Shown: in pieces, positions 1 through 64,000 of the stretch
Position numbering within the stretch: the stretch's first letter is position 1
How the letters are laid out: every line of letters begins with the position of its first letter
Virus record (IMG/VR): IMGVR_UViG_3300024999_000093
Span: 3,696 to 67,695 of that record
Length of the DNA: 64,000 nucleotides
Direction: 5' to 3' (one strand)
From: a virus
Position numbers and translations under genes: made by a program
Notes under the pieces: generated by a model
What the model was told of the DNA's origin: nothing
Seen by the model: only the letters and a program-made list of their open reading frames with translations
Database searches by the model: none

Positions 1-1524
1 CCTAAACGCTAGTTCGAGTTGTTCACCCTCAGATAGACCGTCTAGTAGGGTTCCTCCGATACGAATCTTTCCATCTCCATCCACCGCAATCTCGGGAATA
101 GGTACGGCTGCAATCTTCAGGAGTTCCATTGGAGTTTTTCTAGCTGTTTCAATTCGTGCGGTCAGGGTTTGAGAAAGTTCTAATTTGGGAGCTATTTTAG
201 TTGTGATAATGTCTGACATGTTTTCGAACTCCCTAAGAAAACTTTGCATATGAGCTACGTTGTCGGCGGCTACTTGAAGAGGTTGAATGTCAATGGCTTT
301 ATTTTCATCAATTACCTGCTGAGAGTTCCCGGCCTCCGCATTGATCGTTTTTATCTGCTCAACTGTTTTTTCGTCAATGGATTGAAGGGATTGTTCTTCC
401 AGAGAATCAATATTTAGAATTTCCTGTTCTTTAGAAGTTTGAGAATTTTTGCATTTGGAAATATCCTCATTAGCCCTTGAAACTTCTTCATCTAGGTTTT
501 TTTTAACCAATGATACTGCAACATTAGCGTCTCTTCTGAGTATTTCTATCGCTTCATGACGTTGCTGTTTGAGTTCTTGCAGTTTTCTTTCGTATTCTGC
601 ATTATTTTTCTCAATGGTTAAATCCAGCTCTTGCATAATTGCTTTATCAGAATCCTGTAACCTTTCATTAGCACCATTTACTACAACTTCTGCCTTTTCG
701 ATTTTTTGATTCAAGAACTGGATAAACTCCCGTCCATCTGCACGTTTCCGATCATAAGCGTTCTTCTTCGTCTGCTTGTCCAACTCAGCATTAGCATTAA
801 TTGAGTCAATTTTATCCTGCACTCCCTGAATGGCATTTTGAGCAGCTAGAATCTTTTTATTGACTTCCTCGGCTTGCGCTACTTTCAGGTAAAACTCTTG
901 GACTTTCTGTTCTTTCCAGTAATCCCCATCATAGTTAGGAGGCAATCCGTCTCGAATTCCTGAAACTTGTGCCTTGAGAACCGATACTTCCCGGTTGATA
1001 GATTCGCGTTGGGTATAATAAAGAACTTCGATTTGCTTCAAGACTTGGAGAATATGAGCCTCATAATTAACCCCCGGTAACTCTCCGAACCAAATCTGAA
1101 TATCATTTGTGGACCATGGAATTTCAAGCATGTTGAGGATTATTTTAGCCTGATCATCAGTCGATTTCTTGACGAACTCAAGGGGTCTAAATACCTCTCC
1201 GCTAATCAATTTATTAAGAAATCCTTGAGTTGATGGAACGGTTTGCCCCTGCTTTCTGACTCTCAGGTAATCACCTTTGTCGCTTCTCACCTTGCGCTCG
1301 ATTTCCAAGCCATCATCAGTCTGTACAAATATCCTAGCCTCATCTTCACCGTGGCGAATAACTTCCGTCCGGCGAGATTTGTTGGTAAAAGCTTTTTCTA
1401 ATCCCTCGATAATGGATGTTTTACAGCTTCCGGTATGACCTGCCAAAATATTCACCTTGCCGGGATCAATCGCAAATTCAGATATACCAATCCAGTTTTT
1501 AAGTTCAAGACGTTTGATTCTCAT
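1..1524 (-). CDS. AAA/SMC-like ATPase (recombination-associated), truncated by window edge
   Basis: Not in ORF track. Manual translation from ATG 1524: MRIKRLELKNWIGISEFAIDPGKVNILAGHTGSCKTSIIEGLEKAF (SMC/SbcC-type N-terminus with Walker A-like GxxGSCKT), then coiled coil; runs off the left end. Confidence 0.75.
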   Translation of the reverse strand, partial: MRIKRLELKNWIGISEFAIDPGKVNILAGHTGSCKTSIIEGLEKAFTNKSRRTEVIRHGEDEARIFVQTDDGLEIERKVRSDKGDYLRVRKQGQTVPSTQGFLNKLISGEVFRPLEFVKKSTDDQAKIILNMLEIPWSTNDIQIWFGELPGVNYEAHILQVLKQIEVLYYTQRESINREVSVLKAQVSGIRDGLPPNYDGDYWKEQKVQEFYLKVAQAEEVNKKILAAQNAIQGVQDKIDSINANAELDKQTKKNAYDRKRADGREFIQFLNQKIEKAEVVVNGANERLQDSDKAIMQELDLTIEKNNAEYERKLQELKQQRHEAIEILRRDANVAVSLVKKNLDEEVSRANEDISKCKNSQTSKEQEILNIDSLEEQSLQSIDEKTVEQIKTINAEAGNSQQVIDENKAIDIQPLQVAADNVAHMQSFLREFENMSDIITTKIAPKLELSQTLTARIETARKTPMELLKIAAVPIPEIAVDGDGKIRIGGTLLDGLSEGEQLELAFR

Positions 1525-1551
1525 TTATTAATTCCTCATTTCTTTTAATTA

Positions 1552-1980
1552 CTAATTGCACTCGCAAGGCCCCGGTAGTTCTACTTGTAACACTGAAGTG
1601 GTATAATGACTCGAAGTATCTTTCTTTTCAACCGGGAGTCCAATTGCAGTTGGGCTTCCTTCTTTTTGTTCAGATTCACTCCGCATAATGAGATAAAACA
1701 AAGTCTCTCCCTCGAAATTGATAAAATACAACTCATGTTCCAACCCATCGACAGGATTCACATACTGCGCCGGGGTTCCCATATACTCATAATTGGCAAA
1801 CTCTTTCGATATGGCATCATCCAAGGCAGTATCAACCTCGTTGTAATCTGCACCTACGGCAGACTTGATCATGATGCGAGATAATCCGTTACTCGTTAGC
1901 TCGATGTCTACACTTGAGATTAATGGATTATCGACTAGGGATTGGACCGTTAGGAATTGACTTGGTGTAAGTTTTCGCAT
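1552..1980 (-). CDS. hypothetical phage protein
   Basis: 142 aa ORF with GGAGG RBS, in the leftward operon. Confidence 0.6.
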   Translation of the reverse strand: MRKLTPSQFLTVQSLVDNPLISSVDIELTSNGLSRIMIKSAVGADYNEVDTALDDAISKEFANYEYMGTPAQYVNPVDGLEHELYFINFEGETLFYLIMRSESEQKEGSPTAIGLPVEKKDTSSHYTTSVLQVELPGPCECN

Positions 1981-1994
1981 ATTGTTTCCTCCTT

Positions 1995-2735
1995 TTATCC
2001 GTCATAGCATCCACATGCTTGATCTACTACATCTACAAACATCTTTATTTGGTTGGCATCATCATTGATGAGCGAATTCCATGAATAACTTCTTCCTAAT
2101 CCTTCAACAACCGTTAATTCAGCATTGTTTTCCATATCTAATGCTCTTTTTAGTAAATCAGGATGCGATTCCCTTAACTCGAATATCTCAGCCTTTTTCA
2201 TTGATGGGCAGAAGAAGCAACTACTTTTACCTGGTTGAGGAAGTCCCGCATCCGCTATGGTCTTAATGCAAGCATCACGGTCCATCTCCCACTCAATCAA
2301 GGGAAACCAATTAGTGTATTTTTTATCAAGTGATTTCCGCATTCTCCGTTCTTCCCCGTACTCATAACCGATTGCTTTGGTTACTGTCTCGCCATTTTTC
2401 CAAGCATCTACAAATGGTTGAAAATGGTTAGCGAACTTGTCCTGCGGTTGTGCCTTAAAGCGTTGAGAGCATGTCTTAAATCCATAAGCTAGGCTTGGCA
2501 ATGCTTTTCTAGCTAGGCAATCATCTTCGAGCGTTTTTGACCCCTTAACTACGGTAATTGGAGGCATGTTGTGTCCTGCTAGCCAAAGAGAAAACATTGT
2601 GATATAGAAGTAAGTTTCCGGTAGTTCTCCCCCTGTATCGGCAAAGAGAATTAAGTCTGGACGCACTCCCCTATTTGACATCTCTACTAGCTCTGCGGTA
2701 CTGTCTGTGCCTCCTCCGTAGCAAACTAGCAACAT
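1995..2735 (-). CDS. PAPS reductase-like (PP-loop) protein
   Basis: YGGGTDS PP-loop, LFADTG, C-terminal KSSCFFCP motif. Confidence 0.75.
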   Translation of the reverse strand: MLLVCYGGGTDSTAELVEMSNRGVRPDLILFADTGGELPETYFYITMFSLWLAGHNMPPITVVKGSKTLEDDCLARKALPSLAYGFKTCSQRFKAQPQDKFANHFQPFVDAWKNGETVTKAIGYEYGEERRMRKSLDKKYTNWFPLIEWEMDRDACIKTIADAGLPQPGKSSCFFCPSMKKAEIFELRESHPDLLKRALDMENNAELTVVEGLGRSYSWNSLINDDANQIKMFVDVVDQACGCYDG

Positions 2736-3067
2736 AATTTATCCGCCACTCGAATCGTTATTGCCCGATGCAGTGTAGCCATAAATTCCATAACCTCAAG
2801 CTCCCTATTCGTGCCTAAAACTTGCTCCTGAACCGTAAAGTCAGAATTGGCAGACTGTAGAGCGTTGGCAATGGTGCTACCGACTGAACGAGGAGATGAT
2901 TTGTTTATTGCCGCTACTTCAGCGTAAAGTTTTGATGGAGTGAGGATTAACTGAGGGTTTTGGTTGATTAGGGATAGTGCTGATTGTAGGAGGCGATAAC
3001 CTTTTAGATGAGGAGGTATGCGTAGGGTTTGGAGGGATTTTAAGACTTCGGCTTCAAATGCGGTCAT
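2726..3067 (-). CDS. stand-alone Spo0A C-terminal (effector) domain homologue
   Basis: LRIPPHLKGYRLL...KLYAEVA...SSPRSVGSTIANAL parallels Spo0A IGVPAHIKGYLYL...[25 protein letters not shown]; no receiver domain. Confidence 0.8.
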   Translation of the reverse strand: MTAFEAEVLKSLQTLRIPPHLKGYRLLQSALSLINQNPQLILTPSKLYAEVAAINKSSPRSVGSTIANALQSANSDFTVQEQVLGTNRELEVMEFMATLHRAITIRVADKLCC

Positions 3068-4145
3068 GCTGATTGCTCCTTTCTAAAACTTTCACAACCC
3101 GCTCAAAAATGAAATCAGGACACGGTTCTGCTACAGAATTCCCAACTGCCTTATATTTCGCTGAATCACTTGCTCCTTCGATGTCTAGCCAGTTGTCTGG
3201 AAATCCTTGTAACCTTAGGCACTCGGTTGGGGTTAGTCGGCGTACTCGGTAGCCGATGCGAACAGTATTTTGATAGTTAAGACTGTATCCACCGGTGTTT
3301 TTTGATTGCAGGGTTCCACTTAGTTCTTCTGTCTCGCATAGGTTGCGAACGTCTACAGCAACAACGGTGTCTACATCACCCCTAAATGATAAATTGGCTT
3401 TGGCGAGAAGTGTATTAGCCGGGTCGGGGTAGGCTACAGCTTGCCCACTGGCTAAATCTAACGTGTAGCTTATTTCTTCAGTCAACCCCCAGCCGTTGCT
3501 GCTCGTTTGGGCTGTACGAATAGCGTAGGTTGGCTTGGCTATTACTGGCACTGTATTACCACCTGCGCTGCCCTTAAGGGTTGGTGATAACTCCTCCGCA
3601 AACCCTATTGAGCGTGCATCTGCTGAGTTTCCAGCACTGAAGGCATCATAGGTTGGCTGCAAGCAAACTAAGCTATAGTGCTCGTCTCCCGCTGGCCCAC
3701 CGGTTCCCTTTGCCCACTTACTGCTGACGGTTCCGCTAATCCCCCCCCCGTTCGCAGTTAATCCGGCTTGCTGCTTTAATGCCATTTCCAGAACCGGAGG
3801 CAATTTCTTCCCACGCTTTTCCGCTCTCCTGAGGATCCCCAGACAAGCCTTCTTGCTCAAAAAGTATTTCTCCGACACATTGACCTCCAAAATCTGCGAC
3901 AAGGTAGATTCTCTTACGACGTTGGGGGACACCCCAATATTGAGCATCGAGTACTCTCCAAGCCACTGAGCGCCCGTTCCCTCTAACCATTCCGGCTTCT
4001 GCCCATCGTCCAGATCGAGGTATTGGAATTTTGGCCTCTGTGATTTCTTCAAGGACTGCCCTAAAATCGTGACCGTTGTTTGAGCTAAATGCTCCGGGGA
4101 CGTTTTCCCAAATAGCGAATCTTGGATACATTCCATTTGTGGCAA
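3054..4145 (-). CDS. C5 DNA methyltransferase, C-terminal/beta polypeptide (TRD region, motifs IX-X)
   Basis: ESTLSQILE...KYFLS segment, RRLTPTECLRLQGFPD (motif IX), YKAVGNSV (motif X); overlaps the N-terminal ORF in another frame. Confidence 0.75.
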   Translation of the reverse strand: MPQMECIQDSLFGKTSPEHLAQTTVTILGQSLKKSQRPKFQYLDLDDGQKPEWLEGTGAQWLGEYSMLNIGVSPNVVRESTLSQILEVNVSEKYFLSKKACLGILRRAEKRGKKLPPVLEMALKQQAGLTANGGGISGTVSSKWAKGTGGPAGDEHYSLVCLQPTYDAFSAGNSADARSIGFAEELSPTLKGSAGGNTVPVIAKPTYAIRTAQTSSNGWGLTEEISYTLDLASGQAVAYPDPANTLLAKANLSFRGDVDTVVAVDVRNLCETEELSGTLQSKNTGGYSLNYQNTVRIGYRVRRLTPTECLRLQGFPDNWLDIEGASDSAKYKAVGNSVAEPCPDFIFERVVKVLERSNQHDRI

Positions 4146-4458
4146 TCCTCATTTCTTTTATTATTCGTACTGCTTCCATGAATAATCCCGACCGAGACCC
4201 CCCTAGTCCTTCTCGTTTCCCGGCTACGCTCATGTCTTGACAAGGTGACCCGAACGAAATGATGTCAACTGGTTCAACCTCTGCCCCGTTTACCTTGGAT
4301 ACATCGCCTAAATGCTTCATATCAGGAAAATGCTCACTAGATACCTTAATTGGGAATGCCTCAATTTCACTTGCCCACTTCGTCACTATGCCGCAATGAC
4401 TTGCCGATAGCGGAAATCCTGCAATGCCGTCGAATAGGGAACCTAACGTTAACTCCAC
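3736..4458 (-). CDS. dcm: C5 DNA methyltransferase, N-terminal/alpha polypeptide (motifs I-VIII)
   Basis: SLFDGIAG (I), GSPCQD (IV), ENVPG (VI), PQRRKRIY (VIII); likely GTG start at 4458. Confidence 0.85.
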   Translation of the reverse strand: MELTLGSLFDGIAGFPLSASHCGIVTKWASEIEAFPIKVSSEHFPDMKHLGDVSKVNGAEVEPVDIISFGSPCQDMSVAGKREGLGGSRSGLFMEAVRIIKEMRIATNGMYPRFAIWENVPGAFSSNNGHDFRAVLEEITEAKIPIPRSGRWAEAGMVRGNGRSVAWRVLDAQYWGVPQRRKRIYLVADFGGQCVGEILFEQEGLSGDPQESGKAWEEIASGSGNGIKAASRINCERGGD

Positions 4459-4460
4459 CC

Positions 4461-4769
4461 TCAATACATATCCCCGCCATTCTTTATGCCCCAATTCACA
4501 CAATCCTCAGCAGTAAAAACCGGATTAAACGGCCTCTGCCCCATCCCCCTCGTATCCATCCCCACAGCCAACATTCTGCCATCTTCCTTATCTTCACGCC
4601 TGATCGACTTGCTGCTCAATTTCAAAGCGTCGAAATATCTCTTGGATTCCTGCTTTTCCAACTCAATTTTCTTGTGCCACTGTTCAAGCTTGTACCTGTC
4701 AACTTCGCGCTTAAACCATTCGATTTTCAGCAGTTTCCTTCCGATTGCCTTGCCGATTTTATTTAACAT
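4461..4769 (-). CDS. hypothetical phage protein
   Basis: 102 aa ORF tightly packed in operon. Confidence 0.5.
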   Translation of the reverse strand: MLNKIGKAIGRKLLKIEWFKREVDRYKLEQWHKKIELEKQESKRYFDALKLSSKSIRREDKEDGRMLAVGMDTRGMGQRPFNPVFTAEDCVNWGIKNGGDMY

Positions 4770-5011
4770 CTCCCAGCCCTCCTCTTCCTCTTATTCCTCG
4801 GACGCTCATACTTCTTCTTTACTAAAAAGGGCACTATCTGCTCCGAAACAGATGCAGGTTCTTGAGAGAATGGAAACCTCAAGTTCGTGAACCATATCCC
4901 TCCATTGTCGAGTTCCCATACTCTCGAGCATTTACAAGTTGCCTTAACCTCTCCGTCTGGAAAATCCATGATTGATCCGCATAAACAGGTTTGTTGTTTT
5001 TGCTTCACCAT
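4763..5011 (-). CDS. small Cys-containing (possible Zn-ribbon) protein
   Basis: CLCG...CKC pairs, RBS AGGAGG. Confidence 0.5.
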   Translation of the reverse strand: MVKQKQQTCLCGSIMDFPDGEVKATCKCSRVWELDNGGIWFTNLRFPFSQEPASVSEQIVPFLVKKKYERPRNKRKRRAGRC

Positions 5012-5026
5012 TGGGATACCTCCTTT

Positions 5027-5419
5027 TTAAACCAAGTAGCCCTTGCCATTACAGCACTCGCACACTTTCCAAGGTTCGCATTTTCCAAAATCCATAAACC
5101 ATCCCTCTAATACCTCTCTCACTTGCATTCCTGAACCCTTTTCCCCAACCTCCTCTATTGGCTTAGGGCAAGAACTTGGATTACAATCCTCGCATTCTTC
5201 TTCACACTCTTCGTATAAGCTCACGCTTTTTTTAGATAAAGATCCTAGCGTTGGGGTTATCTTTAATTCCCTAAATATTGAATGAGTTTTTGCGTAATGA
5301 AGAATCACGAATGGTTCGCCCTCGAATTGAGTATGGGCACCCTTTCCACAATACAATTCACTTGGACCACCTTCGAATTCGTTAATTACTCTTAGTGTAC
5401 TTAGTGATTTACTCCCCAC
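5027..5419 (-). CDS. hypothetical Cys-rich protein
   Basis: 130 aa, CxxC motifs, RBS. Confidence 0.5.
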   Translation of the reverse strand: MGSKSLSTLRVINEFEGGPSELYCGKGAHTQFEGEPFVILHYAKTHSIFRELKITPTLGSLSKKSVSLYEECEEECEDCNPSSCPKPIEEVGEKGSGMQVREVLEGWFMDFGKCEPWKVCECCNGKGYLV

Positions 5420-5432
5420 GGTTTTCCCCTCC

Positions 5433-5693
5433 TTAAATCCTTATAGAATCATCTAACTCCTTTTCAATCCGACCAACTTCCTTCATGAGTTGTTGAAATC
5501 CAGTCGCCTTGGAAATCCTGATTTGATGTCTAAGTAGAAATTTGTAGCATTGGTTCAATGTGAGTAAATGGGCAATCGTGGTCATAACTTCCTCGTTATC
5601 CTTGTCAAACTTAGGCGGAACACTCCTTTGGTTCACCATCATGGAGTTGGCGTTTGAGGTAATGCAGTATTTTTCATTGATGTTTATCCTCAT
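5433..5693 (-). CDS. hypothetical phage protein (DUF5405-like)
   Basis: MRININEKYCITSN start typical of this small phage family; from recall. Confidence 0.45.
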   Translation of the reverse strand: MRININEKYCITSNANSMMVNQRSVPPKFDKDNEEVMTTIAHLLTLNQCYKFLLRHQIRISKATGFQQLMKEVGRIEKELDDSIRI

Positions 5694-5962
5694 TGTGCAC
5701 CAGCCTCACTTCCGAGCAATTTCTCGATATTCAATCTAACCGCAAATACAGAGGCCAATTCCTTAGCGAACAGTTCATCCTCAGCCTTTAGATTGGCCAT
5801 TATTTCTCCCATTTCAGAGCGAACATTTTGCAGGACTTGTTCCTCTGCCTTTAATCCCATAAGGGTGTTTTGCAGACCCGAGAGGAGATTGGTTTTGCGA
5901 GCCTTGGATTGTGTCCCTTTTAACAAGACCTTTTCGATTGCTCCGGATTTCTTTAATAACAT
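5690..5962 (-). CDS. hypothetical coiled-coil protein
   Basis: 90 aa, GGAGG RBS, ATGA overlap with next gene. Confidence 0.5.
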   Translation of the reverse strand: MLLKKSGAIEKVLLKGTQSKARKTNLLSGLQNTLMGLKAEEQVLQNVRSEMGEIMANLKAEDELFAKELASVFAVRLNIEKLLGSEAGAQ

Positions 5963-6582
5963 TTTTCTTCCTCCTAAATTTTATTTAATTAGCTTTGCTG
6001 TAAACGACTTCAATTGACCTTCAGTTAACTCAATCCTAGAATCCCATCCCTTGCGTAGTATCTTGGAATTCCTTTCAGCCTGTTGATTCAGGCGTTGAGT
6101 TTCTCGATACCTTAGCCTTCTAGCTTGGTCTTTCCTCAATAGACTTGCTCCCTTCAAGTGGTGGATGGTTATCACCCCATCTTCCTCTGCCTACTAGCCA
6201 TCTTTCTAGACTTATTCCGCTTTGCTCTCTCCGCTAACGAGATTGGACTCCTTGGCGCCGGAGATGTATCAGGTTCCTCATAGGTAGTAATTGGCATAGG
6301 TTTGTGGTATCCATAAATATCGTCGTGGTAGAAGCCTGAAAAGTCGTTATATCGCGGATTCACTCAGCCACCTTCTTTCATTTGATTTGGCTTGTCCTCT
6401 ACTTAGCTAACTTCTTAGCCTTGGCATCAACTGCCGCCCAGTACCCAAGTCCTCCCTTGTTCTCGCGTAATCTACGCTCGATTGCTTTTAGTTCCTCAGC
6501 CTTGGTCATTGACGATAGTGATTTACTCATTAAAATTACTTCTTTCATTTAATTTTGGACTTGTTCAATTGGTTTAGCTAGG

Positions 6583-6831
6583 CTACTTAATCCTTCTCAA
6601 CACAGTCCTTTTAATCGGTTGAGTAAAACTAGAATCCTGGTTACTTATGGCAATAAACAACTCAAGGGATAAATCAAAATCATCATCGCCCTCTGGATTT
6701 CCTCCGCTAACGCGAACCTCATCTGACCTGTCGCAATAGTAGAGTTTTCCGTGAATATTTTCCAAGTAGGCTTTGAATTTTGGGTTTTCCTCAAGAATTT
6801 CTTTTAACATTTCTTCCTCAGCGTGAGCCAT
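6583..6831 (-). CDS. hypothetical phage protein
   Basis: 82 aa ORF overlapping the end of the Rha gene. Confidence 0.5.
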   Translation of the reverse strand: MAHAEEEMLKEILEENPKFKAYLENIHGKLYYCDRSDEVRVSGGNPEGDDDFDLSLELFIAISNQDSSFTQPIKRTVLRRIK

Positions 6832-7501
6832 TGATCACCAACGCGGGATTGAACTTACGATTAAATTGATTCGCTAGAATTTGTTTCCTCTGTTGAAAGT
6901 CTGGAACAGCTAGGATTAAGCCGATGTCGATACGTTGAAGATTTTTAACCGCTTCCGCTTGCGCTGGCTTTAAGTATGGTCTAATAGACGAAACATTTTC
7001 GAGATTGTTTGCTTGCTTAAATTGCTTTGCTGTCATTCCTATGACAATACGGTTAATCATGTCCAACTCTCCTGAGTAGTGGTAGTTCTTAGGTTCTTCA
7101 TGAGCATCCATAATTGCTTGAGTGAATTCTGGAAAGTCGGCTTTCGCCTCAAGGAGATTTTTAATGAAGTTCTCCATGTCGTTAAAGCGCTTAATGTACG
7201 CTTCTTTGAACACCCTTGCCCTAGATGTCTTAAATTCCATAACTACAATCGCAAAACCATCTTTAGTTAAAAGAAACTCTCTATTCCTTTTTCCGCTGTC
7301 ATCCTTGTAAAATGATTCAGAAAAATTCTTCCTTCTGAACTCTTCACTAAGACCACTTGTCGGCTTAGTCAAATTCGTAATTGTGTCCAAGACGTGCTTG
7401 TGTAACCTACCGAACTCCTCCGCTAATTGACGACTACTGCAAAAAGCTTGTCCATTTCGTTCGTAAAGATTGAATTCCGGATTAAGCATTAATTTACTCA
7501 T
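6818..7501 (-). CDS. Rha family phage regulatory protein
   Basis: CSSRQLAEEFGRLHKHVLDTI...YKDDSGKRNREFLLTKDGFAIVVM...FKEAYIKRFNDME. Confidence 0.85.
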   Translation of the reverse strand: MSKLMLNPEFNLYERNGQAFCSSRQLAEEFGRLHKHVLDTITNLTKPTSGLSEEFRRKNFSESFYKDDSGKRNREFLLTKDGFAIVVMEFKTSRARVFKEAYIKRFNDMENFIKNLLEAKADFPEFTQAIMDAHEEPKNYHYSGELDMINRIVIGMTAKQFKQANNLENVSSIRPYLKPAQAEAVKNLQRIDIGLILAVPDFQQRKQILANQFNRKFNPALVINGSR

Positions 7502-7511
7502 GCGTTCCTCC

Positions 7512-7763
7512 TTAATTTACTTCTACTGCATCCTGCATTAAGTCACTTACTGAGCAATGGAGAACGCGGGCTATCTTTGCCAAGGTTTTAATTGATGGCA
7601 TTTTGACGTTTCTCTCGATGTTGCTGATAGTTGGTCCTGATAGTTCAGTAATTAGCGCAAGCTCCCTTTGTTCCAATCCGCGCTTTTTTCTGTAATCCCT
7701 GACATTCTCTCCAATGCTTTGCTTAGGTTTCATTTTGTTTAAGTTCACCCCCTTAGTTATCAT
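7512..7763 (-). CDS. Cro-like XRE HTH regulator
   Basis: GLEQRELALITELSGPTISNIERNVKMPS HTH; divergent from the CI-like gene. Confidence 0.85.
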   Translation of the reverse strand: MITKGVNLNKMKPKQSIGENVRDYRKKRGLEQRELALITELSGPTISNIERNVKMPSIKTLAKIARVLHCSVSDLMQDAVEVN

Positions 7764-7779
7764 ATAGATAACTTTTTAT

Positions 7780-7960
7780 TTAAAAAGTGGTATATATTTG
7801 TGTTCCTTTGTATAGAATACTACACTAATGGATAAATAGTCAATAGTTTTTGGGAAAAATTTATCAAATAGCTAAGAGGTATATTTTACCGTGTTGGAGT
7901 ATAGATAAATGGGGTATAGTAATAGGGTTATGATAATTTTAGCTATACGATAAACGGGAG
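7780..7960. promoter_or_regulatory. CI/Cro divergent control region with candidate operators
   Basis: Inverted pair TTTATCaaATAGCTAA (~7860-7875) / TTAGCTATacGATAAA (~7939-7954), plus several GATAAA half sites. Confidence 0.5.
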
Positions 7961-7971
7961 GTTATTTATAT

Positions 7972-8352
7972 ATGAGGTATGGGGAAAAGTTTAAATATGC
8001 GAGAGAATTAAGGAAATTAACATTGCAGGAGCTTTCTGTAAAATGTTCTCTATCTATACCATATTTATCAGATATTGAGAGGGGAAAGAAAAGGCCAGCC
8101 ATGAAAAGCTTAGAAAGAATAGCCAATGCTCTTTCTGTCGATGCTTGGTTTTTTATGGACGACAAGGCTATATCCCTATCCGAATTAACAAAGATTAGTG
8201 GATATGACCCACCAGATGACATTATAGAGTTCTTTAGCAAGTCCGATTCACTACCTTATGCAGTTCTTGCCCGCGACCTACACAACGAACAAATAGACCC
8301 CATATTCCTACGCGAACTCTTAGAGTCGATTAAGAAGATGAAGTCTAGATAA
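7972..8352 (+). CDS. CI-like XRE HTH repressor
   Basis: LTLQELSVKCSLSIPYLSDIERGKKRPAMKSLERIANAL HTH. Confidence 0.85.
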   Translation: MRYGEKFKYARELRKLTLQELSVKCSLSIPYLSDIERGKKRPAMKSLERIANALSVDAWFFMDDKAISLSELTKISGYDPPDDIIEFFSKSDSLPYAVLARDLHNEQIDPIFLRELLESIKKMKSR

Positions 8353-8515
8353 TGTTAAGATTTGTGAATATTTTGCATAAACAAGGCAGATATTCACTTT
8401 TTTGCGTCCATATTAGAGTATGTTGCAACACTAGGTCGATAACTTGTGTCTTTATACCCACTTAATTAAATGTCTCCGTGCTGTATTATAATAATAACTC
8501 TAATAATGCTATCTT

Positions 8516-8752
8516 TTGAGAGAAGGGAAGTTTTGTTGTGTGGTTGTATCGAAAGACTTGGGAGGATATTTTAAGTATGTAGTCGTTGACAAGGATTTAG
8601 TATTAGTTGACCCAACGTACATGCAAGAGTATCTAAGGGATTATCCGGTAGAGAAGTTATCGTTATGCAGGAGAAGACCTATGTTATGTATGGCGATTAA
8701 GGCATTGGTATGTGCTTACGTCATTGGTGTGGTTATTCACATTATTCTCTGA
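8516..8752 (+). CDS. small hypothetical protein with C-terminal TM helix
   Basis: hydrophobic C-terminus; start uncertain. Confidence 0.4.
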   Translation: MREGKFCCVVVSKDLGGYFKYVVVDKDLVLVDPTYMQEYLRDYPVEKLSLCRRRPMLCMAIKALVCAYVIGVVIHIIL

Positions 8753-8796
8753 AGATTGAAGGATTGAATGGTTAACCTGTCGAATTAGGCATAATG

Positions 8797-8909
8797 GAAA
8801 ACCCCCTGAGATTCCACCAGCAAAGTGATCTCAAGGGGTTCGTTAGACAGGGGTTACCTGTGCTTTATGTTGTGATTACATTATAAGGTATAAGGTGGGC
8901 TCTTGTCTA
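8797..8909 (-). ncRNA. putative antisense countertranscript controlling rep (interval includes its promoter)
   Basis: Minus-strand TAGACA(8909-8904)-N18-TATAAT(8885-8880) pointing into a hairpin + U-tract at ~8840-8797 in the rep leader. Confidence 0.5.
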
Positions 8910-9328
8910 TTTCTAAATTGATTAGACAGGGGTTTTTTGTTGTGTTCAGATTGCCGCGCCCGAAAAAGAATTTCACAGAAGTGCCAAATGTAGTGTTCGA
9001 CAAACTCATGCCGGAGATAAATAACTTCGCTGCCCTTAAATGCTATTTCACTCTCATAAGGAAGTGCTGGGGATGGGAGAAGGTTGGCGACTACTTAGCT
9101 ATGCCTCAACTCTTGAAGCTAACTAAGCTATCGAGGCCAAGCATTACGGCCGGGATGAGATGGCTAGAGGAGCGCGGCTACATATGGATAGTCAAGGCCG
9201 GGAGTCCAGGAGGCGAGAAGGTTATGTACTTCCTTTGCTCTGAGGATACAGAACACCTTGAGAGATCCGTAAAAGAAGGATTGATAAGCCCCAATACTCT
9301 CTATGAAATGATGATGAAAGAGAGATAA
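8903..9328 (+). CDS. replication initiator (wHTH, lambda O/plasmid Rep-like N-terminal domain)
   Basis: NFTEVPNVVFDKLMP...LIRKCWGWEK...LTKLSRPSITAGMRWLEERGYI; true start may be slightly downstream. Confidence 0.7.
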   Translation: MSISKLIRQGFFVVFRLPRPKKNFTEVPNVVFDKLMPEINNFAALKCYFTLIRKCWGWEKVGDYLAMPQLLKLTKLSRPSITAGMRWLEERGYIWIVKAGSPGGEKVMYFLCSEDTEHLERSVKEGLISPNTLYEMMMKER

Positions 9329-9331
9329 TAG

Positions 9332-9480
9332 TTATCCACAACCCCGCAAGAATCTTACCCCCTCCCCGAAAGAACTTTGCGGGGACCCCGAAAGAATCTT
9401 TCCCCACAAAATATACTCTTACAAGAGTTATATCTTATTATTAATACAATGGTGGTTATCCACAGAAAGGGTGTGTATAA
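9332..9480 (+). repeat. iteron-type replication origin with DnaA boxes
   Basis: TTATCCACA at 9332 and 9456, TGTGTATAA at 9472; iterons CCCCGmAAGAAyyTT at 9342, 9364 and 9386 (22-bp period); AT-rich stretch 9405-9450. Confidence 0.85.
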
Positions 9481-9483
9481 GTC

Positions 9484-10023
9484 ATGTACTTAACGCTCAA
9501 GGATTGCGCTGAATTAGCACACATTAATGTATCATCAGCTCGCTTCTACAAAGATAAAGACGAGTTCAGACATTACTTCAAAACAACAGGAGAAGGCAAG
9601 AAGATTAAGTACGAAGAGAAGTCAACGGTTGAGGTGCTTCAATTCATTAGCAAATCCTACACAGAAGGTTTAGACGCAGACCAAATAGTCAATTTAATGG
9701 ATAATAAGTTTGGTATGATAGTTACCGACTTAACGGCGCAAGAACCGGACAATACCACCGAGACAACGCAACAAGAAGATTTAACGCATAGTATAAGGCT
9801 TATGCTTCAGCAAGAACTTAACAAGCGCGACAAGCTAATCCTTGAACTACAAGAGGAAATCCAAAGCATAAAGGAAATTCTGCTAAAACAAGATGAGGGG
9901 GCGGAGGATAGGTCTAGGAGCTCAGAGTTTAGGGATAGAGACATACTGCAAAGGATCAACGAAATAAGGGCAGAGCAACAACAACGCAATAAGCCATGGT
10001 GGAAACGATTTAGCCGGACATAA
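9484..10023 (+). CDS. MerR-type HTH + coiled-coil protein (RacA/DUF3967-like, putative segregation factor)
   Basis: N-terminal LTLKDCAELAHINVSSARFY HTH, long coiled coil, C-terminal amphipathic KPWWKRF. Confidence 0.65.
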   Translation: MYLTLKDCAELAHINVSSARFYKDKDEFRHYFKTTGEGKKIKYEEKSTVEVLQFISKSYTEGLDADQIVNLMDNKFGMIVTDLTAQEPDNTTETTQQEDLTHSIRLMLQQELNKRDKLILELQEEIQSIKEILLKQDEGAEDRSRSSEFRDRDILQRINEIRAEQQQRNKPWWKRFSRT

Positions 10024-10057
10024 TATGTCTGGTTATTTTTTTGTCTAATATTGGATG

Positions 10058-10087
10058 GAATAAATGGCAAGTATTACGTCATACCTT
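10058..10087 (+). promoter_or_regulatory. candidate sporulation (sigmaE/sigmaG-type) promoter of the FtsK operon
   Basis: GAATA-N17-CATACCTT upstream of GGAGG RBS; no evident sigmaA TATAAT. Confidence 0.45.
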
Positions 10088-10125
10088 TAATCATGTAGCA
10101 CACCAATAACTCAGGAGGGTCACAT

Positions 10126-10323
10126 ATGGAAGGCATAACTATTCTTAGAGCAAGGATAAGGAAGCGAGATAAGGACATCAAGCAAGCTATTGCTTTCCTA
10201 AATCTTGAAGAAGGGGAATTGGCAGACATGATTAGGGACGGATTGAGAAAGATATTAATCGAAAGAGGTGTACTAGTTGGCAATAAAGCAAAACGCAATA
10301 GAGGAAGTCAGGGACCAACTTAA
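10126..10323 (+). CDS. small ribbon-helix-helix-like DNA-binding protein
   Basis: ILRARIRKRDKDI...LADMIRDGLRKIL pattern. Confidence 0.55.
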   Translation: MEGITILRARIRKRDKDIKQAIAFLNLEEGELADMIRDGLRKILIERGVLVGNKAKRNRGSQGPT

Positions 10324-11413
10324 ATCACTTTGGTTGCATCGTAAAGGAAACGATGCTCATGCTGCGGTTCAGGATTGTATAGACGCCTTGTACTCCAAGG
10401 ATGAATTAAAACCTTTAATTATCAAGAAGTCAAAAGATGGTGAAGTTTGGGCGTTTAATATCTTCCTTCCTCCCGGAACCGGATTCACTGATTTTCAGAA
10501 AAAAACTCAACTATTCGCAGACTCAACCGGGGGATCGGTTCATATCGAAAAGCACGGGAAATTAGTCACCATGGAGGTTATGACTGAGGAACTTAAAAAT
10601 AAGTACCCATATTCCCTCTACGACCACACCAAATATTCCAAGATGGAATTACCACTACCATTAGGTGTGTCCGCCAAGGGATTAATAGTCAGGGATCTTG
10701 TTGATTATCCTCATTTACTCACAGCAGGAGAAACGAACTATGGTAAATCGAATCAGCTTCATGTAATCGCAAATTCAATTCTACTTTATAGGCAAGATAC
10801 ACACTTGATTATCATCGACCCAAAATCTACTGAGTTTGACTATCTCGGCGAAATGGCACTAGTTGTTGATGAAATGAGCCAAGTTAAAGGTTTGTTCGAG
10901 TCATTGAATAAGGAGATGGATAAGCGAAAGAAGATTCTCAAGTCAGTATCTTGTGCAAAGATTAAGAAATATCATGAGAAAGGCCACGCGATGCCGTATA
11001 TCGTCCTAATCATAGACGAGTGGGCAGACTTGCCAGAAGATGCACAAGACAGCTTGTGGAGGCTTCTAAGGATGGGAAGATTCGTTGGGGTGCATGTAAT
11101 CGCAGCCACGCAACGACCATCGTCTAAAGTGTTTGAAAAGTTCGGCGACCTAAAGGCTATGTTCCTCGGAAGATTATGCTTTGTTGTTGCAGACACAATT
11201 AACAGCAGGATTATCTTGGATTCGGACGAGGCGGCGTACCTTCCGGCATTGAAAGGTAGAGCTATTTACAAGTGTGGTCTTGAGAAGCTAGAAGTTCAAA
11301 CATTGTTACTGGAACCCGATGAAGCAATAAAACTCTATAACAACAGGACGATAATCACACGAAGTGAGTTGATTAAGATTGAACAACCACGCAAAATGTT
11401 GTCGCCGAGATAG
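10277..11413 (+). CDS. FtsK/SpoIIIE-family ATPase (coupling-protein-like)
   Basis: PHLLTAGETNYGKS (Walker A), IIIDPK, IVLIIDEW (Walker B), AATQRP; no evident TM or gamma domain. Confidence 0.9.
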   Translation: MAIKQNAIEEVRDQLKSLWLHRKGNDAHAAVQDCIDALYSKDELKPLIIKKSKDGEVWAFNIFLPPGTGFTDFQKKTQLFADSTGGSVHIEKHGKLVTMEVMTEELKNKYPYSLYDHTKYSKMELPLPLGVSAKGLIVRDLVDYPHLLTAGETNYGKSNQLHVIANSILLYRQDTHLIIIDPKSTEFDYLGEMALVVDEMSQVKGLFESLNKEMDKRKKILKSVSCAKIKKYHEKGHAMPYIVLIIDEWADLPEDAQDSLWRLLRMGRFVGVHVIAATQRPSSKVFEKFGDLKAMFLGRLCFVVADTINSRIILDSDEAAYLPALKGRAIYKCGLEKLEVQTLLLEPDEAIKLYNNRTIITRSELIKIEQPRKMLSPR

Positions 11414-12065
11414 GGAAATAGTCGACCTCCTAGAATCCCAAACAGCCCTAACCACTGACATGATTCACCTACTCTTATTCAAGGGAAATTGCCTCCGCAT
11501 AGTCCAGCGCCGCCTTTCTATCCTTTCATCTCCACCACACGCTAAAATCAATCGTGACAGGCTAAGATTAGGCGAGCCATATCATTACTATCTTGATCGT
11601 AGACCGGGGCAATTAGAGCATGTTCTGGGCGTGTCATGGGTTTTTACTTGGATAAATACGACTCTCTCTAGTATGGAAAAACTCCATTGCTTTGATCGGG
11701 AAATTAAGGATTACAAAACTATTCGTCCGGATGCCTTTGTTGGCATAAAGAATCTATGGCAAGGTGTTATGTACTTCTACTTTGTTGAGATGGATATTGG
11801 CAGAAGTGGTAATGATTTCGCCAAGAAGGTCAGAAAGTACAATGAGCTTTTTAGCTCAGGGGCCTATATGAATCAATGGTGGGTTCCTTTGTCCAAGAGA
11901 TTCCCGGCCATTATCGTTGTTACTACCGGAAGAATTAAGGCTATTAAAGAAAAGATTGCAAGGGAAAACGTCAACAACCTTGAGTTTAGAGTATATTCCT
12001 TGGACCAAATAAAGGAGGAATGTCTAAATGGCAGAAGCAGCAAGGGAGGTATTCGGACCAGGTAA
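11379..12065 (+). CDS. replication-relaxation (Replic_Relax-like) protein
   Basis: wHTH N-terminus (RDREIVDLL...LTTDMIHLLLF...VQRRLSIL), EHVLGV, PD-(D/E)xK-like IRPDAF...FVEMDIG; follows FtsK. Confidence 0.75.
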   Translation: MNNHAKCCRRDREIVDLLESQTALTTDMIHLLLFKGNCLRIVQRRLSILSSPPHAKINRDRLRLGEPYHYYLDRRPGQLEHVLGVSWVFTWINTTLSSMEKLHCFDREIKDYKTIRPDAFVGIKNLWQGVMYFYFVEMDIGRSGNDFAKKVRKYNELFSSGAYMNQWWVPLSKRFPAIIVVTTGRIKAIKEKIARENVNNLEFRVYSLDQIKEECLNGRSSKGGIRTR

Positions 12066-12264
12066 GCCGGGATTTGTGATTATCATCTTGGTTATGCTTG
12101 GCGTGGGATCCTGGTTGGGAGAATTAATACTAGGAGCAGTGAATAAGGGGCAGGTTGCAGGAATGTTAAGAACGGCAACTACAATAGTTGCGATTCTAGC
12201 CGTAGTAGCTGTAGCGTGGCAATTGCTTAAAAAGTTCTTTGACTTTACGACAGGCGTGATGTGA
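12028..12264 (+). CDS. two-TM membrane protein, SpoIIIAC/AD-like
   Basis: TM-(GELILGAVNKGQVAGML)-TM layout resembling SpoIIIAC. Confidence 0.5.
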   Translation: MAEAAREVFGPGKPGFVIIILVMLGVGSWLGELILGAVNKGQVAGMLRTATTIVAILAVVAVAWQLLKKFFDFTTGVM

Positions 12265-12265
12265 T

Positions 12266-12850
12266 GTGGCTTTATGGATTTTTCACATAGTATTTATTGC
12301 GGTAGCATCTTTTGTGGCATATGTAATCCTTATTGCTGTAGAAAGAAAGCAACTAGCCAATTTAGTAGCAATGGTGGCTATTATGCTAGGATTATTAACT
12401 ACCATGCAGGATCTTACTCCAACCTTAAAGAGATTAAATGAAAGGATAGATTCGATTCAGGGAACAGTTGAAAAAGTATCAAATATTGGTCAAGGAAATA
12501 ACGAGTTGCCAATGAAAGGAAAGATAACTCAATACTTTAACGGAGTGGATCATCACGGGATTGACATAGCTGCGCCAGAGGGGACTATTGTAACATCATA
12601 TTGGAAAGGAGAGGTTATTAAGGTATGTTGGGACGATATTTACGGCAATATGATTATTGTGAATCATGGTAATGGGGTCGAGACTTTATATGGTCATTTG
12701 AATGGGTTATCTGTGAAAGTTGGTTATCCAGTGATTGCGGGCGCAAGATTAGGAAGTTGCGGGAGTACGGGTAGATCATCAGGTCCACACCTACACTGGG
12801 AGGTAAGGAAGGATGGAATTGCCGTAGATCCCATGAAATACTTAAAATAA
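12266..12850 (+). CDS. SpoIIIAC-like TM hairpin fused to M23 peptidase
   Basis: 2 TM + coiled coil, then HHGIDIA...YGHL...STGRSSGPHLHWEVR (intact HxxxD/HxH). Confidence 0.85.
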   Translation: MALWIFHIVFIAVASFVAYVILIAVERKQLANLVAMVAIMLGLLTTMQDLTPTLKRLNERIDSIQGTVEKVSNIGQGNNELPMKGKITQYFNGVDHHGIDIAAPEGTIVTSYWKGEVIKVCWDDIYGNMIIVNHGNGVETLYGHLNGLSVKVGYPVIAGARLGSCGSTGRSSGPHLHWEVRKDGIAVDPMKYLK

Positions 12851-12946
12851 TTCCCCCTTGCTTGTCCTTTGTAATCCTTGATCATTCCCCCTAGACCCCT
12901 TTTTCCTAGAAAAATCATAGGTATTTAGCGCGTTTTAGCTTGTACT

Positions 12947-13007
12947 TCAGTCGTTTAGGGCGACCGACACAGTGACTGATATAAAGAACGACCGATACGG
13001 CGACCGA
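12947..13007. repeat. YGACYGA heptad cluster (candidate oriT or centromere)
   Basis: direct copies at 12961, 12973, 12989, 13001; inverted copy at 12947. Confidence 0.5.
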
Positions 13008-13014
13008 TTAGACA

Positions 13015-13047
13015 GCCCCTATTCTTATCGAATAGGGGTGTTTTATT
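13015..13047 (+). terminator. intrinsic terminator
   Basis: CCCCTATTC-ttatc-GAATAGGGG followed by T-rich tract. Confidence 0.7.
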
Positions 13048-13048
13048 T

Positions 13049-13077
13049 GCATAATTATTTCAATTAGGGACATAATA
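13049..13077 (+). promoter_or_regulatory. candidate forespore sigmaG/sigmaF promoter
   Basis: GCATA-N17-CATAATA, with GGG preceding the -10. Confidence 0.6.
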
Positions 13078-13095
13078 ATTTTTAGCAAAGGAGAG

Positions 13096-13374
13096 ATGGG
13101 GATGAAAGGATTAGCGATAATAACAGCTATATTAATAGCAATGGCAAGCACAAACCCACCTAGAAGCGATTATGTAGCATGGGCAAAGGATAAGGCGATA
13201 GAGCGCAGTGCGCCTGGACTAGAGAGTGGATTAGTTTATTTCCTTGGCAGCCCATTAATAAACTCTGTGACAACATCTAAGGATCTTTATTTTGGAACTA
13301 TTTTTACTACGTACTATGGAGACGATGAGATAACAACGTTGGGCGTGATGAATCAGTTTATTCCCTTGAAATAG
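13096..13374 (+). CDS. small exported/membrane protein (DUF4359-like)
   Basis: signal/TM helix, TNP..DY..W motif, C-terminal TLGVMNQFIP. Confidence 0.55.
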   Translation: MGMKGLAIITAILIAMASTNPPRSDYVAWAKDKAIERSAPGLESGLVYFLGSPLINSVTTSKDLYFGTIFTTYYGDDEITTLGVMNQFIPLK

Positions 13375-13377
13375 AAA

Positions 13378-13405
13378 ATACCATCCGAGTTGGATGGTAT
13401 TTGTT
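13378..13405. terminator. bidirectional terminator between convergent blocks
   Basis: AATACCATCC-gagtt-GGATGGTATT. Confidence 0.7.
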
Positions 13406-13583
13406 TGTGCTATTTATTATTCAAATTCCTCGCACTCAGCAACAGGTAACATGATAAACCCATTCTTATCGCTATTCATCCCTTTATTACACATAAACCA
13501 ATCATAGAATATCCATTGTCGGCAGTTCTTGCAGATGGAACCGATTAACGCTTCATCTATAGGATTCATCCCTCTTCACCCTC

Positions 13584-13901
13584 CTATAATATTGATTTAA
13601 CCGCATCCCAAAGGGCATCCGCTAACTCCTGATATGCTTCCTCGTTCCAACTAATAGCCAAGCTTGGCTCTGTTAGCGAAATTTTTTCCAGACCACCATC
13701 CGTTTCCCATTCAGCTTTCTCACGCAGTAATTGGATTAGTTGGCCTATCGAAAGTAATGGAACACATATACCTTTTACCTCGATGCAATATTTCAAAGCA
13801 TTTCTTTCTGTCCATGTACCCCTAAACCAATAATCGTGCAGTTTATCAAGTTGTTCCATCGGAAGTGCTTCGAGCTGTTCCTTTGTTATTTCTTGCTTCA
13901 T
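13584..13901 (-). CDS. hypothetical phage protein
   Basis: PLLSIGQLIQLL...ELADALWDAVK, a recurrent phage-type motif. Confidence 0.55.
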   Translation of the reverse strand: MKQEITKEQLEALPMEQLDKLHDYWFRGTWTERNALKYCIEVKGICVPLLSIGQLIQLLREKAEWETDGGLEKISLTEPSLAISWNEEAYQELADALWDAVKSIL

Positions 13902-14195
13902 CCCTATTCATTCCTCCCATACTTTTTCAGCAGATTGTTCATGTAATTTTCCTGCCTTTTAACAAATACCTCAGCATCTTTGCCTTTTAATGTCGGGTAT
14001 GGTCTTGGTATTTTCGACGGTTAGTATTTGATTATACGACATCAACCTTTGTGGATTTTATTATTTAACGGCGTACACGGAATAACGCCATGAAACAAAT
14101 GATTAACCGCGTGAAAAACAGAATATCCAGCACATTTTAGATTCAGCACTAAATGGGTAAAATACCTTTTCATGTTTCTCATCATCCTTTCTTAC

Positions 14196-14483
14196 TTAAC
14201 GAGTCCTTCGGCGCATTTCTCCAAGCCAAATTCTTTCTTCCTTAGCTTTTAGCTCCTCTTTTTTAAGTTCTATAATGGCTTCCGAAAGCCTAAAGGCCAG
14301 AAAATGTTTAACTAGAAATTTTCTAATCCGACTAACATTAGGTTTATGTTTATGTTTTTCTTCATCGTCATTTTCCGTTTGGCAGCTCCAACCAGCAAGG
14401 TCTTCCATTATCTCCCCTAAAAATCTTCCATAGTTACCGCCCCACATTCCTGGCCCGGTTATCATATTTATACCTCCTTTCAT
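14196..14483 (-). CDS. hypothetical protein
   Basis: ORF in operon. Confidence 0.4.
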   Translation of the reverse strand: MKGGINMITGPGMWGGNYGRFLGEIMEDLAGWSCQTENDDEEKHKHKPNVSRIRKFLVKHFLAFRLSEAIIELKKEELKAKEERIWLGEMRRRTR

Positions 14484-14698
14484 TTAACGAGTCCTCTGAC
14501 GCATTTATTCATCTCCCTAAACCTATCCACCATCACCCCATCAACCTCAACCTTGCCGAAAAACATATCGTACGGCCTAGCGAATACTTTTCCTTCTGCA
14601 TTCTCATATACCGCAAGTCGCTCATTTGTTTCAGTGTGATATACAGAGGTTGAGAGAAGTTTGTATATGCCGCCTTTGTAGTGCTGGTATTTAGTCAT
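14480..14698 (-). CDS. DUF1653-like protein
   Basis: YQHYKGGIY...HTETNERLAVY...FARPYDMFF...RF; start set at ATG 14698. Confidence 0.75.
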   Translation of the reverse strand: MTKYQHYKGGIYKLLSTSVYHTETNERLAVYENAEGKVFARPYDMFFGKVEVDGVMVDRFREMNKCVRGLVK

Positions 14699-14903
14699 TA
14701 ATCCCCATCCTCCCCTTATTCCTAAATCGCACTGTCCATGTACAACTTTGGGTATAACCCTTATTTGCACTTTCGGTAAAATTATCATCGCGGGGCTTAA
14801 TTTTGCAACCTTCACACTCCTCTACCATCGGAGTCATTTTGTCAGGCTCACAGTTCGGACACCAACCATCTTTTATTGCTTGCCGGTTTTCTTTCATGGT
14901 CAA
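14691..14903 (-). CDS. small Cys-rich hypothetical protein
   Basis: CPNC, CEGC motifs. Confidence 0.45.
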   Translation of the reverse strand: MTMKENRQAIKDGWCPNCEPDKMTPMVEECEGCKIKPRDDNFTESANKGYTQSCTWTVRFRNKGRMGIND

Positions 14904-15300
14904 GTTGTTTACTCCTTCCTTTATTCCATTCTATCGATTACCAATGACCCCCACCACCACCACCACCTCCTCCAACTATTCCATACCCAGCCAAGTTAAC
15001 TGCTTTTCCCCTCTCGCCAACAAACGCCGTCCCTAATTCAGCAGGCATACTCTTTTTTACCCAGAATAAGTCACTATCAAAAGTAACCGGACGAATATTA
15101 TTTCGTTTTGGTGGTGTTTTCGTTAGCATATTATTTTCTCCTCTCCCTCAATCTCTTCAACCCAATAAACTATAACGTCACCCTCTTGCATTTCTCCGCT
15201 ACCTACAGGAGATAAGGTTCCGTCTAAATGCATCCAGCGCACATTGAATGGTTCCAATAACGGCCCTTCATAGTCATTAGTAACTGGTTTCCACGGCAAT

Positions 15301-15606
15301 TTATTTACCCTCCTTATCATTCAACCCCAAATAAGCCTCCATATACCCAACGGTTTCCTTAATCCTCAACTTAGTACCATTCAAAATCTTCTGAGCCATA
15401 TCGAAAGCCATTAACCCTTGATGCGCCATATCAGAGACATTTTTCATCAGCACAGTATGTTCATGGATAGTCCTCGCACAACCAACGATATTATCTAGGC
15501 TGTACTTACTCGGAGTGAGTTTATTGTTCTTTTCTATTTCCTCGTCTCCAATTTTCTTGATCGTTTCAATCCAACTAGAGAGTTGATCCTTTTTAGTTTT
15601 AGGCAT
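15301..15606 (-). CDS. hypothetical protein
   Basis: adjacent ORF in operon. Confidence 0.5.
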   Translation of the reverse strand: MPKTKKDQLSSWIETIKKIGDEEIEKNNKLTPSKYSLDNIVGCARTIHEHTVLMKNVSDMAHQGLMAFDMAQKILNGTKLRIKETVGYMEAYLGLNDKEGK

Positions 15607-15948
15607 CTACTTCTTCCCCCTCTCTCTTAAGGCCAAAAACTCATTATATCTACCCACATAAGCATCAAACTTTTTAGCCATTTCTGGAGGAACAGGCACT
15701 CCTAAGGTTAAATAATCAGAAAGATCCTTGATATTATCAGGGACATCATTTTGATTATGCAACCATTGACTGAATTTAATCGCTGAAACTTGCCGTTCAC
15801 AATTAGCTTTTTCAATTCTTCTCCTATCCTCTTCATCAAATGAAATTATTTTTTCTATAGCCTTGTTGATATTTTCCTCCGAAAATTCGCATGTTTTGGT
15901 GTTATCAAAATTAATGCCAGTGTGGAAGGCGTTCTCAAATAGTCTCAT
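15607..15948 (-). CDS. hypothetical protein
   Basis: 113 aa with GGAGG RBS. Confidence 0.5.
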   Translation of the reverse strand: MRLFENAFHTGINFDNTKTCEFSEENINKAIEKIISFDEEDRRRIEKANCERQVSAIKFSQWLHNQNDVPDNIKDLSDYLTLGVPVPPEMAKKFDAYVGRYNEFLALRERGKK

Positions 15949-16047
15949 TCTTATTTCTTCCTCCTTCTCTTTTAATTCAATCCTGCCTCAAATATCAGAT
16001 TAGCCATAATTCCTTCGGTGGCAAAATGATTGATTAACTTACTTACG

Positions 16048-16521
16048 CTACTTGCCATAGCTAATATCGCCAACTAACTTAATTTCATCACAAGCTTTTA
16101 CATATTCCCTATAGGCATCCTCCTCGTTAATGTGATATCCCAAATGAATATTTTTCCCTTTATGGAATATTCTCGCCCTCCATTTAGAATTGCGCTCGTT
16201 CCAATGTACCCCTGGGTATATTGAAGATTTAACTTTATGTCTACTTTGACAATTACATCGGTGTGTTTCTGAAAGTAAATTCTCCTTGCGATTATCCAAT
16301 GTATCACCATTTATGTGCCTGACATCATATCCAATCAAGGCACAAGCTATAACTCTTGCCATTGTTAATACGTGATTGTCTGGCTTAACTTTGCGTTGGG
16401 CATGATAAGATTGCGTACTATTACTCCATCGAGCATACCAATCAGCGTTGTTAATTTCAGCATAAACATCATCGTCAACAATAGCCCGTTGCCCCTTGGT
16501 CAATTCTATATACCTCAACAC
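16048..16521 (-). CDS. HNH-AP2 homing endonuclease-like protein
   Basis: VRHINGDTLDNRKENL + AP2 SSIYPGVHW...KWRARI...IHLGY. Confidence 0.8.
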   Translation of the reverse strand: MLRYIELTKGQRAIVDDDVYAEINNADWYARWSNSTQSYHAQRKVKPDNHVLTMARVIACALIGYDVRHINGDTLDNRKENLLSETHRCNCQSRHKVKSSIYPGVHWNERNSKWRARIFHKGKNIHLGYHINEEDAYREYVKACDEIKLVGDISYGK

Positions 16522-16613
16522 CTATCCACCTCTTATTCCTTAAACTAATTACGATATACGTTACCTCTTCCTCAATTGTCCCAACGCCCAATTCCTAAAC
16601 CATGCACTAGAGA

Positions 16614-17474
16614 TTAATAAATTTCTCGCCTTTCATCATACCTAGTTTCGTAATAACGGTTAATCTTTATCTCTCCCGATAGGAAATGGATTATATTGTA
16701 ATCACCAGACTTATATTTTGTCTTAAAATGAGCATCAATAATATTTTCCATCGTGTATATGTCATTGTCCACTGATTCGTTCCTTTGATTATCCCAAAGA
16801 TAAAACCATTCATCTATAACTTTCTTCCATTGATGAATTTTCAAATCAGGATGGTCTATCCTTTTCTTTCGCTTGTACGCCTTGAGATAATAAGAAATAT
16901 TTTCTTCTATGTCCTTATTGAATTTAAACTGTTCCGTAAATTTCAAAAAAGAAAGGCGCGGATTGTCATCGCCAGATGCAATTCCCATACAATTAGTATT
17001 GTGTTTAGTATTCTTAGACTTAGTATTATTTGCTCTCCCATATAGCGTTTTTGTTTCAGCTACTTGGGAGTCTTTAATTCCTCCCATATGGCGTAATTGT
17101 GATGTAGCAAGGGTTTCGGCTTGTTTTATTTTTCCCTTAGCTAATAAATCCTTTAAAAGCTGCTCATTGTCTAGGATAGCAAAGTGTCTCTTAGGTGGCA
17201 TACCCCTTCTGTCAATGTCTATTAACCCTAGTGTCTCAAGATTTTTAATAGCAACCCTTTGAGGTTTTTCCCCTAATCCTGTTCCTGATTGTAAATCACT
17301 GATGGTATTGTAGAAGTAACCATCTTCCGTTAGATTTCCTCTATCCGAGAAATAACTAAATCTTGATACTAGCTCGGCATAGATAATCGACTCATGCAGA
17401 CCGATGGAGAATATGAGATTCTTGTTAATAACGATGCTTCCATCTGCCCTAAGTAAGTCGTAAATTGGGTTCAC
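16614..17474 (-). CDS. replication initiator/replisome-organiser-like wHTH protein
   Basis: IVINKNLIFSIGLHESIIYAEL...DGYFYNTISDLQSGTGLGEKPQRVAIKNLETLGLI; internal repeat CTCCCATATRGCG. Confidence 0.7.
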   Translation of the reverse strand: MNPIYDLLRADGSIVINKNLIFSIGLHESIIYAELVSRFSYFSDRGNLTEDGYFYNTISDLQSGTGLGEKPQRVAIKNLETLGLIDIDRRGMPPKRHFAILDNEQLLKDLLAKGKIKQAETLATSQLRHMGGIKDSQVAETKTLYGRANNTKSKNTKHNTNCMGIASGDDNPRLSFLKFTEQFKFNKDIEENISYYLKAYKRKKRIDHPDLKIHQWKKVIDEWFYLWDNQRNESVDNDIYTMENIIDAHFKTKYKSGDYNIIHFLSGEIKINRYYETRYDERREIY

Positions 17475-17599
17475 TTCTTTTTCATCTCCTTCTCAAAAAT
17501 ACTGCGAACCAACTCGGACTTTCTTATACCTATTTTTTTCGCCTGTTCTTCTAGCCATTTGTTCTGCTGTTCCGTAATGTATAGGTCGATTCTTTTCAT
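17471..17599 (-). CDS. CopG-like ribbon-helix-helix protein
   Basis: Manual translation MKRIDLYITEQQNKWLEEQAKKIGIRKSELVRSIFEKEMKKK; GGAGG RBS; GTGA overlap with the rep-like gene. Confidence 0.7.
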   Translation of the reverse strand: MKRIDLYITEQQNKWLEEQAKKIGIRKSELVRSIFEKEMKKK

Positions 17600-17764
17600 C
17601 AATACACCTCCAGATATATGTGTTAATTATACACCGTTTACCAACGCTAGTCCAATCCTTTATTCCGACACAAAACACGTATTTGAGTTCTCACAAACTT
17701 TAATAAGAGCAAGTATTAAGCCTCCTTATTAACAAATATGCCCCAAATATTTAATAAGAGGGCA

Positions 17765-17802
17765 TAAAAAATAACCCCTCTCCAATTAAGGAAAGGGGTT
17801 AT
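17765..17802 (-). terminator. intrinsic terminator
   Basis: ATAACCCC...GGGGTTAT stem with U-tract on the minus strand. Confidence 0.7.
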
Positions 17803-17918
17803 CGTAAATAATAAAGACACCATCGTTTCTAGATTCAAACGAATCATACTCAACAATATATGTTAAGCGTTCGACAACGAGAGTGCCCTTTTTATTCCGT
17901 CCTACAGGAGTACGGATG

Positions 17919-18058
17919 TTGTGTAGGTAAGGATTTGCACCTTAACACGGTAGTTGTCGCCTTCTACCACGCTTTACAGTTGGTCAATGGATACGCCTAT
18001 TGTACTTCTAGGTAGTCCATCTTCCGCACGCGCGCCATTCCTTTTCTGCCACTACACA
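17919..18058 (-). ncRNA. tRNA-like RNA with expanded central domain
   Basis: 7-bp acceptor TGTGTAG/CTACACA, D-like TGGCAGAAAAGG, T arm AAGG-TGCAAAT-CCTT; ~90 nt branched insert; own sigmaA promoter TTGCTA-N17-TATAAT. Confidence 0.6.
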
Positions 18059-18155
18059 TTTTTTATTATATCCAACCATTGCATATTTAGCAACAGTTCA
18101 GACCTGTAAGGATTACTTACAAGTTCAGACCATATTGCGCAGTACAACAAAATGG

Positions 18156-18335
18156 TTAAATGGTCGCATCCCGATTAATTAATATCCCGATCACAGTCGC
18201 CACAGCAGAAACACCATTGGCAATAGCATTAATACTCTCATCGGTCAATACCACGATGCCGAACGCATCAGTTACGAGCTTAACTGCACCCAAAACAGCT
18301 ATCACTAATGCGGGCTTACGGAGTTTTTCAATCAT
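18156..18335 (-). CDS. holin
   Basis: Manual translation MIEKLRKPALVIAVLGAVKLVTDAFGIVVLTDESINAIANGVSAVATVIGILINRDATI; 2 TM, directly after endolysin. Confidence 0.7.
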   Translation of the reverse strand: MIEKLRKPALVIAVLGAVKLVTDAFGIVVLTDESINAIANGVSAVATVIGILINRDATI

Positions 18336-18341
18336 TGTTAA

Positions 18342-19001
18342 TCATCCTTTCAGTAGTTCAATAGCCTGATTGAGTAGGGCAATAGTCCGCGCCTTATTAT
18401 CCATCACCACAGACGCTACAACCACCTTCTGAGCTTGTTCACGATAAGTAAGGCCAAAGTATTCACAGACTCCTTTTGCGTGGGCTACAGCAAGCGATTT
18501 AATGAATGCAGGATCCTTTAGCTTGGCAGAATCAGAAGCAGAGTCGATGAAACCATTTTCGGTTAAGATAGCCGGCATTGACGTTTGTTTAAGAACATAA
18601 ATGTTTTGCACCTTAACCCCTCGATTAGCCCAACCTGATATCCTGTTGATTTGAGCATAGACTTTATTGGCCGCCTGTTCTGCCCTGCCGCCTGTTCCTG
18701 CGATAAGAACTTCTTCCCCAGTGCCACCGCCGGCGTTAACATGAACTGAAACGAATAGGTCTGCTTTAGCGTTTTCGGCAATGTTTACCCTAGTTTGCAA
18801 GGATTCGTTTAGGGTAGAATGAGGGCCGTTAACAAAGTCACCTTCGCGAGTTGTAATCACGGTGAATCCATTGTATTGCAGGAGCGCATAGAGTTCTCGA
18901 CAAATGGCAAGAGTTATGTCCTGTTCTCGAAGTCCATTGCCTGTCGCTCCGGTATCCACCCCGCTACCTTGATGGCCGGGGTCTAAAACTATTGTTGGCA
19001 T
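18342..19001 (-). CDS. endolysin, N-acetylmuramoyl-L-alanine amidase (Amidase_3)
   Basis: LDPGHQG, E...L, SVHVNA, PAILTENGFID. Confidence 0.92.
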   Translation of the reverse strand: MPTIVLDPGHQGSGVDTGATGNGLREQDITLAICRELYALLQYNGFTVITTREGDFVNGPHSTLNESLQTRVNIAENAKADLFVSVHVNAGGGTGEEVLIAGTGGRAEQAANKVYAQINRISGWANRGVKVQNIYVLKQTSMPAILTENGFIDSASDSAKLKDPAFIKSLAVAHAKGVCEYFGLTYREQAQKVVVASVVMDNKARTIALLNQAIELLKG

Positions 19002-19016
19002 GATCGGTCATCCTTT

Positions 19017-19244
19017 CTATCTCGATTCGAGTTTTCGCTCGATTCTTTCCACGGAAGTCTGGACTTCTTTAACAACTTCCAAGCTAACTGATAATTTTTC
19101 AATCGTTATGATGTACCTCGTTTCCCTTTCGTCATTAGTCCTGAGTATCCATTTCACTAACCAAATAAGCCCGCCGATGGATAAAACAAACAGCGATAAG
19201 AAAATTAGGTTATTCTCAATACCGTATTTAATTAAAGCATCCAC
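19017..19244 (-). CDS. BhlA/UviB-like holin
   Basis: TM helix then WILRTNDERETRYIITIEKL coiled coil. Confidence 0.7.
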   Translation of the reverse strand: MDALIKYGIENNLIFLSLFVLSIGGLIWLVKWILRTNDERETRYIITIEKLSVSLEVVKEVQTSVERIERKLESR

Positions 19245-19246
19245 AC

Positions 19247-19537
19247 TTAAAACTCCTTTGCTGTGATTTTATCCTTAATTACCTCGATTGTCCCCGGGCC
19301 TACACCTTTAACCCTGTCTAATTCGTAGATATCCTTATACGGCCTTCCGTCAATGATTCGTTCTGCCAATACAGGCCCGATGTCAGGAAGGGAAATCAAG
19401 GCTTCTTTGCTTGCGGAATTGATATCAATGTACGGAGTCGATGCTCTGATATAAAGAATCAGAAGCGCAGTAAAAAGAAAAGCGATAGATAATACTCCAA
19501 CTATCAAGGGTTTGTTGTTCTTCTTCATTTTTCGCAC
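19247..19537 (-). CDS. ComEA-like membrane-anchored helix-hairpin-helix protein
   Basis: TM + IDINSASKEALISLPDIGPVLAERII...LDRVKGVGPGT. Confidence 0.8.
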   Translation of the reverse strand: MRKMKKNNKPLIVGVLSIAFLFTALLILYIRASTPYIDINSASKEALISLPDIGPVLAERIIDGRPYKDIYELDRVKGVGPGTIEVIKDKITAKEF

Positions 19538-19552
19538 CTCCTAAGAGTCATA

Positions 19553-19695
19553 GGAAAAGGAGCCGTATCTCTACGACTCCTTTGTGAGTGCAAATGCACC
19601 CCGTTGTCCCCGGGTTGTCCAAGATATACTAGGGGAGGCCGGGACAAACGGCCTTGTCGCAAAGTAGCTTACGCTTTGCCTATCCACCTAGTCTT
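19553..19695 (-). ncRNA. structured leader RNA, copy 3 (three-way junction + loop/target pairing) followed by terminator-like hairpin
   Basis: ACTAGG/CCTAGT closing stem, GCAAAG/CTTTGC, GGCCG-TTTGTCC-CGGCC; two downstream GGACAA targets; extended -10 TGGTACAAT. Confidence 0.6.
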
Positions 19696-19827
19696 AATAT
19701 TGTACCACGAATGCCAATTTACATAAAGACAATTGTTGTAAAGTAATTTTGTTACTTGTTCCATTTTACGTTAAATTTCGCAGAAAATAAGTGATATGAT
19801 TATGGGAAAAATAATGGGAGGAAGGAA

Positions 19828-20205
19828 ATGAAAAAATTAATCAAGTCGTTAGTTCTATCTATGACGCTAACCCTAATGTTCGCATTACCTGTATTGGCTG
19901 AAGAAACAACTGATGCCGCCACTATGGCTCAGGAAATTGCTGATGTACGTTCCCTTGAAATGTTTGGTATGATCACTCTTGATGCCAGGATATTTAACCT
20001 GATTACTGAGATTCAAATACACAAGTTGAAGGTTGAACCGGATTATATTTTTGCCAAAATAGCTCAAAGCTTGATGTTTCCGATTGGTGACGGGCTTACC
20101 CTAGAGGGTAGGGAATTTAATCGTATAGCCCTTATGGCCTCATATGGATTTTTGACTGATGATGAGGCGATAGTTCAGTTGCAGACATTAAGATTGGTTC
20201 GATAG
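19828..20205 (+). CDS. secreted protein (moron-like)
   Basis: classical signal peptide ending VLA-EE; own terminator at ~20210-20238. Confidence 0.6.
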   Translation: MKKLIKSLVLSMTLTLMFALPVLAEETTDAATMAQEIADVRSLEMFGMITLDARIFNLITEIQIHKLKVEPDYIFAKIAQSLMFPIGDGLTLEGREFNRIALMASYGFLTDDEAIVQLQTLRLVR

Positions 20206-20403
20206 AGGGAAGGGGCAAGGGTTTATCCTGCCCCTTTATTATTGTATTAAGATATATAAGTGATAAACTTGGAGGGAGATAATTGTTTAAATTAATCCTA
20301 GCTAGTTCCGTTCTGTTGAGTTGGGTAATAGACTTAGTATTATGGCAGGGTATTGTTGTGGTATTATTTTGTAGTTGTGTTTATTTAACAGGGAGGATGA
20401 TGA

Positions 20404-20610
20404 GTGATGAAGAATATCTCATTAAAGACAGCAAGTATTTGGAATTCAAGAGAAGAATTTTTTGATAGATTAAGAGCACCACTAAAAGGAGCAGCGTTTA
20501 TTTTATTCCTAGTACTCCTCTTGGCTACAATTTTTGGAGACGGATTCAATGGCAGGTGGCTAGAGTGCTTGGTTGGTGCGGTTGCGTTGGCGATAATCAT
20601 TAAGAAATAG
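20404..20610 (+). CDS. small membrane protein
   Basis: 2 TM segments; overlaps another small TM ORF (20283-20465). Confidence 0.4.
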   Translation: MMKNISLKTASIWNSREEFFDRLRAPLKGAAFILFLVLLLATIFGDGFNGRWLECLVGAVALAIIIKK

Positions 20611-20634
20611 AGTAGGAGGGGATAAGAACCTCTC

Positions 20635-23600
20635 CTACTTTTTTAATTTCAGAGTAGTTCCGGATTGAATGTACTTAATTCCTCTACCATCAAGAATGTA
20701 CTTCTTGCCCTCAAACCTTGCCTTCTCAATAGCTTTAGCCATCTTATCGATCTGATTATCCATACTCATACCCGGGGAGATCACGCCAAAATCCTTCCTT
20801 GTTCTCTCTCCAACGATTCTTTGCATTTCTGCATATTCCTTAGAAGTAAGGTCAATCCTTTGGTCTGTAATCGTAAAATACTTAGGAATCACAGTTGGTA
20901 TTTGCTTAGTCTCCCCGGTCTGATTATAAGCATTTAATGCAAGCTCAGCTTCTTTAGATGGTGAATACTTGGACACAAAACTTGGATTAGCAAGAACATT
21001 CAACGGGCTATTACTTCCGCCTTGATAGGTTTCCGCTTTATTGCCTAATGCGTCATAGGCTGGTTGGAGCCTAGTTTCAAGCAATGGTATTTTACTAGCA
21101 GATAGATTAGCTGTTTTCTCTGTCCAGTTCGGGCTATAGGTATTTCGTTTTTGGTTATCAAGTAATTGTTTTGCTTGATTTAAGAAAGTAGGAACAAATG
21201 AAGCCGGAACGCCTTGCAGAATTTTTGTAATGCCATCGCTAAAATCTCTTTGCCCAACTAAAGTTTGTAGTCCTTGCATTACCGGTTGCTCAGCAAATGC
21301 GTTTACGCCAGTCGCAAGCCCGTTCAAGAGAGTTCCCACTATGCCTTGTGCCTTTGCCCCATTCTTGTCTATGTCGGCCCCCATAGCGATAGGCAGAGCT
21401 TGGGGCTGGAACCAATCATAGGTAGCCAAGGTATCCCCCTTCTGCAATTTAGCAGCATCAGCATCTAGTCCACCCAGTACAAATCTTTTTAATGCACTAA
21501 TATTAATTTTGTACTGACCTAAGCCTATGGAATCATTCAATGCAGCAACATCAGGATCCTGATCCCTGGCCCCGGATATAATTCCGGTTCGATGCAGTAA
21601 TGCTCCAGTTCCTACGAGTCCTGTACTTCCAACGGTAGCCCTAGAGAATGCCTGAGCAAATGCTCTTTGGTCGAATTCCTTGCCCATTAGTGGTTTAGCT
21701 GCCTCCATGACTGTCTTAATAAATCCAGCGGGAGAGTAGTCTATTCCGCGGGAAAGTAGGCTTGCCGGCGTGCGTGGGTATTTAATAATGAAATCTCCAG
21801 CACCAAATTCCTTATCTCCATTAAGTTTCTGCTTGAATGTAGAGAATAGTTCGCTTAAATAGTTTTTATCTTGGAACGTCCGGTATTTTCCATCATAATT
21901 AGCAATCTCCTTCATAGCTTCCGTTGGTTCAGTTACCCTAGCGGCCTTCATTTGACTCCTCAACGAATCATCATAGGCAGCTTGGTAGAATGCTCTGTCA
22001 GGTGTCCTCAATTCAATATTCATAGCAGTTTCAGCTTTACCGAGGATACCTTTTCTGAATGTTCTTGTTGGATTAAGATCAAACTGCGATCCCAGTCCAG
22101 AAGTATCTATTCCTTTCATTGCATCCTCTAGCCCAAGTTTCCAACCCGCCTTCGCTCCTGATGCTTGAGTTTTCAAACTTGGAAGAGACATAGTTCTTTG
22201 TTTAGTGAATAAACTAGCAGCCTTATCAATTCCAGCACCCAAAACTTGACTGGCATTTTCTAATCCTGAGAACCCACCATTGCCAATTATATTCCTTAGA
22301 GCTGTTTTGGGGTTGAGTAATTGCGCCATAGTTTGAAGGGTCGCTACTTTCTGCCAAAACGAAGGAGGAACTTGCGATGCTACTGTATCTAGCATCCTAG
22401 CGATAGCAACTTGTCTTTCTCTCGAACCTTCAACCATACCCTGAATAGCGTTTGATTGCTCCACAAGGGTTTGAGCGGTTTCTTCGTTAAGTTTAGTCTC
22501 AGTTATCTTCCCCGCTTCATTTGCCTTCTTGACAACATCATCAGCATATTTAAGTATCCCTTCAGGCGATAACCTTCCCCACATTGAAAGCGCTTGGATA
22601 GCTTGCCCTTGACTCCTTGCTTTCTGAGAAGTTTTCTCAATAATGTTAATTGCTTCTCCGAACTTTCCGGCATCGTTCGCCTCTTTGATTAGTAATTGAG
22701 CCACGGCATTGCTTTCTGCGGTGGCCGGAGTTTCAGACATAACGAGATGCAAGGCCGCATCCTTATCCTTCTGGATATACTGCCTAGCTACTTCTAGGGT
22801 GTCTTTGTTGGTTATGTTTCCGTAGTTTAGTTCAGCATTCTTTAATTGTTCTACTAATGCCGGATCTGCTATCTCACCTTTTGCTACGGTATCAGGGAAT
22901 GATAAACGCTTGATTCCAACAGGTTCAACCCTCGGCATAGAAACCTTATCTAGCCCCTTGAGCACCAAGGTAGATGAAGGTCTTTCAATTACGGTCGCAG
23001 CGCTTCTGCTGGCTAAAGGCCTAATGGGTTCACTAATCGAAGCAGAATACCCAAGGTTGGGCATTTCGGAACTAACAGGACGAACTTCACCCAACCCCTG
23101 AAAAGGAATCCTATCCTTAATCAAACTCTCGTTAGTCCGTATTGATTTACTTGGTGCCTCAAGCATTCTGGCAGCAGGAGAAACTTGTTCAGGGAGGCTA
23201 CCAGATAAGGTCAATCTCTTTGGAGGCTGGATTGGTGGTTGCTCAGGTTGCGGAGTTAATTCGCGCGGCTTCAACTTAGGAATAGATTCAATCGTCCTTT
23301 TTCCAGGTAACTCACCTTTTAATGAGTCCAACGTGTTACTTAGAGCTTGATACTCAGGATCGCTGTAAGCCACACGGTACGCCTCGGTAACATAATCCTT
23401 TGGTTTATACGAAGAGTCGCTTATAGAGGTTAACAGCTCATCTGAGGACATTCCTAGTTCGTCAGCCACCTCATCCAATGGTCTGCCTGTTTTATCATTC
23501 CTGATCCAATTAGGGATAACTTTTTGCTCTTCAAATATGTCGGGATTTCCCTGCTTAATACCCCCTCTTGCCTTGACTTGATTGCGGATAGACTCAACCC

Positions 23601-24699
23601 TAGTTTGTCCATCAGCTTGCTTAAGAGACTTTGCTATATCCTGAACTTGCTTTTCCATCTTTGCTGATATTTCGTTTATGTCAGATTGAAGAGTATTCTT
23701 AAATGATTTAATAGGCTTACCGAACGCCTCTAGCCCACCATAACCCTCTGTAGACTTTCCGATACCCATACTGTCATCAATCCCCTGCTGTAATGTCTTG
23801 CGGGTAGCAGGAGTATCCACAGAGCCTATCGGAAGGTCTTTGAATGTGTCGTTTAGTTCAGCTTGTCTATTTTTGTAAGCCAATTCCTTTGGAGATAATT
23901 GAAGTGGTTCAGCCTTAGTTTCGAGCAAAGGTTTCCTGAAAGCATTTTGCACAGCTTCATCCAAAGGTTGAGCCAATTGTCCAAGTCTGCGGTCTGCAAG
24001 GATGTTTCTTGCTCCGTTAATTCCTTTTCCGGCCAATTGACCACCACCATGAAGCAACGATCCGCCAAGTGCCATTATAGGTGCTTCTTTCAGTCTGCCG
24101 GCGAATCCATCTACACCATCTCTATCTAGTGAAGTTTCTAACGCATTGATAGGTAGCGCGGCTGTTGCCCCGGCCCTTACACCCGTACCTAATGCAGGAG
24201 TAATTGCTTTAGGCAACAAGCTTACTGCCTTTGCAACCGGTTCAGTCTTGGACAATGCCGCCAAAGGCTTCGCTAGTAGAGCATCGCCCGAAACCCATAG
24301 CGGCAAATCGCTAACCATGTTCGACCCAAAGGATACAGCCTTTTCCCCTAATGTGTTCTGTTCGGGAAGGGTCGATAAGTCAACCTCCTTGCCTGTTATC
24401 TTCTCAGCCAATGGAGTTAACGCCCTCCCAGGTAGTGAACTTAGTGTTCCCTTTATGAAAGCTGCCTTGTAATTTGGATCTTGTTCAGCCGGTTCATTGG
24501 TAGAGGAATGAGACGAACGCAAATTATCCATGCTGATTAGAGGTTCGCGTTGAGTGGTTGGCGTTGTGGTATCCGGAAGCTCGTCCAAGAAATCAAAAAT
24601 GTTTCCACCGGACGAACTATTTCCAGCAGTAGGGGTGATAACGCTTATTGATTTATTCCTTTCGTCTTCATCATCTAAGTAATCGAATATATTCGCCAT
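20635..24699 (-). CDS. large internal virion/ejection-type protein
   Basis: 1354 aa, last gene of the podovirus-like structural operon; no tape-measure signature. Confidence 0.6.
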   Translation of the reverse strand: MANIFDYLDDEDERNKSISVITPTAGNSSSGGNIFDFLDELPDTTTPTTQREPLISMDNLRSSHSSTNEPAEQDPNYKAAFIKGTLSSLPGRALTPLAEKITGKEVDLSTLPEQNTLGEKAVSFGSNMVSDLPLWVSGDALLAKPLAALSKTEPVAKAVSLLPKAITPALGTGVRAGATAALPINALETSLDRDGVDGFAGRLKEAPIMALGGSLLHGGGQLAGKGINGARNILADRRLGQLAQPLDEAVQNAFRKPLLETKAEPLQLSPKELAYKNRQAELNDTFKDLPIGSVDTPATRKTLQQGIDDSMGIGKSTEGYGGLEAFGKPIKSFKNTLQSDINEISAKMEKQVQDIAKSLKQADGQTRVESIRNQVKARGGIKQGNPDIFEEQKVIPNWIRNDKTGRPLDEVADELGMSSDELLTSISDSSYKPKDYVTEAYRVAYSDPEYQALSNTLDSLKGELPGKRTIESIPKLKPRELTPQPEQPPIQPPKRLTLSGSLPEQVSPAARMLEAPSKSIRTNESLIKDRIPFQGLGEVRPVSSEMPNLGYSASISEPIRPLASRSAATVIERPSSTLVLKGLDKVSMPRVEPVGIKRLSFPDTVAKGEIADPALVEQLKNAELNYGNITNKDTLEVARQYIQKDKDAALHLVMSETPATAESNAVAQLLIKEANDAGKFGEAINIIEKTSQKARSQGQAIQALSMWGRLSPEGILKYADDVVKKANEAGKITETKLNEETAQTLVEQSNAIQGMVEGSRERQVAIARMLDTVASQVPPSFWQKVATLQTMAQLLNPKTALRNIIGNGGFSGLENASQVLGAGIDKAASLFTKQRTMSLPSLKTQASGAKAGWKLGLEDAMKGIDTSGLGSQFDLNPTRTFRKGILGKAETAMNIELRTPDRAFYQAAYDDSLRSQMKAARVTEPTEAMKEIANYDGKYRTFQDKNYLSELFSTFKQKLNGDKEFGAGDFIIKYPRTPASLLSRGIDYSPAGFIKTVMEAAKPLMGKEFDQRAFAQAFSRATVGSTGLVGTGALLHRTGIISGARDQDPDVAALNDSIGLGQYKINISALKRFVLGGLDADAAKLQKGDTLATYDWFQPQALPIAMGADIDKNGAKAQGIVGTLLNGLATGVNAFAEQPVMQGLQTLVGQRDFSDGITKILQGVPASFVPTFLNQAKQLLDNQKRNTYSPNWTEKTANLSASKIPLLETRLQPAYDALGNKAETYQGGSNSPLNVLANPSFVSKYSPSKEAELALNAYNQTGETKQIPTVIPKYFTITDQRIDLTSKEYAEMQRIVGERTRKDFGVISPGMSMDNQIDKMAKAIEKARFEGKKYILDGRGIKYIQSGTTLKLKK

Positions 24700-24710
24700 G
24701 CCATCACCCC

Positions 24711-25796
24711 TTACTTATACCGAGATTCATCTTCACCGTTCCATGTGTACGCTGAGCTTGCCAACTTCGCTAGATTATCCATATCTACACCAGCACTCAT
24801 AAAGGCGTTGGAATTGGAGTACATCCAATTAAGCACCTGATCCCTTGTCCATCCGAGATTAGCTTTTTCTTGCAGCTTAGACATGGCTTGTGCTGTTACT
24901 TGCTGTGAATTTTGCTTGTCTTGGTAATTTAATTCGCTAACGCTAGGCCTACTTCCACCACTCGATCTAGCTTGACTTGCCGCCAGCGCATTATTTCTAT
25001 ACTGGTTCTCTGCATCGAACTGAGCCTGTTTCATAGCGTTGGCTATGCTGTCTTGCTCCTTGGAATAGTCAAACTTATCCTGATTGTACCTATTGGCAAT
25101 ATCATCCTGTCCGACATTATGGTCATAGGCTCTCTGTTGCAAGGTTGATTTTCCGTCAAGGTTTCCAGTGTAGCCAGCATAATCAAACTTATTGTTCATT
25201 ATGTTTTGAGCTTGCTGTGCTTCAAGTGTTTGGCGAGCCAACGTGGGCATACCCATTTCGGCATCTTCCCTGGGTGCGTAGTTAGCGGAGATAGCGGACT
25301 TAATGCGAGTGGCTAAGTTGTTGTTATAATCCGTGTAGGCGTTAGCGGTATCCCCTGTCGAGTTTCCGTAGATACGCCGTGCGCCACCTAGCTCATCATC
25401 CTTAACCCCTGTCCCAGGCCCACCGAGGAATATATCGTTGGAATTTAATTTGGTTTTACCAGGCGTAAATAAAGAAACATTCTTCCCTGCATTGGCATCC
25501 ACGTCAGCCTGAAGTCCATATGTTCTCGGGCTAGAGTTACTTACTTGATTATCCGCGGTCTTAACAGGCACGCCGTTCTTCATGTTCTCCATGTACTTGT
25601 CGAAGCCGTTGGCCGTAGCCTCCGCAGTATCAGCGTGAATCCTTGTGGCTCCATTCAATTGATTATCATCAATACCAGTACCAGGCCCACCAAGGAATAT
25701 ATCTTGCGAGGTGAGCCTTGTTTGTCCAGGGATATAAAGCTGAACACCTTTGCCCTGATTAGCTAAAACGTCATCTTGTAACCCGTATACCGCCAC
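24711..25796 (-). CDS. putative ejection protein with tandem ~65-aa repeat
   Basis: two YGLQ...DIFLGGPGTG...GA.RI repeats; Q/N/A-rich. Confidence 0.55.
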   Translation of the reverse strand: MAVYGLQDDVLANQGKGVQLYIPGQTRLTSQDIFLGGPGTGIDDNQLNGATRIHADTAEATANGFDKYMENMKNGVPVKTADNQVSNSSPRTYGLQADVDANAGKNVSLFTPGKTKLNSNDIFLGGPGTGVKDDELGGARRIYGNSTGDTANAYTDYNNNLATRIKSAISANYAPREDAEMGMPTLARQTLEAQQAQNIMNNKFDYAGYTGNLDGKSTLQQRAYDHNVGQDDIANRYNQDKFDYSKEQDSIANAMKQAQFDAENQYRNNALAASQARSSGGSRPSVSELNYQDKQNSQQVTAQAMSKLQEKANLGWTRDQVLNWMYSNSNAFMSAGVDMDNLAKLASSAYTWNGEDESRYK

Positions 25797-25843
25797 GCTA
25801 TATCATCCTTTCTGGCAATAAAGTAGAGAGCCGTTTAGACCCT

Positions 25844-26374
25844 CTACTGTAAAACACCATTAACATAATAACCTCCACCAGAGGGACTTCGATAGATTCC
25901 AGTATTCGGAACGGATGTTTGCTTTCCGCCATAATAGCCCGTTAGATTTCCTGCATCTATACCATTGCCAAACCTATTCTGCCTTTTCTGCTCCTCAAAT
26001 TCAGCCGCCCATTGCTTCAACTTCTCCTGAAACTCATACTGCTCATTGCCCTGCACCCTTGACGCCAAGGTAGGAACACCATAGTAATCGTACGCCCCCC
26101 TTGGGTTATCGGTTGTTTTATTAGCAGCAGTAATATGAGTAACCTTGTTACCTTGAGCATTGTACGGATTACCTGGTCTAGTAATAGGTTGCACACTACT
26201 AGATGCAGTCCTAATAGCATTAGCCTGTTGAGTTACCGACGGGTCTGATGCCGGAACCGAGGCATTAACATTCGTGCCAATCGGATACCCTGCTTGGGGA
26301 GGTTGTTGAGTCCCTGCCTGTACAGGTGTTCCATCCGTATAGTATCCCGGTCTTTTGGGATCAATAGTAGGCAT
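25844..26374 (-). CDS. putative virion/ejection protein
   Basis: position in operon; shares motifs with neighbours. Confidence 0.5.
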   Translation of the reverse strand: MPTIDPKRPGYYTDGTPVQAGTQQPPQAGYPIGTNVNASVPASDPSVTQQANAIRTASSSVQPITRPGNPYNAQGNKVTHITAANKTTDNPRGAYDYYGVPTLASRVQGNEQYEFQEKLKQWAAEFEEQKRQNRFGNGIDAGNLTGYYGGKQTSVPNTGIYRSPSGGGYYVNGVLQ

Positions 26375-26388
26375 AGTTCACTCCTCCT

Positions 26389-27903
26389 TTATACATTCTT
26401 ATATTGAGGCATCCCATCATCCCTTGTCCCTATTTTTGTAGAACCTGCCGGAACAACTCCTGCTGGCAATTGGTCAGCATAGATAGGAGCATAATATTTC
26501 TTACCATGAGAGGTGTACGTCAACCTGTAACCAGTCAGCGCATAACCTCCGGCATTAGTAGCAGGAGCATTAGTCCCCGGCCCAACTATGGCATAGTTCT
26601 TCCACTCGGTGCCTGTTTTACCTTTAGTAGTTCCTTCGAGGTCAGGAGTTATATTCCCAGATGCGTCAATAACATCAGTGGTCGGGGTTTCCTCTACAGG
26701 ATCGGTAGCCTCCACAGGAACCACGCTAATCGTTCCATCAGGGTTAACTACGACTCTGTCAGTGCCATTGCTAACATCCCCTGGATAATTACCTGTTGTA
26801 TTACCAACCTGAATACCGTTCTCGAACTCTTGTTGATCAACCGAAGCATTGTAATTCAGCGCCCACTGAGCTAATCCGGAATAGTATTGTGCTGTACTTA
26901 ATCCAAGTTGAGCCGCGAACTGACTTGCATTTTGATCAAGTCCGGCCTGAGCGAGGGCATTCTGTGCTCCGTTCTGAGATATTTGCGCTGCTAGTTGAGC
27001 TTGAGACAGTCCAAGTGTCTGAGCGAATTGGGCAGACTGGTTGTTGATTTGTTGTTGTGCTTGCCCGGACGTTACTAACCATTGATTATCAGCTACCGCA
27101 TCCCTGCCGTATTGATAAGCAGCCGTATTATAATCGACCGCAGCCTGGGCCTGAGCAGCAACTATCTTATCCGCAAAACTAGCGTCGAGCTGTTGACCCG
27201 CGAGATTATTAGCATTGATATTGCTTGCCACTCCAATGTTGTTGGCTAGTTGTCGCGTTGCTGATTCCCCGGATTGCAATAGCCCCATCTGATTCAAGGC
27301 ATTGCGGATATGTTGAGCGTTCACCATTCCTGTAGCTGAAGCTGTGTTGTTCGCCGTTTCAGTTTGCCCTGGTATCTTTGCGCGTTCAGTGTTATACGTT
27401 CCAACCTGTGCCGCTAATTGGCCCTCCATAGTGGACTTAAGGTTTGCAAGTGCTTGAGCTTGGCGTACTCTTATTGCCTCCGCCTCTGCTTGTCTTGCTG
27501 CTTCTGCTGCCGCTTCTCTCGCTGCTGTTGCCTCTGCCTGTTGATTGGATGTCGCTTGCATCGCCGCTATGGCTGCTTGTATTTGGGCTGCGTAATCGAC
27601 AGGAGGAGTTGTTGGGGTTATCGTTTCAGAGGTTGGAGTGGTGGGTGTTGTCGTGGTGGGTGTAGTAGTCTCTGGGGTAGTGGCTGGAGTTGTCGTATCT
27701 GGGGTAGTTGCCGCCGGAGTACTATTTGGATTAGGAACACCCGGTATTCTGGCAGGTGGCCCACTTTCAGCCAATCCACTTCCTGCTAATCTGTCAGCGG
27801 TAGTTGTTGGTGTGTCATAGAGATTCCTTGTGCCGCTTGCCTGAGCAGCCGCAATGCTAGCTTTCCTTATTTCGTCTGCCGTTTGGGATGCGGTAGTTGC
27901 CAT
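26389..27903 (-). CDS. putative ejection/pilot protein, Thr-Pro and Ala-Gln rich
   Basis: TTP repeats, QFAQTLG/QFAAQLG repeats. Confidence 0.55.
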   Translation of the reverse strand: MATTASQTADEIRKASIAAAQASGTRNLYDTPTTTADRLAGSGLAESGPPARIPGVPNPNSTPAATTPDTTTPATTPETTTPTTTTPTTPTSETITPTTPPVDYAAQIQAAIAAMQATSNQQAEATAAREAAAEAARQAEAEAIRVRQAQALANLKSTMEGQLAAQVGTYNTERAKIPGQTETANNTASATGMVNAQHIRNALNQMGLLQSGESATRQLANNIGVASNINANNLAGQQLDASFADKIVAAQAQAAVDYNTAAYQYGRDAVADNQWLVTSGQAQQQINNQSAQFAQTLGLSQAQLAAQISQNGAQNALAQAGLDQNASQFAAQLGLSTAQYYSGLAQWALNYNASVDQQEFENGIQVGNTTGNYPGDVSNGTDRVVVNPDGTISVVPVEATDPVEETPTTDVIDASGNITPDLEGTTKGKTGTEWKNYAIVGPGTNAPATNAGGYALTGYRLTYTSHGKKYYAPIYADQLPAGVVPAGSTKIGTRDDGMPQYKNV

Positions 27904-28010
27904 GTCATACCTCCTTTTAGGGAAACAGACAAAAATAATAGAGCCTTTCAGCCCTTACTTTTGTCTGTTATTGTTTGGTTGGTGTTTCGTATAATGGGTC
28001 TGAGACATAA

Positions 28011-28241
28011 CTACATTGGTAATCCTTCATCCATTTCAATCGCATCAATACAGTGGTTTGGGTCGATTTTATTTAGCAAAGAGCAGATAAATTTACATAA
28101 CCCGCAGTCTTTTTTGACTAGGTGCTTTCCCATTCTTGATGACATTGTTTCATCGGGGCAACCACCTAAGATGGCATTGCAAAGTTGATCTACTGAGATT
28201 AGTAGATTCCAAATATACCTTTTCATTTCCTCACCTACCAT
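28011..28241 (-). CDS. conserved small phage protein
   Basis: DQLCNAILGGCPDETMSSRMG...DPNHC motif. Confidence 0.6.
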   Translation of the reverse strand: MVGEEMKRYIWNLLISVDQLCNAILGGCPDETMSSRMGKHLVKKDCGLCKFICSLLNKIDPNHCIDAIEMDEGLPM

Positions 28242-28687
28242 ACAAAAACTTCGATTTGTTCGACAGTAGTGATGGTCGGAGCTAAAATTTGTGTTTTCAT
28301 GTCAAAATATCTAAAAATCTTTTCGTCCTTAACTCTTTCAGCATCCTCGCATAGTTTAACAAATTGTTCTCTTGTATGAGTTACTACACCTTCATCCTTT
28401 GTAGGCCACCATGTTTCAGTCATAGTGGGTTTTAGTAAAAACATAGTAGCCCTTTGATTCATATTAGCTTGATATTCTTCATCAAACTTATATTGATGCT
28501 CTACGCTCGTACAAGATGAAGAGAATCCATTAAGAATATCTTGATTGCAAGCTATGTTCAGCTCTATGATTTTTTGTTGTTGGACTTGTTCGAGAGTTGG
28601 AAGAGATGCTAGGCGTTCTAATTCTTTTTGTGCAATTTCTTCAGGAGTTTCCTCAACATACCCTAGCCCAGTAACGTATTTAAGCAT
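28235..28687 (-). CDS. tail fibre assembly-like protein (DUF4376-like)
   Basis: follows tail fibre; KIIELNIACNQDILNGF...W motif. Confidence 0.6.
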   Translation of the reverse strand: MLKYVTGLGYVEETPEEIAQKELERLASLPTLEQVQQQKIIELNIACNQDILNGFSSSCTSVEHQYKFDEEYQANMNQRATMFLLKPTMTETWWPTKDEGVVTHTREQFVKLCEDAERVKDEKIFRYFDMKTQILAPTITTVEQIEVFVW

Positions 28688-30033
28688 TATTTCACCCCCA
28701 AGAGTGTAAATTTTGAACCAATAGCAAAGCCCCCCGATATGGGGAATACAGATATTTTAGTAATGGCACCCGTTAATGAGGTTATATAGCCCTCGCCTAA
28801 GTGTATATAGTCATCAGATACATTCTGTCTCTCATTGATATATTTTGTATTACCTACGATGTTGGTGATGTCCATTATGGACTCGTAAAATGTGGTCGAA
28901 AGAATATTTACTGGACTTTCGTGAAAAGTCGCTCCCGTAGATACTGAACCCATAACTGTTGAATTAATTAAACTGATTTTTTTATAGATATACGAAACAG
29001 TTGCGATGTCATTAAATCTAGTTCTTAGTTGATAGTTGCCGGATGCTTGGTCACTCTTAACTGACATCCTTAATAAGATATACTTGTAATTTTCCAACCC
29101 CAAACTTGCAAAGTCAACTTGCGTAGCAGCACTTGCTAACGTTAATGTTCCGTCAACTATGGTAGTTCCGTTATCGACAAGTATTTTTTTCCACGCTCTT
29201 CCTGCAGCTAATCCTGCGGGAGTTATCACTCTTGTTGTATCTGTTCCTGTTGTGGCTTCCGCAGGTGTCGCAAGCTCTGAAATTCCCTTGACAGTTTCCG
29301 AGGCATCGCTAATCGTAGGTGCGACCACCGGAATTAACTGAAAATTAGTACCGTCATACACAACAGGGATTATCCCCCCTGCTGGAATATCCCCTGCCAC
29401 TAAAGCTACCGATACATTTTTCCTTATCGCCGTTGCGGTCAATGCTCCTATGGCAAAAGTTGATGCACCTGTGTTCGCATTGGTGGCTTTAAACTTATAA
29501 ATCTTTCCTATCTCATAGAATACAGGGGCAGGGTTGAGCGCAATAACATAAGCGTTTGCCACCCCTGTATCTGTCGCATAATCTGCCAAATGCGTAGCAA
29601 CGGTATCAGCATTTCCTTTTACCGTTTCAGTCGTTCTCTCTGCCCCTGCTAAATCATCTAACTCAGTCTGAGTAGCAACATCTGCCGCAACTTTTGCTGC
29701 TGTAATCGAACCATCAGGTATTTGCCCTAATGCCGTAGCGTCAATTGCAGTTTTTAATGCGTTAATCAATGCTTGTACAGTTGTTCCTGTTAATCCGCTT
29801 GGAGCAGTTGCTCCGATCAGCCCTGCGCCTGTGATTGCCCCTAATTCTGTCTCTGTGAAATATCGCGAATCAAGTTCGCCTGAATTGAGAAGGCTGGCTA
29901 CTGCATTTAACGCTACCCTCAATTCTTCACCACGAGCATTCATGTACTCCTTCGTTTGCGCAGGAGTCCAATTCGGATAATCAGTCTGAGCTTCAAAATC
30001 AAAAGTGAAAGTATCCTTTGTTGGGAATGCCAT
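28687..30033 (-). CDS. tail fibre/receptor-binding protein
   Basis: DTGVANAY, ASETVKGISELATPAEATTGTDTTRVITPAGL fibre motifs. Confidence 0.75.
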   Translation of the reverse strand: MAFPTKDTFTFDFEAQTDYPNWTPAQTKEYMNARGEELRVALNAVASLLNSGELDSRYFTETELGAITGAGLIGATAPSGLTGTTVQALINALKTAIDATALGQIPDGSITAAKVAADVATQTELDDLAGAERTTETVKGNADTVATHLADYATDTGVANAYVIALNPAPVFYEIGKIYKFKATNANTGASTFAIGALTATAIRKNVSVALVAGDIPAGGIIPVVYDGTNFQLIPVVAPTISDASETVKGISELATPAEATTGTDTTRVITPAGLAAGRAWKKILVDNGTTIVDGTLTLASAATQVDFASLGLENYKYILLRMSVKSDQASGNYQLRTRFNDIATVSYIYKKISLINSTVMGSVSTGATFHESPVNILSTTFYESIMDITNIVGNTKYINERQNVSDDYIHLGEGYITSLTGAITKISVFPISGGFAIGSKFTLLGVK

Positions 30034-31887
30034 TTATCTAACCTCCGATCCCTTGTCGTACTGCACATTGAGGGAAATAACACTCATCCCCTCATCTAGT
30101 ACGTTATTGGAAAATCTAAACTGAAAATAGTTCGCTCGCTTGGACATCCTTTTTCTCTTTAGCACAGGGAAAAATGATGTGTTGAATGTGAAATTGACAA
30201 AGTTGAATCCAACGAAACTGAATGCGCTCGTTTGCATGGTCAGCACAACATCGCTATTGCTTCTACGAGAACGGAATGAGACGAGCGTTGAACCCCTGCT
30301 CATTGGCTTAGCGAGTAGGCCTATCTTACTAATCACCTTAACCATGTTCGGCGTTCCGGCACATTCCTCGCGCAAGTCATACCATGCGTCAATCGCCACG
30401 CCGTCATCATTCGCAATTAATGGGTCGAATTGATAAACAATGCCATCCGTGTTACTTCCGAAGCAGAGCGTGTTGTCGATTACAGCAAAGCATGACGCAG
30501 GAATGTTTGTGTCGAATAGCCATGCGTTGAGTTTGTAGTCCCAAACGTAGCAAACATCATTGATACAGAGTCCGTAGTATCCATCGTGATTGTAGGAAAT
30601 TGCATTGGTTAAATTACCTTCTTGGAGGATGCCTAAGTCTGTTCTGCCTGAACCCGATTTGTTTACTAGGTCGCTTATGTCGTTAATGGATAGTCGATTA
30701 TTGACAGTGGTATCGGATAAAACTTGCATAACTCCATTGCCCGTAGAAGCGCACACGATGCCATTACCTACTTCTTGGATAGAACCCGGTATGTCTGATC
30801 CTTTTTCGAGATTGATACTCGCATAGGGAAATATAGGGTAGACTGCGCCATCGGCATAGGATAGATAGCCGTGACCTTTGCTGTGGGATACGTAAAGTAG
30901 GTCAAAGATGTGCGCTAGTCCTGCGACATTGCCAGGTACTTTCTGTACTGCATCATCCGGGAAGTAGTCGGCGTTGTAGTTTTCTCCGTATAATCGAGAG
31001 TGCCATATTAAGTCGGGATAGTTGGGATTCTTGGACATGAATACTGTTGATTCGGATTTGCCGCCAAACACTTCTGAGATAGTACAATTTTTTATATATT
31101 CAGGATGAGCAAGGGATGTTTTATATGCAGTTATGATGACGTTATTTGTCCCGATGGCAGGAGCGATATTGAAGGTGACTACGCCTGTTGTTCGGTTTAC
31201 GCTGAAGTTAGTTGTTTCGACCATCGCTACTCCATTGACGATTGCCGTTATGGCTGTAGCATCGAGAGAGGCATACGGAAGGGTGTAGGCCGTTGCCGTG
31301 CCTGTTGCGGTGAAGGATACTCGGAAGCCGGGGGATATGAGGTTGAAGGATTCATTGACTGTGCCTGCATTTGGGGAACCTGTCGGAGAGCGACCAATTA
31401 GGATGAGTGGCTTGTATGCCGTGTCGGCGACATCTTCAGGGGTTGAACCGTCATACCTTACGAAGTCCGTTCCATTGTGAAGATACATTGTGTCGCTGAG
31501 GACAAAAAAAGAAGCCTTAGCGTTTGCTAGGCCTGATTTTATTTCGATAGGCTGGTCGTTGTCGTATTGCTCGTAGAGTTTTGTGCCGTGTGCGATTATA
31601 TTGAATGAATCACTATTTGCTTTTTTGTATTGGAATAGGCCGTTGATTTGACCTATTCCTAGGGATGTCGAATACAAACGCTTAAACCCAGGCCTTTTCC
31701 CTACCGTGCCATCCCTTATTCTTACGTTTTGAAGCTCAGGGGAAAATTTAGGCGCTAAAAGCGAGGGGCTATTGAGATAATCTAGACCACCGGAAAAATC
31801 TGAATACGTCAACTCACGAGAAGTTGAGGGGAACTTTGGAATTTTTATCTGCAATTCATCACCTCCGTTTAGACATAAGAAAAGCAC
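30034..31887 (-). CDS. tail hub/nozzle (packaged-DNA stabilisation, P22 gp10/T7 gp12-like)
   Basis: DFSGGL...NVRIRDGTVGKRPG N-terminus, beta-rich, C-terminal YFQFRFSN. Confidence 0.7.
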   Translation of the reverse strand: MLFLCLNGGDELQIKIPKFPSTSRELTYSDFSGGLDYLNSPSLLAPKFSPELQNVRIRDGTVGKRPGFKRLYSTSLGIGQINGLFQYKKANSDSFNIIAHGTKLYEQYDNDQPIEIKSGLANAKASFFVLSDTMYLHNGTDFVRYDGSTPEDVADTAYKPLILIGRSPTGSPNAGTVNESFNLISPGFRVSFTATGTATAYTLPYASLDATAITAIVNGVAMVETTNFSVNRTTGVVTFNIAPAIGTNNVIITAYKTSLAHPEYIKNCTISEVFGGKSESTVFMSKNPNYPDLIWHSRLYGENYNADYFPDDAVQKVPGNVAGLAHIFDLLYVSHSKGHGYLSYADGAVYPIFPYASINLEKGSDIPGSIQEVGNGIVCASTGNGVMQVLSDTTVNNRLSINDISDLVNKSGSGRTDLGILQEGNLTNAISYNHDGYYGLCINDVCYVWDYKLNAWLFDTNIPASCFAVIDNTLCFGSNTDGIVYQFDPLIANDDGVAIDAWYDLREECAGTPNMVKVISKIGLLAKPMSRGSTLVSFRSRRSNSDVVLTMQTSAFSFVGFNFVNFTFNTSFFPVLKRKRMSKRANYFQFRFSNNVLDEGMSVISLNVQYDKGSEVR

Positions 31888-31888
31888 T

Positions 31889-32905
31889 CTACAAGAGTGC
31901 TAATTGCTGTATTCCATTATGATAATTAAGATATTCCAAAACGGTTTTTTCTCGTTCCTTGGAATAGTATTTGAATTTTGGATACCATTCCGAGAAAAGT
32001 TTTTTTCCCTTACTGCTATTACATCTTCCACAAGCAGGGACTGCATTAATGATAGAAAGTTCCCCATTTTTCGCTAATGGATGAAAATGATCCTGTTGCA
32101 ACATTTTTCCATCTTTAGGAACATCTCCGCAATATGCGCATGCACCATCAAAGTGTTTTAATGTTATTTCCCATTGTTCTTTTGTCAATGTTGACGCGAG
32201 ACTTTTCTTTAATGTCCTGCGCCTTTGATGAGATAATTTTTTCTTTTCCGGATTAGCATTGCGCCAAGCAATGGAATTTTCTCTAGCCCTGTCTTTATTT
32301 TTTTCATACCAAATGCGTGATCGCTCTATAGATTTTTCATTATTCTCTATACCCCATTTTTTTGATCTTTCCAATATCGTACCGCGATTATTTTGATAGT
32401 AAGTCTTCCACTGTTCTGGGTCTGGTGGGTTTAGCGCATATCTTTCCTTGCGCAACTTAATAAGTCTATCAAAATTAATTTCACCATATTTCTTTAGGTA
32501 CAACGCAATACATGACCTGCACCTACTTACAAACGCATTACCTCTCGGCTGAAAATACTCAGTTGTTGCAGGGAGATCCTCACCGCATGTCCCACATTTT
32601 TTGTATCCGGCTTTTACGTTTGACATGGTTGTAAAATTATATCCGGCGCATTCCTTACATGCGGAAACAAGTCTATTAGTTCGACTATTAAAATGGAAAT
32701 GATATTCGTCAGCAGGGAGTTCTCGCTTACATTTTGAACAAAATTTATATCCTTCTCTTGCGATAGGCTTCTGGAAGCATTTAGACCCTAAGCATTCCTT
32801 ACACGCAGAAACTAAACCATCTTTAACTCCAGACCGCGCATAGAAGTGGATTTTATCTGATGGCAGACTGCGCTTGCACCTCGAACATTTCTTCATTTCA
32901 TCCAA
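31889..32905 (-). CDS. free-standing HNH endonuclease with Zn-finger repeats
   Basis: 3 CxxC..CxxC repeats; CAYCG...QDHFHP...NAVPACGRCNSSKG. Confidence 0.85.
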   Translation of the reverse strand: MDEMKKCSRCKRSLPSDKIHFYARSGVKDGLVSACKECLGSKCFQKPIAREGYKFCSKCKRELPADEYHFHFNSRTNRLVSACKECAGYNFTTMSNVKAGYKKCGTCGEDLPATTEYFQPRGNAFVSRCRSCIALYLKKYGEINFDRLIKLRKERYALNPPDPEQWKTYYQNNRGTILERSKKWGIENNEKSIERSRIWYEKNKDRARENSIAWRNANPEKKKLSHQRRRTLKKSLASTLTKEQWEITLKHFDGACAYCGDVPKDGKMLQQDHFHPLAKNGELSIINAVPACGRCNSSKGKKLFSEWYPKFKYYSKEREKTVLEYLNYHNGIQQLALL

Positions 32906-32909
32906 AACA

Positions 32910-33012
32910 AATAACCCTCCTAAAGGTTTTTCTTTTTCCTAGCCATTCGGTAGCGCGGGGGACTAGGAAATCCCCCATAGCAAGGTCATGACTCCTTGTT
33001 ATTCGCTACTAT
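32910..33012 (-). promoter_or_regulatory. structured leader RNA, copy 1, upstream of HNH
   Basis: GTAGCG/CGCTAC, CAAGG/CCTTG, GGGGGA-TTTCCTAG-TCCCCC; targets CTAGGAA and TTAGGAGG (RBS); TGGTATAAT upstream. Confidence 0.65.
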
Positions 33013-33036
33013 AATTATACCATATTTTAGGTACAA

Positions 33037-33984
33037 TTACCATCCTGAATAGTTCTCTATAGTATTGTTCTGTTCGTCAATAGTAGGCATTGTCTCCGTC
33101 ATAAACGAACTAAACATATTGATTAATGTTAACCCCTGAGCTTGTTGGCCACTGCTAAACAACCACTGACCAGCAGCAAAGTACGCCAAGTAACTATGGT
33201 TTTCTAATCTTGTTTGAGGCGAATCTGTATCCAAGGATAATGGAGTTGGTCTAGAGGCGTAATAAGCATCGAATGAACCATTATAATAATAGTTAATTAG
33301 TAAACTCTTTTTCTCGATGGAATAGTCAAGCATTTGTTGCCTCAATCTATCATCACTATTCTGAATGATTCTATTGAGAGATATATAGTCGGCGGGGAGT
33401 GTATAACGGACGTACGGTTGGAATTTAGGTATATCGTCCACACTAGCGAATGCATAAGCATACAGGGCTACCCTACGAATGTTGTATGGGTAACTACCAG
33501 AGAAACGTAATCTAACCTCGTTAGCAATATTTGAGGGGGTTACAAGTCCTTTATATTCAGTGAACGATGTTATTCCGGTTGCGTTTATTGTGGCAAGACT
33601 TGTCCATGTTCCTGCAATATTTTCTTCAATCAAGACGGTTGCAGGATGGTCAATTTCAAAGTAATACGAGCGAACTCCATTGGCCGAAACGCCATAATCG
33701 TCGCTTAGATGCTGAACAATATTAAACGATGAATAGGTGTTCAATAGATTCGGTATGCAGTTTTGAGTAATAGAATAGACGCTTTCGATAGGGTCGTATT
33801 GAATTGATTTAAAATAAGCAGTGTTTATAAAGTCCGTCAGTGCCATCTTCATATCAATTACATCAGACAGGGGCAACAAAACTCCATCTGCTGAATATGA
33901 GTTGGCAAGCTTGTATGCTAAATCCCTTATCTCCGAGAGGTTCAATCCAATCCCCCCTAAATATCCAGAATCAATACAGCGCAA
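33037..33984 (-). CDS. head-tail adaptor (tail tubular A/P22 gp4-like)
   Basis: LNLSEIRDLAYKL start, YTLPADY, position between capsid and hub genes. Confidence 0.6.
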   Translation of the reverse strand: MRCIDSGYLGGIGLNLSEIRDLAYKLANSYSADGVLLPLSDVIDMKMALTDFINTAYFKSIQYDPIESVYSITQNCIPNLLNTYSSFNIVQHLSDDYGVSANGVRSYYFEIDHPATVLIEENIAGTWTSLATINATGITSFTEYKGLVTPSNIANEVRLRFSGSYPYNIRRVALYAYAFASVDDIPKFQPYVRYTLPADYISLNRIIQNSDDRLRQQMLDYSIEKKSLLINYYYNGSFDAYYASRPTPLSLDTDSPQTRLENHSYLAYFAAGQWLFSSGQQAQGLTLINMFSSFMTETMPTIDEQNNTIENYSGW

Positions 33985-34229
33985 CTCGTACCTGTTGCAT
34001 TAGAGATCACTGATAAATTGTTTTTCACCGTGAACTTTGTTAGCATTTGCACTCCTGCCGGAACCAGAAACCCGTTTGCCGCCGTTGCTGTCGTCGTTGG
34101 GTGAAAGTACAGTGGTTGAGCTCCTGTGTTGCTTATTAGGCAAGGCCTTCCGTTTACTGCTATTGCTTGTGCCGTTGCGACTAGAGTTTCCACCGCTATT
34201 ACTTCTACCGCTAATGGGCAATGCGCCAT
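33957..34229 (-). CDS. small beta-rich virion protein
   Basis: ISNTGAQPLYF...ANGFLVPAG; GGAGG RBS. Confidence 0.55.
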   Translation of the reverse strand: MAHCPLAVEVIAVETLVATAQAIAVNGRPCLISNTGAQPLYFHPTTTATAANGFLVPAGVQMLTKFTVKNNLSVISNATGTSCAVLILDI

Positions 34230-34395
34230 TTATGTTGTCCTCCTTTGATTCTTCTGCTCGTACTGTATCCCTAGCTATCGGACGCAGGACATCGAGAAGT
34301 TGTGTGAGTAGTTCGTTCGTTTTGCGTTGCTCTGTGCGTATGTCGTAGAGTAGTTGGCGTTCCGTTGTGCTAAGGTCTAGCTGAGATTCTTGCAT
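34000..34395 (-). CDS. hypothetical protein (C-terminus overlaps next gene)
   Basis: GGAGG RBS; LLYDIRTEQRKTNELL coiled coil. Confidence 0.45.
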   Translation of the reverse strand: MQESQLDLSTTERQLLYDIRTEQRKTNELLTQLLDVLRPIARDTVRAEESKEDNINGALPISGRSNSGGNSSRNGTSNSSKRKALPNKQHRSSTTVLSPNDDSNGGKRVSGSGRSANANKVHGEKQFISDL

Positions 34396-34431
34396 TATTT
34401 CCTCCTAAAAAGAAGAGGGCAATTAAGCCCT

Positions 34432-34899
34432 CTATAGTGCTGTGTAATAGATTTCGTAAGTTCCAACAAGTCCTGCCGTTGCACCGCCAGCTACCATTGA
34501 GCCTGTTACCCATTTACCGGATGCCAGGCGTTTAAATGGTTTGCCGTTCGTTCCTGCGCTTTCATCATTGGTGAAGATACCTGTTGCGGCAGCGATGTCT
34601 TTTCCATCGATTAAGGTATCACTAGAAGTTGTTGCGTTGGTAGCAGTGGTTCCAACGTCGATAGAACATGCTCCGGTAGTTTTGGTGGTCACGTTTAGGA
34701 CTACATGTTGAACTAGGATTGCTCCCGCTTCGGGATTTGCCCATGCGAATATTCCACCGCCTGTATCGACGGCTGCGAGTGCGCCTGTTACTTTTTTTGT
34801 GGAGCGATTGAGTTCTGCTGCGGTTGCCGTTATTGGTATGCCCGCTTTATAAAAGGTATTTGCGTCTACGATGGTAAAATTACTAATTCCCTCGGTCAT
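34432..34899 (-). CDS. putative capsid decoration/accessory virion protein
   Basis: directly downstream of capsid gene, Thr/Gly/Ala beta-rich. Confidence 0.55.
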   Translation of the reverse strand: MTEGISNFTIVDANTFYKAGIPITATAAELNRSTKKVTGALAAVDTGGGIFAWANPEAGAILVQHVVLNVTTKTTGACSIDVGTTATNATTSSDTLIDGKDIAAATGIFTNDESAGTNGKPFKRLASGKWVTGSMVAGGATAGLVGTYEIYYTAL

Positions 34900-34950
34900 A
34901 TTTTTACCTCCTCAAAAAGATAAGGCGAGTATTTCTACCCGCCTAGTTAA

Positions 34951-35751
34951 TTAGAATGAACTTGCACCGGAAAGACCGGGCGCGCCACAAAGAATAGTCC
35001 GGAAATTATTAATACCTGCTGAGTAGCGACTTCTTCCGGCAAAGACGTTACTATCATCGTTATCGTTAATATAACTCTTCGTGGTCAGGGGAATACGATC
35101 CAGCCAAATTAACGCCTGGTAAGCCTCGTTGAACGCAGAGTCCATAATGAACCAAGTGTCCAGTCCGCTAGTTGTTCCGGCAAATGCCGTAAGATATGGC
35201 GAAATGACTACGTTCCACCGGGAAGCGTTAATATTAATTCCATTATTTGCAGTTGTTGGGTTTAATTCGGAGCCGATAGCCTCGAATACTAACTTTTTAA
35301 TGGATGCTTTATCGGGGATGATAATGGTGTCGGGAGTCACCGAAAGGATATGACCATCATCATCGGTAAGATAATGAGCTTTCTCCTCAAGATAGTTTAG
35401 GTTATCGTATGAGAATGCAGCATTGTATAAGTTAGACTGTGTTCCCGTCCCACCAGTAATAGAAGGATGGTCAGTTGCGAACATAGCCTTACCATCAGCA
35501 CCGGAGATGTCAAAGTTCTTACCCATGAAACTCATTGTGGTTGCATTACCTTTATTGATAATTCCAGCCGCGAAAAGTTCCTTAGTGCGATTATAGGAGA
35601 GCATGAATGCAGAAGCGCGACTCTTGACCTTACCGAACTTCGCATCCTCAACCATTTCTTGAGTAACAGAGAATTGATTCTTCCAAGTCTCCGGTTCGAT
35701 GGTCTTACTGTAGCCCTCTTGGAAAGTGGATTCTGGATATTTACCATTTTC
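34951..35751 (-). CDS. major capsid protein, exon 2
   Basis: ENGKYPESTFQEGY...FSVTQEMVEDAK...GADGKAMFATDHP...PDTIIIP; joins exon 1 in frame (333 aa spliced). Confidence 0.85.
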   Translation of the reverse strand, partial: ENGKYPESTFQEGYSKTIEPETWKNQFSVTQEMVEDAKFGKVKSRASAFMLSYNRTKELFAAGIINKGNATTMSFMGKNFDISGADGKAMFATDHPSITGGTGTQSNLYNAAFSYDNLNYLEEKAHYLTDDDGHILSVTPDTIIIPDKASIKKLVFEAIGSELNPTTANNGININASRWNVVISPYLTAFAGTTSGLDTWFIMDSAFNEAYQALIWLDRIPLTTKSYINDNDDSNVFAGRSRYSAGINNFRTILCGAPGLSGASSF

Positions 35752-36747
35752 CACGCTGTTACCTTTGCGAAATATAGGAGTTAATGTTATTAAAACGTGC
35801 TTGTGTAAAGAATTTTTGCCTTGGATACCATTCGTCAACGTATGAATTATTTTTACTATTATTACAAGTCCTACACGCAGGTAATATATTTGTTTTCGTG
35901 TAGGGTCCACTTTTAGTTACGGGTATAAGATGATCTTGCTCAAGCTTCAGCTTTCTCCCACAATACGCACAGCAAAACTTAAAAGATTTCTTGCATTCGT
36001 TCCATTGCTCAGTGGTAAAATCTCTCACACTATTTGCTTCATTGGAACGTCTTTTATGTTTTGTTTTCAGCATGTAACCCTTGTGTTTTTCTGGGTTAGC
36101 TTTTATATAAGCCGTAACTCGTTTAATTATCTTTTCTCTATTCAACTCATACGTTCTGGCATGACGAATTATATTGAGCTTACTTTTATGCTCTTTATTC
36201 AGTATCCAATATTGCTTATCATATTCTCTACACTTTTCAATATTATCCCTGCGGTATTGTTTCGAGTACGCCTTGCCCTCTTCTCGATGGGCTGTGTTGT
36301 ATTCTAGCTTATACTCTGCTTTATGCTCTGCGTTGTCTACGTCCCATTTATCCTTGGACTTTTTCATGCACTTTCTGCACCATCTTTGTAGACCGTCAGA
36401 GTTAGCCTTGCATAAACTAAACTCAACTTCCTCTAATTCATTACCGCACTTTTTACACGTTTTCACATTAACTCCATTCCACAACGAGCTAATCATTTCT
36501 GTTAGCTTCTGCATGTTTCCATGCAGTTCAGACTATTACTTCCACGGTATACACCGCAGCCCTCTCAATTAGTCGTTGCAAGTGTTCTAGCTAATTATAT
36601 TATACCATTTTCGCCAACGGAATACAACATAATCTTCCAGAACTTCTTGAGCGTTTCCTTACCTTGTCCTATCTCGCTAGGCATTTGGCTTTAGGGGTTC
36701 GCCATTGATTAGAGAAGGTTTAGAGTGGGCAAAAATTAATGTATTAA
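35752..36747 (-). mobile_element. group I intron (996 nt) in major capsid gene
   Basis: P1 GUGGGU/GCCCAC with U-G at the 5' splice site; P7 GACUA/UAGUC (CAACGACUA...AAGUAAUAGUC); P3, P8, P9 (CUGCAUG-GAAA-CAUGCAG); terminal G before GAA AAT. Confidence 0.9.
35759..36466 (-). CDS. intron-encoded HNH homing endonuclease
   Basis: KTCKKC...WCRKC; CAYCG...QDHLIP...NILPACRTCNNSKN; likely GTG start 36466 after GGAG. Confidence 0.85.
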   Translation of the reverse strand: MKTCKKCGNELEEVEFSLCKANSDGLQRWCRKCMKKSKDKWDVDNAEHKAEYKLEYNTAHREEGKAYSKQYRRDNIEKCREYDKQYWILNKEHKSKLNIIRHARTYELNREKIIKRVTAYIKANPEKHKGYMLKTKHKRRSNEANSVRDFTTEQWNECKKSFKFCCAYCGRKLKLEQDHLIPVTKSGPYTKTNILPACRTCNNSKNNSYVDEWYPRQKFFTQARFNNINSYISQR

Positions 36748-36948
36748 ACCCACTGGCGAGAAGTTTCCGAGTGATGTCTCGATAGTGTACTTGTTGGCAA
36801 AGTCCTTCGTCTCGTCCATATAAAACACCTTGTCGATGATAGACATCTTCTGGAACGCTTCTTCCTGCTGTTCCAGCATCATTTTGATTGGCTCCTGTGA
36901 CTTACCGAAAATACTGTCATTAACTCCACTTGCTTTACTAAAAATCAT
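36748..36948 (-). CDS. major capsid protein, exon 1
   Basis: MIFSKASG...ETSLGNFSPVG, 67 codons, AAGGAG RBS. Confidence 0.85.
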
Positions 36949-37026
36949 TTCTTTCACTCCTTAAAATTTCAATAAAAATAGGACTCCTCATATTGAGAAG
37001 TCCCTCACTGATTCATTTCATTAAAC

Positions 37027-37428
37027 TTATCTGCGGAAATAACCTTTCACATTGGATGTAGTCGTCGCCCCATCGGTCGCGCTAATCTCAAACACGCCTG
37101 ACGAACTCGTTGCCGTTACCAAAAGACCATCGCTATGCAATGTAACCTTTGTTCCAATTACGGTAGCTGCAACGGTAGCCATACTCTTTGTGGAAAACTC
37201 CAACAGCTCAGTAACACGAATAACAGGCAAATCCGTAACAGAAGTTGACTCGGCAGTACGATCACACATTGCAATAAACTCCGGAACCCCGGTAGCCGCG
37301 CACTTCGTCAACCGTCCAGACGTTTGAGACAATGCCTCTCCCAACGTTGCACCCTCGTTATCTGTTAAAAGAAAATACTCAAATGGTGCTTGTGTCCCAT
37401 TAAGGCCACCTACTACTTTAAAAGCCAA
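37027..37428 (-). CDS. capsid-associated (decoration/cement-like) protein
   Basis: between scaffold and capsid genes, 133 aa beta-rich. Confidence 0.55.
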   Translation of the reverse strand: MAFKVVGGLNGTQAPFEYFLLTDNEGATLGEALSQTSGRLTKCAATGVPEFIAMCDRTAESTSVTDLPVIRVTELLEFSTKSMATVAATVIGTKVTLHSDGLLVTATSSSGVFEISATDGATTTSNVKGYFRR

Positions 37429-37441
37429 TTTAACTCACTCC

Positions 37442-38344
37442 TTATTTACTGTTTTTGTAATGCTTCTTATACTCATCTATTGACTTACCAGGATTAAACT
37501 TCTTGTACATACTCAACACATCATCCGGTATCCTGACCGTATCCCCTTCGACACCTTTGCCATTCCCTCGAACATGGTCCTTCGACTGAATACTATTCAG
37601 CGTAGATTGCTTGGCAGCCTCAACTTTTCGAGTCTCAATGTTCTTCCTCTCAACAACAAGATAAGCCTCGTTCAAGGTCAGCCCGGTTGAACCATTCCTC
37701 CACTTCCTCCACACATCGGGAGGTACATCAGCGACAGCCTTAATATCGGGATACTCCTTCGTCAACTCATCGAATGAACTAACTAAAAAGCTATCCTCCT
37801 GCGCCCTGATCGCAGCTTGCTTAAATTCTCTTGCTGCTTGAAGGTCTGGATGCTCATCTACGAGCTTCTTTACCATGTCTGGGTCAATTCCCTTAGCCGC
37901 GTATTCCTCGCGCCTTAGAGCTTCCTCAAATTGAGCTACGTTGTGGATGCCATGACTTTGCCCATACTTCTCCGCTACATCAGCATCGGAGAACACCCCA
38001 TATTGCCCGAACTTCTTGGCAATCTGAATATCCCTTTGATGTTGTGCCTCGACCTCCGCTACTCGACGTTCTGCCGCCTCTGACTTCCGTCGAAGTTCAG
38101 CAAACGCGGCATTCTGCTCGGGGGACTGTTTAGGCTTGGTGTCTACCTCAACGCCTTTATCGATCGTTCCTTCACTTTGGCTTGCTTCAAGCTCTGTGGA
38201 CCCTGTTGATATATCGGCTGAGTTATCTGTTGATTCAGTGGACTCCGTTGACCCGCTCGTCTCTTGTGATGTAGCGACTGCACCACTTCCGCTATCTACC
38301 TCATCCATAAATGGACGTAAATTCATATTTAATAGCTTGAACAT
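37442..38344 (-). CDS. scaffolding protein
   Basis: acidic disordered N-terminus, QSPEQNAAFAELRRK coiled coil; upstream of capsid. Confidence 0.7.
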   Translation of the reverse strand: MFKLLNMNLRPFMDEVDSGSGAVATSQETSGSTESTESTDNSADISTGSTELEASQSEGTIDKGVEVDTKPKQSPEQNAAFAELRRKSEAAERRVAEVEAQHQRDIQIAKKFGQYGVFSDADVAEKYGQSHGIHNVAQFEEALRREEYAAKGIDPDMVKKLVDEHPDLQAAREFKQAAIRAQEDSFLVSSFDELTKEYPDIKAVADVPPDVWRKWRNGSTGLTLNEAYLVVERKNIETRKVEAAKQSTLNSIQSKDHVRGNGKGVEGDTVRIPDDVLSMYKKFNPGKSIDEYKKHYKNSK

Positions 38345-38450
38345 ATCAATTCTCCTTTGCGTATCTTTCAGCCGCCGCCGTATTGCATCTATAAGGAAGA
38401 TGAGTCCTGCCCCAAATTAGGCAAAGAGAAAGACGGCTGTAATTGCCGTC

Positions 38451-38579
38451 TTATTTACCCGAACCACTACGAAGGTCTTTGCCTGTTTTCTTTACAGGGT
38501 TAGCATTCTTTTTGTCCATGTTGGTTGCCTTAATGTACCCTGCGCTGTTTTGAGGGATTTTCATGTTTTTCTCTGCCAT
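38451..38579 (-). CDS. small basic protein
   Basis: Manual translation MAEKNMKIPQNSAGYIKATNMDKKNANPVKKTGKDLRSGSGK. Confidence 0.5.
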   Translation of the reverse strand: MAEKNMKIPQNSAGYIKATNMDKKNANPVKKTGKDLRSGSGK

Positions 38580-38646
38580 TACTTGTCACCACCTTTCAAT
38601 GAAAATTGGCAAAAAATAAGAACCTTCTCGGTTCGTCAGTTGGCGT

Positions 38647-39054
38647 TTATTTAATTCCGTATTTAGCAGATTGAAGAAGGAAGCCAAGCATTTTCCACAC
38701 CTGATTGTAAATCCTATCCCTACATATCCCCTCACCAATGTCTTGGCTGTAATTAGAAGGGTCAACACATGAAGAAGATTCCGTAATAACAAACCCATTT
38801 CCTAGAGTGGCGTTTGCTATGGTGGTTTTATCTCCCCACTTCGTAAACTCAATATCCTTAACAAAGTCATGCACGTTACGCTCGACGATAGTGTTGTTGT
38901 CGCCAACCTGCATATACGCTTTCTCGAATACGTCTTCTGGCGACCAACTTACATAACCGTCAGGATAAACAACCTTATAACCATTCTCGTTGTTTCTCAT
39001 TTGTCGTTCCGCTTCGATCATCTTGAATCCAATATACTTTTCCATTTCTAACAC
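38647..39054 (-). CDS. Gp49/DUF2829-like phage protein
   Basis: GYKVVYPDGYVSWSP...NGFVITESSSCVDPSNY..IGEGIC...WKMLGFLL. Confidence 0.7.
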   Translation of the reverse strand: MLEMEKYIGFKMIEAERQMRNNENGYKVVYPDGYVSWSPEDVFEKAYMQVGDNNTIVERNVHDFVKDIEFTKWGDKTTIANATLGNGFVITESSSCVDPSNYSQDIGEGICRDRIYNQVWKMLGFLLQSAKYGIK

Positions 39055-39284
39055 TTCCCTTTCTTCATTCCGCTTTTCTTACCTGTTGAGCTACCCTTCT
39101 TGGGAGGAATTCCCACGCCCGGCATTGCCTTCATTAACATCATGTCGATTTTTAAGGAGGGCTTTTTAGTTGGTTTCTTCATTATTGCTATTAGCCTCCT
39201 TGTTAACTATTTCCTTTTCCCAATGGCACACTTCGCAGGGGCCATTCGGAGTTACTGAGCAAATTTCGCAAGGCATATGTGCTA

Positions 39285-39713
39285 TTACTGTTGCCCTCCT
39301 TTGATTAAGTCCTTAACCGAATAAACAGAAGTAAATATTTTTGCAAGATTTACAACCGTTGTTTCAACGTATTGCAACTTCTGTCTTCTAACTATTGACG
39401 GCGAGTCCACTTCGTCCATCAAATCATCTGCCATGTCGCTTATATCCGCTACGACAATGTGATAAAGCTCATGGACTATTGACTCCTCCCAATGCTCGTT
39501 TAATCCAGTGTGATCAACATTGACATGAATTATGGCTTCCTTTCTCAACCTGTGACGCTCGCACATCATGGCGGTATCAAGGTTGTCAGAATTAAAGATA
39601 TGCTTCATCTCGTATTGGCTAATATAGTCAAGCGAGATATCCCAATCCTGAATTCTGAGCATTTTAACAAGCGACCTTACTACTTCTTCAAGCTTTTCTT
39701 TTGAGGGTAGCAA
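39285..39713 (-). CDS. putative zinc metallopeptidase
   Basis: IVHELYH (HExxH). Confidence 0.55.
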   Translation of the reverse strand: MLPSKEKLEEVVRSLVKMLRIQDWDISLDYISQYEMKHIFNSDNLDTAMMCERHRLRKEAIIHVNVDHTGLNEHWEESIVHELYHIVVADISDMADDLMDEVDSPSIVRRQKLQYVETTVVNLAKIFTSVYSVKDLIKGGQQ

Positions 39714-41864
39714 TTACTGTTGCCCTCCCTGCTGTTGCATCAACATCTCAACAATTTGCATTTTCTGCTCATCAGGCGCATTTTTAAAGGCTTCCTGTTC
39801 TTCTGGACTCATATTCGCTAATGCTTCCTGTACGACTCGCGTTACTTGTTCCTGTGGATTCATACCACCCTGCATCTGTTGGGGCTGTGGCGGAGCTTGA
39901 GTGGCTTCTAGTGACATGTTGAGTTGTTGTGGTTCTGTTGTCTGTGGCTTGGCTTGTTGTTGTGGTTGTGGCATCTGTAATAATTGTCCCATTTGCTCTG
40001 GTTGACCTCCTTGCGACTTGATGCCCATCTTACCTAGCATCTGCGATTGAGCGTCAGGCATAAGGTCTTCATAGTTGATGGATATCTTAGCCTCCGGTTG
40101 TGGTGGTGGTGCTTTGGCCTGTGCTTCCATCTGCTTAGTCAGACTGTCAAGGATTGCCTTGGCATTCGGATATTTTTGCGAAACCATTTGTGTCCAAAAT
40201 GCGGTAGATGCAGGGCCGGGGTTATACGCTCCGTACTTCAGCATTTCAGTCGCTTGGGAGAATAGCCACATCTTATCTCTTGGTAATCCCATCCCTGCGT
40301 CTGCCTGAAATATAAAGTCCGTGTTGTAGTAAAGTTCGCCGGCAGCATCCCGGACAAGGAAGGCATATTTGTTAAAGTCGCCATAGTTGTCTTTTCCGTT
40401 AGCATCTTTGGTCACAAAGGGACGAAGTTCATCATAGAAAGCAAGTTTGAACTCGAACATAGTTTCATAAAGTTGTTTGTAGGCAGCGTACTTGTTGGCT
40501 TCTTTTGAGCGTAGGCGACCGGACGCTTGCTGCACTTGGATTTGTTTAGCGATCCCCGATACTGCGGTCGAGTCTGATTTGCCTTGATATGAGTTTGTGA
40601 TGCCAAGAGTGGACTGAGCTGCCTTGTATTGTTGTTGTGCAAAGGCCAGGTCGTTACTGATGTTGGCGGATAGATTTTTTACATTGAGTGCTGCTAATTC
40701 AGATTGGTTCCCTCTAATGATTCCGTACAACTCGTTGGACAGGTTGAACCTATGCCCTTCGAGTGCTGTGACCACAACGGAACCGCGCAATATCTTTTCT
40801 TCAATGGTGGATACTACTTTTTTGTAAGCGTCTTGTTGGTCGCGGATTACATCGACATCAGATTGACCGCCGAAATGGAAATTAAGAGGGATGTTTTCGC
40901 GAATGATTAATGGGTAGCGTGTTGGAGTGAAGTAGGGAACTTCTGTGCCAGGAGGAAGGACTTCTCCGGGTTGTCCATTAACAGAGGCAAGAGTTACTTC
41001 TGTGGCAAGCGTCTCGAACTTCTGGATTTTACCGTCAATTCTTCGTGCATAGAAGTTGCTCATATCTTCTAATATTTCGTCCTCGCACCATGTAAGCTTG
41101 CTAATCTCTCCATCGTCATTGCGATACCAACAGACAACTTCTGTCACCATGTCGGGGTTATTCGGTTGAGAAGTGTTATTAACTGTGCTTATGTTAGGGA
41201 ATTGTTCGCCTGAGTTTTCGAGATCCACATCATAGCGCTTTTTGATGTAGTTTTTTGTGACTGATGAGAGAATAAAGAAGTAGTCCATAGCTTGGAGGGA
41301 AAACACGCCGGGTTGCGGAACAATGCGTTTTGGATGAATAGACTCTATTTCTAATTCCCCGCGGTAAAGATGATGTTTAAAATCAGGATTCCAGCCTACC
41401 AGCATTGCAGAATAGCCTTGAACGGGTGTTATGCGCTCGTTTATGTCGTTTATTGCTGTCATGCCTAGTTCTGTTATGTCAGAGGTGAGGGAGTCTTCTA
41501 TCATTGTGGCTTGTGCTTCATAGCCGGGGAGTTTAGTGCGAACTGAGGGTTGGGGGATGGTGGAGTCAACGCCTGTTTCTATGAACTCTAGGACTAGGTT
41601 GACCACGTTGTTAGCTTGCTTCCTTCGTCCATTCGATGTTCTCTGATTTACGTTGGCATCTACGGTTGAAGTTCCTAGGTAGATGGCTTCTCGCTCGTCT
41701 CTTAATACGTCGAGGTCTGAGTTTTGTGCTTCTGCTAACTTGTCTTGCCACTTCTTCAGCTTTTCTTGTTGTTCGGATTCTTCTTTTTGTTTTTTTATGG
41801 AAGTTTTTACTTTGTCCACCACCTTTGCGCCGAAGTCTTTTATCTTATCAAGCAATTGCATCAC
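39714..41864 (-). CDS. portal protein
   Basis: 716 aa after TerL; DQQDAY, LGITNSYQG, Q-rich tail as in P22-like portals. Confidence 0.8.
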   Translation of the reverse strand: MMQLLDKIKDFGAKVVDKVKTSIKKQKEESEQQEKLKKWQDKLAEAQNSDLDVLRDEREAIYLGTSTVDANVNQRTSNGRRKQANNVVNLVLEFIETGVDSTIPQPSVRTKLPGYEAQATMIEDSLTSDITELGMTAINDINERITPVQGYSAMLVGWNPDFKHHLYRGELEIESIHPKRIVPQPGVFSLQAMDYFFILSSVTKNYIKKRYDVDLENSGEQFPNISTVNNTSQPNNPDMVTEVVCWYRNDDGEISKLTWCEDEILEDMSNFYARRIDGKIQKFETLATEVTLASVNGQPGEVLPPGTEVPYFTPTRYPLIIRENIPLNFHFGGQSDVDVIRDQQDAYKKVVSTIEEKILRGSVVVTALEGHRFNLSNELYGIIRGNQSELAALNVKNLSANISNDLAFAQQQYKAAQSTLGITNSYQGKSDSTAVSGIAKQIQVQQASGRLRSKEANKYAAYKQLYETMFEFKLAFYDELRPFVTKDANGKDNYGDFNKYAFLVRDAAGELYYNTDFIFQADAGMGLPRDKMWLFSQATEMLKYGAYNPGPASTAFWTQMVSQKYPNAKAILDSLTKQMEAQAKAPPPQPEAKISINYEDLMPDAQSQMLGKMGIKSQGGQPEQMGQLLQMPQPQQQAKPQTTEPQQLNMSLEATQAPPQPQQMQGGMNPQEQVTRVVQEALANMSPEEQEAFKNAPDEQKMQIVEMLMQQQGGQQ

Positions 41865-41918
41865 CCCCTAAAAATGAGCATAAGAAAAGCACCCCGAAGG
41901 ATGCTGTGGATTTCTTTT

Positions 41919-42884
41919 TTAAAATAGAGCTAGTTGTTGGCGATTGTCTTTATAGCCGAGGTAGAAGAGGATTTTTTGTTCCTTGGCTAATGCGTATGTA
42001 GGCTGTCTACGGAACCATGTTTTCCATTCGCTCGCCCTTTTGCTACTATTGCAACTTTTACATGAACCTATAATATTTTGGGAGGTCATTTCCCCGCCGT
42101 TATGAACAGGTACTAGGTGTTCTTTAGTAAGAGGAACCTCTTTTCCACAAAAGCAACATTTATTGTCGAAGTGCTGTTTCGCTGCTACCCATTGTTCTAC
42201 CGTGAGAGTATGTGCAAGTTTTTTCTTCTTAGCCTCATACCTCATACTGAGTAAATTGCATAGTTCCCTGTTTTCTGACCTCCATAACTTATTTCTAGCG
42301 TTAACGTATTCCTTGTTATTGATATAATAACGCCTTCCATATTCGGCCATATATTCTTTATTTTCCGCCCTATACATGCGGTTGTATTCGGATGCCGTTT
42401 CTTTATGACTTAAACGGTATAACCTTTGAACGGCATATACGGCAGGTTTATTGTTTTCTCGATATTCCCTACATCTCGTTATTATGATGATCTTGTTTTC
42501 TTGATAAAATTTCTTTTGCTGGATAGATTTTTCTTTTATATGCCCAGAGCGATATATTGCATTCTTTGTCATTATGGATTCTTTATTTTCCTTGAAATAC
42601 TCTTGATCATATTCGGATGTACATATTCTGCATATCCCCTTTAGTCCATCCTTGCTATCTTTTCTTGGTCCGAAATATTCATTTGTCGCTAAAAGTTCAT
42701 CTCCACACCCAGAACATATCTTAAACCCTTCCTTAGCGATAGGTTTCGGGTGAGTGAAGTTTCTCCCTCTGCACTCTTTACACATAGGGCATAATCCGTC
42801 TTTCTTTGCGGATTGCGTGCTGAAATGGTTTTTGTCTGCAGGTAAATCTCGTTCGCATTTGGAACACGTTTTCATTTCAGGCAT
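41919..42884 (-). CDS. free-standing HNH endonuclease (paralogue of 31889-32905)
   Basis: CSKC..CKEC repeats; CCFCG...EHLVP...NIIGSCKSCNSSK; similar C-terminal QQLALF. Confidence 0.85.
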   Translation of the reverse strand: MPEMKTCSKCERDLPADKNHFSTQSAKKDGLCPMCKECRGRNFTHPKPIAKEGFKICSGCGDELLATNEYFGPRKDSKDGLKGICRICTSEYDQEYFKENKESIMTKNAIYRSGHIKEKSIQQKKFYQENKIIIITRCREYRENNKPAVYAVQRLYRLSHKETASEYNRMYRAENKEYMAEYGRRYYINNKEYVNARNKLWRSENRELCNLLSMRYEAKKKKLAHTLTVEQWVAAKQHFDNKCCFCGKEVPLTKEHLVPVHNGGEMTSQNIIGSCKSCNSSKRASEWKTWFRRQPTYALAKEQKILFYLGYKDNRQQLALF

Positions 42885-42888
42885 AAAT

Positions 42889-42982
42889 AATAACCCTCCT
42901 AAAGGTTTTTCTTTTTCCTAGCTTAGTAAAAGTGGAAGGCATCTAGGATAATGCCTTGTCGGGTAGCTCTCCCTATCCACTC
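42889..42982 (-). promoter_or_regulatory. structured leader RNA, copy 2, upstream of HNH
   Basis: AGTGG/CCACT, GGG..CCC, AAGGCAT-TATCCTAG-ATGCCTT; 34 nt identical to copy 1 including RBS; TGGTATAAT overlaps the terL stop. Confidence 0.65.
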
Positions 42983-42987
42983 TTATA

Positions 42988-44604
42988 TTATACCACTTTT
43001 TGAGGCATTCTACCAATCTTTGAAAGGATATATTGACGTTCTTCATTATTTTTACAGTTGAAAATATCCTCAAGAACGTCTTCTGGCAGATTATCATAAT
43101 CAACCGTAAATTCTAATTCCGTTTTATTGCTGTGATGGGAAATTAATCCATATCCTACGGAATCTGCCCAGTGATCTACCGCACATTCTTGAATCTTTTC
43201 AGGGTCTTTTTCATCTATCAGCAATTGTGGCAACGTCTCAATTATTTTTGTACAATTACTAAATATCTTTACTTTGCTCGTTAACTTTTCCGTATTTTCG
43301 TCATAGTAAGGTTTTAAGTATTCATGAAAAGCAGCCTTTCTTAGCATCCTATCGGTTACCGCTCTCAATGAATCGGTTACGCCACCCTCGATATAAAAGT
43401 CGATAATAGATTTGCCTTGCGGAGTATTATTGCTTTTGGTAAGAGGATGAACCGACCACGCATCATGCCCTACCACAGTAAAGCCAATGCGTTCTGAGCC
43501 TGACTTCAAAACAACTTGTCTGGCTTGATCTGAATAACTTACCTTGGGGTCCTTAGGTTCCCTTGTATACTCTCTGTAGATATAAACCGTTCCACCCTCA
43601 TCCACCGCGTACCAGTACCACGCAAAGGGGTCAGTGTAACCATTGTCGCACGACCGCCAACGCCGCCAGTGGTCGGGAATCTTAAACGGAGTTACTACAT
43701 GCAAATCATAGCTAAACTCAGGAAAAGCAACTCCATCTGCTGACTCAAAAGCCTCCTCAGGTGTCGCCGGATACTCAGCTTTATAAGAATTAGGCAAATC
43801 TTTCTTTGTTTGCTCGTACCATTCCTGAGTTCTCCTTGGGTCCGTATCCCACGGAAGAAATACTCTAGCAAAAGTATTTACACCCTGAGTAGCCATTCTC
43901 CATACTTCCTCGAACAATGTCATGCGCTTTGCCGTGGATAGACCGATTACCTTACCGCCTGTTGGTCTATTTATTGTAGGGTAGGCAGAATTCCAAATAC
44001 CACGCGCCCACTGTTGGAATGCCCACTCATCAAGAATAACCAGATTGACAGTAAGTGACCGTCCCGAATCTTCCGCAGCCGTTAATGAAGTGAATACGCT
44101 AGGTTCTCCATTTGGATGATTGATAGTAACGCTCAGTGTGGTCATTTCCCACGTCGGACCGTTCCATTTACCTGCGGTCTTTTTCTCCCTAATCATGGAA
44201 GGAGGGAGATATTTTAAAATAAATCCAATGCGCCTTGCTAATTCTTTTGCATCCTCTTCGCGTTTTGACATTGCTATTACCGCATATCCAGACCTATTAA
44301 CTATGTTCCACACGGCAAACGCTAAGGCTAACCAAGATAATCCTAATTGCCTCGCTTTGAGAACAATATTTAACTTGTTATTTATGAAACTTTCTAGTGC
44401 TTCTACCTGTTTGGGCCATAAAGTAAAAGGAACCGCTAACTCAGTCGAGTCACGGTCCTCTATCTTCACGAACTTTTCTATAAAGTATTGACAACTTCTT
44501 CTGCCTAACTCAGCCTGTATTAAAGCTAAGCTCGGCAAATCACTCTGCTTTATCTTCGGCTTAGACACAGCATCATCAGCCTTCTTCACCTTTGCTTCTG
44601 CCAT
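42988..44604 (-). CDS. terL: terminase large subunit
   Basis: LKARQLGLSW, ILDEWAF, LSTA, RNaseH-like DNGYTDP, DHWADSVGY. Confidence 0.92.
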   Translation of the reverse strand: MAEAKVKKADDAVSKPKIKQSDLPSLALIQAELGRRSCQYFIEKFVKIEDRDSTELAVPFTLWPKQVEALESFINNKLNIVLKARQLGLSWLALAFAVWNIVNRSGYAVIAMSKREEDAKELARRIGFILKYLPPSMIREKKTAGKWNGPTWEMTTLSVTINHPNGEPSVFTSLTAAEDSGRSLTVNLVILDEWAFQQWARGIWNSAYPTINRPTGGKVIGLSTAKRMTLFEEVWRMATQGVNTFARVFLPWDTDPRRTQEWYEQTKKDLPNSYKAEYPATPEEAFESADGVAFPEFSYDLHVVTPFKIPDHWRRWRSCDNGYTDPFAWYWYAVDEGGTVYIYREYTREPKDPKVSYSDQARQVVLKSGSERIGFTVVGHDAWSVHPLTKSNNTPQGKSIIDFYIEGGVTDSLRAVTDRMLRKAAFHEYLKPYYDENTEKLTSKVKIFSNCTKIIETLPQLLIDEKDPEKIQECAVDHWADSVGYGLISHHSNKTELEFTVDYDNLPEDVLEDIFNCKNNEERQYILSKIGRMPQKVV

Positions 44605-44774
44605 TTGCCATCACCTTTCACCAATTAAACTCTGCCAACATCCCCACCGCTATAGCACCTTTTTCGTCTACACACTTCTCTCCACCCCAAAATGTGCATG
44701 AAGCGCAGTTAGTTTTCTCATATGTAGGGTCTGTTGGGTTGAACTTTTTACATGCTCTGTTCTCTCCCATGATT

Positions 44775-45011
44775 TCACTTCCTTGGTATCGGATCAAACT
44801 CATCATTATGAGCCATAAAAGTTAGGTTCTCTCGCATTATTCCGACCATACCAACCGCATCTACATACGAATAGCAAGCAGGTTTAGAATAGAATGTCCC
44901 ATCTTTATCGACAAAGCAGATAATCATTTGGTCGATGTTGTCCTTCTGTCTTACTAGTTCATCTATCATATCGTGGATAGGATTTGGTTTAAGATTGACT
45001 ACGTTATCCAT
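44775..45011 (-). CDS. hypothetical protein
   Basis: 78 aa ORF with RBS. Confidence 0.45.
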   Translation of the reverse strand: MDNVVNLKPNPIHDMIDELVRQKDNIDQMIICFVDKDGTFYSKPACYSYVDAVGMVGIMRENLTFMAHNDEFDPIPRK

Positions 45012-45055
45012 TGGTAATCCTCCAAATTATATTAAATGGCAAGGGTGTGCCATTT

Positions 45056-45289
45056 TTACTGTATAGGAGTTATTCTTGTAACCATGTAAAACGGTTTTTG
45101 TTGTTCTCCATTAAAGAACATTGACGCACTACATGGTCTTTTTAGCGTTTCCAATACTCTTAATAATGGGTTAAGAACGTGTGCCGGAATCTCCAGGTTA
45201 TCTCTCTCATCCATATCCAAAAATTTTACTAATGCTGATTCAGTGTCAAACGCTGAAATGCTAGGGTTAATATCTTTCATAAATGCCAT
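45056..45289 (-). CDS. hypothetical protein
   Basis: 77 aa ORF with RBS. Confidence 0.4.
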   Translation of the reverse strand: MAFMKDINPSISAFDTESALVKFLDMDERDNLEIPAHVLNPLLRVLETLKRPCSASMFFNGEQQKPFYMVTRITPIQ

Positions 45290-45491
45290 CTCCTTTTACT
45301 TTATCCTTTTTACCATTACCCTTGCCCTTGCCAAAATTAGCTTGTACTTAACCTTTGCCGATTCGTTTAAATATACGTTTGGTTGAATATTGCTTGTCCT
45401 TAATGTGTGGACGGGTTATGGGTGGTAGTTTTCAATGGGTTTAGAGTGGGAAGAAGGGGGAAGGGGAAACAAAGGTTTTAGTAGGAATCAA

Positions 45492-45534
45492 GTGGGGTCA
45501 TATCGCCCCACTCAGTGGGGTCATATCGCCCCAC
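45492..45534. repeat. tandem palindromic 20-mer repeat
   Basis: GTGGGGTCATATCGCCCCAC at 45492 and 45515. Confidence 0.85.
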
Positions 45535-45568
45535 CCCCTACCCTGAGAACCGCCTGTACCAAGGGCTG

Positions 45569-46198
45569 TCATTTTACCATCTTCTTAATCTTTGAATGGT
45601 CTTTTTCGTCTTTAAACTCAATCGGCAATACTGGTTGCCATTCAACGTTCCTAAACACTCCATGTTCGGCAGTATCCTTGAGTGTCTTACCAAATATGGA
45701 TAAGTTACTGTTTATCATGTATTTATTAGGAGTCCTATCTCCTGTCTTAACAATGGCAATCAACCCAGCCTTATTCAGAGATGCCAAGTATCCGGATAAA
45801 TGCTTTCTGTCACATTGAAGCAAGGTTGCCAATGTAGACTCATTAAGAACCTGCCTAGTATCAGGATGAACTAAAATATTAGAACGCCAATCAGTAAATC
45901 CAATCAGCGACATTAATACTCCACGCTCACCGAATGATAACTTCTTATTCCTAACCAAGTCATTCCAGTTATCCCTAAAGACACAAATGAAATCAGGATT
46001 AGTTGGAGAATTACCTTTTTTCTTCTTCTCAGTTGGTGGCTTAAAGGGTTTCACCTTATGAACCATGACTTTTTCATCTCTCTGGCTCCATATATCCTTT
46101 GTTCTATATTGAGTGTAGAGAACATCACCTGTCGCAACCTCCATTATTATTCTTGTGTTATCGTCGACAGGAACTATCCTGAATCTATCATCATCCAA
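45569..46198 (-). CDS. RepL-like (Firmicute plasmid replication/maintenance) wHTH protein
   Basis: LSFGERGVLMSL...NILV...LATLLQCDRKHLSGYLASLNKAGLI...YMINSNL. Confidence 0.6.
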   Translation of the reverse strand: MDDDRFRIVPVDDNTRIIMEVATGDVLYTQYRTKDIWSQRDEKVMVHKVKPFKPPTEKKKKGNSPTNPDFICVFRDNWNDLVRNKKLSFGERGVLMSLIGFTDWRSNILVHPDTRQVLNESTLATLLQCDRKHLSGYLASLNKAGLIAIVKTGDRTPNKYMINSNLSIFGKTLKDTAEHGVFRNVEWQPVLPIEFKDEKDHSKIKKMVK

Positions 46199-46970
46199 TG
46201 GGCATCAACTCCTTTATAAAATATTTTTTATAATAAAAAGAGTACCCTTGACTTGAGGGTACTTGGTGGTTTCAATGGTATGGGGGGGTGGTTATTTATT
46301 TAATCCTTCGTACATGGATTTATATTCGAGTAGGGAGTCGTATTCCTTGCGAGTTATAACAACCCTTTCTAGTCCATCACCATGACAATCGGAACATTCA
46401 CAATTACGACCGATGATTCTTAATGGATAATGCCCAACCCCATCGCATGATTTACATTTATGTTCATCCTTAATGAGTGCCAACTCCTTTATGTGAATTG
46501 CTATAGTTATTGATAGAGACTATCTTTTCTTATACCAGTAATCTACATACAGATGCACCCTTTACCGCTCCTGCACCTCGTGGTATGGGGTACACCCAAA
46601 TCTCAATAATCCCAACTCAACACCTGGTCCCAGCACAGCCCGGCAGACGCACAGCACCAACAGCACAGCCAATACCAGCAGAGCAAGCGCAGCCGGGAGC
46701 AACAGCAACAGCTATAGACCACCACCAAGCGCAGCGAAGATGAGCAGATAGCTCTCTATATCATACTTATCCTTATCTACCTTACGCTTAGCCAATGCGA
46801 TCACATCCCTATTAACTATATTACTATATAATAATGTTACTCATTCCTGTTGTGTCACATTCGCTTAAACCCTACATCCTTACTCTCCCAACGGTTTCAG
46901 CGATTATGCTAATACCACTACTACCGAATGATGCAATTCAAGGCATAAAATCCACCACTCACGGACATTA

Positions 46971-47477
46971 TCACTCATCACCCGGCGTTATATCCACTAC
47001 CTCCGGCAATGCTGCACGCTCGTATATCTCTAGGATAGCCCTTAGATCCTGCTCGGACATTGATGCTATTGTATTGATTTGGAGAGGGCCACCGTTAGGG
47101 CCTGTGTTCTCGACAGTAGAGACATCCTTCCAGCCATAGTTCTTCAGGGCGAATATAGCACCAGTGGGATTATTGCCGAACAGCCGGGACTCTGCATAAT
47201 TCTCGCATCTTTGCTTCAGGTCTTTTAACAGTGGAGAAAACTCTTCTTTATCTGTATCATGCACACCATTCTCATACTCATAGAATGTGTTCCTAATAAT
47301 TCCCAACTCAATACATAACCCAGTAAACGTCAGATGCTTTTCAGCTTCCAATGTTTCTTCGATATACTTCAACCCTTTTTCATACGCTTCTTTGGCAGAT
47401 TTCAGCTTTCTAGGTCTGCCACCACCGGGATTCCCTAACGCATATTGATTCCCTACCGCAGCAGCCATCATAATCAC
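46971..47477 (-). CDS. terS: terminase small subunit (P22 gp3-like)
   Basis: GNQYALGNPGGGRPRK...LTFTGLCIELGI...GAIFALKNYGWKD...TGPNGGPLQ. Confidence 0.85.
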   Translation of the reverse strand: MIMMAAAVGNQYALGNPGGGRPRKLKSAKEAYEKGLKYIEETLEAEKHLTFTGLCIELGIIRNTFYEYENGVHDTDKEEFSPLLKDLKQRCENYAESRLFGNNPTGAIFALKNYGWKDVSTVENTGPNGGPLQINTIASMSEQDLRAILEIYERAALPEVVDITPGDE

Positions 47478-47481
47478 CTCT

Positions 47482-47700
47482 CTACTTCTTCTTGTTCCGC
47501 TTCTTCAATATCAACAATGCCTCATCGAATTTATCGGTCAATACATTTTCCTTACACCATATTTCAAACGACAAAAACTCCGATATATCTAAACTATCTA
47601 TCATAGTTGCCCATGCTTCTTCAACCTTATTTGCCTCCATAGCTATCATTTGAGCCTTCATATCAACATACTCTTTGCTTTCATAATCATTGTCCATCAT
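47482..47700 (-). CDS. hypothetical protein
   Basis: first ORF of late operon, GGAGG RBS. Confidence 0.45.
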   Translation of the reverse strand: MMDNDYESKEYVDMKAQMIAMEANKVEEAWATMIDSLDISEFLSFEIWCKENVLTDKFDEALLILKKRNKKK

Positions 47701-47858
47701 CAGCTATTCCTCCTTAATATCATCGCACAACGTCCGCAATCAATTCTAAGCCCACTAATAATCAATCAGGTACAATCATACCGAATCAATTATTACTGCC
47801 CTCAGAATACTTTCCTTCTATAAACACAAATCAATTCTAAATAAACTTGAAATACCAT

Positions 47859-47887
47859 TTGACATTCATCCTTGAATCGACTATACT
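47859..47887 (+). promoter_or_regulatory. strong sigmaA promoter
   Basis: TTGACA-N17-TATACT. Confidence 0.75.
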
Positions 47888-47922
47888 AAATTCAAGAACT
47901 AAAACACGAGGGGGAAACAACA

Positions 47923-48555
47923 ATGATGTATGAAGAATTCCAAGCACTCACAAATCTTCCTGTATCCTACGAGGAATACACCAACGCTATCGAACCCAAA
48001 TACATGAGCAGCAAACTTGACAAGCAAGCATTTTGCAAACGATACGCTAATAGCCAAACCAAAAAACCTCTTGCAAGAGAACTAAAGGAAATCAAGGATG
48101 CTATTAAGGATTTTAAAGGCGATCGAAGTTTTGCTAAAAGAGAAGAGAACAAAAAGATCGCAGAACATAAGGAGAAGTTAAAAGAATACGACTCAAGCCA
48201 GTGGTATCACAGAAATCTTATTAATACCTTAGAATATAGACTGCAATCAGACATCTGCAAATTATACGAAATGTATGGCAATGACGCTACCATCCAAATT
48301 ATCTACACTGACGGCACTGAATGCAACGCAACCGGAACAGAAATTGTATCAGGGGAAATTACACCTAAACTGCAACAAATCGCTTATGCAAGCTACCAAG
48401 ACGGATACACAATCTATGATACCTTATCGGGTAATATGGATGATAAATGGGATATAGAAATAGAGGGAGAAAAAGAAATTGATTGGGATGCAAGGGAAGA
48501 ATACTTTGACAATGTAGAAAGAATCTTTAAAACAAAATGGGGAATGAATCATTAA
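47923..48555 (+). CDS. hypothetical early protein
   Basis: 210 aa; IEPKYMSSKLDKQAFCK motif. Confidence 0.6.
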   Translation: MMYEEFQALTNLPVSYEEYTNAIEPKYMSSKLDKQAFCKRYANSQTKKPLARELKEIKDAIKDFKGDRSFAKREENKKIAEHKEKLKEYDSSQWYHRNLINTLEYRLQSDICKLYEMYGNDATIQIIYTDGTECNATGTEIVSGEITPKLQQIAYASYQDGYTIYDTLSGNMDDKWDIEIEGEKEIDWDAREEYFDNVERIFKTKWGMNH

Positions 48556-48601
48556 CAACCACAAGCGAGCTGGCGCATCCAGCGTTAAGGAGGAAAACAA
48601 C

Positions 48602-48748
48602 ATGCCAGCAACCAAACCCCAACACGGTGGTAAACGCACCGGAGCTGGCCGCAAACCATCCGGCAGGAAATCACAATCTATCTACGTCACTGACTCAGAA
48701 CATGAACAAATCAAGGCATTAATAGCAAGACTAAGGATCACTAAATAG
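48602..48748 (+). CDS. small DNA-binding protein with GGKRTGAGRK (AT-hook-like) motif
   Basis: Manual translation MPATKPQHGGKRTGAGRKPSGRKSQSIYVTDSEHEQIKALIARLRITK; AAGGAGG RBS. Confidence 0.65.
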   Translation: MPATKPQHGGKRTGAGRKPSGRKSQSIYVTDSEHEQIKALIARLRITK

Positions 48749-48766
48749 GTGATCCTTTTCTATTCC

Positions 48767-48795
48767 TTGACATACTAGCTAACTAGCTATATACT
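48767..48795 (+). promoter_or_regulatory. strong sigmaA promoter with CTAGCTA repeats in spacer
   Basis: TTGACA-N17-TATACT; CTAGCTA twice (operator-like). Confidence 0.7.
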
Positions 48796-49086
48796 ATGGA
48801 TAAGATCAACAAATGAAAGAAGGAATTGCAAATGATGAGAAAATTTATGAGCTTGGTTGAATTGGAGGAAATGGGTTACACAATCTTGGACGAAAACAAC
48901 ATCCCCTCAATAGAGGATCATCTCGCCAAAGAAATTGACCTTTTCGTTACGGATGACCTAAGAATCGAAAGTGAAGCAGGAATTTACTTGGCCGAAGTTT
49001 CCTACGAAGAAAGATAATATCAAGAGGGACTTTCTTCCCTCGCTCGCGGATCTCAAACATGTTGAGGTATACGAGCGAATGAAGAA

Positions 49087-49728
49087 ATGAAAGAAGGAAT
49101 ACACATGCAAGCAATTAAAAACCCAACCCCAATCCAATACCCTACATCCTTTGGACCATGGACACTAAAGCAAAATGTCCAAATTGCGGAACTCCCGGGA
49201 ACATGGACCATCGACAGTATTGCAATCTTTGACTTCCAAGGTCCTCACGAGTTCGAGCAGGTAAACCTAACTAAAATGAAAAAAGACGGAACGCGCGCCA
49301 AGTTCACCGCTACTGTAAGAGCAGAGAAGTTACTCGCATTAGGAGCAAAGCAACCCAGCCTAGATAAACACGGACGCACAGCATTAGAAGCAGCGCAAAC
49401 CATCTTTGCTTCTGGATTCGCCAAACATGGCTACTGTAGAACAGACCGCGAAACCCTCTTAAAGGTAATCTCAATCAGCAAGTCAGGACGCATCAAAGCC
49501 CAACGCATGAACATAACAGCCGGATTAACCACATGCTCCCAAATGGTAGAAGGTCAAAAGATTTACAGCCAAGAGGAAAAACTCGTCAACCTCGCATCCC
49601 TTGAATATGAGCTAAGAGGAGAACCGGAAACCTACTCTGCCAGTCTAAGTAATTCAGAGTGGATCTTTAGTAGAGAGAGTGATTACATCGAAGCCCCAAC
49701 AATGTGCTTAACATGGTTGAACGACTAA
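49087..49728 (+). CDS. hypothetical early protein
   Basis: 213 aa ORF. Confidence 0.55.
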   Translation: MKEGIHMQAIKNPTPIQYPTSFGPWTLKQNVQIAELPGTWTIDSIAIFDFQGPHEFEQVNLTKMKKDGTRAKFTATVRAEKLLALGAKQPSLDKHGRTALEAAQTIFASGFAKHGYCRTDRETLLKVISISKSGRIKAQRMNITAGLTTCSQMVEGQKIYSQEEKLVNLASLEYELRGEPETYSASLSNSEWIFSRESDYIEAPTMCLTWLND

Positions 49729-49781
49729 TACCACAAGGCTAGCAGGGAGCCATATACCCTGCAAGGAAAGAAGGTAATCGA

Positions 49782-50033
49782 ATGAATTTTCAAGAATCCA
49801 ATGCTAACCTCGACGAACTCATTAAGTTCTACTTACCCCAGGATTCCACTGTTACCAGCGTAAACCTAACCGAGCGTTTCGGAAGTCTGTTCGCTGAAGT
49901 CCACCACACCGTAACCGATGCCCACAAGGAAGAGTATAACCTCAGCTATAGCAACCGAATTCTCTCTATCAGGCTCATAAAGGGGGAAGATGACAAAGGG
50001 GCACCAATTAGTAGTTTCGCAGATAATAACTAA
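49782..50033 (+). CDS. hypothetical early protein
   Basis: 83 aa ORF after pseudoknot + RBS. Confidence 0.55.
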   Translation: MNFQESNANLDELIKFYLPQDSTVTSVNLTERFGSLFAEVHHTVTDAHKEEYNLSYSNRILSIRLIKGEDDKGAPISSFADNN

Positions 50034-50079
50034 GCACAAGGTCAGCCGGGGACCGATACCCGGCGAAGGAGGAAAACAC

Positions 50080-50373
50080 ATGAAAATATTAGAAAAAGGA
50101 ATTATGCCAAATGGGACTAAAATTCAAATCGAGGAATGGAATGAGAATTATAGTTTCATGCCGTACGGCAGAACGCTTGCAAGTTATCCCAAATCCAAGG
50201 TCAGTCATAAAGGACCATTTTCTCCAAAGGGTAATGTAGTCTTTAGATGTGAATTTGATTTTAAATCACACGAAGAAGCCAAGGAAGCATTCAATGAGTT
50301 ATTAGCAGGAACGAAAGAATTAGTAGACTTTAAGGAAAATCTTTATTATCCGAAATATGCTGATTGTATCTAG
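50080..50373 (+). CDS. hypothetical early protein
   Basis: start reassigned to ATG 50080 after AAGGAGG. Confidence 0.6.
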   Translation: MKILEKGIMPNGTKIQIEEWNENYSFMPYGRTLASYPKSKVSHKGPFSPKGNVVFRCEFDFKSHEEAKEAFNELLAGTKELVDFKENLYYPKYADCI

Positions 50374-50424
50374 TGACTCCAAGGCCAGCCCGGAGCTAAT
50401 GCCGGGCAATAAGGAGGAAACCCC

Positions 50425-50565
50425 ATGCAAGTAGTCCTAAACACTAAAATATCCCTCGAACTACGCCAACAACTCGACACTCACTCGAAGGAATCGGGTA
50501 AGGCAATGGCTAAGATAGTGGCTGAAGCACTCGAACTATACTTTGCAAAGGAGGCCACCAAATGA
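50425..50565 (+). CDS. ribbon-helix-helix protein
   Basis: Manual translation MQVVLNTKISLELRQQLDTHSKESGKAMAKIVAEALELYFAKEATK. Confidence 0.7.
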   Translation: MQVVLNTKISLELRQQLDTHSKESGKAMAKIVAEALELYFAKEATK

Positions 50566-50843
50566 CCAACTACAAACTCGTAATGGAGATCATATCCCTC
50601 GCCATCCTAATAAACGAAAACACCGAGCTATGCACATTTGTTGACTTCTCCGGCCATGTCAAGACGATTGATGTCAGAATTTTCCCCTCTAAATCAGAAG
50701 AACATACGCAAGGAGAAAAACTCTACTCGGCTAGTTCGTACTACGAAGAAGAATCATGGATGGAAGAGGGTTCCGCATTAGCCAATCTCCAAGCCATCAA
50801 AGAAGTTTTATCAGGCTATCTGTTCGACATTAAGGAGTCCTAG
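50562..50843 (+). CDS. hypothetical protein
   Basis: FVDFSGHV motif; followed by terminator. Confidence 0.55.
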   Translation: MTNYKLVMEIISLAILINENTELCTFVDFSGHVKTIDVRIFPSKSEEHTQGEKLYSASSYYEEESWMEEGSALANLQAIKEVLSGYLFDIKES

Positions 50844-51171
50844 AAATAGGGCTCCTTCTCTTTTTTATGGATTAATCCAAACCCCTTTATTGCTCCTCAT
50901 CGCCCGGTCAATAGATATAAACCCTTTCGTATCTGCAAACTCAACAAACCTCACGCAATTCTTCGGAGGCTTATCCTTATCGGGACACCGCTTCTGCCTA
51001 GAGCATAATTTGCAATCCACAATAAGTTACACCTCCAAATTAGAAAAGGCGCGCAAGCTATAATTAAGCCATGCGCGCCTTATTTTGTAAGTTATTCTGT
51101 CACTTAGAGTTTATCATGGTAATCCATACTATTGCAATGGTTTTAGTACGGATAGTTGTTTGATGTTTGTA

Positions 51172-51828
51172 CTATTCGGTAATATTAACTTGTAATCCTC
51201 TATGGTAGTCAATCCAATCTTGTCCTTCAAGTTTCTTCTTCACGACAATATCAAAATACTCATTTCTCATTTCCTGTAATCCGAATCGCTCAACCCCTCT
51301 CTTTTTAAAATTCTTATTAACCATCTTGATTATTTCAGGCTTATTCATAGGATAAAGCTTAGTCAGTCTGTCTTTTTCTGCTTTAACCTCTTCCTCTAAT
51401 CTAATCCTTTCAACTTCAGCGTTCTTCCTATCCTCTTCCTCTTTATCCACAACGCTATCAAGGTCAATATCTAACTTATCCCATTTGTTTTCTACGTGAG
51501 CTGGAATGATCTGTTCGGGTATCGTAATTTCTTTAATCTCAAACATTTCATATGGTTCATAACTATAATCATAATCCGAGAAGTATGATCCAGATCTAGA
51601 AACAGAACGAGTTACGCCAAACGGAAATAATTGAACTTCCTTATATTTTTCGTCCATTTCCATCAACTGACCTTCATCATATTTATACTGGTATTTACCT
51701 TGATCATCCCAATTACCATCTCCAACATCTTTGAAACCATAAATCTTACCGTCTCCCTTGAAGCTGAAGTCCTCTAAGTCGGATTCACCTAACTTTTTTA
51801 CTATTAACGAAAATAACTCTATATTCAT
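51172..51828 (-). CDS. hypothetical phage protein
   Basis: WDDQGKYQY...SRSGSYFSDYDY motif. Confidence 0.55.
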   Translation of the reverse strand: MNIELFSLIVKKLGESDLEDFSFKGDGKIYGFKDVGDGNWDDQGKYQYKYDEGQLMEMDEKYKEVQLFPFGVTRSVSRSGSYFSDYDYSYEPYEMFEIKEITIPEQIIPAHVENKWDKLDIDLDSVVDKEEEDRKNAEVERIRLEEEVKAEKDRLTKLYPMNKPEIIKMVNKNFKKRGVERFGLQEMRNEYFDIVVKKKLEGQDWIDYHRGLQVNITE

Positions 51829-51831
51829 AAT

Positions 51832-52287
51832 TTATTCCCCTTTCTTTTCCCCCATCATCCTAGATAATTCTTCCACAGCCTCGTCTTTCAACCGATAGTA
51901 ACTATCCCGGCTCCTTAGCCCATGATTCTTCTTCAGCACAAATTGCACATAGGCCTCTTTGTTATCATTAAGATATCTCTCTGTAATTATTAACCCCTTA
52001 ACCTCCGACAACATCCCAACTGCTAAATCAATCAGCTCAACCTCATTTTGAGCCTGTATAAGCTCTCTCCGCTTATCCCCTACCTTAGATGCCATATCCC
52101 CTGTTGAATCGCTTGTACCACTACCATGCGGCATGTCCGTACACACCTGCGTTGTCTTCACGCCCATCATGGCAAGCTCTTTCTCAATATACACTATGCG
52201 GTCACAGTTTGGCTTATAGCGCGTTAGACGGCTGATCACGGCATAATGGTATGGAGGATGTCTGAGCTTCTTTTCTGTTTGTTGCAA
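51832..52287 (-). CDS. ArpU/RinA-like late transcriptional activator
   Basis: IDLAVGMLSE...IITERYL...SRDSYYRLKDEAVEEL; located before late operon. Confidence 0.7.
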   Translation of the reverse strand: MQQTEKKLRHPPYHYAVISRLTRYKPNCDRIVYIEKELAMMGVKTTQVCTDMPHGSGTSDSTGDMASKVGDKRRELIQAQNEVELIDLAVGMLSEVKGLIITERYLNDNKEAYVQFVLKKNHGLRSRDSYYRLKDEAVEELSRMMGEKKGE

Positions 52288-52469
52288 GGCTTAACCCTCC
52301 CTGTCCTGCTTAACTCTTTTATATTTCCTACAATGAAGTCCTTCTAGGAATCCAGTACCAGGTTCAAGCGGACATTCCTTTCCATTCCAAACAAACTTAC
52401 ACGTGTTACATCTGCGATTCTTCCAATACCACTTTTTAATTCTCTTGATTAATCCCATTTATTACCCCC

Positions 52470-52871
52470 CTACCCCAAACTCTTAATATCAAACACAATA
52501 CCACAGCAAAACTTCTCTCCATCTTCCATAATAATAAATGTGGCGTGAGGAATATTAGTTTCATATGTCCAAGCAAATTCTCCCACATCGTGCCAAACAG
52601 CCTCGATTGTTTTGCATTTTTCCTTCGCTAACACCGAACGAGAACACCTGCACTCACATTCCTCAAAGATTCCCTTTTCATCGAGATGGATTGTTTTGCT
52701 ACCGTAACGACCAACCTCTTCGTCAATTGCTCCTCTAAATTCAGCATTATCGTCCGAGTAGCCATAGACGAATATAAAACCCAATCCCTTAGCTAGTTCT
52801 TCCTGTTCTTCGGTGTATTCATGACCCATTTCCCGGCCATCCAGCATCTTCGCAAATTCCTGTATTGTCAT
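52470..52871 (-). CDS. conserved phage protein
   Basis: VYGYSDDNAEFRGAIDEE...WTYETNIPHATF.IMEDGEKFCCGIVF. Confidence 0.6.
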   Translation of the reverse strand: MTIQEFAKMLDGREMGHEYTEEQEELAKGLGFIFVYGYSDDNAEFRGAIDEEVGRYGSKTIHLDEKGIFEECECRCSRSVLAKEKCKTIEAVWHDVGEFAWTYETNIPHATFIIMEDGEKFCCGIVFDIKSLG

Positions 52872-53031
52872 TGTTTTATCCCCTTTCTTCTATCTATTTT
52901 CTATCAACCAAATCCACATCAATCCGCCGGCGATATTTAATCCTGCGCTTGCGTATTGCCCAATTACGATACCACCCACCGCAAATACACCGTTTATCGC
53001 AACAATAGTCCATCCTACTATTTTTTGGTCT

Positions 53032-53559
53032 TTAACAATCCGCTTTAGGCGTAGTTTTAGATTCATCGTTTTCCTCCTGTTTTAACTCCAAACCCAACCC
53101 CTTCAACTTCTCCACAATCTCCTCAATACACCTCCTGCCCATATTCCTAACGTGGAATAAATCATCCTCTGACATCTTTACCAAATTACCAACGCAGTTA
53201 ATTCCCGCACGCTTCAGACAATTATAAGTCCGAACTGATACGTCTAGTTCCTCAAGGGTTTTGTCGAGTGAATCATTAGATTCTCCTTCCTCCCCTGCTC
53301 GTTTATCGGCCACACATTTAGCAAATCTTTCGAGTGCCTTAACCAACGATTCAACTCCTCCTTTGTTCGCGAATAGGATGTTTATCTGCTTAACCTCATC
53401 CTTTATGTCATCCGTTCCCAACTCTGAGTTTATTTCGTGTTTTCTGTTTAATTGCTGAATAGATATTCCGTACGGAATGCCATCCCCTACCGAAACGCCT
53501 AGCGCAATATCACCTTCTCCAAGTACAACTGTTATCTGTTTATCATTTTCGTAAATCAT
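53032..53559 (-). CDS. protein with C-terminal RNA polymerase alphaCTD-like domain
   Basis: [20 protein letters not shown]...[21 protein letters not shown]. Confidence 0.85.
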
Positions 53560-53814
53560 CTATTTCCCATCCTTCCTCAACGATAGCCCCATATCCTCCA
53601 ACTTATCACTGACTTCCTGACAGGTCATTCTCACGACATTCCTGTGCCCCATAAGCTCTTTCCACGACAACTTAGTCAAATCGCCAGAAACCTCTATCCC
53701 AGCTCTTCTCAAAGTGTGATATGTCCGAGCTGTAAACCCCATGTCAGCAAGTTTTACCGTTAAATCCGTGTTGTATCGCTTGTCTAGTTTTGCGCGAATT
53801 TTATTCATTAACAT
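53560..53814 (-). CDS. stand-alone alphaCTD-like protein
   Basis: LADMGFTARTYHTLRRAGI...HRNV...EVSDKLEDMGLSL. Confidence 0.75.
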   Translation of the reverse strand: MLMNKIRAKLDKRYNTDLTVKLADMGFTARTYHTLRRAGIEVSGDLTKLSWKELMGHRNVVRMTCQEVSDKLEDMGLSLRKDGK

Positions 53815-54149
53815 TTAGCCACCATTTCCTCTCTAATTTCAATGTCCACTCCCAAGGCAAATATAGCTCGACAAACTGCATGGCTTAGGTGCTCATCCTG
53901 TCTATCTCCCGCAAGATAAGCATACGCATGAATTATCATGTGGTTTAAGTGGTCACTTACGGGTATCTTTCGCCAGTTATCTGCTCCGTACTTATCGAAT
54001 CCTTCCTTCAGGACCTTAGCAGTAGCAAACAACGCTTTTGGGTCAATCAGATCAAAGCGATAACCAGAACTAGATTGGCTACCCCCTAATTCATTTTTTT
54101 CTATTGGCGCGTCTTTCCCTACTCCATTAATTACTTTTTGCATTAGCAT
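53808..54149 (-). CDS. dATP/dGTP diphosphohydrolase-like (DUF5664) protein
   Basis: RFDLID...AKVLKEGFDKYGADNWR...HL.H...EHLSHAVCRAIF. Confidence 0.7.
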   Translation of the reverse strand: MLMQKVINGVGKDAPIEKNELGGSQSSSGYRFDLIDPKALFATAKVLKEGFDKYGADNWRKIPVSDHLNHMIIHAYAYLAGDRQDEHLSHAVCRAIFALGVDIEIREEMVAKC

Positions 54150-54389
54150 TTCCCCTCTCTATTTTTCCGGCCTAACCCATACCGCCATCACGCCAAAGTA
54201 GATACTATCTGCGACATTATGAGTTCCCCATAAATACAAACTCGTAAATATGGCAATGGTACTTAGTATTCCGCGTAGTTCATCAATCACCTTTGCCATC
54301 TACCTTCTTCTGATCATCAACCCTCGGTAACGCCAAATACTTTTCATTCAGGATTTGTAGCCATTTTCGTATGGTTTCGATTGTTAAAC

Positions 54390-54938
54390 TCATTCTTTGC
54401 CAGTGCTTCCGAACCCATTGGTTCCGCGCTCACTCTCTACTAGCTCATCTACCTGCACGAACTCGGTCTGTAGATACGGCACTACTACCAGTTGGGCTAT
54501 GCGCTCTTTAGGGTTGATAACGACATAATTCGAGTCGAGAGGATTTAGTACATTCATAGACATTTCCCCCGTAAAGCCACTGTCGATTGTTCCCGTGATA
54601 ACGAGTTTACCCTCTGACGATGCTCCCGAACGTGGTTGTATTAGACCGACATATCCGTGCGGTATGGATATTGCAATTCCTGTCGGTATCTTTACCATAT
54701 GCCCAGAATGAAGCAGTACGGATGAATCTATCCGCGCTCTAAGGTCTGCACCTGCATCGTTTGTGTGCTTGCGGAATGGGAGGAATATAGGGTCCGTGGT
54801 GTTCATTAGTTTGGTAGGGATATTTAACCTTAATACACTTCCCGGTTTCCAATTTGAATAAATACTAATGTCACACTCTACACAAGTTTGGTTATAGTCA
54901 CTATTGCCGAGAATACAACTACTGCATGATTTTTCCAT
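54390..54938 (-). CDS. dut: trimeric dUTPase
   Basis: DAGADL, PRSG, GTIDSGFTGE, RIAQLV, RGTNGFGSTG. Confidence 0.92.
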   Translation of the reverse strand: MEKSCSSCILGNSDYNQTCVECDISIYSNWKPGSVLRLNIPTKLMNTTDPIFLPFRKHTNDAGADLRARIDSSVLLHSGHMVKIPTGIAISIPHGYVGLIQPRSGASSEGKLVITGTIDSGFTGEMSMNVLNPLDSNYVVINPKERIAQLVVVPYLQTEFVQVDELVESERGTNGFGSTGKE

Positions 54939-55021
54939 TATTTCTTTGCCACCTTTTTCACTTTTATTGTTGCGGTTTAATGTAAAGGTCGTGATACGTC
55001 ACACCCACGGCGTAAAAACTA

Positions 55022-55621
55022 CTACACGGAGGATTGCAATTTCTCATAAAAATCAGCTACCATTCTTATTTCACTAGGAGTCGCATTGGTTTTTATCGTA
55101 TTCGCTAAGTTACTAACGATAATTACATTACCCTTTACGTATCCCTTTAGTGGATTAATACGATCTATTGAAGGGCTATTTCTGCACACTTTCCCCTTTC
55201 CTTGTATCAGTGGGATTCCCAATACTGGGCATTTTTCAGGAACTATAATATCTGATTCCTCAATATTAAATTCCAACCCCTTTCTTCTGGCTCTTTCTCT
55301 TGCACTTCTTAATATTTCCTTTGCAATATTTTTCTTCCTACGTTCATGAGATTTAGCCAAGACGCTCTCTTTATTTTCTTGGTAATAATCATTAGAGCGC
55401 TTTAACGATTGTTCCCTTTCGGATAAATAAGTTTCATGTCGGCAATCGTGACATTTGGACTTATAACGATTCTCCGTCTTACTAAAAGTAAATTGGTCAA
55501 GAGGTTTAACGATTCCGCAAGTTGGACATTTCTTAAATGGGTTTTCTCGTCTCATCTTTTCTCTATACCGTGCATTTGCTTCGTTATGCAGTATCATTTT
55601 ATGTTCTTTAGTGACCAACAC
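55022..55621 (-). CDS. HNH-like endonuclease
   Basis: CPTC..CHDC; CPVLG...PSIDRINPLKGYVKGNVIIVSNLANTIK. Confidence 0.75.
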   Translation of the reverse strand: MLVTKEHKMILHNEANARYREKMRRENPFKKCPTCGIVKPLDQFTFSKTENRYKSKCHDCRHETYLSEREQSLKRSNDYYQENKESVLAKSHERRKKNIAKEILRSARERARRKGLEFNIEESDIIVPEKCPVLGIPLIQGKGKVCRNSPSIDRINPLKGYVKGNVIIVSNLANTIKTNATPSEIRMVADFYEKLQSSV

Positions 55622-55721
55622 ATAATCACCCCTTCCGTTATATTATATACGTATTTACGTATATTCTCAAGCGTATTTACTTATATACGTATATGAATTA
55701 CAATACTTTAGAGGTGATTTT

Positions 55722-55859
55722 ATGAGAAAGAAATTTACCACAACGCTCGATGAAGAGTTGATAAAAAGTATAAAAATTAAAGCCATCGAGGAAAATACAG
55801 ACGTTAGTAAGTTGCTGGAAAAGATGATCAAAGACTATCTTGCAAGGAAGGAAGGCTAA
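55722..55859 (+). CDS. ribbon-helix-helix protein
   Basis: Manual translation MRKKFTTTLDEELIKSIKIKAIEENTDVSKLLEKMIKDYLARKEG; GAGGTG RBS. Confidence 0.7.
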   Translation: MRKKFTTTLDEELIKSIKIKAIEENTDVSKLLEKMIKDYLARKEG

Positions 55860-56422
55860 AAACCTTCCTTTTTCTTTATATATAAGTCGTAGAAGGTAAC
55901 CCCAACGGCATAAGCCTGCCAGATGTCTTTACTGAACCCATGAAACCAGCCCGGATTAGATTTTGTTCCCTTGCCATGATTCGGTTGTCCAGGTGCAAAC
56001 CTATCCACCAATGCCTGAGTTATATTAGAATCCTTAGCCTTCATATTGTGACAAAGATTCATCTTTTCGTCTTTGCGGTAGATGTACTGCGCTATTCTTC
56101 CGCACTGTTCCGCCATTTCCGTAAATCTTCCAACCCATACACAGGTATCAAAAACCGTAGCACCAACACTCATTCCGTATGATGCCACCATTTCGATTGC
56201 AACCCCTATTGGCTTATCGGGAGTGTAGTAATGTTTCAATAACCTCCTCATCTCTGTCTTTACATTCTCGTTTGAAAATTTCCCAAATTCTATAGGATTT
56301 AAGCTTTCATCAAGCATTACGTATGCGCTCTCCGCGCTTCCCGGATCGACGGCAAGTATCATCCCAACATCCCCCTCATATCTTCGTCCTGCACATCCAC
56401 TGATGCGCTTCCCCAACCCCAA
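55856..56422 (-). CDS. RuvC-like Holliday junction resolvase
   Basis: ILAVDPG...VAIEMVASYG...DIWQAYAV; probable start at MILAVDPG. Confidence 0.65.
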   Translation of the reverse strand: MGLGKRISGCAGRRYEGDVGMILAVDPGSAESAYVMLDESLNPIEFGKFSNENVKTEMRRLLKHYYTPDKPIGVAIEMVASYGMSVGATVFDTCVWVGRFTEMAEQCGRIAQYIYRKDEKMNLCHNMKAKDSNITQALVDRFAPGQPNHGKGTKSNPGWFHGFSKDIWQAYAVGVTFYDLYIKKKEGF

Positions 56423-56666
56423 CTACCCCTGCACTCTCGACAACCTTGCGTATATTCTCATCCAACTCACAGTCCTTCATGTACTTCCGGCCACTCCTGA
56501 TAACCCCATTTCCCTGCAGTGTTGCTCGGTAATCAGTAATTGTCGTCCGACTCATCTTCAGATGATAAGCCAGCCTTGATACGCAACCATGCTTTTCTAT
56601 TTCTTTTTCGAGTTCAGCGAGCATGGGATATAGAGTTTTTAGTCTAGCTGTTTTTGTGTTTTTCAT
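56376..56666 (-). CDS. HTH-like hypothetical protein
   Basis: VSRLAYHLKMSRTTITDY. Confidence 0.45.
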   Translation of the reverse strand: MKNTKTARLKTLYPMLAELEKEIEKHGCVSRLAYHLKMSRTTITDYRATLQGNGVIRSGRKYMKDCELDENIRKVVESAGVVGVGEAHQWMCRTKI

Positions 56667-56735
56667 GCGGACCTCCTTCGAGGGGTGAAAAGTTTAATAT
56701 GCACCCCTATTTATTTGCTTTATTTCCATAATATG

Positions 56736-57128
56736 CTAGAAGGGGATGTCCTCAGACAAGTTAACCTCTGTGCCGAATGAAGGATTACCACCTGTTGCGT
56801 TATTATTGCTTTGTTGTTTAGGCGGGAAGTCAAAGCCTTCAACGATTATCTCGGTAATCCACTTTTTAACCCCATCTTTCTCGTATGACCTGATTTGCAC
56901 CCTGCCCCATATTGGGAAGAGAGAACCTTTTTTAACATAGTCAGCAATGAGCTCGCCTGTTTTTCCGAATGCCTGACAGTTGAAAAAATCACTCTCATAA
57001 TTGCCTGTTGTTTTGTCTTTGAAATCTCTCTTGACTGCATAGTTGAAGTTGCAAACTGAGGTTCCCCCACCCAAAACTTTTAGAGTTGGTTCATCGGTGG
57101 CTCTTCCAGAAAATTGACATTTATTCAT
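56736..57128 (-). CDS. ssb: single-stranded DNA-binding protein
   Basis: MNKCQFSGR...DFFNCQAFGKTGE...GRVQIRSYE...C-terminal EDIPF. Confidence 0.92.
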   Translation of the reverse strand: MNKCQFSGRATDEPTLKVLGGGTSVCNFNYAVKRDFKDKTTGNYESDFFNCQAFGKTGELIADYVKKGSLFPIWGRVQIRSYEKDGVKKWITEIIVEGFDFPPKQQSNNNATGGNPSFGTEVNLSEDIPF

Positions 57129-57131
57129 TCT

Positions 57132-57884
57132 TTATCTTCCTCCCAAAATTTGATTAAACTTCTCACTAAATTCCTGCTCAGCCTGAGTAACGTACATCTT
57201 GCGAATAATCTCTGTATCCTGCTTCAATATAGACCACATCTTTTCTATGGCACTTTTTAGGTCGTTATCGACCTCGCTTATGACCTCGTTTATTCTTTCT
57301 TCCCAGTGATAATCCCACGCAGGTTCAGGTTCCGCCAATACTCCGAGATCACCCTTGGTTTCCTCAACGGGATTATTAGCCACAACGAGACACGCTTCCT
57401 TGCTACTGCAACTACCGCATGAGTAACAGATAGGATCATATTCCCCAAAACATCCCGGCACACGGTTAGATTCCTCAAACTCAACCTTGAAATATTCCTT
57501 ATCACCTCCTTTAGTTTCTGACTCCTTATCACCATATCCCCCAACAATCCCACCCTCATCCTTATTGCTCGTCCCTAATGCCTGTTCTGTGACCTCTCGT
57601 GGGATAATAGCACCTTCGTCAACCTCTGTAACTGCTTTATAGGTAGCTTCCAGCTTTGCAAACTTTCCGCTTTTGTCCCCTTTCACATTATCAACCCTCT
57701 TTCTGTATTCTGTAGGCGTAATAAACGCACCATCTTTTACCTGCACAACTTCAGGTTCGGTAATCTTCTCGCCATCCTTGTCAATGAAGTACCTAACACA
57801 CGGACTAGCTCTTGTTGTGCATTTCTCGCTTGCTAGTTTTTCTGTTAGGATTGTGCCATAGGACCGCATGTTGCCATGTTTCAT
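57132..57884 (-). CDS. hypothetical protein
   Basis: 250 aa; PGCFGEY...CxxC..C motif. Confidence 0.5.
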   Translation of the reverse strand: MKHGNMRSYGTILTEKLASEKCTTRASPCVRYFIDKDGEKITEPEVVQVKDGAFITPTEYRKRVDNVKGDKSGKFAKLEATYKAVTEVDEGAIIPREVTEQALGTSNKDEGGIVGGYGDKESETKGGDKEYFKVEFEESNRVPGCFGEYDPICYSCGSCSSKEACLVVANNPVEETKGDLGVLAEPEPAWDYHWEERINEVISEVDNDLKSAIEKMWSILKQDTEIIRKMYVTQAEQEFSEKFNQILGGR

Positions 57885-58603
57885 GACCTAAACTCCTTTA
57901 CTTGTTCAATCCCCACTACAGGTTTCAAGGTTTTCTTAGGGTAATGCGATCCAATCTTTTTCCCCTTGGGCCTAATTAAAACCCCCTTAGGTCTAATTAA
58001 ATCTTCTCCCCTATCTCCTCTGTGATATCTATCGCGTACAGAGCTGTAGGACAGACCAAATTGTTCGGCCCACTCAGCCAACACCTTTGTTTCGTTATTA
58101 ATCGTGACATGAATATTAGTTCTCATGTTTAGTGCCTGTTGTTTCCTGGTTGCCCATCTGCAATTTTCGGGGCAATAATTTCCGTTATTGTCCTCCCTGT
58201 CTAGCTCCAGGTCATTCCGGTAACCACTGTTTAATGCCCAATTGTAAAAACTTTTCAATTTCTCCCATTCGCTACAAACCGATATCCCCCTTCCTCCGTA
58301 ATAATGATAATCCTGATTACTAGGATTATTGCACCTAGATAGCATTTTGTGCCACACGTTATATATGGTGGTGTGTGATAAGCCGTGTGTTTTACGCAAC
58401 CTATGAGCTGCATATTTAGTACACCCACAATTTAAAATCTTTCCTTGACTCAGATACCTCCAAACCATATTCTTTGTGGAACCACATCTGCACCTACACT
58501 CAAAGATATGACCGCGCTTTTCATCTTTTCCAATGTATTTTATTACAGTAAGATTATTAAATTTTTTACCTATTTTCTCCTTGTGTTTAAAGTTTGACGA
58601 CAT
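57881..58603 (-). CDS. HNH homing endonuclease-like protein
   Basis: CRCRCG...YYGGRGISVC.EW...LDREDNNGNYCPENCRWAT. Confidence 0.8.
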   Translation of the reverse strand: MSSNFKHKEKIGKKFNNLTVIKYIGKDEKRGHIFECRCRCGSTKNMVWRYLSQGKILNCGCTKYAAHRLRKTHGLSHTTIYNVWHKMLSRCNNPSNQDYHYYGGRGISVCSEWEKLKSFYNWALNSGYRNDLELDREDNNGNYCPENCRWATRKQQALNMRTNIHVTINNETKVLAEWAEQFGLSYSSVRDRYHRGDRGEDLIRPKGVLIRPKGKKIGSHYPKKTLKPVVGIEQVKEFRS

Positions 58604-59158
58604 TCAATCACATCCTAGAGATTTTAATTTAACTCCGCAATAGTCCATTAACTTCTTGCAAGCAGGACATGGCTGAGGATTTTCGTCCTCATTACAAACT
58701 AGATACAACTCCGCTCCGCGCAAATTTTTCAGTTCTATGCCTAGCAAAGCCGAAACTTCAGCGTGCACCGACCCACATTCATTATAGCTCCCAAAGTTAT
58801 GTGCAAAGTTCTTTCTAGCGCACGTAGTACATGCCTGTAAGGACTCATTCCAACCCCTTGATACTAAGTGACCATTCAGCACGATTACACAGGCATATTG
58901 GCGTTTTAGGCAGTTTGATTTTGGCAGGAGTTTTCTAGCTTCCTCAAAGTAGTTTGGTTCCTTGCAAAATATAAAGTGTTCATTGAAAAACTCATCTAAC
59001 TTGTCGCTATCCAAGAGCTTTATTTCATGCCTGTATCCAGAATTATTTTTAACATGGATACCTCCCCTGTAATTAAACCCCTCGTATATTTTCCCTTTGA
59101 AAAGCTCAATTTTACCTGTCCTATTCATGATTACATCCTTGATGCACTCTAGTTTCAT
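58604..59158 (-). CDS. deoxycytidylate deaminase-like protein
   Basis: SNCLKRQY, GWN, VHAEVSAL, PCPAC. Confidence 0.8.
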   Translation of the reverse strand: MKLECIKDVIMNRTGKIELFKGKIYEGFNYRGGIHVKNNSGYRHEIKLLDSDKLDEFFNEHFIFCKEPNYFEEARKLLPKSNCLKRQYACVIVLNGHLVSRGWNESLQACTTCARKNFAHNFGSYNECGSVHAEVSALLGIELKNLRGAELYLVCNEDENPQPCPACKKLMDYCGVKLKSLGCD

Positions 59159-59541
59159 CTTACTACCCTCCTTCTCTCATCTGCCCATTTCTTTGTCCTA
59201 CCAGCATAAACATCCATAAATGCGCTGACATCCGGCTTTACTCCTGCCTTGACAGCTTGTTTTCCGGCTTTGAGCAAATGAATGAGGAATGTACTCATTG
59301 CGTCAACCTGCTCAGATTCCAACACATCGCGATAATTAACTCCGGTCAGGTATGTTCCATCAGCTATGTTTCCGATGTTTGCCGGGAGATTGTTTCTATG
59401 CCGCCAACACGCTATTATGTTTGACGTTTTACCTACTGCTTTGGCTATCTTGGTGTCGTTATTGCCTGAGTTGTAGAGTTGGATAGCTAAGGACTCGTTG
59501 AATGTTAGTGTTCGCATTTTGGTTCCCTCCTCATCTCTCAT
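59155..59541 (-). CDS. HTH domain protein
   Basis: LYNSGNNDTKIAKAVG...IACWRHRNNLP. Confidence 0.6.
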   Translation of the reverse strand: MRDEEGTKMRTLTFNESLAIQLYNSGNNDTKIAKAVGKTSNIIACWRHRNNLPANIGNIADGTYLTGVNYRDVLESEQVDAMSTFLIHLLKAGKQAVKAGVKPDVSAFMDVYAGRTKKWADERRRVVR

Positions 59542-60027
59542 CCGTTTTCTTCAGCACGCCGACCAATCTCGCCATGTTCTTCATGATCTCGTTGAACTCA
59601 TCATCCTTCACGTTCTGCCATCCTCCCTAGCTTTTCAGCTTTCCATGTGGCCTCTAGCTCCCTCATTTCTGACTGTAATTCTTCATCCGCGTTAAATCCC
59701 AACATAAAGGCCTTTCGGCATATCTCCCTCTCTCGCTCATTCTCCGGCAATACAATTTCTTTCACATTTAGCACTCCTCACCATAAAATCATTAGACAAG
59801 TATCGAATTTCCTTGCAATAATGCAATCCACTATGTCTTCGTCCTCAATGTCTGTCATTGTAAGTATTACTGTTAATTCCAACGCATCGCTATCTTTTGT
59901 CATATTGTCAGTTAGGGATTCTAATATCCCGAATTGTCTATCTGTAATTAATCCATTGATATTCATTTCAAAGATTGTTGCCTGGAATCTAGTTATCGCT
60001 TCAGCAATTGGCAACAATAATTCCTCC

Positions 60028-61329
60028 TTATAGATTAGCCACGTCTAGGACTTGCATCTTTGGCTTATCAAACTTAACCGGAATCATAACCTCGCCCTGT
60101 CCGTCCCTATTCTTGTCAAGATATACCCAATAATCAGGAGGGATTCTATACCCCTTACTGAGTGCTTCAACCTTCTCTTCCTCCGACATTGGCAGAAGCT
60201 TAATAAGTATGTCGCACTCGTTACGCATCTTCTTTGCAACTTGCAAGCTTCCGTCTTCGTTCAACTGAGCCAAGACTATTATTGCTATTCCTAATTCTGC
60301 TGCAATCGTCTTTAATGTCTTGCATATCAAGAAGAACTCCTGCCATTCTGTCGCATCCTTATCTGTTCTATCCATGCGCCCAATATAGTCAACAAATGCC
60401 ATCCTTATCCCTTTTTGAACATGTAGCTTGCGGACCATGCTTACTAATTTTCCTATATTCAAGGACGGACACGGATAATGGTAAAATGGTGCTTTCTCGA
60501 TAACTTCCATATGAGAGAAAATACTTAACTTCTGCAACTCAGTTATTTCGCCAAACTTTACTAAATCAGCCTCAACACCTGAAAGCATGGACGCGAATCG
60601 AAGTATAACCTGTTGCTTACTCATTTCTGAATTAGCGTAAAGGGTCCCGGCTTCATGAAAAAAACAACCACTGGCAATAAAGTTTTGAGCAAATGCAGTC
60701 TTTCCTTTGCCACTCTCAGCAGCGACTATGGCAAAATCTCCGCCCTTCCAGCCACCCGTTAAGCGATTTAACTTACCTATGCCTGTACTTATACCAAGGA
60801 GTTCCCCCTTGTGGCTCATACGGTATTCTATAGTCTCTCTTCCGATTCTAACGAGATCCTTGCCAGTGTCTATCTGCTCGGTATTACTTGTTATTAACTC
60901 GGCAATGTCTCGACCAGCATCCTGAATAAGCTTGTCCACATCAATAATAGGTTCCTTGATTTCCTCAGCTAGTTTTTTAAGTGTCATTCTCAGACTTCGT
61001 AGTCTAGCCTTGTCTTTGACGTTTTTAAACCAATAAGGAAGGGAAACTGTTGAGACATGAAATCCAATGGTTTGCTTAGCGTACTCCCGATCATCTACGC
61101 TCGATAAGGTTCCTCGCTTAACTCCCTCTTTGAGCATTTCTAGGTAGGTTGGCTTGACTGCTTTTATAAACAGTCCATTGAGTATGTCGTACATGGCTTG
61201 GTGCCTTGGTTCGTAGAAATCGTTAGTTTGCATTGTGGCGCAAGTTTCGATCATAGATTCCTCACTCGCTAACATGGATGCTATAATGCACCTTTCACTG
61301 TCGATATCATAGTATTGACTTACCTCCAT
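60028..61329 (-). CDS. dnaB: DnaB-like replicative helicase
   Basis: AAESGKGKT, SEMS, FVDYIG, LAQLN, KNRDG. Confidence 0.92.
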   Translation of the reverse strand: MEVSQYYDIDSERCIIASMLASEESMIETCATMQTNDFYEPRHQAMYDILNGLFIKAVKPTYLEMLKEGVKRGTLSSVDDREYAKQTIGFHVSTVSLPYWFKNVKDKARLRSLRMTLKKLAEEIKEPIIDVDKLIQDAGRDIAELITSNTEQIDTGKDLVRIGRETIEYRMSHKGELLGISTGIGKLNRLTGGWKGGDFAIVAAESGKGKTAFAQNFIASGCFFHEAGTLYANSEMSKQQVILRFASMLSGVEADLVKFGEITELQKLSIFSHMEVIEKAPFYHYPCPSLNIGKLVSMVRKLHVQKGIRMAFVDYIGRMDRTDKDATEWQEFFLICKTLKTIAAELGIAIIVLAQLNEDGSLQVAKKMRNECDILIKLLPMSEEEKVEALSKGYRIPPDYWVYLDKNRDGQGEVMIPVKFDKPKMQVLDVANL

Positions 61330-62063
61330 TCGATTTTTCCTTCTCTCTTGGGAGGTTCCTTATTTTCAGTCAAAACAGGTACACCATTTACATAATCCTC
61401 ATAGCGTTTCTGTGGTCCAAGAAAAGTTGACGCTTGAAGAATAAACTTAGGTTCGTTTCCCTTCATGGCTATAGCATAGTTCTTGGATGAAGAAACTAAA
61501 TCGTCAGGAGTAGCCTCGTTTTCCTTATCCTTCAGAATTGTTTTCCAATTTTTAAGGGCTGCTGTCTTTCCTAATTTCTTAGGATACGATTTCCAAAACT
61601 CTTCAAATTGTTCTATATATTGATTGATATTCTCCTTGGATTGATATACTACTTGTGCTGTGTTTCCTTGACCACATAGCCCCTGTGTTGTCTCGGCTAC
61701 ATAGCCTATGTTGTCTGCGCTCACAGCCTTATCAAAAAATAGATTTTCAACATTATGAGTGAACCGAAAATACAATGTATTGTCCTTGCTCTGGAATGTT
61801 TCAATCAGGCTTAATAATTTAAATTTTTTAATACGATCACCGATCGAGTGCTTATCCTTGAACCCTAATAATGGCATTTGCTCAAGTAGGTGATTATAGT
61901 TGATCCAGATGTACTCCTTGCCATCTAGTGTCAATGTTTTCTTTTTAGTGGCAAAGGTCCAATCTTTTAAGTAATCCAATATTGCCCAATCTATTAAGTC
62001 CGTTTTTTTATCAAGCCCAAGCTTTGTAATTGCGTACTGATTAATAACTATGGTGTACTTCAC
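61320..62063 (-). CDS. phage replication initiator (lambda O-like), internal iteron-like repeats
   Basis: wHTH N-terminus, FEEFWKSYPKK C-terminal domain; ACATAGCC..TGTTGTCT repeats at ~61674-61720. Confidence 0.75.
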   Translation of the reverse strand: MKYTIVINQYAITKLGLDKKTDLIDWAILDYLKDWTFATKKKTLTLDGKEYIWINYNHLLEQMPLLGFKDKHSIGDRIKKFKLLSLIETFQSKDNTLYFRFTHNVENLFFDKAVSADNIGYVAETTQGLCGQGNTAQVVYQSKENINQYIEQFEEFWKSYPKKLGKTAALKNWKTILKDKENEATPDDLVSSSKNYAIAMKGNEPKFILQASTFLGPQKRYEDYVNGVPVLTENKEPPKREGKIEWR

Positions 62064-62064
62064 C

Positions 62065-62958
62065 TTAACCCACTTCCTTTTGATTCCTGCGATAATCGGG
62101 CCATGCTACCTTCGTATATACTTGACCATTCACGTATCTAGCAAAGTCCCTTTGATATTGACTTGTCCTGTCATAAGGCATTACGAACGCCCTAATGCCT
62201 AAACTCTTCAGCATTTCAACCCTGTATAAGTCCTCATCCTCTGTTGTCTCATATCCTATTAGCACATAAAACATTAACTTATAGGACTTCATATGATTCA
62301 ATAAGACACTTATCCCCGCCATTACATCCTGTTCTAATTCCATTGAATCCCAAGCAAATCGGAGCCTGTAACCATCCCACAACTTTACTTTTGATAATAA
62401 CTTGGCTTTATCATCATCAATTAGGCGAATATCTAAGCCTTGGTTAAAATCAGTTTGTATCTTGTTCTTGATAACTTGGTTTAGAATTAAATTGAAATGC
62501 TCAGTATCTCCAGCCAGATTGTTATCCATGAGCGTTAATCTTTTCTGGCCTCTCCAGAATTGATGGATATCAGCCACCGGATGAAGTTTTCCTTCCTTTT
62601 GTGGCACGATGCAGAATCCACATGACCTCGTACATCCCCTGGTTGTAAATCCACAAGCAATATTAGAATTGTATAGCGAGTAGTCCGGGTAACAATTCTC
62701 AATAAGAGATCCCAGTTTTAGATCAATATCGAATCCACTTCCTCCTTGCACAACTTGGCAATCGGATGGAAAATAATCGAATTTGTCCGAATCCTTAAAA
62801 ACCTTTGATGAATAAATAATGTCAGGATGATCAAAAAGCGGATCAAATATTTTTACTTCATTACCAAGTGATTTGTGATATGCCGACAATTTCATCAATG
62901 CAAGATTTGGTATTTTACTATCTACATCCACTAAGCCGATTTTCAACCTTAGCACCAC
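62065..62958 (-). CDS. radical SAM protein
   Basis: PNLALMKLSAYHK, TRGCTRSCGFC (CxxxCxxC), DNN, DFNQGLD. Confidence 0.85.
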   Translation of the reverse strand: MVLRLKIGLVDVDSKIPNLALMKLSAYHKSLGNEVKIFDPLFDHPDIIYSSKVFKDSDKFDYFPSDCQVVQGGSGFDIDLKLGSLIENCYPDYSLYNSNIACGFTTRGCTRSCGFCIVPQKEGKLHPVADIHQFWRGQKRLTLMDNNLAGDTEHFNLILNQVIKNKIQTDFNQGLDIRLIDDDKAKLLSKVKLWDGYRLRFAWDSMELEQDVMAGISVLLNHMKSYKLMFYVLIGYETTEDEDLYRVEMLKSLGIRAFVMPYDRTSQYQRDFARYVNGQVYTKVAWPDYRRNQKEVG

Positions 62959-63083
62959 TTTCCTTCCTATATTAACAGTATACCATAAGTATGTCCATGT
63001 TGTCCATATAAACCAACGTGTAAAACATGGATAAGTTGACCATAATATACCTGTCTGATATAATATTTTTAGGAGGGGATAGT

Positions 63084-63263
63084 ATGGTTGGCGAAAAGAT
63101 GATCCGGTTCAATTTGATGATTACGCCTACGCAATTAAAAGAGATAGATCACTACCGAGGAAAAGAGGATAATCCTCCATCTAGGGGATCTGAGATTCGT
63201 GAGTTAATCAGATTAGGACTAGAAGTAAAGAAAAATAAGGATTCAGTCGGCAGGGACAAATAA
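63084..63263 (+). CDS. ribbon-helix-helix protein
   Basis: IRFNLMI...SRGSEIRELIRLGL; promoter TTGACC-N17-TATAAT and AGGAGG. Confidence 0.65.
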   Translation: MVGEKMIRFNLMITPTQLKEIDHYRGKEDNPPSRGSEIRELIRLGLEVKKNKDSVGRDK

Positions 63264-63368
63264 CATCCCTGCCTTATTTTTATCCCCGGCACTCTCTGCA
63301 CAGCCACAACCCTTGTACCAACCTCACTCGTTTAGCTCGGTTACATCGTTGGCACTTGATCTTCAACC

Positions 63369-63839
63369 TCATGGGAGGGTGTACCATTTGCCAATCACAA
63401 ATATGCGCTTGCATGTCGGATAATCTTGGCCTTCGACATCAATGGCACGTAAAAATCTACGGTCGTTAACATCGTGTCTAATGCCATCAAGGATGAAATA
63501 CACGTTTTTCCCGTTAATCCAAGCTTGTACCGCCTCTTGCCACGTTACTTCTTGAGGAACTAACTCCCATTCCCAGTCGAGCTTATTGTGTATATCGAAG
63601 AAGGCATCCCTGAATTCACCGTGTTCAAAAAACTTAATATATCCCTCTTCATTGCATCCGATTACGAAGTCCCTATTTGGATTTACAATACAGCCATTTG
63701 TGCATTTAAACTTCGCATCTCGGTTATCGGTTAAGGATTTGATCATTTCCCACGTTTTCATCAATACCACTCCTTTATTCAATTTCCCATTTACCATTAA
63801 TTTGCTCAATTGATAATCCAACCTTAAAATACCAGCCAT
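63369..63839 (-). CDS. hypothetical phage protein
   Basis: MKTWEMIK...WELVPQEVTWQEA; neighbour 63775-64000 shares the WELV..PV.F..A motif. Confidence 0.55.
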   Translation of the reverse strand: MAGILRLDYQLSKLMVNGKLNKGVVLMKTWEMIKSLTDNRDAKFKCTNGCIVNPNRDFVIGCNEEGYIKFFEHGEFRDAFFDIHNKLDWEWELVPQEVTWQEAVQAWINGKNVYFILDGIRHDVNDRRFLRAIDVEGQDYPTCKRIFVIGKWYTLP

Positions 63840-64000
63840 AAGGATGAAAATTAGAGCTTCCTGCGCCTTTGATGGGTTTGCCGCTATTCACAGCCGTCAT
63901 GAAATCCACTGGCTTGCGAACTAATTCCCAATCGCTATTAATTTTTATATTTCCAGTAAATCCCCCAGATCCAAGTGCGCTAGGTATCAATTTACCAGAA

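What the first reader, a model, noticed from the sequence alone, without database searches (positions are those of the whole stretch)
10058..13007. Minimal DNA-translocation operon with sporulation-type parts: RHH, FtsK, relaxase-like, SpoIIIAC-like and SpoIIIAC-M23
Seen: five translationally coupled genes. They encode an RHH protein, a soluble FtsK/SpoIIIE ATPase with no evident TM or gamma domain, a replication-relaxation PD-(D/E)xK protein, a 2-TM protein, and a 2-TM protein fused to an intact M23 peptidase. The operon is preceded by GAATA-N17-CATACCTT and followed by a heptad repeat cluster. No VirB4/VirB6 or pilin genes are evident. Known: coupling ATPase + relaxase + RHH is the core of a relaxosome. 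SpoIIIAC/AD and the M23-fold SpoIIQ belong to the mother cell-forespore channel. Inference: a sporulation-induced machine that processes the phage-plasmid and pumps it across the septal/engulfment membranes so the extrachromosomal prophage is inherited by the spore. A stripped-down cell-to-cell transfer system is the alternative.
Basis: partly seen in the sequence, partly recalled or inferred. Interest (0 to 1): 0.85.

Follow-up and report, generated by a model that had tools for sequence, protein, structure and literature searches.

The report
Phage FtsK–relaxase cassette, SpoIIIAC-like anchors
A phage of a spore-forming bacterium carries a compact five-gene operon that looks built to cut its own DNA at a repeat site and push it across a membrane and cell wall, and two of its membrane parts are distant relatives of sporulation-channel proteins.

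Summary
Five overlapping + strand genes (10126-12850) sit between two terminators. They encode an RHH-like protein, a soluble FtsK/TcpA-type ATPase, a Replic_Relax (MOBC-type, PD-(D/E)xK) nuclease, a 2-TM protein and a 2-TM–M23 peptidase fusion.

Both membrane proteins are remote homologues of SpoIIIAC/AD (hhalign probability 75-91%, reversed controls 1.2% or less), though below Pfam's cut-off. The "heptads" are four YGACYGA repeats about 12 nt apart. Relatives keep the array with lineage-specific repeat sequence, and two Bacillus phages carry similar arrays. ATA-N17-CATACCTT keeps its two boxes while the spacer diverges, and it resembles a mother-cell sigma promoter.

The core (FtsK, Replic_Relax, SpoIIIAC-like protein) recurs in 36 of 80 related viral loci; M23 occurs only in the window's subclade. 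All named relatives come from endospore formers.

Best reading: a self-contained module that processes the phage DNA and translocates it across the membrane. Whether the destination is the forespore (about 0.3) or a neighbouring cell (about 0.3) cannot be decided in silico. The FtsK–Replic_Relax pair is already annotated in Bacillus phages. I did not find the SpoIIIAC link, the M23 fusion or the repeat array in print.

The parts
10011..10035 (+). Intrinsic terminator-like hairpin plus T-run. It ends the upstream 179-aa gene and isolates the cassette as its own transcription unit.
   Evidence: 11-pair stem, then TTTTTTTGTC. Also present in L082, L085 and L093.
10059..10088 (+). Promoter-like element GAATA-N17-CATACCTT, i.e. 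ATA -35, 17-nt spacer and a CATA-type -10.
   Evidence: L082 and L085 keep both boxes while the 17-nt spacers diverge. No sigma-70-like site on the + strand at 10036-10126. The sigma assignment is inference.
10126..10323 (+). 65-aa RHH-like DNA-binding protein, probably an accessory factor or autoregulator.
   Evidence: (9 homologues; R12 D15 D17 I18 G30 R37 G39 R41 L44 invariant). No HMM support.
10277..11413 (+). Soluble FtsK/SpoIIIE-family ATPase of the TcpA/FtsK type: an N-terminal domain with no sequence match to any solved structure (residues 1-109) followed by the RecA-like motor. No TM segment and no gamma domain.
   Evidence: G151, G156, K157 invariant; S158 in at least 90%; TcpA 6o1z 9.5e-47, FtsK 2iuu 1.2e-41, TrwB 1e-4.
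11379..12065 (+). Replic_Relax (MOBC-superfamily) protein: a helical N-terminal domain (possibly wHTH) plus a PD-(D/E)xK nuclease domain.
   Evidence: (Y70 H81 D118 E137 K150 invariant, D139 in at least 90%). The PF13814 = MobC equation is from PMC5357655.
12028..12264 (+). 78-aa 2-TM hairpin protein with a conserved GKG loop. It is the universal partner of the FtsK–Replic_Relax pair and a remote SpoIIIAC/AD homologue.
   Evidence: family found in 36 of 80 loci; hhalign 75%, P 2.5e-5; reversed controls 0.1-0.2%.
12266..12850 (+). Fusion of a SpoIIIAC/AD-like 2-TM domain (residues about 1-60) with an intact M23 metallopeptidase (residues 96-189).
   Evidence: (PF06686 15.2 bits at window 12278-12418). 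In L089 the same 2-TM domain stands alone as a 62-aa protein.
12851..12960 (+). Conserved non-coding block between the M23 stop codon and the repeats. Candidate processing or nic region.
   Evidence: blocks are shared with loci whose proteins are only 46-63% identical. No significant ssDNA hairpin (z -0.04). The function is inferred.
12961..13008 (+). Array of four direct YGACYGA repeats, starting at 12961, 12973, 12989 and 13001. Candidate binding site for the cassette's DNA-binding proteins.
   Evidence: (family D2). Arrays of 4 repeats with lineage-specific sequence occur in L089, L091, L092 and L093 (3 in L090). Arrays with 12-nt period lie upstream of the cassette in Bacillus phages DLc1 and A16R4.
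13015..13039 (+). Intrinsic terminator-like hairpin that closes the transcription unit.
   Evidence: 10-pair stem, then GTTTTATTTG.

Best explanation
The cassette is a self-contained module that processes the phage's own DNA and moves it across a membrane and wall.

Shown:
- A discrete operon bounded by terminators.
- A TcpA/FtsK-type motor with no membrane anchor of its own.
- A MOBC-type PD-(D/E)xK nuclease with intact conserved acidic and lysine residues.
- Two small 2-TM proteins of the SpoIIIAC/AD kind, one fused to an intact M23 peptidase.
- A conserved cis array of four repeats about 12 nt apart, next to a conserved non-coding block.

Inferred mechanism:
1. The RHH-like protein, the N-terminal domain of Replic_Relax, or both, bind the repeat array. 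pAD1 TraX does this with its 5 direct repeats.
2. The nuclease nicks or cuts in the conserved block about 75-100 nt away.
3. The soluble FtsK hexamer loads there. The two SpoIIIAC-like hairpins hold it at the membrane, taking the place of the N-terminal TM domain of SpoIIIE, TraB or TcpA.
4. The M23 domain opens the peptidoglycan locally.
5. The phage genome is pumped out of the compartment it occupies into an adjoining one.

The destination, a neighbouring cell or the forespore, is not resolved; I rate the two about equal.
For: - Operon anatomy.
- Motor: the best solved relative is the pCW3 coupling protein TcpA (9.5e-47), then FtsK (1.2e-41). TrwB/VirD4 is remote (1e-4).
- Nuclease: PF13814 above its cut-off, PD-(D/E)xK fold, conserved residues. 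PF13814 is the MobC relaxase superfamily (PMC5357655, passages). TraX of pAD1 has an N-terminal wHTH and binds 5 direct repeats 70-120 bp from nic (PMC12857230, passages).
- Cis site: four repeats clustered within 47 nt. Relatives keep the array with lineage-specific repeat sequence. Similar arrays occur in DLc1 (period 12, 4.5 copies) and A16R4.
- Synteny: Replic_Relax follows FtsK in 34 of 80 viral loci by tblastn. The 78-aa family is present in 36 of 80 by HMM.
- Soluble motor next to TM partners.
- SpoIIIAC/AD likeness.
- The phage has separate lytic replication genes (DnaB-like, DnaD-like) on the other strand, so the cassette is not its main replication module.
Against: - No test shows that the motor contacts the TM proteins.
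- There is no inverted repeat or stable hairpin of the kind usual at oriT.
- M23 is confined to 14 of 80 loci, and L089 lacks it, so wall cleavage is not a core function.
- No VirB4-type ATPase or pilin family was found, and how a second membrane would be crossed is unexplained.
- Authors of Bacillus phage papers read the FtsK–Replic_Relax–RHH set as plasmid replication or segregation genes (PMC9658697, PMC11526630, passages). PHROGs labels the nuclease family 'replication initiation by nicking'.
- The cassette also occurs in a phi29-like lytic phage (DLc1), where self-transfer is hard to rationalise.
Confidence: 0.55

Rival explanations
1. Forespore delivery. A mother-cell sigma factor (sigma-E type) switches the operon on after asymmetric septation. 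The SpoIIIAC/AD-like hairpins place the phage FtsK motor at the septal or engulfing membrane, possibly by docking on the SpoIIIA–SpoIIQ complex. A phage genome copy is then pumped into the forespore and survives in the spore.
For: - SpoIIIAC/AD likeness of both TM proteins.
- In 52 of 61 sampled Bacillota genomes the PF06686 family was found with 2 or 3 matches per genome (3 in most); where coordinates were listed, the matches of a genome lie within about 1 kb of each other. The further 4 of 4 cassette-bearing genomes also carry it, one of them with a fourth, short match elsewhere.
- ATA-N17-CATACCTT fits the published description of sigma-E promoters: an ATA -35, 16-18 bp spacing and -10 boxes such as CATATTAT (PMC3789822, passages). 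Its two boxes are conserved while the spacers diverge. The pattern is rare: about 4 loose matches per 128 kb, as in shuffles. No sigma-70-like site is nearby, and the record encodes no sigma-70 region 2.
- Named relatives are Desulfitobacterium, Desulfosporosinus, Sporomusa, Pelosinus, Thermoanaerobacterium, Bacillus, Priestia and Clostridium tetani.
- Of the phage FtsK hits shown, those that reach into the N-terminal domain are from Bacillus and Geobacillus phages and one Stenotrophomonas record (TS-12, identical in its values to the Bacillus PfEFR/MY192 rows). Bacillus accounts for 273 of the 405 phage records with a hit.
- Plasmid pMU3262 has a true SpoIIIAC-family gene (3.9e-13) and a Spo0E-family gene flanking its FtsK–Replic_Relax pair.
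- The cassette occurs in lytic phage types where plasmid maintenance or conjugation make little sense.
Against: - There are no expression data.
- In L089 and L095 the -10 lacks the C of CATA, and L094 has no match.
- The palindromic AATATT -35 could be an operator instead.
- Fah's FtsK is reported as delayed-early in vegetative infection.
- 14 of 32 cassette-bearing records have an integrase.
- A nicking enzyme is not obviously needed to pump dsDNA.
- Host distribution is confounded by phylogeny. My contingency test had no power: 4 of 4 carriers were sporulation-marker positive, but so were 324 of 401 genomes.
- The SpoIIIAC similarity is below Pfam's cut-off.
Confidence: 0.3
2. Cell-to-cell transfer. 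The cassette is a mobilisation or minimal conjugation module: a TcpA-like coupling motor, a MOBC relaxase, an accessory RHH protein, an oriT-like repeat site and a wall hydrolase. It moves the phage or prophage DNA to a neighbouring cell. It does so either on its own, in the manner of Streptomyces TraB–clt, or by using a resident T4SS.
For: - TcpA is the closest solved relative.
- The MOBC family, and the TraX bind site made of direct repeats.
- Five Bacillus plasmids carrying the pair are typed 'mobilizable' in PLSDB.
- The small TM protein at the same position in phage Novomoskovsk is annotated TrbC/VirB2.
- One of the 27 family members gives a weak TrbC hit, 0.0012.
- That wall hydrolases are regular parts of Gram-positive conjugation systems is recalled.
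Against: - No VirB4 (AAA_10) or TrbC family in the record.
- NCBIfam TraB scores 46.8 bits against a cut-off of 800.
- In streptococcal IMEs, PF13814 relaxases pair with VirD4, never with TcpA.
- The element is a complete tailed phage with its own route of spread.
- The pair also occurs in lytic phi29-like and Andromeda-like phages.
Confidence: 0.3
3. Plasmid-state replication and segregation only. Replic_Relax initiates replication by nicking at the repeat array (iterons), FtsK resolves or segregates the copies, and the RHH-like protein is a centromere-binding adaptor. The membrane proteins are accessory.
For: - PHROG labels.
- Authors' readings in PMC9658697 and PMC11526630.
- ORFs that look ParM-like lie next to the cassette in L090 and L102 (that identification is by eye and recalled), and ParM/StbA is annotated in pMU3262.
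- A RepO-like gene lies upstream in the same + strand island.
- No integrase in the record.
Against: - It does not explain the universal 2-TM partner (36 of 80 loci) or the M23 fusion.
- The cassette occurs in DLc1, a Salasmaviridae (phi29-like) phage, whose protein-primed replication (recalled) needs no nicking initiator.
- It also occurs in integrase-bearing prophages.
- The phage has separate DnaB-like and DnaD-like genes.
Confidence: 0.15

Closest known systems
FtsK/SpoIIIE–Replic_Relax operons of Bacillus phages and phage-plasmids (Novomoskovsk/Bolokhovo, RBClin15, Wbeta-like A16R4, phi29-like DLc1)
   Same: Same gene order: small protein, FtsK, Replic_Relax, small TM protein. An RHH protein lies nearby. 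Repeat arrays with a 12-nt period are present. The hosts form spores.
   Different: FtsK identity is 30% or less. In those phages the repeat array lies upstream rather than downstream. The Novomoskovsk TM protein is annotated TrbC/VirB2 and matches none of my 78-aa, 2-TM or SpoIIIAC HMMs. There is no M23 fusion. No function has been tested; the authors call the genes plasmid replication or segregation genes.
pAD1 TraX (MOBC relaxase) and its oriT
   Same: A PD-(D/E)xK relaxase family with an N-terminal wHTH. Its binding site is made of direct repeats set some distance (70-120 bp) from the nic site (PMC12857230, passages).
   Different: pAD1 uses a full T4SS. In streptococcal IMEs, MOBC relaxases are paired with VirD4-type coupling proteins. 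Here the partner is TcpA/FtsK-like and no T4SS is present. Nicking was not tested here.
pCW3 TcpA (Clostridium perfringens conjugative coupling protein)
   Same: The closest solved structure by sequence (6o1z, 9.5e-47, query residues 110-349). It is an FtsK-like hexameric motor proposed to move dsDNA (review passages).
   Different: The solved TcpA construct lacks its N-terminal TM domains (review passages), so the native protein has them; it works with TcpM and a VirB4-containing apparatus (VirB4 partly recalled). The window's protein has no TM segment, and the record has no AAA_10.
SpoIIIE and the SpoIIIA–SpoIIQ channel of endospore formers
   Same: An FtsK-family DNA pump, small 2-TM proteins of the SpoIIIAC/AD kind, and an M23/LytM-fold protein. 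These are the same part types that act at the mother cell–forespore interface (PMC2703783, passages).
   Different: The cassette is not in a spoIIIA operon. PF06686 scores are 15-19 bits against a cut-off of 24. The SpoIIQ model scores 66 bits against 250. No SpoIIIAA, AB, AE, AF, AG or AH counterparts were identified in the cassette. The motor lacks SpoIIIE's TM and gamma domains.
Streptomyces TraB–clt dsDNA conjugation
   Same: An FtsK-like motor acting on a cis locus of short repeated 8-mers next to its own gene, together with small membrane (Spd-like) proteins. This comparison is recalled, not tested.
   Different: NCBIfam plasmid_TraB scores 46.8 bits against a cut-off of 800. TraB has its own TM domain and a C-terminal wHTH (recalled). 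No nuclease is required there (recalled).

Membership tests
FtsK/SpoIIIE ATPase family (PF01580) | Domain hit above the Pfam gathering score, with a Walker A P-loop | tested here: met
   75.2 bits against a cut-off of 24. G151, G156 and K157 are invariant and S158 is in at least 90% of 23 homologues.
FtsK/SpoIIIE ATPase family (PF01580) | N-terminal TM domain and C-terminal gamma (wHTH) domain, as in canonical FtsK and SpoIIIE | tested here: not met
   No hydrophobic window reaches KD 1.6. No FtsK_gamma hit at E<=0.1.
TcpA-type conjugative coupling protein | Closest to TcpA rather than to VirD4/TrwB | tested here: met
   6o1z 9.5e-47 against TrwB 1e-4. FtsK itself is nearly as close (1.2e-41).
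TcpA-type conjugative coupling protein | Encoded together with a VirB4-containing T4SS | tested here: not met
   No AAA_10 (PF12846) match at E<=1 in the whole record. No TrbC match. VirB6 was not tested.
Replic_Relax / MOBC relaxase (PF13814) | Domain hit above the gathering score | tested here: met
   33.6 bits against 25.3, covering profile positions 94-182 of 191. PF13814 = MobC per PMC5357655.
Replic_Relax / MOBC relaxase (PF13814) | PD-(D/E)xK fold with conserved acidic and lysine residues | tested here: met
   Model pLDDT 90.3. Foldseek matches EndoMS, MunI, EcoO109I and Nt.BspD6I. D118, E137 and K150 are invariant and D139 is in at least 90%.
Replic_Relax / MOBC relaxase (PF13814) | Site-specific nicking at an oriT; binding to direct repeats | not testable with these tools
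   A four-repeat array and a conserved adjacent block exist. Binding and nicking need biochemistry.
SpoIIIAC/AD family (PF06686) | Pfam gathering score (24 bits) | tested here: not met
   N-terminus of the M23 protein: 14.7-15.2 bits. Homologues: 19 bits (L088 record) and 17.7 bits (L089 record). In all, 3 of the 8 viral records searched gave a match. The window's 78-aa protein gave no hit; 2 of 27 family members hit at 0.014 or weaker.
SpoIIIAC/AD family (PF06686) | Profile-level homology over the whole ~55-residue 2-TM domain | tested here: inconclusive
   hhalign: 78-aa family 75% (P 2.5e-5, 51 columns); 2-TM domain 78-91% (P 1.8e-5 to 1.3e-6, 52-53 columns); reversed controls 0.1-1.2%. With my own SpoIIIAC/AD HMM, the 17 best of 6,276 viral ORFs are all the TM proteins that follow Replic_Relax; the window's own protein ranks 21st at E 0.13. 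The pMU3262 SpoIIIAC protein hits the 78-aa HMM at 2.8e-4. This is supportive, but short TM proteins are treacherous.
SpoIIIAC/AD family (PF06686) | Encoded in a spoIIIA operon | tested here: not met
   It is encoded in a phage FtsK–Replic_Relax operon.
Peptidase M23 (PF01551) | Domain hit, plus the HxxxD and HxH metal motifs | tested here: met
   108.3 bits against 28.7. H96-D100 and H175/H177 are present. The motif definition is recalled.
SpoIIQ (NCBIfam NF053738) | Equivalog cut-off of 250 bits | tested here: not met
   66.2 bits; MepM, Pgp3 and ShyA score higher.
Ribbon-helix-helix (CopG/Arc/MetJ) | HMM or fold match | tested here: inconclusive
   No Pfam hit at E<=0.1. PDB profile search: a CopG/Arc/MetJ antitoxin is top at E 0.33. 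The model's strand-less N-terminus followed by two helices fits RHH. Foldseek found nothing.
Streptomyces plasmid TraB (NF041214) | Equivalog cut-off of 800 bits | tested here: not met
   46.8 bits.

The most novel reading that the evidence does not exclude
Phages and plasmids of endospore formers carry their own spore-entry machine. A mother-cell sigma factor switches on a phage FtsK motor. Phage-encoded SpoIIIAC/AD paralogues plug that motor into, or mimic part of, the SpoIIIA–SpoIIQ channel at the engulfing membrane. A MOBC-type nuclease marks the phage genome at a four-repeat site, so that one copy is pumped from the mother cell into the forespore. If so, spore entrapment of viruses would be an active, virus-encoded process, and the 'feeding tube' family would have a DNA-conducting relative.
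Probability: 0.3. Interest if true: 0.9.

Novelty: new variant of a known kind. Interest (0 to 1): 0.62.

Why it matters
FtsK/SpoIIIE genes are conspicuous in phages of spore formers: 273 of the 405 phage records with a hit are Bacillus phages. They have only been explained by guesswork, in terms of DNA injection, segregation or sporulation control.

This locus shows that the motor belongs to a fixed module. The module has a sequence-specific nuclease, a cis repeat site and small membrane partners that appear related to SpoIIIAC/AD. Those two are the least understood parts of the sporulation channel.

That turns two open questions into bench experiments. How do extrachromosomal viral genomes get into spores? 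What do SpoIIIAC/AD-type hairpins do?

If the destination is instead a neighbouring cell, the module would be a T4SS-free DNA-transfer device in Firmicutes carried by a tailed phage.

Tried and rejected
- Complex prediction, FtsK alignment with the 78-aa family alignment: no verdict, score 0.00. This is not evidence either way.
- The look-up of sequencing runs: 7 DNA holders from groundwater and sediment metagenomes (4 studies) and no RNA holder listed.
- Sporulation contingency test. PF13814 was found in 26 of 401 sampled Bacillota genomes. Only 4 of the 27 loci had FtsK directly upstream, and 2 of those had the TM partners. All 4 genomes have SpoIIIAC and SpoIVA, but so do 324 of 401 in the sample. 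The test therefore has no power, and taxon names were not given.
It returned only generic FtsK cores (at most 41% identity), no close relatives.
- blastn of the region against phages: no match.
- tblastn with Replic_Relax found only 3 phage and 5 plasmid records, all Bacillus.
- Non-spore-former phage hits that I inspected are other FtsK types: an EssC-like protein in a Streptococcus suis record and an SP15-like Listeria phage without Replic_Relax.
- Tandem Repeats Finder did not call the window's array or A16R4's array. They were shown by pattern counts instead.
- The ssDNA fold of 12900-13012 is no better than shuffles.
- Protein Atlas. For the 78-aa protein, the second-nearest named cluster (score 0.84) carries PF06686 on 14% of its members, which is a lead only. 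The 2-TM domain gave no usable hit.
- Homologue search with the 2-TM region found 6 proteins, all annotated with PF01551 only.
- Foldseek of the RHH model found nothing.
- Sigma-like patterns upstream of the Bacillus and Thermoanaerobacterium cassettes gave no consistent picture.
- Print search. One search listed 18 papers that hold both SpoIIIAC and SpoIIIAD; none has a phage or plasmid title. In one search the only two listed papers that hold SpoIIIAC together with phage, plasmid or conjugation are C. difficile sporulation papers. Searches cover FtsK–Replic_Relax in phages. The tables of PMC5357655 and PMC3789822 could refine the MOBC and sigma-E comparisons.

Full report
**Where the window comes from.** The window is bases 3696-67695 of a 67,695-bp IMG/VR virus record, classed as linear and 100% complete by CheckV. 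It is a tailed phage. On the - strand it has a large terminase, portal, major head protein, tail-fibre-like proteins, endolysin, DnaB-like helicase, DnaD-like loader, dUTPase, dCMP deaminase and several HNH/EndoVII genes.

The finding lies in the larger of two + strand islands, at 7972-13374. That island opens with a 126-aa HTH_3 protein placed divergently from a Rha gene. A weak RepO-like wHTH protein and a 179-aa protein of unknown function follow. No tyrosine integrase, serine recombinase or resolvase family is found in the whole record. A sibling record, G414, has direct terminal repeats, is 100% complete and also lacks a tyrosine integrase.

**The observation.** All five ORFs exist as described and overlap by 47, 35 and 38 nt, followed by a 1-nt gap. 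Terminator-like hairpins at 10011-10035 and 13015-13039 bracket them. The cassette plus its 3' non-coding region is therefore one transcription unit.
- The 378-aa protein is an FtsK/SpoIIIE ATPase with no TM segment and no gamma domain. By sequence its closest solved relative is the pCW3 coupling protein TcpA (9.5e-47), just ahead of FtsK (1.2e-41). VirD4-type TrwB is remote. Residues 1-109 have no solved relative.
- The 228-aa protein is Replic_Relax, above the Pfam cut-off. A confident model (pLDDT 90.3) matches PD-(D/E)xK nucleases, and Y70, H81, D118, E137 and K150 are invariant in 21 homologues.
- The M23 domain is strong (108 bits) and has its histidine and aspartate motifs. It is not a SpoIIQ orthologue.
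- The RHH assignment is plausible but unconfirmed.

**SpoIIIAC/AD likeness.**
- Pfam PF06686 gives consistent sub-threshold hits (15-19 bits, cut-off 24), always on the 2-TM domain that heads the M23 protein. In the Desulfitobacterium hafniense provirus (L089) that same domain stands alone as a 62-aa protein. In all, 3 of the 8 viral records searched gave a match.
- I built a SpoIIIAC/AD HMM from 96 domain copies taken from the regions around chromosomal PF06686 matches (loci; built). I searched it against all 6,276 six-frame ORFs of the window and 80 viral loci. The 17 best hits are all small TM proteins immediately downstream of Replic_Relax. The best are L089 at 1.6e-6 and a 78-aa-type member in L116 at 4e-5. 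The window's own fusion ranks 21st at 0.13.
- Profile-profile comparison gives 75% probability for the 78-aa family and 78-91% for the 2-TM domain, over 51-53 of about 55 columns. Reversed-sequence controls give 0.1-1.2%.
- Independently, the Thermoanaerobacterium plasmid pMU3262 has a bona fide SpoIIIAC-family gene (3.9e-13) two genes upstream of its FtsK–Replic_Relax pair. That protein hits my 78-aa HMM at 2.8e-4.

I conclude that both membrane proteins are probable remote members of the SpoIIIAC/AD kind, but they fail the formal Pfam threshold. A rival label, TrbC/VirB2, has only one weak member hit and no hit in the record.

**Conservation.** Across 80 viral loci fetched with the FtsK alignment:
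- Replic_Relax follows FtsK in 34 by tblastn.
- The 78-aa protein is found in 25 by tblastn and in 36 by HMM.
- The 2-TM–M23 fusion occurs only in the 14 closest loci.

So the core is FtsK, Replic_Relax and a SpoIIIAC-like hairpin; M23 is a subclade addition. Some members of the hairpin family have a signal-peptide-like N-terminus.

Named homologues are from Desulfitobacterium hafniense (64% identity), Desulfosporosinus, Sporomusa and Pelosinus. One MAG is labelled Moranbacteria, which I suspect is mis-binned. The host is therefore probably a spore-forming member of the Desulfitobacteriaceae or a relative.

A tyrosine integrase is present in 14 of 32 cassette-bearing viral records, and in 7 of the 16 that are at least 90% complete.

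**The cis elements.** After the M23 stop codon comes a conserved non-coding block and then four YGACYGA repeats at 12961, 12973, 12989 and 13001. These are 4 of only 12 + strand sites in 64 kb. Relatives whose proteins are 46-63% identical keep the block and the repeat array, but the repeat sequence is specific to each lineage. That pattern is expected if the repeats co-evolve with a DNA-binding protein. Arrays with the same 12-nt period lie just upstream of the homologous operons in Bacillus phages DLc1 (TRF: period 12, 4.5 copies) and A16R4. This parallels pAD1 TraX, the MOBC prototype, which binds 5 direct repeats 70-120 bp from nic (PMC12857230, passages).

Upstream, ATA-N17-CATACCTT is the only strict + strand match in the window to a mother-cell-type pattern, which occurs about as often as in shuffles. 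L082 and L085 keep both boxes although the spacers have diverged. L093 has CATATTAT at the aligned position, while L089 and L095 lack the C. The description of sigma-E promoters (ATA -35, 16-18 bp spacing, CATA-type -10) comes from PMC3789822 (passages). Assigning this promoter to that sigma factor is inference.

**What is already known.** The FtsK–Replic_Relax pair, sometimes with an RHH protein and a small TM protein, is annotated in Bacillus phages and phage-plasmids. It has been interpreted without experiments as plasmid replication or segregation genes, as an aid to DNA injection, or as a sporulation-related function (PMC9658697, PMC11526630, PMC3853050, PMC4113786; passages; gene orders). 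PF13814 equals the MobC relaxase superfamily (PMC5357655) and belongs to the PD-(D/E)xK superfamily (PMC3424549). I found no paper linking SpoIIIAC-family proteins to phages or plasmids.

**Mechanism and verdict.** The anatomy fits a module that binds its own DNA at the repeat array, nicks or cuts nearby, loads a soluble FtsK hexamer held at the membrane by the two hairpin proteins, and opens the wall with M23 in this subclade.

The destination is open.
- For the forespore: the SpoIIIAC/AD kinship, the promoter, the restriction of named relatives to spore formers, the presence in lytic phage types, and the SpoIIIAC and Spo0E neighbours on pMU3262.
- For a neighbouring cell: the TcpA and MOBC kinship and the wall hydrolase.
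- Against a spore-only role: the reported delayed-early vegetative expression of Fah's FtsK and the co-occurrence with integrases.
- Against conjugation: no VirB4 or pilin family, and the carrier is a complete phage.

I give the general module 0.55. Within the alternatives I give forespore delivery about 0.3, cell-to-cell transfer about 0.3 and replication or segregation only about 0.15. It is a new variant of a known but uncharacterised kind.

Noticed in passing
window 13096-13374 (+): A 92-aa protein with a signal-peptide-like N-terminus and a DUF4359 hit right at the cut-off (27 bits, 7.5e-6). It follows the cassette's terminator with its own RBS. It is conserved downstream of the cassette in L082-L088 (43-76% identity) and in L118 (31%). 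A perfect 11-bp inverted repeat that reads as a two-way terminator follows it at 13376-13402.
   Followed up: partly
L164 (plasmid pMU3262) 5176-5367 and 7778-7990: The FtsK–Replic_Relax pair of this Thermoanaerobacterium plasmid is flanked by a true SpoIIIAC-family gene and a Spo0E-family phosphatase gene. That puts two sporulation-type genes beside the same pair.
   Followed up: partly
window 31889-32905, 41919-42884, 55022-55621, 57881-58603 (-): Four HNH/EndoVII-type endonuclease genes are scattered among the structural and replication genes. They are likely homing endonucleases.
   Followed up: no
window 1995-2735, 3054-4145, 58604-59158, 62065-62958 (-): PAPS-reductase-like, C5 cytosine methylase, dCMP deaminase and radical SAM genes. 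Together they could form a DNA or nucleotide modification set.
   Followed up: no
window 8903-9328 (+) and 16614-17474 (-): Two separate RepO-like wHTH genes. One lies in the + strand island just upstream of the cassette, the other on the - strand.
   Followed up: no
window 20635-24699 and 26389-27903 (-): ORFs of 1,354 aa and 504 aa in the tail region have no PHROG match at 1e-5.
   Followed up: no
window 47923-50373 (+): A second small + strand island of three ORFs (two tested, no PHROG match). It coincides with a sharp AT-skew excursion (+0.29 at 48001-50000).
   Followed up: no
L099 6013-6825, L107 5964-6770, L115 5847-6662; L090 6672-7484, L102 6558-7370: In distant relatives, ORFs that look Ku-like or ParM-like by their N-terminal sequences lie just upstream of the cassette. 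This identification is by eye and recalled, not tested.
   Followed up: no
L112 6368-7531, L117 6512-7456, L118 6236-7426: In three relatives an ORF that looks integrase-like by eye sits directly upstream of the FtsK cassette; their records do carry a tyrosine integrase. The layout resembles small integrative mobilisable elements.
   Followed up: partly

Follow-up and report, generated by a model that had tools for sequence, protein, structure and literature searches.

What is the structured leader that stands at three places on the minus strand of one viral sequence, and what might it do to the genes behind it? The window, a stretch of 64,000 nucleotides from IMG/VR record IMGVR_UViG_3300024999_000093 (positions 3,696 to 67,695), had been annotated as holding at each site an extended -10 element and a three-way junction with a hairpin loop that matches two downstream sites; direct reading found all of these, the -10 in the form TGnTAnAAT, at the three sites, here called copies A, B and C. 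The minimum-energy fold (RNAfold) is a three-way junction in every copy, in which the stem P1 closes off a first hairpin, P2, and a second one, P3. Fold z-scores of the junction alone were -2.36 for B (78 nt), -2.19 for C and only -0.45 for A. All RNA features described below are on the minus strand.

Copy C is the only one of the three with a full -35/-10 minus-strand promoter in a consensus scan: the -35 is TTGGTA (43016-43011; 10/12 matches, with TG before the -10), and the extended -10 is TGGTATAAT (42987-42995, found both in the scan and by reading the sequence). The junction (42927-42985; 42930-42982 in the direct reading), recovered by RNAfold, by our own covariance model R1 and by the Rfam model RF02996, consists of P1 GAGUGGA/UCCACUU, the joiner UA, P2 GGG-AGAGCUA-CCC, the joiner GACA and P3 AGGCAU-UAUCCUAG-AUGCCU. 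Its antisense loop, UAUCCUAG (42943-42950), matches target 1, CUAGGA (42916-42921), which lies away from any start codon, and target 2, UUAGGAGG (42895-42902), which overlaps the Shine-Dalgarno (SD) sequence of a 321-aa HNH endonuclease gene (41919-42884, minus strand; Pfam HNH_5 and HNH). This gene starts with ATG at 42884-42882 and sits between the large terminase (42988-44604) and portal (39714-41864) genes, both identified by PHROG matches.

The same extended -10, TGGTATAAT, precedes copy B (33014-33022), where the consensus scan calls no minus-strand promoter. The copy B junction (32950-33009) has a different scaffold, with P1 GUAGCG/CGCUAC, a first hairpin (33002-32977) whose loop includes the palindrome UCAUGA (32991-32986), and a second hairpin GGGGGA-UUUCCUAG-UCCCCC with its loop at 32963-32970. 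Target 1 is CUAGGAAA (32935-32942), inside a 34-nt block identical to copy C, and target 2 is UUAGGAGG (32916-32923), overlapping the SD of a 338-aa HNH endonuclease gene (31889-32905, minus strand; Pfam HNH). The start codon of this gene is TTG (32905-32903), its first residues, M-D-E-M-K-K-C-S, parallel M-P-E-M-K-T-C-S of the copy C protein, and the two proteins are 33% identical (BLASTP, E 2e-46). Both HNH genes are thus preceded by the same loop core, with CUAGGA and the SD as its targets, as had been proposed.

At copy A, the extended -10 TGGTACAAT (19699-19707) was not called by the promoter scan, which requires a -35. The junction (19627-19692; RNAfold and R1) is made up of P1 CUAGG-U-GG/CC-CCUAG, the joiner UA, P2 GGCAAAG..CUUUGC (loop CGUAAGCUA), the joiner GACAA and P3 GGCCG-UUUGUCC-CGGCC; the U joining P3 to P1 is absent. 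The initial annotation had given the loop as UUGUCC and the target as GGACAA twice, and we read the loop as UUUGUCC (19642-19648), target 1 as GGACAA (19615-19620) and target 2 as GGGACAA (19604-19610). The statement that the duplicated target includes the ribosome-binding site holds for B and C but not for A, where the annotated gene has its SD about 70 nt downstream of target 2. Four nucleotides (CGGG) separate the end of this target from the GUG of a putative 24-codon frame (19525-19599, minus strand, GUG to UGA), whose stop codon shares an AUGA with the start codon, ATG, of the next gene. Within the frame, a 9-bp hairpin, GGAGUCGUA-GAGA-UACGGCUCC, followed by UUUUCCU (19552-19580), looks like a terminator in the predicted fold; a terminator scan did not call it. 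The next gene (19247-19528, minus strand) encodes a ComEA-like helix-hairpin-helix protein (Pfam HHH_3), hydrophobic over a stretch at its N terminus, and is followed by an amidase endolysin gene (18342-19001; Pfam Amidase_3, PHROG endolysin).

How much of this could arise by chance? The three copies had been described as covarying. A distinct loop/target pair does exist at A, but B and C are not independent: because their target segments are identical over 34 nt, the window holds only two independent pairs. When the 60 nt downstream of each junction was subjected to 5000 dinucleotide shuffles, the observed number of sites was reached in 50 shuffles for copy A (two sites of at least 6 nt), and in 701 and 607 for copies B and C, respectively (sites of at least 5 nt). 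The two-site match is therefore weak by the window alone, with B and C within the reach of chance, and its significance comes from relatives elsewhere. Nor is the scaffold shared throughout, as had been supposed: A and C have in common the core GGAUAGG..GACAAGGC (2 matches in the window versus 0.03 expected), but the scaffold of B cannot be aligned to either.

Comparison with Rfam supplied a name. Copy C resembles the int-alpA RNA, RF02996, at 31.9 bits (E 3.4e-5, 42917-42983, in a 201-nt search), below the curated gathering cut-off of 35.8 bits; copy A had no Rfam match at E≤10, and copy B no int-alpA or C4 match at that threshold. The whole window gave no int-alpA match at the gathering cut-off. 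An RF02996 search of the window's own genome, unlike the 201-nt search of copy C, returned nothing at E≤10, probably owing to the coarse first pass of that search. Our own model R1 found copy C (56.9 bits, E 1.4e-14) and the more divergent copy A (28.9 bits, E 2.8e-6), and gave no match to copy B at E≤10. The set of junction nucleotides (UA, GA-N-A-(A) and the first pairs of P1-P3) is complete in C, lacks one joiner U in A and is not found in B, while a 3'-tail complement of the P3 loop, a feature of int-alpA, is present at all three copies.

The two models are continuous. Four of the eight loci from the RF02996 search also match R1; three of them reach the Rfam cut-off (L326, L329 and L331), and the fourth, L327 from unpublished genome G003, scores 18.7 bits. 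Relatives with the exact core pattern occur above the cut-off (L329, 40.4 bits; L331, 36.5 bits), and members above it have the same two-target design, e.g. the loop AUUCCUUCAA with UUGAAGGA twice. By these sequence comparisons, A and C are divergent copies of a catalogued int-alpA-type family and not, as had been claimed, of a new one, and B is no detectable family member, having the loop and targets of C but a scaffold unrelated to it. The int-alpA RNA is reportedly among the 224 candidates described by Weinberg et al. 2017. The motif is unnamed in the main text of that paper (PMC5737381), and as an RNA we found it in one table (PMC12370729). We found no published functional study or printed statement of function for it.

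Phages and mobile elements from many bacterial phyla contain relatives, and these carry the argument for the structure. Among 55 aligned relatives, 93.2% of the cells pair, versus 72.2% in shuffles; 224 cells had changed on both sides, versus 77.1; and the covariation score was 0.558, versus 0.174. None of 500 shuffles reached the observed values, and slid controls were much lower. The proposal that pairing is kept as the stems change is thus borne out by strong covariation. The junction follows the consensus GGA-UA-GG[P2]C-GA(C/A/U)A-[P3]-(U)UCC with a freely variable P3 loop. The same junction nucleotides (UA, GA-N-A and the pairs that begin each of the three stems) are seen again in many phyla, and the rest varies; alignment A2 alone is uninformative on this conservation, because the search pattern fixed those nucleotides.

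The loop and its targets also covary. At least two downstream Watson-Crick sites of at least 5 nt were found for 30 of 51 distinct P3 hairpins, whereas 5000 permutations of the loops averaged 3.8 and never exceeded 10; with sites of at least 6 nt the count was 16 of 51 (permuted mean 0.8, maximum 5). By this strict test, 21 of the 51 relatives lack a second site of at least 5 nt and 11 lack any site. Among 109 distinct instances, 96 have at least one site and 73 at least two; target 1 begins, at the median, 7 nt past P1, and the two targets are spaced 14 nt start to start (median, IQR 12-17). Between the end of target 2 and the start codon the median distance is 6.5 nt (n = 66, IQR 3.25-9), and GGAG or GAGG occurs in 43 of 75 target-2 windows versus 15 of 75 target-1 windows. 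Bacteroidetes make little use of SD pairing. At loci bearing TAnnTTTG, an upstream motif that we take to be typical of this group, target 2 still ends 1 to 6 nt ahead of the ATG. The postulated modular design, a fixed scaffold with a free loop that covaries with two downstream sites, one of them at the ribosome-binding site, is therefore present in the family.

The reading that we favor, with some confidence, is that the int-alpA-type leader acts as a translational throttle through its loop and the ribosome-binding site, and probably limits translation of the gene behind it. The P3 loop would pair with target 2, some 14 nt beyond a target 1 that starts about 7 nt past P1; with the 5' part of the ribosome-binding site inside target 2, pairing would hide the site from the 30S subunit and keep translation of the following gene low. 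At B and C the throttled genes would be the two homing-type HNH endonucleases; at A, the next frame is probably the short leader frame running through the terminator-like hairpin, before the ComEA-like/endolysin block. The two targets pair with the loop at nearly equal strength (mean energies -8.93 kcal/mol for target 1 and -9.46 kcal/mol for target 2, Wilcoxon p 0.12), and target 1 may be a decoy that makes repression partial or a second docking site. The same loop core and the identical 34-nt target block at B and C, on unrelated scaffolds and ahead of proteins only 33% identical, speak for this reading. The structure with its covariation, the covariation of loop and targets and the place of target 2 at the start codon are observed; repression, any role of target 1 and any restriction of the RNA to its own mRNA are inferred.

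Toxic genes had been suggested as the object of control, but no such specificity is seen among 57 ORFs downstream of the RNA in viral loci. HNH_3 proteins account for 12 of them and GIY-YIG proteins for 2; among the others are genes for tail chaperones, glycosyltransferases, a primase-polymerase and an antirepressor. In our judgement, products such as homing endonucleases, tail assembly chaperones, primases, the antirepressor and integrases, all encoded behind the RNA in some relatives, would be expected to be needed at a low dose, which speaks for a throttle. Several observations speak against it. A decoy competing for the loop is odd in a pure repressor, and with near-equal target energies the design by itself does not favor the closed state; conservation of the junction across phyla is unexplained by a mere loop scaffold; at copy A target 2 is off the SD of the annotated gene; and the relatives that lack a second site, or any site, and a match at B and C that chance could reach within this window count against it too.

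Could the RNA instead act in trans? The ~60-nt junction might be freed or terminated as a small RNA, more like c4 and CI, and two copies might kiss through a self-complementary P2 loop, so that the paired P3 loops clamp both targets on any mRNA with matching sites. B and C would then form one 'immunity group' and A another. Two identical loops per dimer would account for two equal targets, and the scheme would fit B and C, which have the same loop core and the identical 34-nt block despite unrelated scaffolds and diverged genes. The layout is common to P4 CI RNA, and the Rfam type of int-alpA is 'Gene; sRNA'. Inside P2, a Watson-Crick palindrome of at least 6 nt occurs in 18 of 46 distinct hairpins, whereas 2000 shuffles gave 4.35 on average and never more than 12; among 12 hairpins of the 13-nt P2 class, 10 carry a 6-nt palindrome (G-U allowed) within a 7-nt loop. 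These palindromes all differ (UUGCAA, UCGCGA, GUGCAC, CACGUG, UGUACA, GUAUAC, CUGCAG, CCAUGG and others), and UCAUGA of copy B is a further case. However, many members have none (loops UCGCU, UCGCA, UCAUU and GAAA), copies A and C hold AGCU only, UAGCU recurs across phyla and could instead make a tertiary contact, and no conserved mark of a 3' end lies beyond P1. We regard the dimer as unlikely.

The recurrence of the junction nucleotides in many phyla, while the rest varies, would also suit a two-state switch, in which the P3 loop moves between target 1 (on) and target 2 (off) depending on whether a ligand, a protein or the ribosome occupies the junction; near-equal alternative pairings are what a switch requires. 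This we find rather improbable: the downstream genes share no pathway, so that a common signal is not obvious, the junction, with about six unpaired nucleotides, is very small, and an unsystematic look showed no partner protein gene travelling with the RNA. Control of transcription, by early Rho-dependent or intrinsic termination upon loop-target pairing, seems very improbable. It would give a role to the hairpin between target 2 and the gene at copy A, which blocked translation of the leader frame would expose; that hairpin is the one passed over by the terminator scan, and most relatives have just 3 to 9 nt between target 2 and the start codon, which leaves no room for a terminator.

The throttle can be set beside known systems. 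The present RNAs share with int-alpA the order P1, UA, P2, GA-A-A-A, P3 with a CCU-containing loop, P1' and a tail ending in AgGG, which in the Rfam consensus stands opposite the loop CCuU. They differ in the core (gcC-UA-Gcc..GAAAA-GCGGG in Rfam, GGAUAGG..GACAAGGC here) and in heading HNH genes and the lysis-side block of a virus rather than int/alpA.

The suggested likeness to c4 and CI holds for the architecture, as seen with the Rfam C4 model on P4 CI RNA, but not for family membership. C4 RNAs (RF01695; P1/P7 c4 and P4 CI) likewise enclose two hairpins, a small one and one that bears the antisense loop, in a closing stem, and they lie, on the same strand, within the leader of the operon they control. 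The loop and its two target sites change together from one heteroimmune phage to another; in c4 two different loops are at work, and P4 CI RNA acts on two sites and causes early termination of transcription. RNAs of this family are processed to small RNAs of ~77-79 nt, with RNase P acting at the 5' end. RF01695 matched none of the three sites, while its positive control, P4 CI, scored 74.9 bits, and R1 had no match in P4 (best 9.1 bits). C4 RNAs differ in a 17-bp P1, in leaving no nucleotide unpaired ahead of the hairpins or between them, and in a UUGCCAA joiner on the 3' side. One of their target sets lies upstream (c4-a1b1), whereas both targets here follow the junction: the 90 nt upstream contain no loop-complementary site of at least 5 nt for copy B, only ACAAA for A and only AGGAUA and AUAAU for C, and the sites at A and C lie upstream of, or overlap, the extended -10.

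Gibb and Edgell reportedly described hairpins that sequester the ribosome-binding sites of T-even homing endonuclease genes (mobE, I-TevI). R1 found nothing in T4, and a local SD hairpin was rejected for B and C, since their predicted folds hold the SD in no stable local hairpin and its complement is a hairpin loop 40 to 55 nt upstream. In both systems translation of a phage homing endonuclease is restrained, here by prediction, through a paired ribosome-binding site; the T-even hairpins do so locally, without the conserved scaffold, duplicated target and variable loop of the RNAs described here.

The three copies are all encoded on the minus strand of a 67.7-kb complete virus record. Copy C (junction 42982-42930) is located 5' of the gene for a 321-aa HNH endonuclease (41919-42884, minus strand), between the genes for the large terminase (42988-44604) and the portal (39714-41864). 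Copy B (33009-32950) precedes a 338-aa HNH gene (31889-32905, minus strand) surrounded by virion genes, and copy A (19692-19627) precedes the gene for a 96-aa helix-hairpin-helix (HHH, ComEA-like) protein, with an amidase endolysin gene coming next. A TGnTAnAAT element is present in every copy. A few bases further on, a closing stem (P1) encloses two hairpins (P2 and P3); 3' of each junction are two short complements of the P3 loop (targets 1 and 2). RNAfold returned the three-way junction as the minimum-energy fold for all three copies, and direct reading of the sequence bore out the loops and duplicated targets described in the initial annotation.

Copies A and C have in common a core, GGAUAGG..GACAAGGC, which matches twice in the window (0.03 matches expected). 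Copies B and C contain an identical 34-nt block with both targets and have the -10 region in common; their junction sequences do not align, and the HNH proteins encoded behind them are just 33% identical. Because the target block of B and C is the same, the window provides two independent loop/target pairs, not three. The copy-B HNH protein is longer at the N terminus by about 50 residues, so that residue 54 aligns to residue 5 of the copy-C protein; the extension resembles a duplication of a Cys-rich N-terminal unit, and both proteins start M-(D/P)-E-M-K-(K/T)-C-S despite it. Directly upstream of copy A, a 1354-aa ORF (20635-24699, minus strand) matched neither Pfam nor PHROG at the thresholds applied. 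A weak group II intron D1-D4-3 match inside the portal gene (39751-39846, minus strand; 20.9 bits, cut-off 32) is probably due to chance.

As a within-window control, the 60 nt 3' of each junction were shuffled with dinucleotides preserved (5000 shuffles each). The two sites of at least 6 nt in copy A were matched by 50/5000 shuffles, and the observed sites of at least 5 nt were equalled by 701/5000 shuffles for copy B and by 607/5000 for copy C. The window alone would not carry the loop/target claim.

Relatives were collected with an exact core pattern (GGATAGG, gap, GACAAGGC, gap, GCYTTCC), which matched 76 loci in the viral collection (58 distinct sequences, the window's copy C included) and at least 120 loci in the genome collection. 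A looser pattern yielded at least 119 loci, mostly chance matches, and was dropped. Real and chance instances were divided by a covariance model, R1, built on 55 sequences: among the first 100 of the at least 120 genome loci, 52 scored at least 42 bits, and all remaining matches scored at most 32 bits. Record titles assign these 52 to Desulfobacterota, Alpha- and Gammaproteobacteria, Planctomycetota, Spirochaetota, Bacteroidota, Bacillota, Nitrospirota, Bdellovibrionota and others. One counted locus (L222, identical to L327) is from an unpublished genome, G003, and no claim depends on L222 alone. R1 also detected more divergent extra copies in loci already collected, with three copies in phage locus L176. 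Unannotated sites were matched in the cultured phages Aeromonas phage 62AhydR11PP (40.4 bits), Vibrio phage phiV208 (27.8 bits), Psychrobacter phage pOW20-A (24.7 bits) and Vibrio phage 1.100.O (23.3 bits), the last lying between terminase and portal genes, as does copy C. The cultured-phage variants show that the GGC at the P3 base can vary, as can the C of GACAA. A coarse first pass with R1 over SPbeta, SPP1, SPO1 and T4 gave no match, which does not imply absence. Megablast and blastn likewise gave no match for the window region against the phage collection, or for one relative (L129) against phages and E. coli genomes.

When the window and its whole genome were searched with R1, copies C (56.9 bits) and A (28.9 bits) were the only matches, and copy B was not found in either search. 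A protein-guided search for the copy B scaffold produced one distant locus, and a pattern for its first hairpin produced six loci, all unrelated hairpins; copy B thus stands alone within the searches made.

The junction is strongly supported by the 55-sequence alignment, in which 93.2% of cells pair (72.2% in shuffles), 224 cells are changed on both sides (77.1 in shuffles) and the covariation score is 0.558 (0.174 in shuffles); none of 500 shuffles attained the observed pairing, double-change or covariation values. Pairing fell to 37-57% when the partners were slid by 1 to 3 columns. The invariant columns are uninformative, since the search pattern fixed them, and the covariation comes from the unconstrained portions of P1, P2 and P3.

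Loop and targets also vary together across the family. At least two exact complements of the P3 loop, each of at least 5 nt, occur in the next 55 nt in 30/51 distinct hairpins, and at least one occurs in 40/51. Permuting the loops among loci (5000 permutations) gave two sites in a mean of 3.8 hairpins and in no more than 10; for sites of at least 6 nt, 16/51 hairpins were found versus a permuted mean of 0.8 (maximum 5). The exact-match permutation was used instead of a ranking of cognate against foreign loops by duplex energy (median rank 8/51), which is noisy because GC-rich stem parts dominate. The loops themselves are highly diverse (UCCAAUG, CUCAGUG, UCUGAUG, CCGAUG, GCUAAG, UCCUGG, AUCCGU, GCCCCCG and others). 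Over 109 distinct instances, the median distance from P1 to the start of target 1 is 7 nt, and the starts of the two targets are a median of 14 nt apart (IQR 12-17); the end of target 2 lies a median of 6.5 nt from the start codon (n = 66). GGAG or GAGG is present in 43/75 target-2 windows versus 15/75 target-1 windows, and the loop pairs with both targets about equally well (means -8.93 and -9.46 kcal/mol, p 0.12). The putative loop-target mechanism is well supported by comparison.

We also examined the genes behind the RNA. First ORFs in viral loci (n = 57) encode HNH_3 (12), NUMOD4 (10), AP2 (4) and GIY-YIG (2) proteins, tail assembly chaperones (3) and glycosyltransferases (2), as well as a P22-type antirepressor, a primase-polymerase, a replisome organiser and a 5'-3' exonuclease. 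Those in bacterial genomes (n = 33) include two integrases, one AAA_25 protein and one weak FeoC match (E 1.7e-4), the rest having no Pfam match. First ORFs this diverse do not tie the RNA to nucleases or toxic genes. Nor do the data show that the RNA always opens a transcript: just 25/109 instances have a -10-like hexamer within 2 to 14 nt 5' of P1, or TAnnTTTG, a Bacteroidetes-type motif, and some relatives start right after the stop codon of the upstream gene. In four viral loci (L064, L135, L139 and L157), the same RNA lies ahead of tail assembly chaperone genes within late operons. In L135 it is directly 3' of the upstream stop codon, with no obvious promoter, and the module is therefore not exclusively a feature of transcript 5' ends.

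In copy A, target 2 ends 4 nt 5' of a GUG that opens a 24-codon frame (19525-19599, minus strand), with its UGA and the HHH gene's ATG overlapping as AUGA. Within this frame is a 9-bp hairpin followed by UUUUCCU; a terminator scan did not call this terminator-like hairpin. Frame and hairpin could constitute a coupling or attenuation device, and it is possible, judging from this one sequence, that the copy A loop controls translation of the leader frame and, via it, read-through to the lysis-side genes.

Which known family the RNA belongs to was addressed with Rfam. At gathering thresholds, the whole window gave no match, and copy C was also overlooked when 10 kb were searched at E<=5. The int-alpA RNA model (RF02996, cut-off 35.8 bits) matched copy C with 31.9 bits (E 3.4e-5) in a 201-nt search only; its lack of a match in the window's own genome at E<=10 was read as a first-pass miss, given that result. 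Among 11 relatives tested, RF02996 matched exactly at the motif in four (26.8-33.9 bits), and in three pattern-carrying genomes it gave seven matches above the cut-off. L329 (40.4 bits) and L331 (36.5 bits) are also strong R1 matches, and the remaining above-cut-off matches have the same loop and two-target design with a slightly different core. Because RF02996 matches fall at the motif and some loci are common to both models, we consider the family to be int-alpA in a wider sense. Copy C is a member just under the curated line and copy A a more divergent one, detected by R1 only; copy B is not a detectable member and is treated as a scaffold-swapped analogue. One methanotroph-type genome, G002, contains four above-cut-off int-alpA matches (L324, L328, L330 and L331), with at least three different loop/target specificities among them, and a fifth, weaker match (20.7 bits) below the cut-off.

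The Rfam check suggested in the initial annotation thus gave int-alpA, just under its cut-off, for copy C, whereas the C4 family (RF01695) that it named matched none of the three sites. C4 is detectable by this method, as the model scores the P4 CI RNA at 74.9 bits; conversely, R1 has no match in P4. In phage P4 (L315), isrK (60.8 bits) and c4-a1b1 (44.1 bits) matches overlap at 8615-8705 (minus strand), just upstream of the CI RNA. The C4 consensus resembles our RNA in topology, with a small hairpin and an antisense-loop hairpin inside a closing stem, but differs in the 17-bp length of that stem, the lack of 5'-side joiners, a UUGCCAA joiner on the 3' side and one target set upstream of the RNA. 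On paper the RNA works like c4; it is not a C4 family member. A functional study of this RNA was not found in the literature searched. The name int-alpA is applied to an RNA in one table of Rfam hits (PMC12370729); PMC13612085, the other paper that has the term, means a gene order by it. A term search of the main text of PMC5737381 found no mention of the motif; its supplements may already draw the pseudoknot.

We conclude that the feature is real, that its family is a known but unexplained RNA family, and that the gene context here is new, with copy B as one scaffold-swapped analogue alongside. Int-alpA is a catalogued RNA whose function is not known, and the comparative evidence offers a concrete, testable mechanism for it. 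The family ranges well beyond int and alpA genes, being present in phages whose hosts differ in promoter type and in genomes from many phyla. Should the mechanism be true, mobile DNA would have a very widespread means of dosing dangerous or low-copy proteins with no protein regulator, and nature would offer a library of small, orthogonal loop/target pairs for use as riboregulator parts.

The P2 hairpin has a property of its own. A Watson-Crick palindrome of at least 6 nt is present in its inner part in 18/46 distinct hairpins (shuffle mean 4.35, maximum 12 in 2000) and one of at least 4 nt in 34/46 (shuffle mean 19.6, maximum 30). The inner part was shuffled here, as shuffling of whole P2 is a poor control (22/55 observed versus a mean of 13.5). 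In the 13-nt P2 class, 10/12 have different 6-nt palindromes (G-U allowed) in the 7-nt loop. Within the window, copy B has UCAUGA, and A and C have just AGCU, within GCUAC; other members have palindrome-free loops (UCGCU, UCGCA, UCAUU, GAAA). The palindrome is frequent, not universal. Self-complementary P2 loops may mark a natural dimerising regulatory RNA, and we entertain, as an improbable extension, that the int-alpA-type junction is a programmable dimeric trans-acting RNA repressor with orthogonal specificity groups. Kissing of palindromic P2 loops would join two molecules, and the two identical P3 loops of the dimer would clamp the tandem targets. Acting in trans, such RNAs would form mutually orthogonal groups among selfish nuclease genes, satellites and prophages throughout many bacterial phyla, and copy B would show that the specificity loop is transferable to an unrelated scaffold. 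The arrangement would be the RNA counterpart of a dimeric protein repressor bound to two operator half-sites.

Follow-up and report, generated by a model that had tools for sequence, protein, structure and literature searches.

A phage capsid gene split by a group I intron

The stretch of DNA analysed here (hereafter the window, 64,000 nt) makes up most of a 67.7-kb phage record in IMG/VR, for which no close relatives were detected among GenBank phages by blastn. Its capsid protein has only distant matches in GenBank phages (at most 47.5 % identity), and a portal-like protein gave two matches there. The genes surrounding the intron described below are carried on the minus strand.

The major capsid protein gene is found in two parts, i.e. 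exon 1 (36748..36948, minus strand), whose 67 codons end in ...S P V G, and exon 2 (34951..35751, minus strand), which starts with E N G K Y P E S... and matches the Pfam families Phage_capsid_4 (50.4 bits) and Mu-like_gpT (39.2 bits). When IMG/VR was scanned with the exon 2 protein, 14 relatives with 75-98 % identity were obtained, and in a tblastn comparison 14 intron-less relatives were seen to contain exon 1 with 88-100 % identity, its end coinciding exactly with the start of exon 2. The two exons are contiguous in 14 of the 14 intron-less relatives, being joined at ...S/x P V/T G followed directly by E N/x G K Y..., and since all of these alleles are uninterrupted at exactly this point, the limits of the intron can be set at 36747..35752 (996 nt), with the capsid protein split at PVG/ENG. 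The spliced junction thus reads GTGGGT at the end of exon 1 (36748), continuing with GAAAATGGTA at the beginning of exon 2 (35751). One intron-less allele (L014) has an extra in-frame deletion of 9 nt a few codons downstream of the junction.

The insertion (35752..36747, minus strand) is a group I intron, predicted to be self-splicing. The core elements P1 to P9 occupy the first ~240 nt, and an ORF for an HNH endonuclease lies 3' of the core, a position in which the ORF of the sunY intron is also found. In P1, GUGGGU at the end of exon 1 is paired with GCCCAC, found 17 nt into the insertion; the pair at the 5' splice site is U.G, and the final base of the intron is a G (omega-G, 35752). The internal guide sequence, AUUUUU-GCCCAC(U) (36724..36736, minus strand), contributes its 3' part to P1 with the end of exon 1 and its 5' part to P10, in which AUUUUU could form six pairs with the start of exon 2 (GAAAAU) at the true 3' splice site. 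The duplex between the guide sequence and the ligated exons has a predicted energy of -13.7 kcal/mol.

An RNAalifold consensus of the window intron and two sister copies recovered P1, P3, P4-P5, a long P6-P6a-P6b, P8 and P9 with a GAAA loop, and contained compensatory double changes in four pairs, i.e. one in P6a and three in P8; P7 (GACUA:UAGUC) was assigned by eye. The Rfam model RF00028 matched the intron with 21.1 bits (E 0.0026), below its gathering score of 50, and gave no match to the intron in larger-scale searches. This score may be lowered by the length of the P6 extension and by the 3' ORF.

The HNH endonuclease gene (35759..36466, minus strand) ends with a TAA (35761..35759) located 7 nt short of the 3' splice site. 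Its product matches Pfam PF01844 (39.7 bits, cutoff 21.4) and PHROG 1035 (E 1e-28), and the PDB entry 4h9d matches the HNH domain (3.9e-10). The ATG at which the ORF listing begins this frame (36514) is located inside the stem of the P9 hairpin CUGCAUG-GAAA-CAUGCAG (36509..36526, minus strand), a stretch without any differences among the three intron copies, and the reading frame of the IMG/VR sister copy (L016) departs from that of the window just past this ATG. The start codon is probably the GTG at 36466, since GGAG (36475..36472 in the window) followed by a GTG, TTG or ATG is found at one and the same place in all three copies.

Both sister copies occupy the same capsid site, one in IMG/VR (L016) and the other on a metagenome contig (L018), and their HNH proteins are 72-73 % and 77 % identical to that of the window, respectively. 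A 21-mer from the intron core was found only in the L016 contig within IMG/VR and had no match in the genome_contigs collection, and HNH-based scans revealed one close copy in metagenomes (L018) and, in genomes, only relatives with 24-36 % identity. Some distant HNH relatives from Staphylococcus and Bacillus phages (H1, H2 and H29) were discarded as intron cases, being either free-standing beside terminase genes or too ambiguous. Altogether, the intron with its HNH ORF is present in 3 of the 17 capsid alleles found, and such a patchy presence is as expected for an active homing element.

A copy of the insertion site in the P6b hairpin

On the strand of the HNH gene and upstream of it, the intron harbours the sequence GTTGGCGAAAATGGTA (36603..36618, minus strand), which in frame encodes V G E N G. 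The initial annotation had described it as a copy of the spliced exon junction within a peripheral loop of the intron, with 14 of 16 positions identical and both mismatches at synonymous third positions of V-G-E-N-G. Comparison with the spliced junction confirmed both the count and the codon positions, and the loop is indeed peripheral, the copy being located at the apex of P6b. The resemblance can be extended to TCC GTT GGC GAA AAT GGT A out to 36621, i.e. to the in-frame pattern TCN GTN GGN GAR AAY GGN A with an added Ser codon, and permitting a one-base gap lengthens it to ...GGTA[T]AATAT. In-frame translation of the window copy gives ...Y S V G E N G I I and that of the L018 copy ...F S V G E N G I I, compared with F S P V G E N G K Y in the capsid protein. 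An 11-codon mini-ORF over the copy (MLYSVGENGII and a stop codon) was rejected as a peptide gene, there being no usable ribosome site and, in L016, no ATG.

Several comparisons bear on whether such a copy could have arisen by chance. Among the 987 16-mers of the spliced capsid mRNA, a single one matches the sense strand of the intron with at most two mismatches, and this one straddles the junction at offset -6, although only 15 of the 987 positions would overlap the junction at all; none of the 987 matches the antisense strand of the intron at this threshold. The codon-degenerate motif GTNGGNGARAAYGGNA has one exact match in the 64-kb window, namely the copy itself, and none in 100 shuffles; with one mismatch permitted, a match occurs in 26 of 100 shuffles. 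A harsher ungapped test (+1/-2), in which the 60-nt junction was compared with shuffled versions of the intron, gave no significance, with 195 of 2000 shuffles reaching the observed score. On balance, chance is mostly set aside, and the 16-21 nt resemblance to the junction is regarded as non-random.

The copy was also compared with three intron-less capsid alleles (L002, L003 and L005), to each of which it is identical at 13 of 16 positions, with mismatches only at third codon positions. Its top gapped match is the L002 allele, with 25 of 32 columns identical. Two further similarities were set aside. A longer colinear resemblance between intron nt 130-246 and exon 2, the score of which was reached by 2 of 500 and 1 of 500 shuffles, is regarded as chance, as 4 of 240 real-sequence tiles score at least 19 and the resemblance is missing in L016 and L018. 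A second match to GGNGARAAYGG, downstream of the capsid gene in two relatives (L006 and L014), is part of the next gene, where it encodes A G E N G, and is not a mimic.

A promoter-like site over the same bases

The copy overlaps the spacer and the -10 element of a sigma-70-like promoter candidate, TTGTAT-N17-(TGG)TATAAT (36599..36627, minus strand), for which a transcription start is predicted near 36592/36591. The presence of this motif had been pointed out by the initial annotation, which located it one base off (36598-36626); the -35 hexamer TTGTAT spans 36627..36622, the 17-nt spacer 36621..36605 and the -10 hexamer TATAAT 36604..36599. As the spacer ends in TGG, the candidate has an extended -10 element (TGnTATAAT). 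Of the 383,790 positions of the window scored with a consensus weight matrix of approximate frequencies, it ranks 8th, and in each of the three copies it is the top-scoring sigma-70-like site of the intron region, with scores of 11.94 in the window, 9.22 in L016, where the site reads TACAAT and is without TG, and 11.54 in L018. Its -35 hexamer matches the consensus at 3 of 6 positions, which is why a stricter consensus scan did not list it. Among the sites ranked higher, four (47859+, 48767+, 55670- and 63036+) occupy spaces between long ORFs, and three of these directly precede a gene of the same orientation; the phage therefore does seem to use host-type promoters.

The element is located ~130 nt upstream of the likely HNH start codon, with P7 to P9 in between, and a scan for terminator-like sites between the promoter candidate and the HNH ORF found none. 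For a transcript that starts at 36592, the ribosome site is predicted to be somewhat more accessible (0.5-0.64 unpaired) than it is in the pre-mRNA (0.15-0.26), which counts as weak evidence.

The same bases are also part of a conserved RNA structure. According to the RNAalifold consensus of the three copies, P6, P6a and P6b form an extended hairpin (36579..36649, minus strand; P6b stem 36634..36593), with a compensatory A-U to G-C change among the copies in P6a. The apical P6b fold is predicted at -14.8 kcal/mol, and the insertion-site copy corresponds to its loop and 3' arm. TTGTA of the -35 element and TATAA of the -10 element are paired partners, located on the two arms of the conserved P6b stem, and the loop GGCGAA contains a GNRA-type tetraloop. 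Four one-sided stem changes between the copies turn G.U pairs into Watson-Crick pairs, and the 12-bp P6b stem is wholly Watson-Crick in L016; in L018, two changes in the 5' arm break apical pairs and create a shifted stem. Since RNA structure also constrains the sequence of the element, its resemblance to a promoter could result from an AU-rich hairpin. Promoters read within structured RNA genes call for caution, given that hexamers can coincide with the arms of a hairpin in a ribozyme.

Conservation in sister copies and absence from related introns

The 16-mer copy is kept in both L016, with one T>C change, and L018; the three introns differ by 8-10 % overall, and their guide sequences show no differences. 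When compared with their own junctions, the sister copies match at 13 of 16 (L016) and 12 of 16 (L018) positions, with null fractions of 0.014 and 0.008 in an ungapped test and of 0.075 and 0.31 in a gapped 32-mer test, respectively. In L016, an AAT>AAC change is found in both the exon and the copy; this is one event, and the change also turns a G.U pair of the stem into G-C.

As a check, the initial annotation had proposed looking for mimics of their own insertion sites in related introns. A scan for the P7 motif pair yielded 36 loci, most of which are recognisable introns. After leaving out seven loci of one non-intron family, L017 (identical to the L016 contig) and loci without a clear P1 or too short, 13 related introns at ~9 insertion sites were compared, including introns with the ORF in P6, introns with the ORF 3' of the core and ORF-less introns. 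Their splice sites were deduced from P1 pairing, the 3' motif GTAACA...G, P10 and continuity of the reading frame. None of the 13 contains a copy of its junction beyond chance (minimum Hamming distances of 4-6 of 16, null fractions of 0.095-0.82); for one of them (L041), the gapped test gave a nominal 0.038. A junction copy is thus a peculiarity of this intron lineage and not a rule of the class, a negative result that matters in its own right. Many of the related introns harbour their ORF in the P6 loop, and an ORF-deleted derivative (L048) retains TTGACA-17-TATACT in P6; orphaned cassettes in P6 thus do occur.

Interpretation of the element

As RNA, the 29-bp element is the tip of the peripheral P6b hairpin of a mobile group I intron. 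As DNA, it would probably be a host-type (sigma-70/sigma-A) promoter aimed at the HNH gene and carrying, in its spacer and -10 region, a copy of the likely recognition site of the HNH enzyme, i.e. of the insertion site V-G-E-N-G. A short transcript without the 5' half of the ribozyme could then express the endonuclease independently of the late capsid transcript, and the enzyme, by binding to the copy, would block RNA polymerase and limit its own level. With the same specificity, it would cleave intron-less capsid alleles during co-infection, copy and target differing only at wobble positions, i.e. at positions where homing endonucleases typically tolerate changes.

We consider an operator of this kind for the HNH endonuclease, comparable to that of I-TevI, to be the best single explanation, with a probability of roughly 0.4 judged from the sequence and by analogy. 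It is favoured by a copy that is unique and non-random, that deviates from the junction at wobble positions only and that lies under the top promoter-like site of the intron, as well as by the AAT>AAC change mirrored in exon and copy of L016 and by the patchy occurrence of the intron. Against it stand the -35 element with 3 of 6 consensus positions, the identity of the hexamers with stem arms, the weaker matches of the sister copies, the 0 of 13 related introns with a copy and the 195 of 2000 shuffles in the ungapped test, as well as the ~130 nt to the start codon, whereas the T4 operators are found just upstream of their ORFs. Self-repression of the HNH enzyme through a captured mimic, as put forward by the initial annotation, is partly supported, gaining from the presence of a non-random copy over the top promoter-like site and losing as a general rule for related introns. 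We infer promoter activity, binding by the HNH enzyme, repression and the role of the junction as its recognition site; because a conserved RNA stem has these same hexamers as its arms, the words 'captured' and 'represses' stay at the level of inference.

If the element is an operator, self-repression would be extended from a single proven case, i.e. the GIY-YIG enzyme I-TevI acting at a T4 late promoter, to an HNH enzyme, and a host-type promoter as well as a capsid-gene intron of an uncultured phage would join this known kind of regulation. Moreover, the recognition sequence of an uncharacterised HNH enzyme could be read straight from the genome, which would offer a cheap way of predicting the targets of intron endonucleases.

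The alternative that survives best, improbable as we judge it, is that the copy is a relic: ~20-30 bp of a diverged capsid allele would have been captured into the P6b loop, or would mark the landing pad of an earlier invasion by an endonuclease gene, and would persist only as part of a stable hairpin without any regulatory role. Mismatches restricted to wobble positions and an in-frame S V G E N G (F S V G E N G in L018) are what descent from coding sequence predicts, and the best gapped match to the intron-less L002 allele (25 of 32 columns) fits this origin as well. So do the orphaned P6 cassette of L048 and junction-like sequences as marks of ORF invasion, which Loizos, Tillier and Belfort are said to have recognised in 1994. 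Yet the copy is intact, with no ORF splitting it and the present ORF ~130 nt away, and neutral decay should have reached all codon positions, whereas the 16-mer shows one change in three copies, small as these counts are. A relic would also leave unexplained why the copy overlaps exactly with the best promoter-like site.

Unlikely, too, is a role for coincidence, i.e. either a real promoter with a fortuitous copy, or both as chance by-products of an AU-rich hairpin with a GNRA-type loop (G-GCGA-A). The hexamers do form the arms of the stem, and the loop GGCGAA does have the GNRA-type tetraloop; the ungapped +1/-2 score was attained by 195 of 2000 shuffles, and the longer exon 2 similarity, missing in L016 and L018, falls within the real-sequence null (4 of 240 tiles scoring at least 19). 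Furthermore, 64 kb had been scanned for curiosities, so that the selection of this one was post hoc. What chance accounts for poorly is the exact codon-level match, seen in 0 of 100 whole-window shuffles, and the fact that, of all 16-mers of the gene's exons, the one matching the intron best falls on the junction (overlapped by 15 of 987 positions). Nor does it account for the coincidence of the copy with the top promoter-like site.

More doubtful is the notion of an RNA pseudo-substrate, in which GUUGGC/GAAAAU, being complementary to the guide sequence (AUUUUUGCCCAC), would occupy the guide after exon ligation, so that the abundant excised intron would be kept from re-binding or reverse-splicing into the capsid mRNA. 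Since a C stands where the 5' splice site has its reactive U, the resulting P1/P10-like helix would be unreactive. Of 12 positions, 11 can pair with the guide sequence (duplex -8.9 kcal/mol), the U>C difference sits exactly at the cleavage position and the guide sequence is the same in all three copies; moreover, binding of the guide sequence by intron-internal sites after splicing is known from cyclisation in Tetrahymena. However, the copy is held in a hairpin of -14.8 kcal/mol, the apical stem of which would need opening, and a duplex of -8.9 kcal/mol, against -13.7 kcal/mol for the ligated exons, is energetically marginal. The similarity also extends beyond the footprint of the guide (GGTA, AATAT), pairing between RNAs does not predict mismatches at wobble positions, and none of four ORF-less related introns compared (L035b, L044, L045 and L051) has such a copy.

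A highly improbable reading would have the 29-nt element doubly selected, i.e. as a DNA operator-promoter for self-repression of the HNH enzyme and as a dead RNA substrate that captures the guide sequence after splicing and holds the very abundant excised intron away from the junction in the capsid mRNA, such that one sequence would serve three uses as protein site, promoter spacer and guide-sequence decoy.

Comparison with known systems

The precedent on which the operator reading draws, i.e. autorepression by I-TevI through an operator resembling its homing site, is borne out by the review PMC2988022. In the td intron of phage T4, the I-TevI operator shares 15 of 20 positions with the homing site and overlaps a late promoter; it is bound with an affinity equal to that of the homing site, and cleavage is ~100-fold less (Edgell et al. 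2004, reviewed in PMC2988022). The element described here is alike in being a homing-site-like sequence within the intron (14 of 16 positions) that lies over the promoter, here a candidate, of the endonuclease gene in a peripheral part of a group I intron. In both systems, a transcript from this promoter is, or here would be, free of upstream RNA, which in T4 hides the ribosome site. The two differ in the enzyme (GIY-YIG in T4, HNH here), in the promoter (T4 late as opposed to a host sigma-70-like -35/-10 candidate) and in position, the T4 operator being located in P6a just upstream of the ORF and the present element at the tip of P6b, separated from the ORF by ~130 nt and P7-P9. Moreover, binding and repression are proven in T4, whereas our element is a putative operator.

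Similar putative operators are described, in the same review, for I-TevII (nrdD/sunY intron) and for the HNH enzyme I-TevIII (nrdB intron). As in our case, these homing-site-like elements, which lie over middle or late promoters, were deduced from sequence, and I-TevIII shares the HNH type with the enzyme studied here. They differ from the present element in having T4-type promoters and in residing in genes of nucleotide metabolism rather than in a capsid gene, and a pattern of wobble-only mismatches is not reported for them in the passages of PMC2988022 that describe them. That homing endonucleases tolerate changes at wobble positions, and that phage endonucleases are modular in build, is documented in PMC3943268.

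Turning to sequence relics and to the host gene, two further cases may be considered. Junction-like intron sequences flanking the I-TevII ORF were reportedly read by Loizos, Tillier and Belfort (1994) as the trace of an invasion by the endonuclease ORF; there the similarity is split across the ORF, whereas here it forms one intact block far from the ORF. Finally, Cluster J mycobacteriophages are said to harbour group I introns in their capsid genes, and the intron described here likewise interrupts the capsid gene of a tailed phage.

Reading frames within the intron

In the ORF listing, the HNH frame of the capsid-gene intron opens with an ATG contained in the P9 hairpin (window 36509..36526, minus strand). 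Over the 48 nt 3' of this ATG, the reading frame is not kept among the intron copies, since it is shifted in L016, the second IMG/VR copy. The true HNH start is probably the GTG at 36466, preceded by GGAG (window 36464..36476, minus strand), with the start codon lying at one shared position as GTG, TTG and ATG across the three intron copies.

The junction copy, i.e. the intron-internal likeness of the spliced capsid junction, is included in frame in an 11-codon mini-ORF, MLYSVGENGII-stop (window 36630..36595, minus strand). Its counterpart in the metagenome contig L018 reads MLFSVGENGII-stop, and in L016 it is without ATG. The mini-ORF is probably not a gene; the in-frame reading of the junction copy within it fits a descent from coding sequence.

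Promoter-like sites and the possible capsid target

Four near-consensus sigma-70-type promoters were located between long ORFs, at 47859..47887 (+), 48767..48795 (+), 55670..55642 (-) and 63036..63064 (+), three of them immediately upstream of a same-strand gene. These sites are likely to be early promoters for the host polymerase.

Compared with the intron-less L002 allele, the capsid gene differs at 163 of 1002 positions. Immediately 3' of the insertion site, 41 nt (+3..+43) are identical (window 35749..35709 vs L002 3003..3043), and this may represent a recombination or co-conversion tract, or else a constrained recognition region. In another intron-less relative, L015, a free-standing HNH gene (3801..4721) lies immediately 3' of the capsid gene. 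Its product shares 29 % identity with the intron's HNH, and the gene is preceded by TGGTATAAT, whose extended -10 is identical to that of the sigma-70-like candidate overlapping the junction copy. It may encode a free-standing endonuclease with the capsid gene as its target.

Related introns at other sites

Some uncultured phages harbour at least two group I introns of this class inside a few hundred bases of one structural gene (L035 4075..4905 and L026 1347..2449), with inferred junctions ...MLFP/IKYQKG... and ...MTFYP/TFVATN.... Both sites were seen again across contigs, i.e. L031, L041 and L051, and L026, L035 and L056. Related introns in homologous genes of L036 (7087) and L037 (4882) have insertion points five codons apart (...PKLVD/TILNG... 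and ...RLLP/KVVDTVLNS...); these sites are distinct but adjacent, within a single conserved stretch.

At one other insertion site, a related intron carries a full ORF in P6 (L041) or occurs as ORF-deleted derivatives (L048 and L051). The P6 loop of L048 (about 1390..1440) retains TTGACA-17-TATACT which, together with the ORF-deleted derivatives, indicates that putative host-type promoters inside introns, as well as orphaned cassettes in P6, occur in this intron class.
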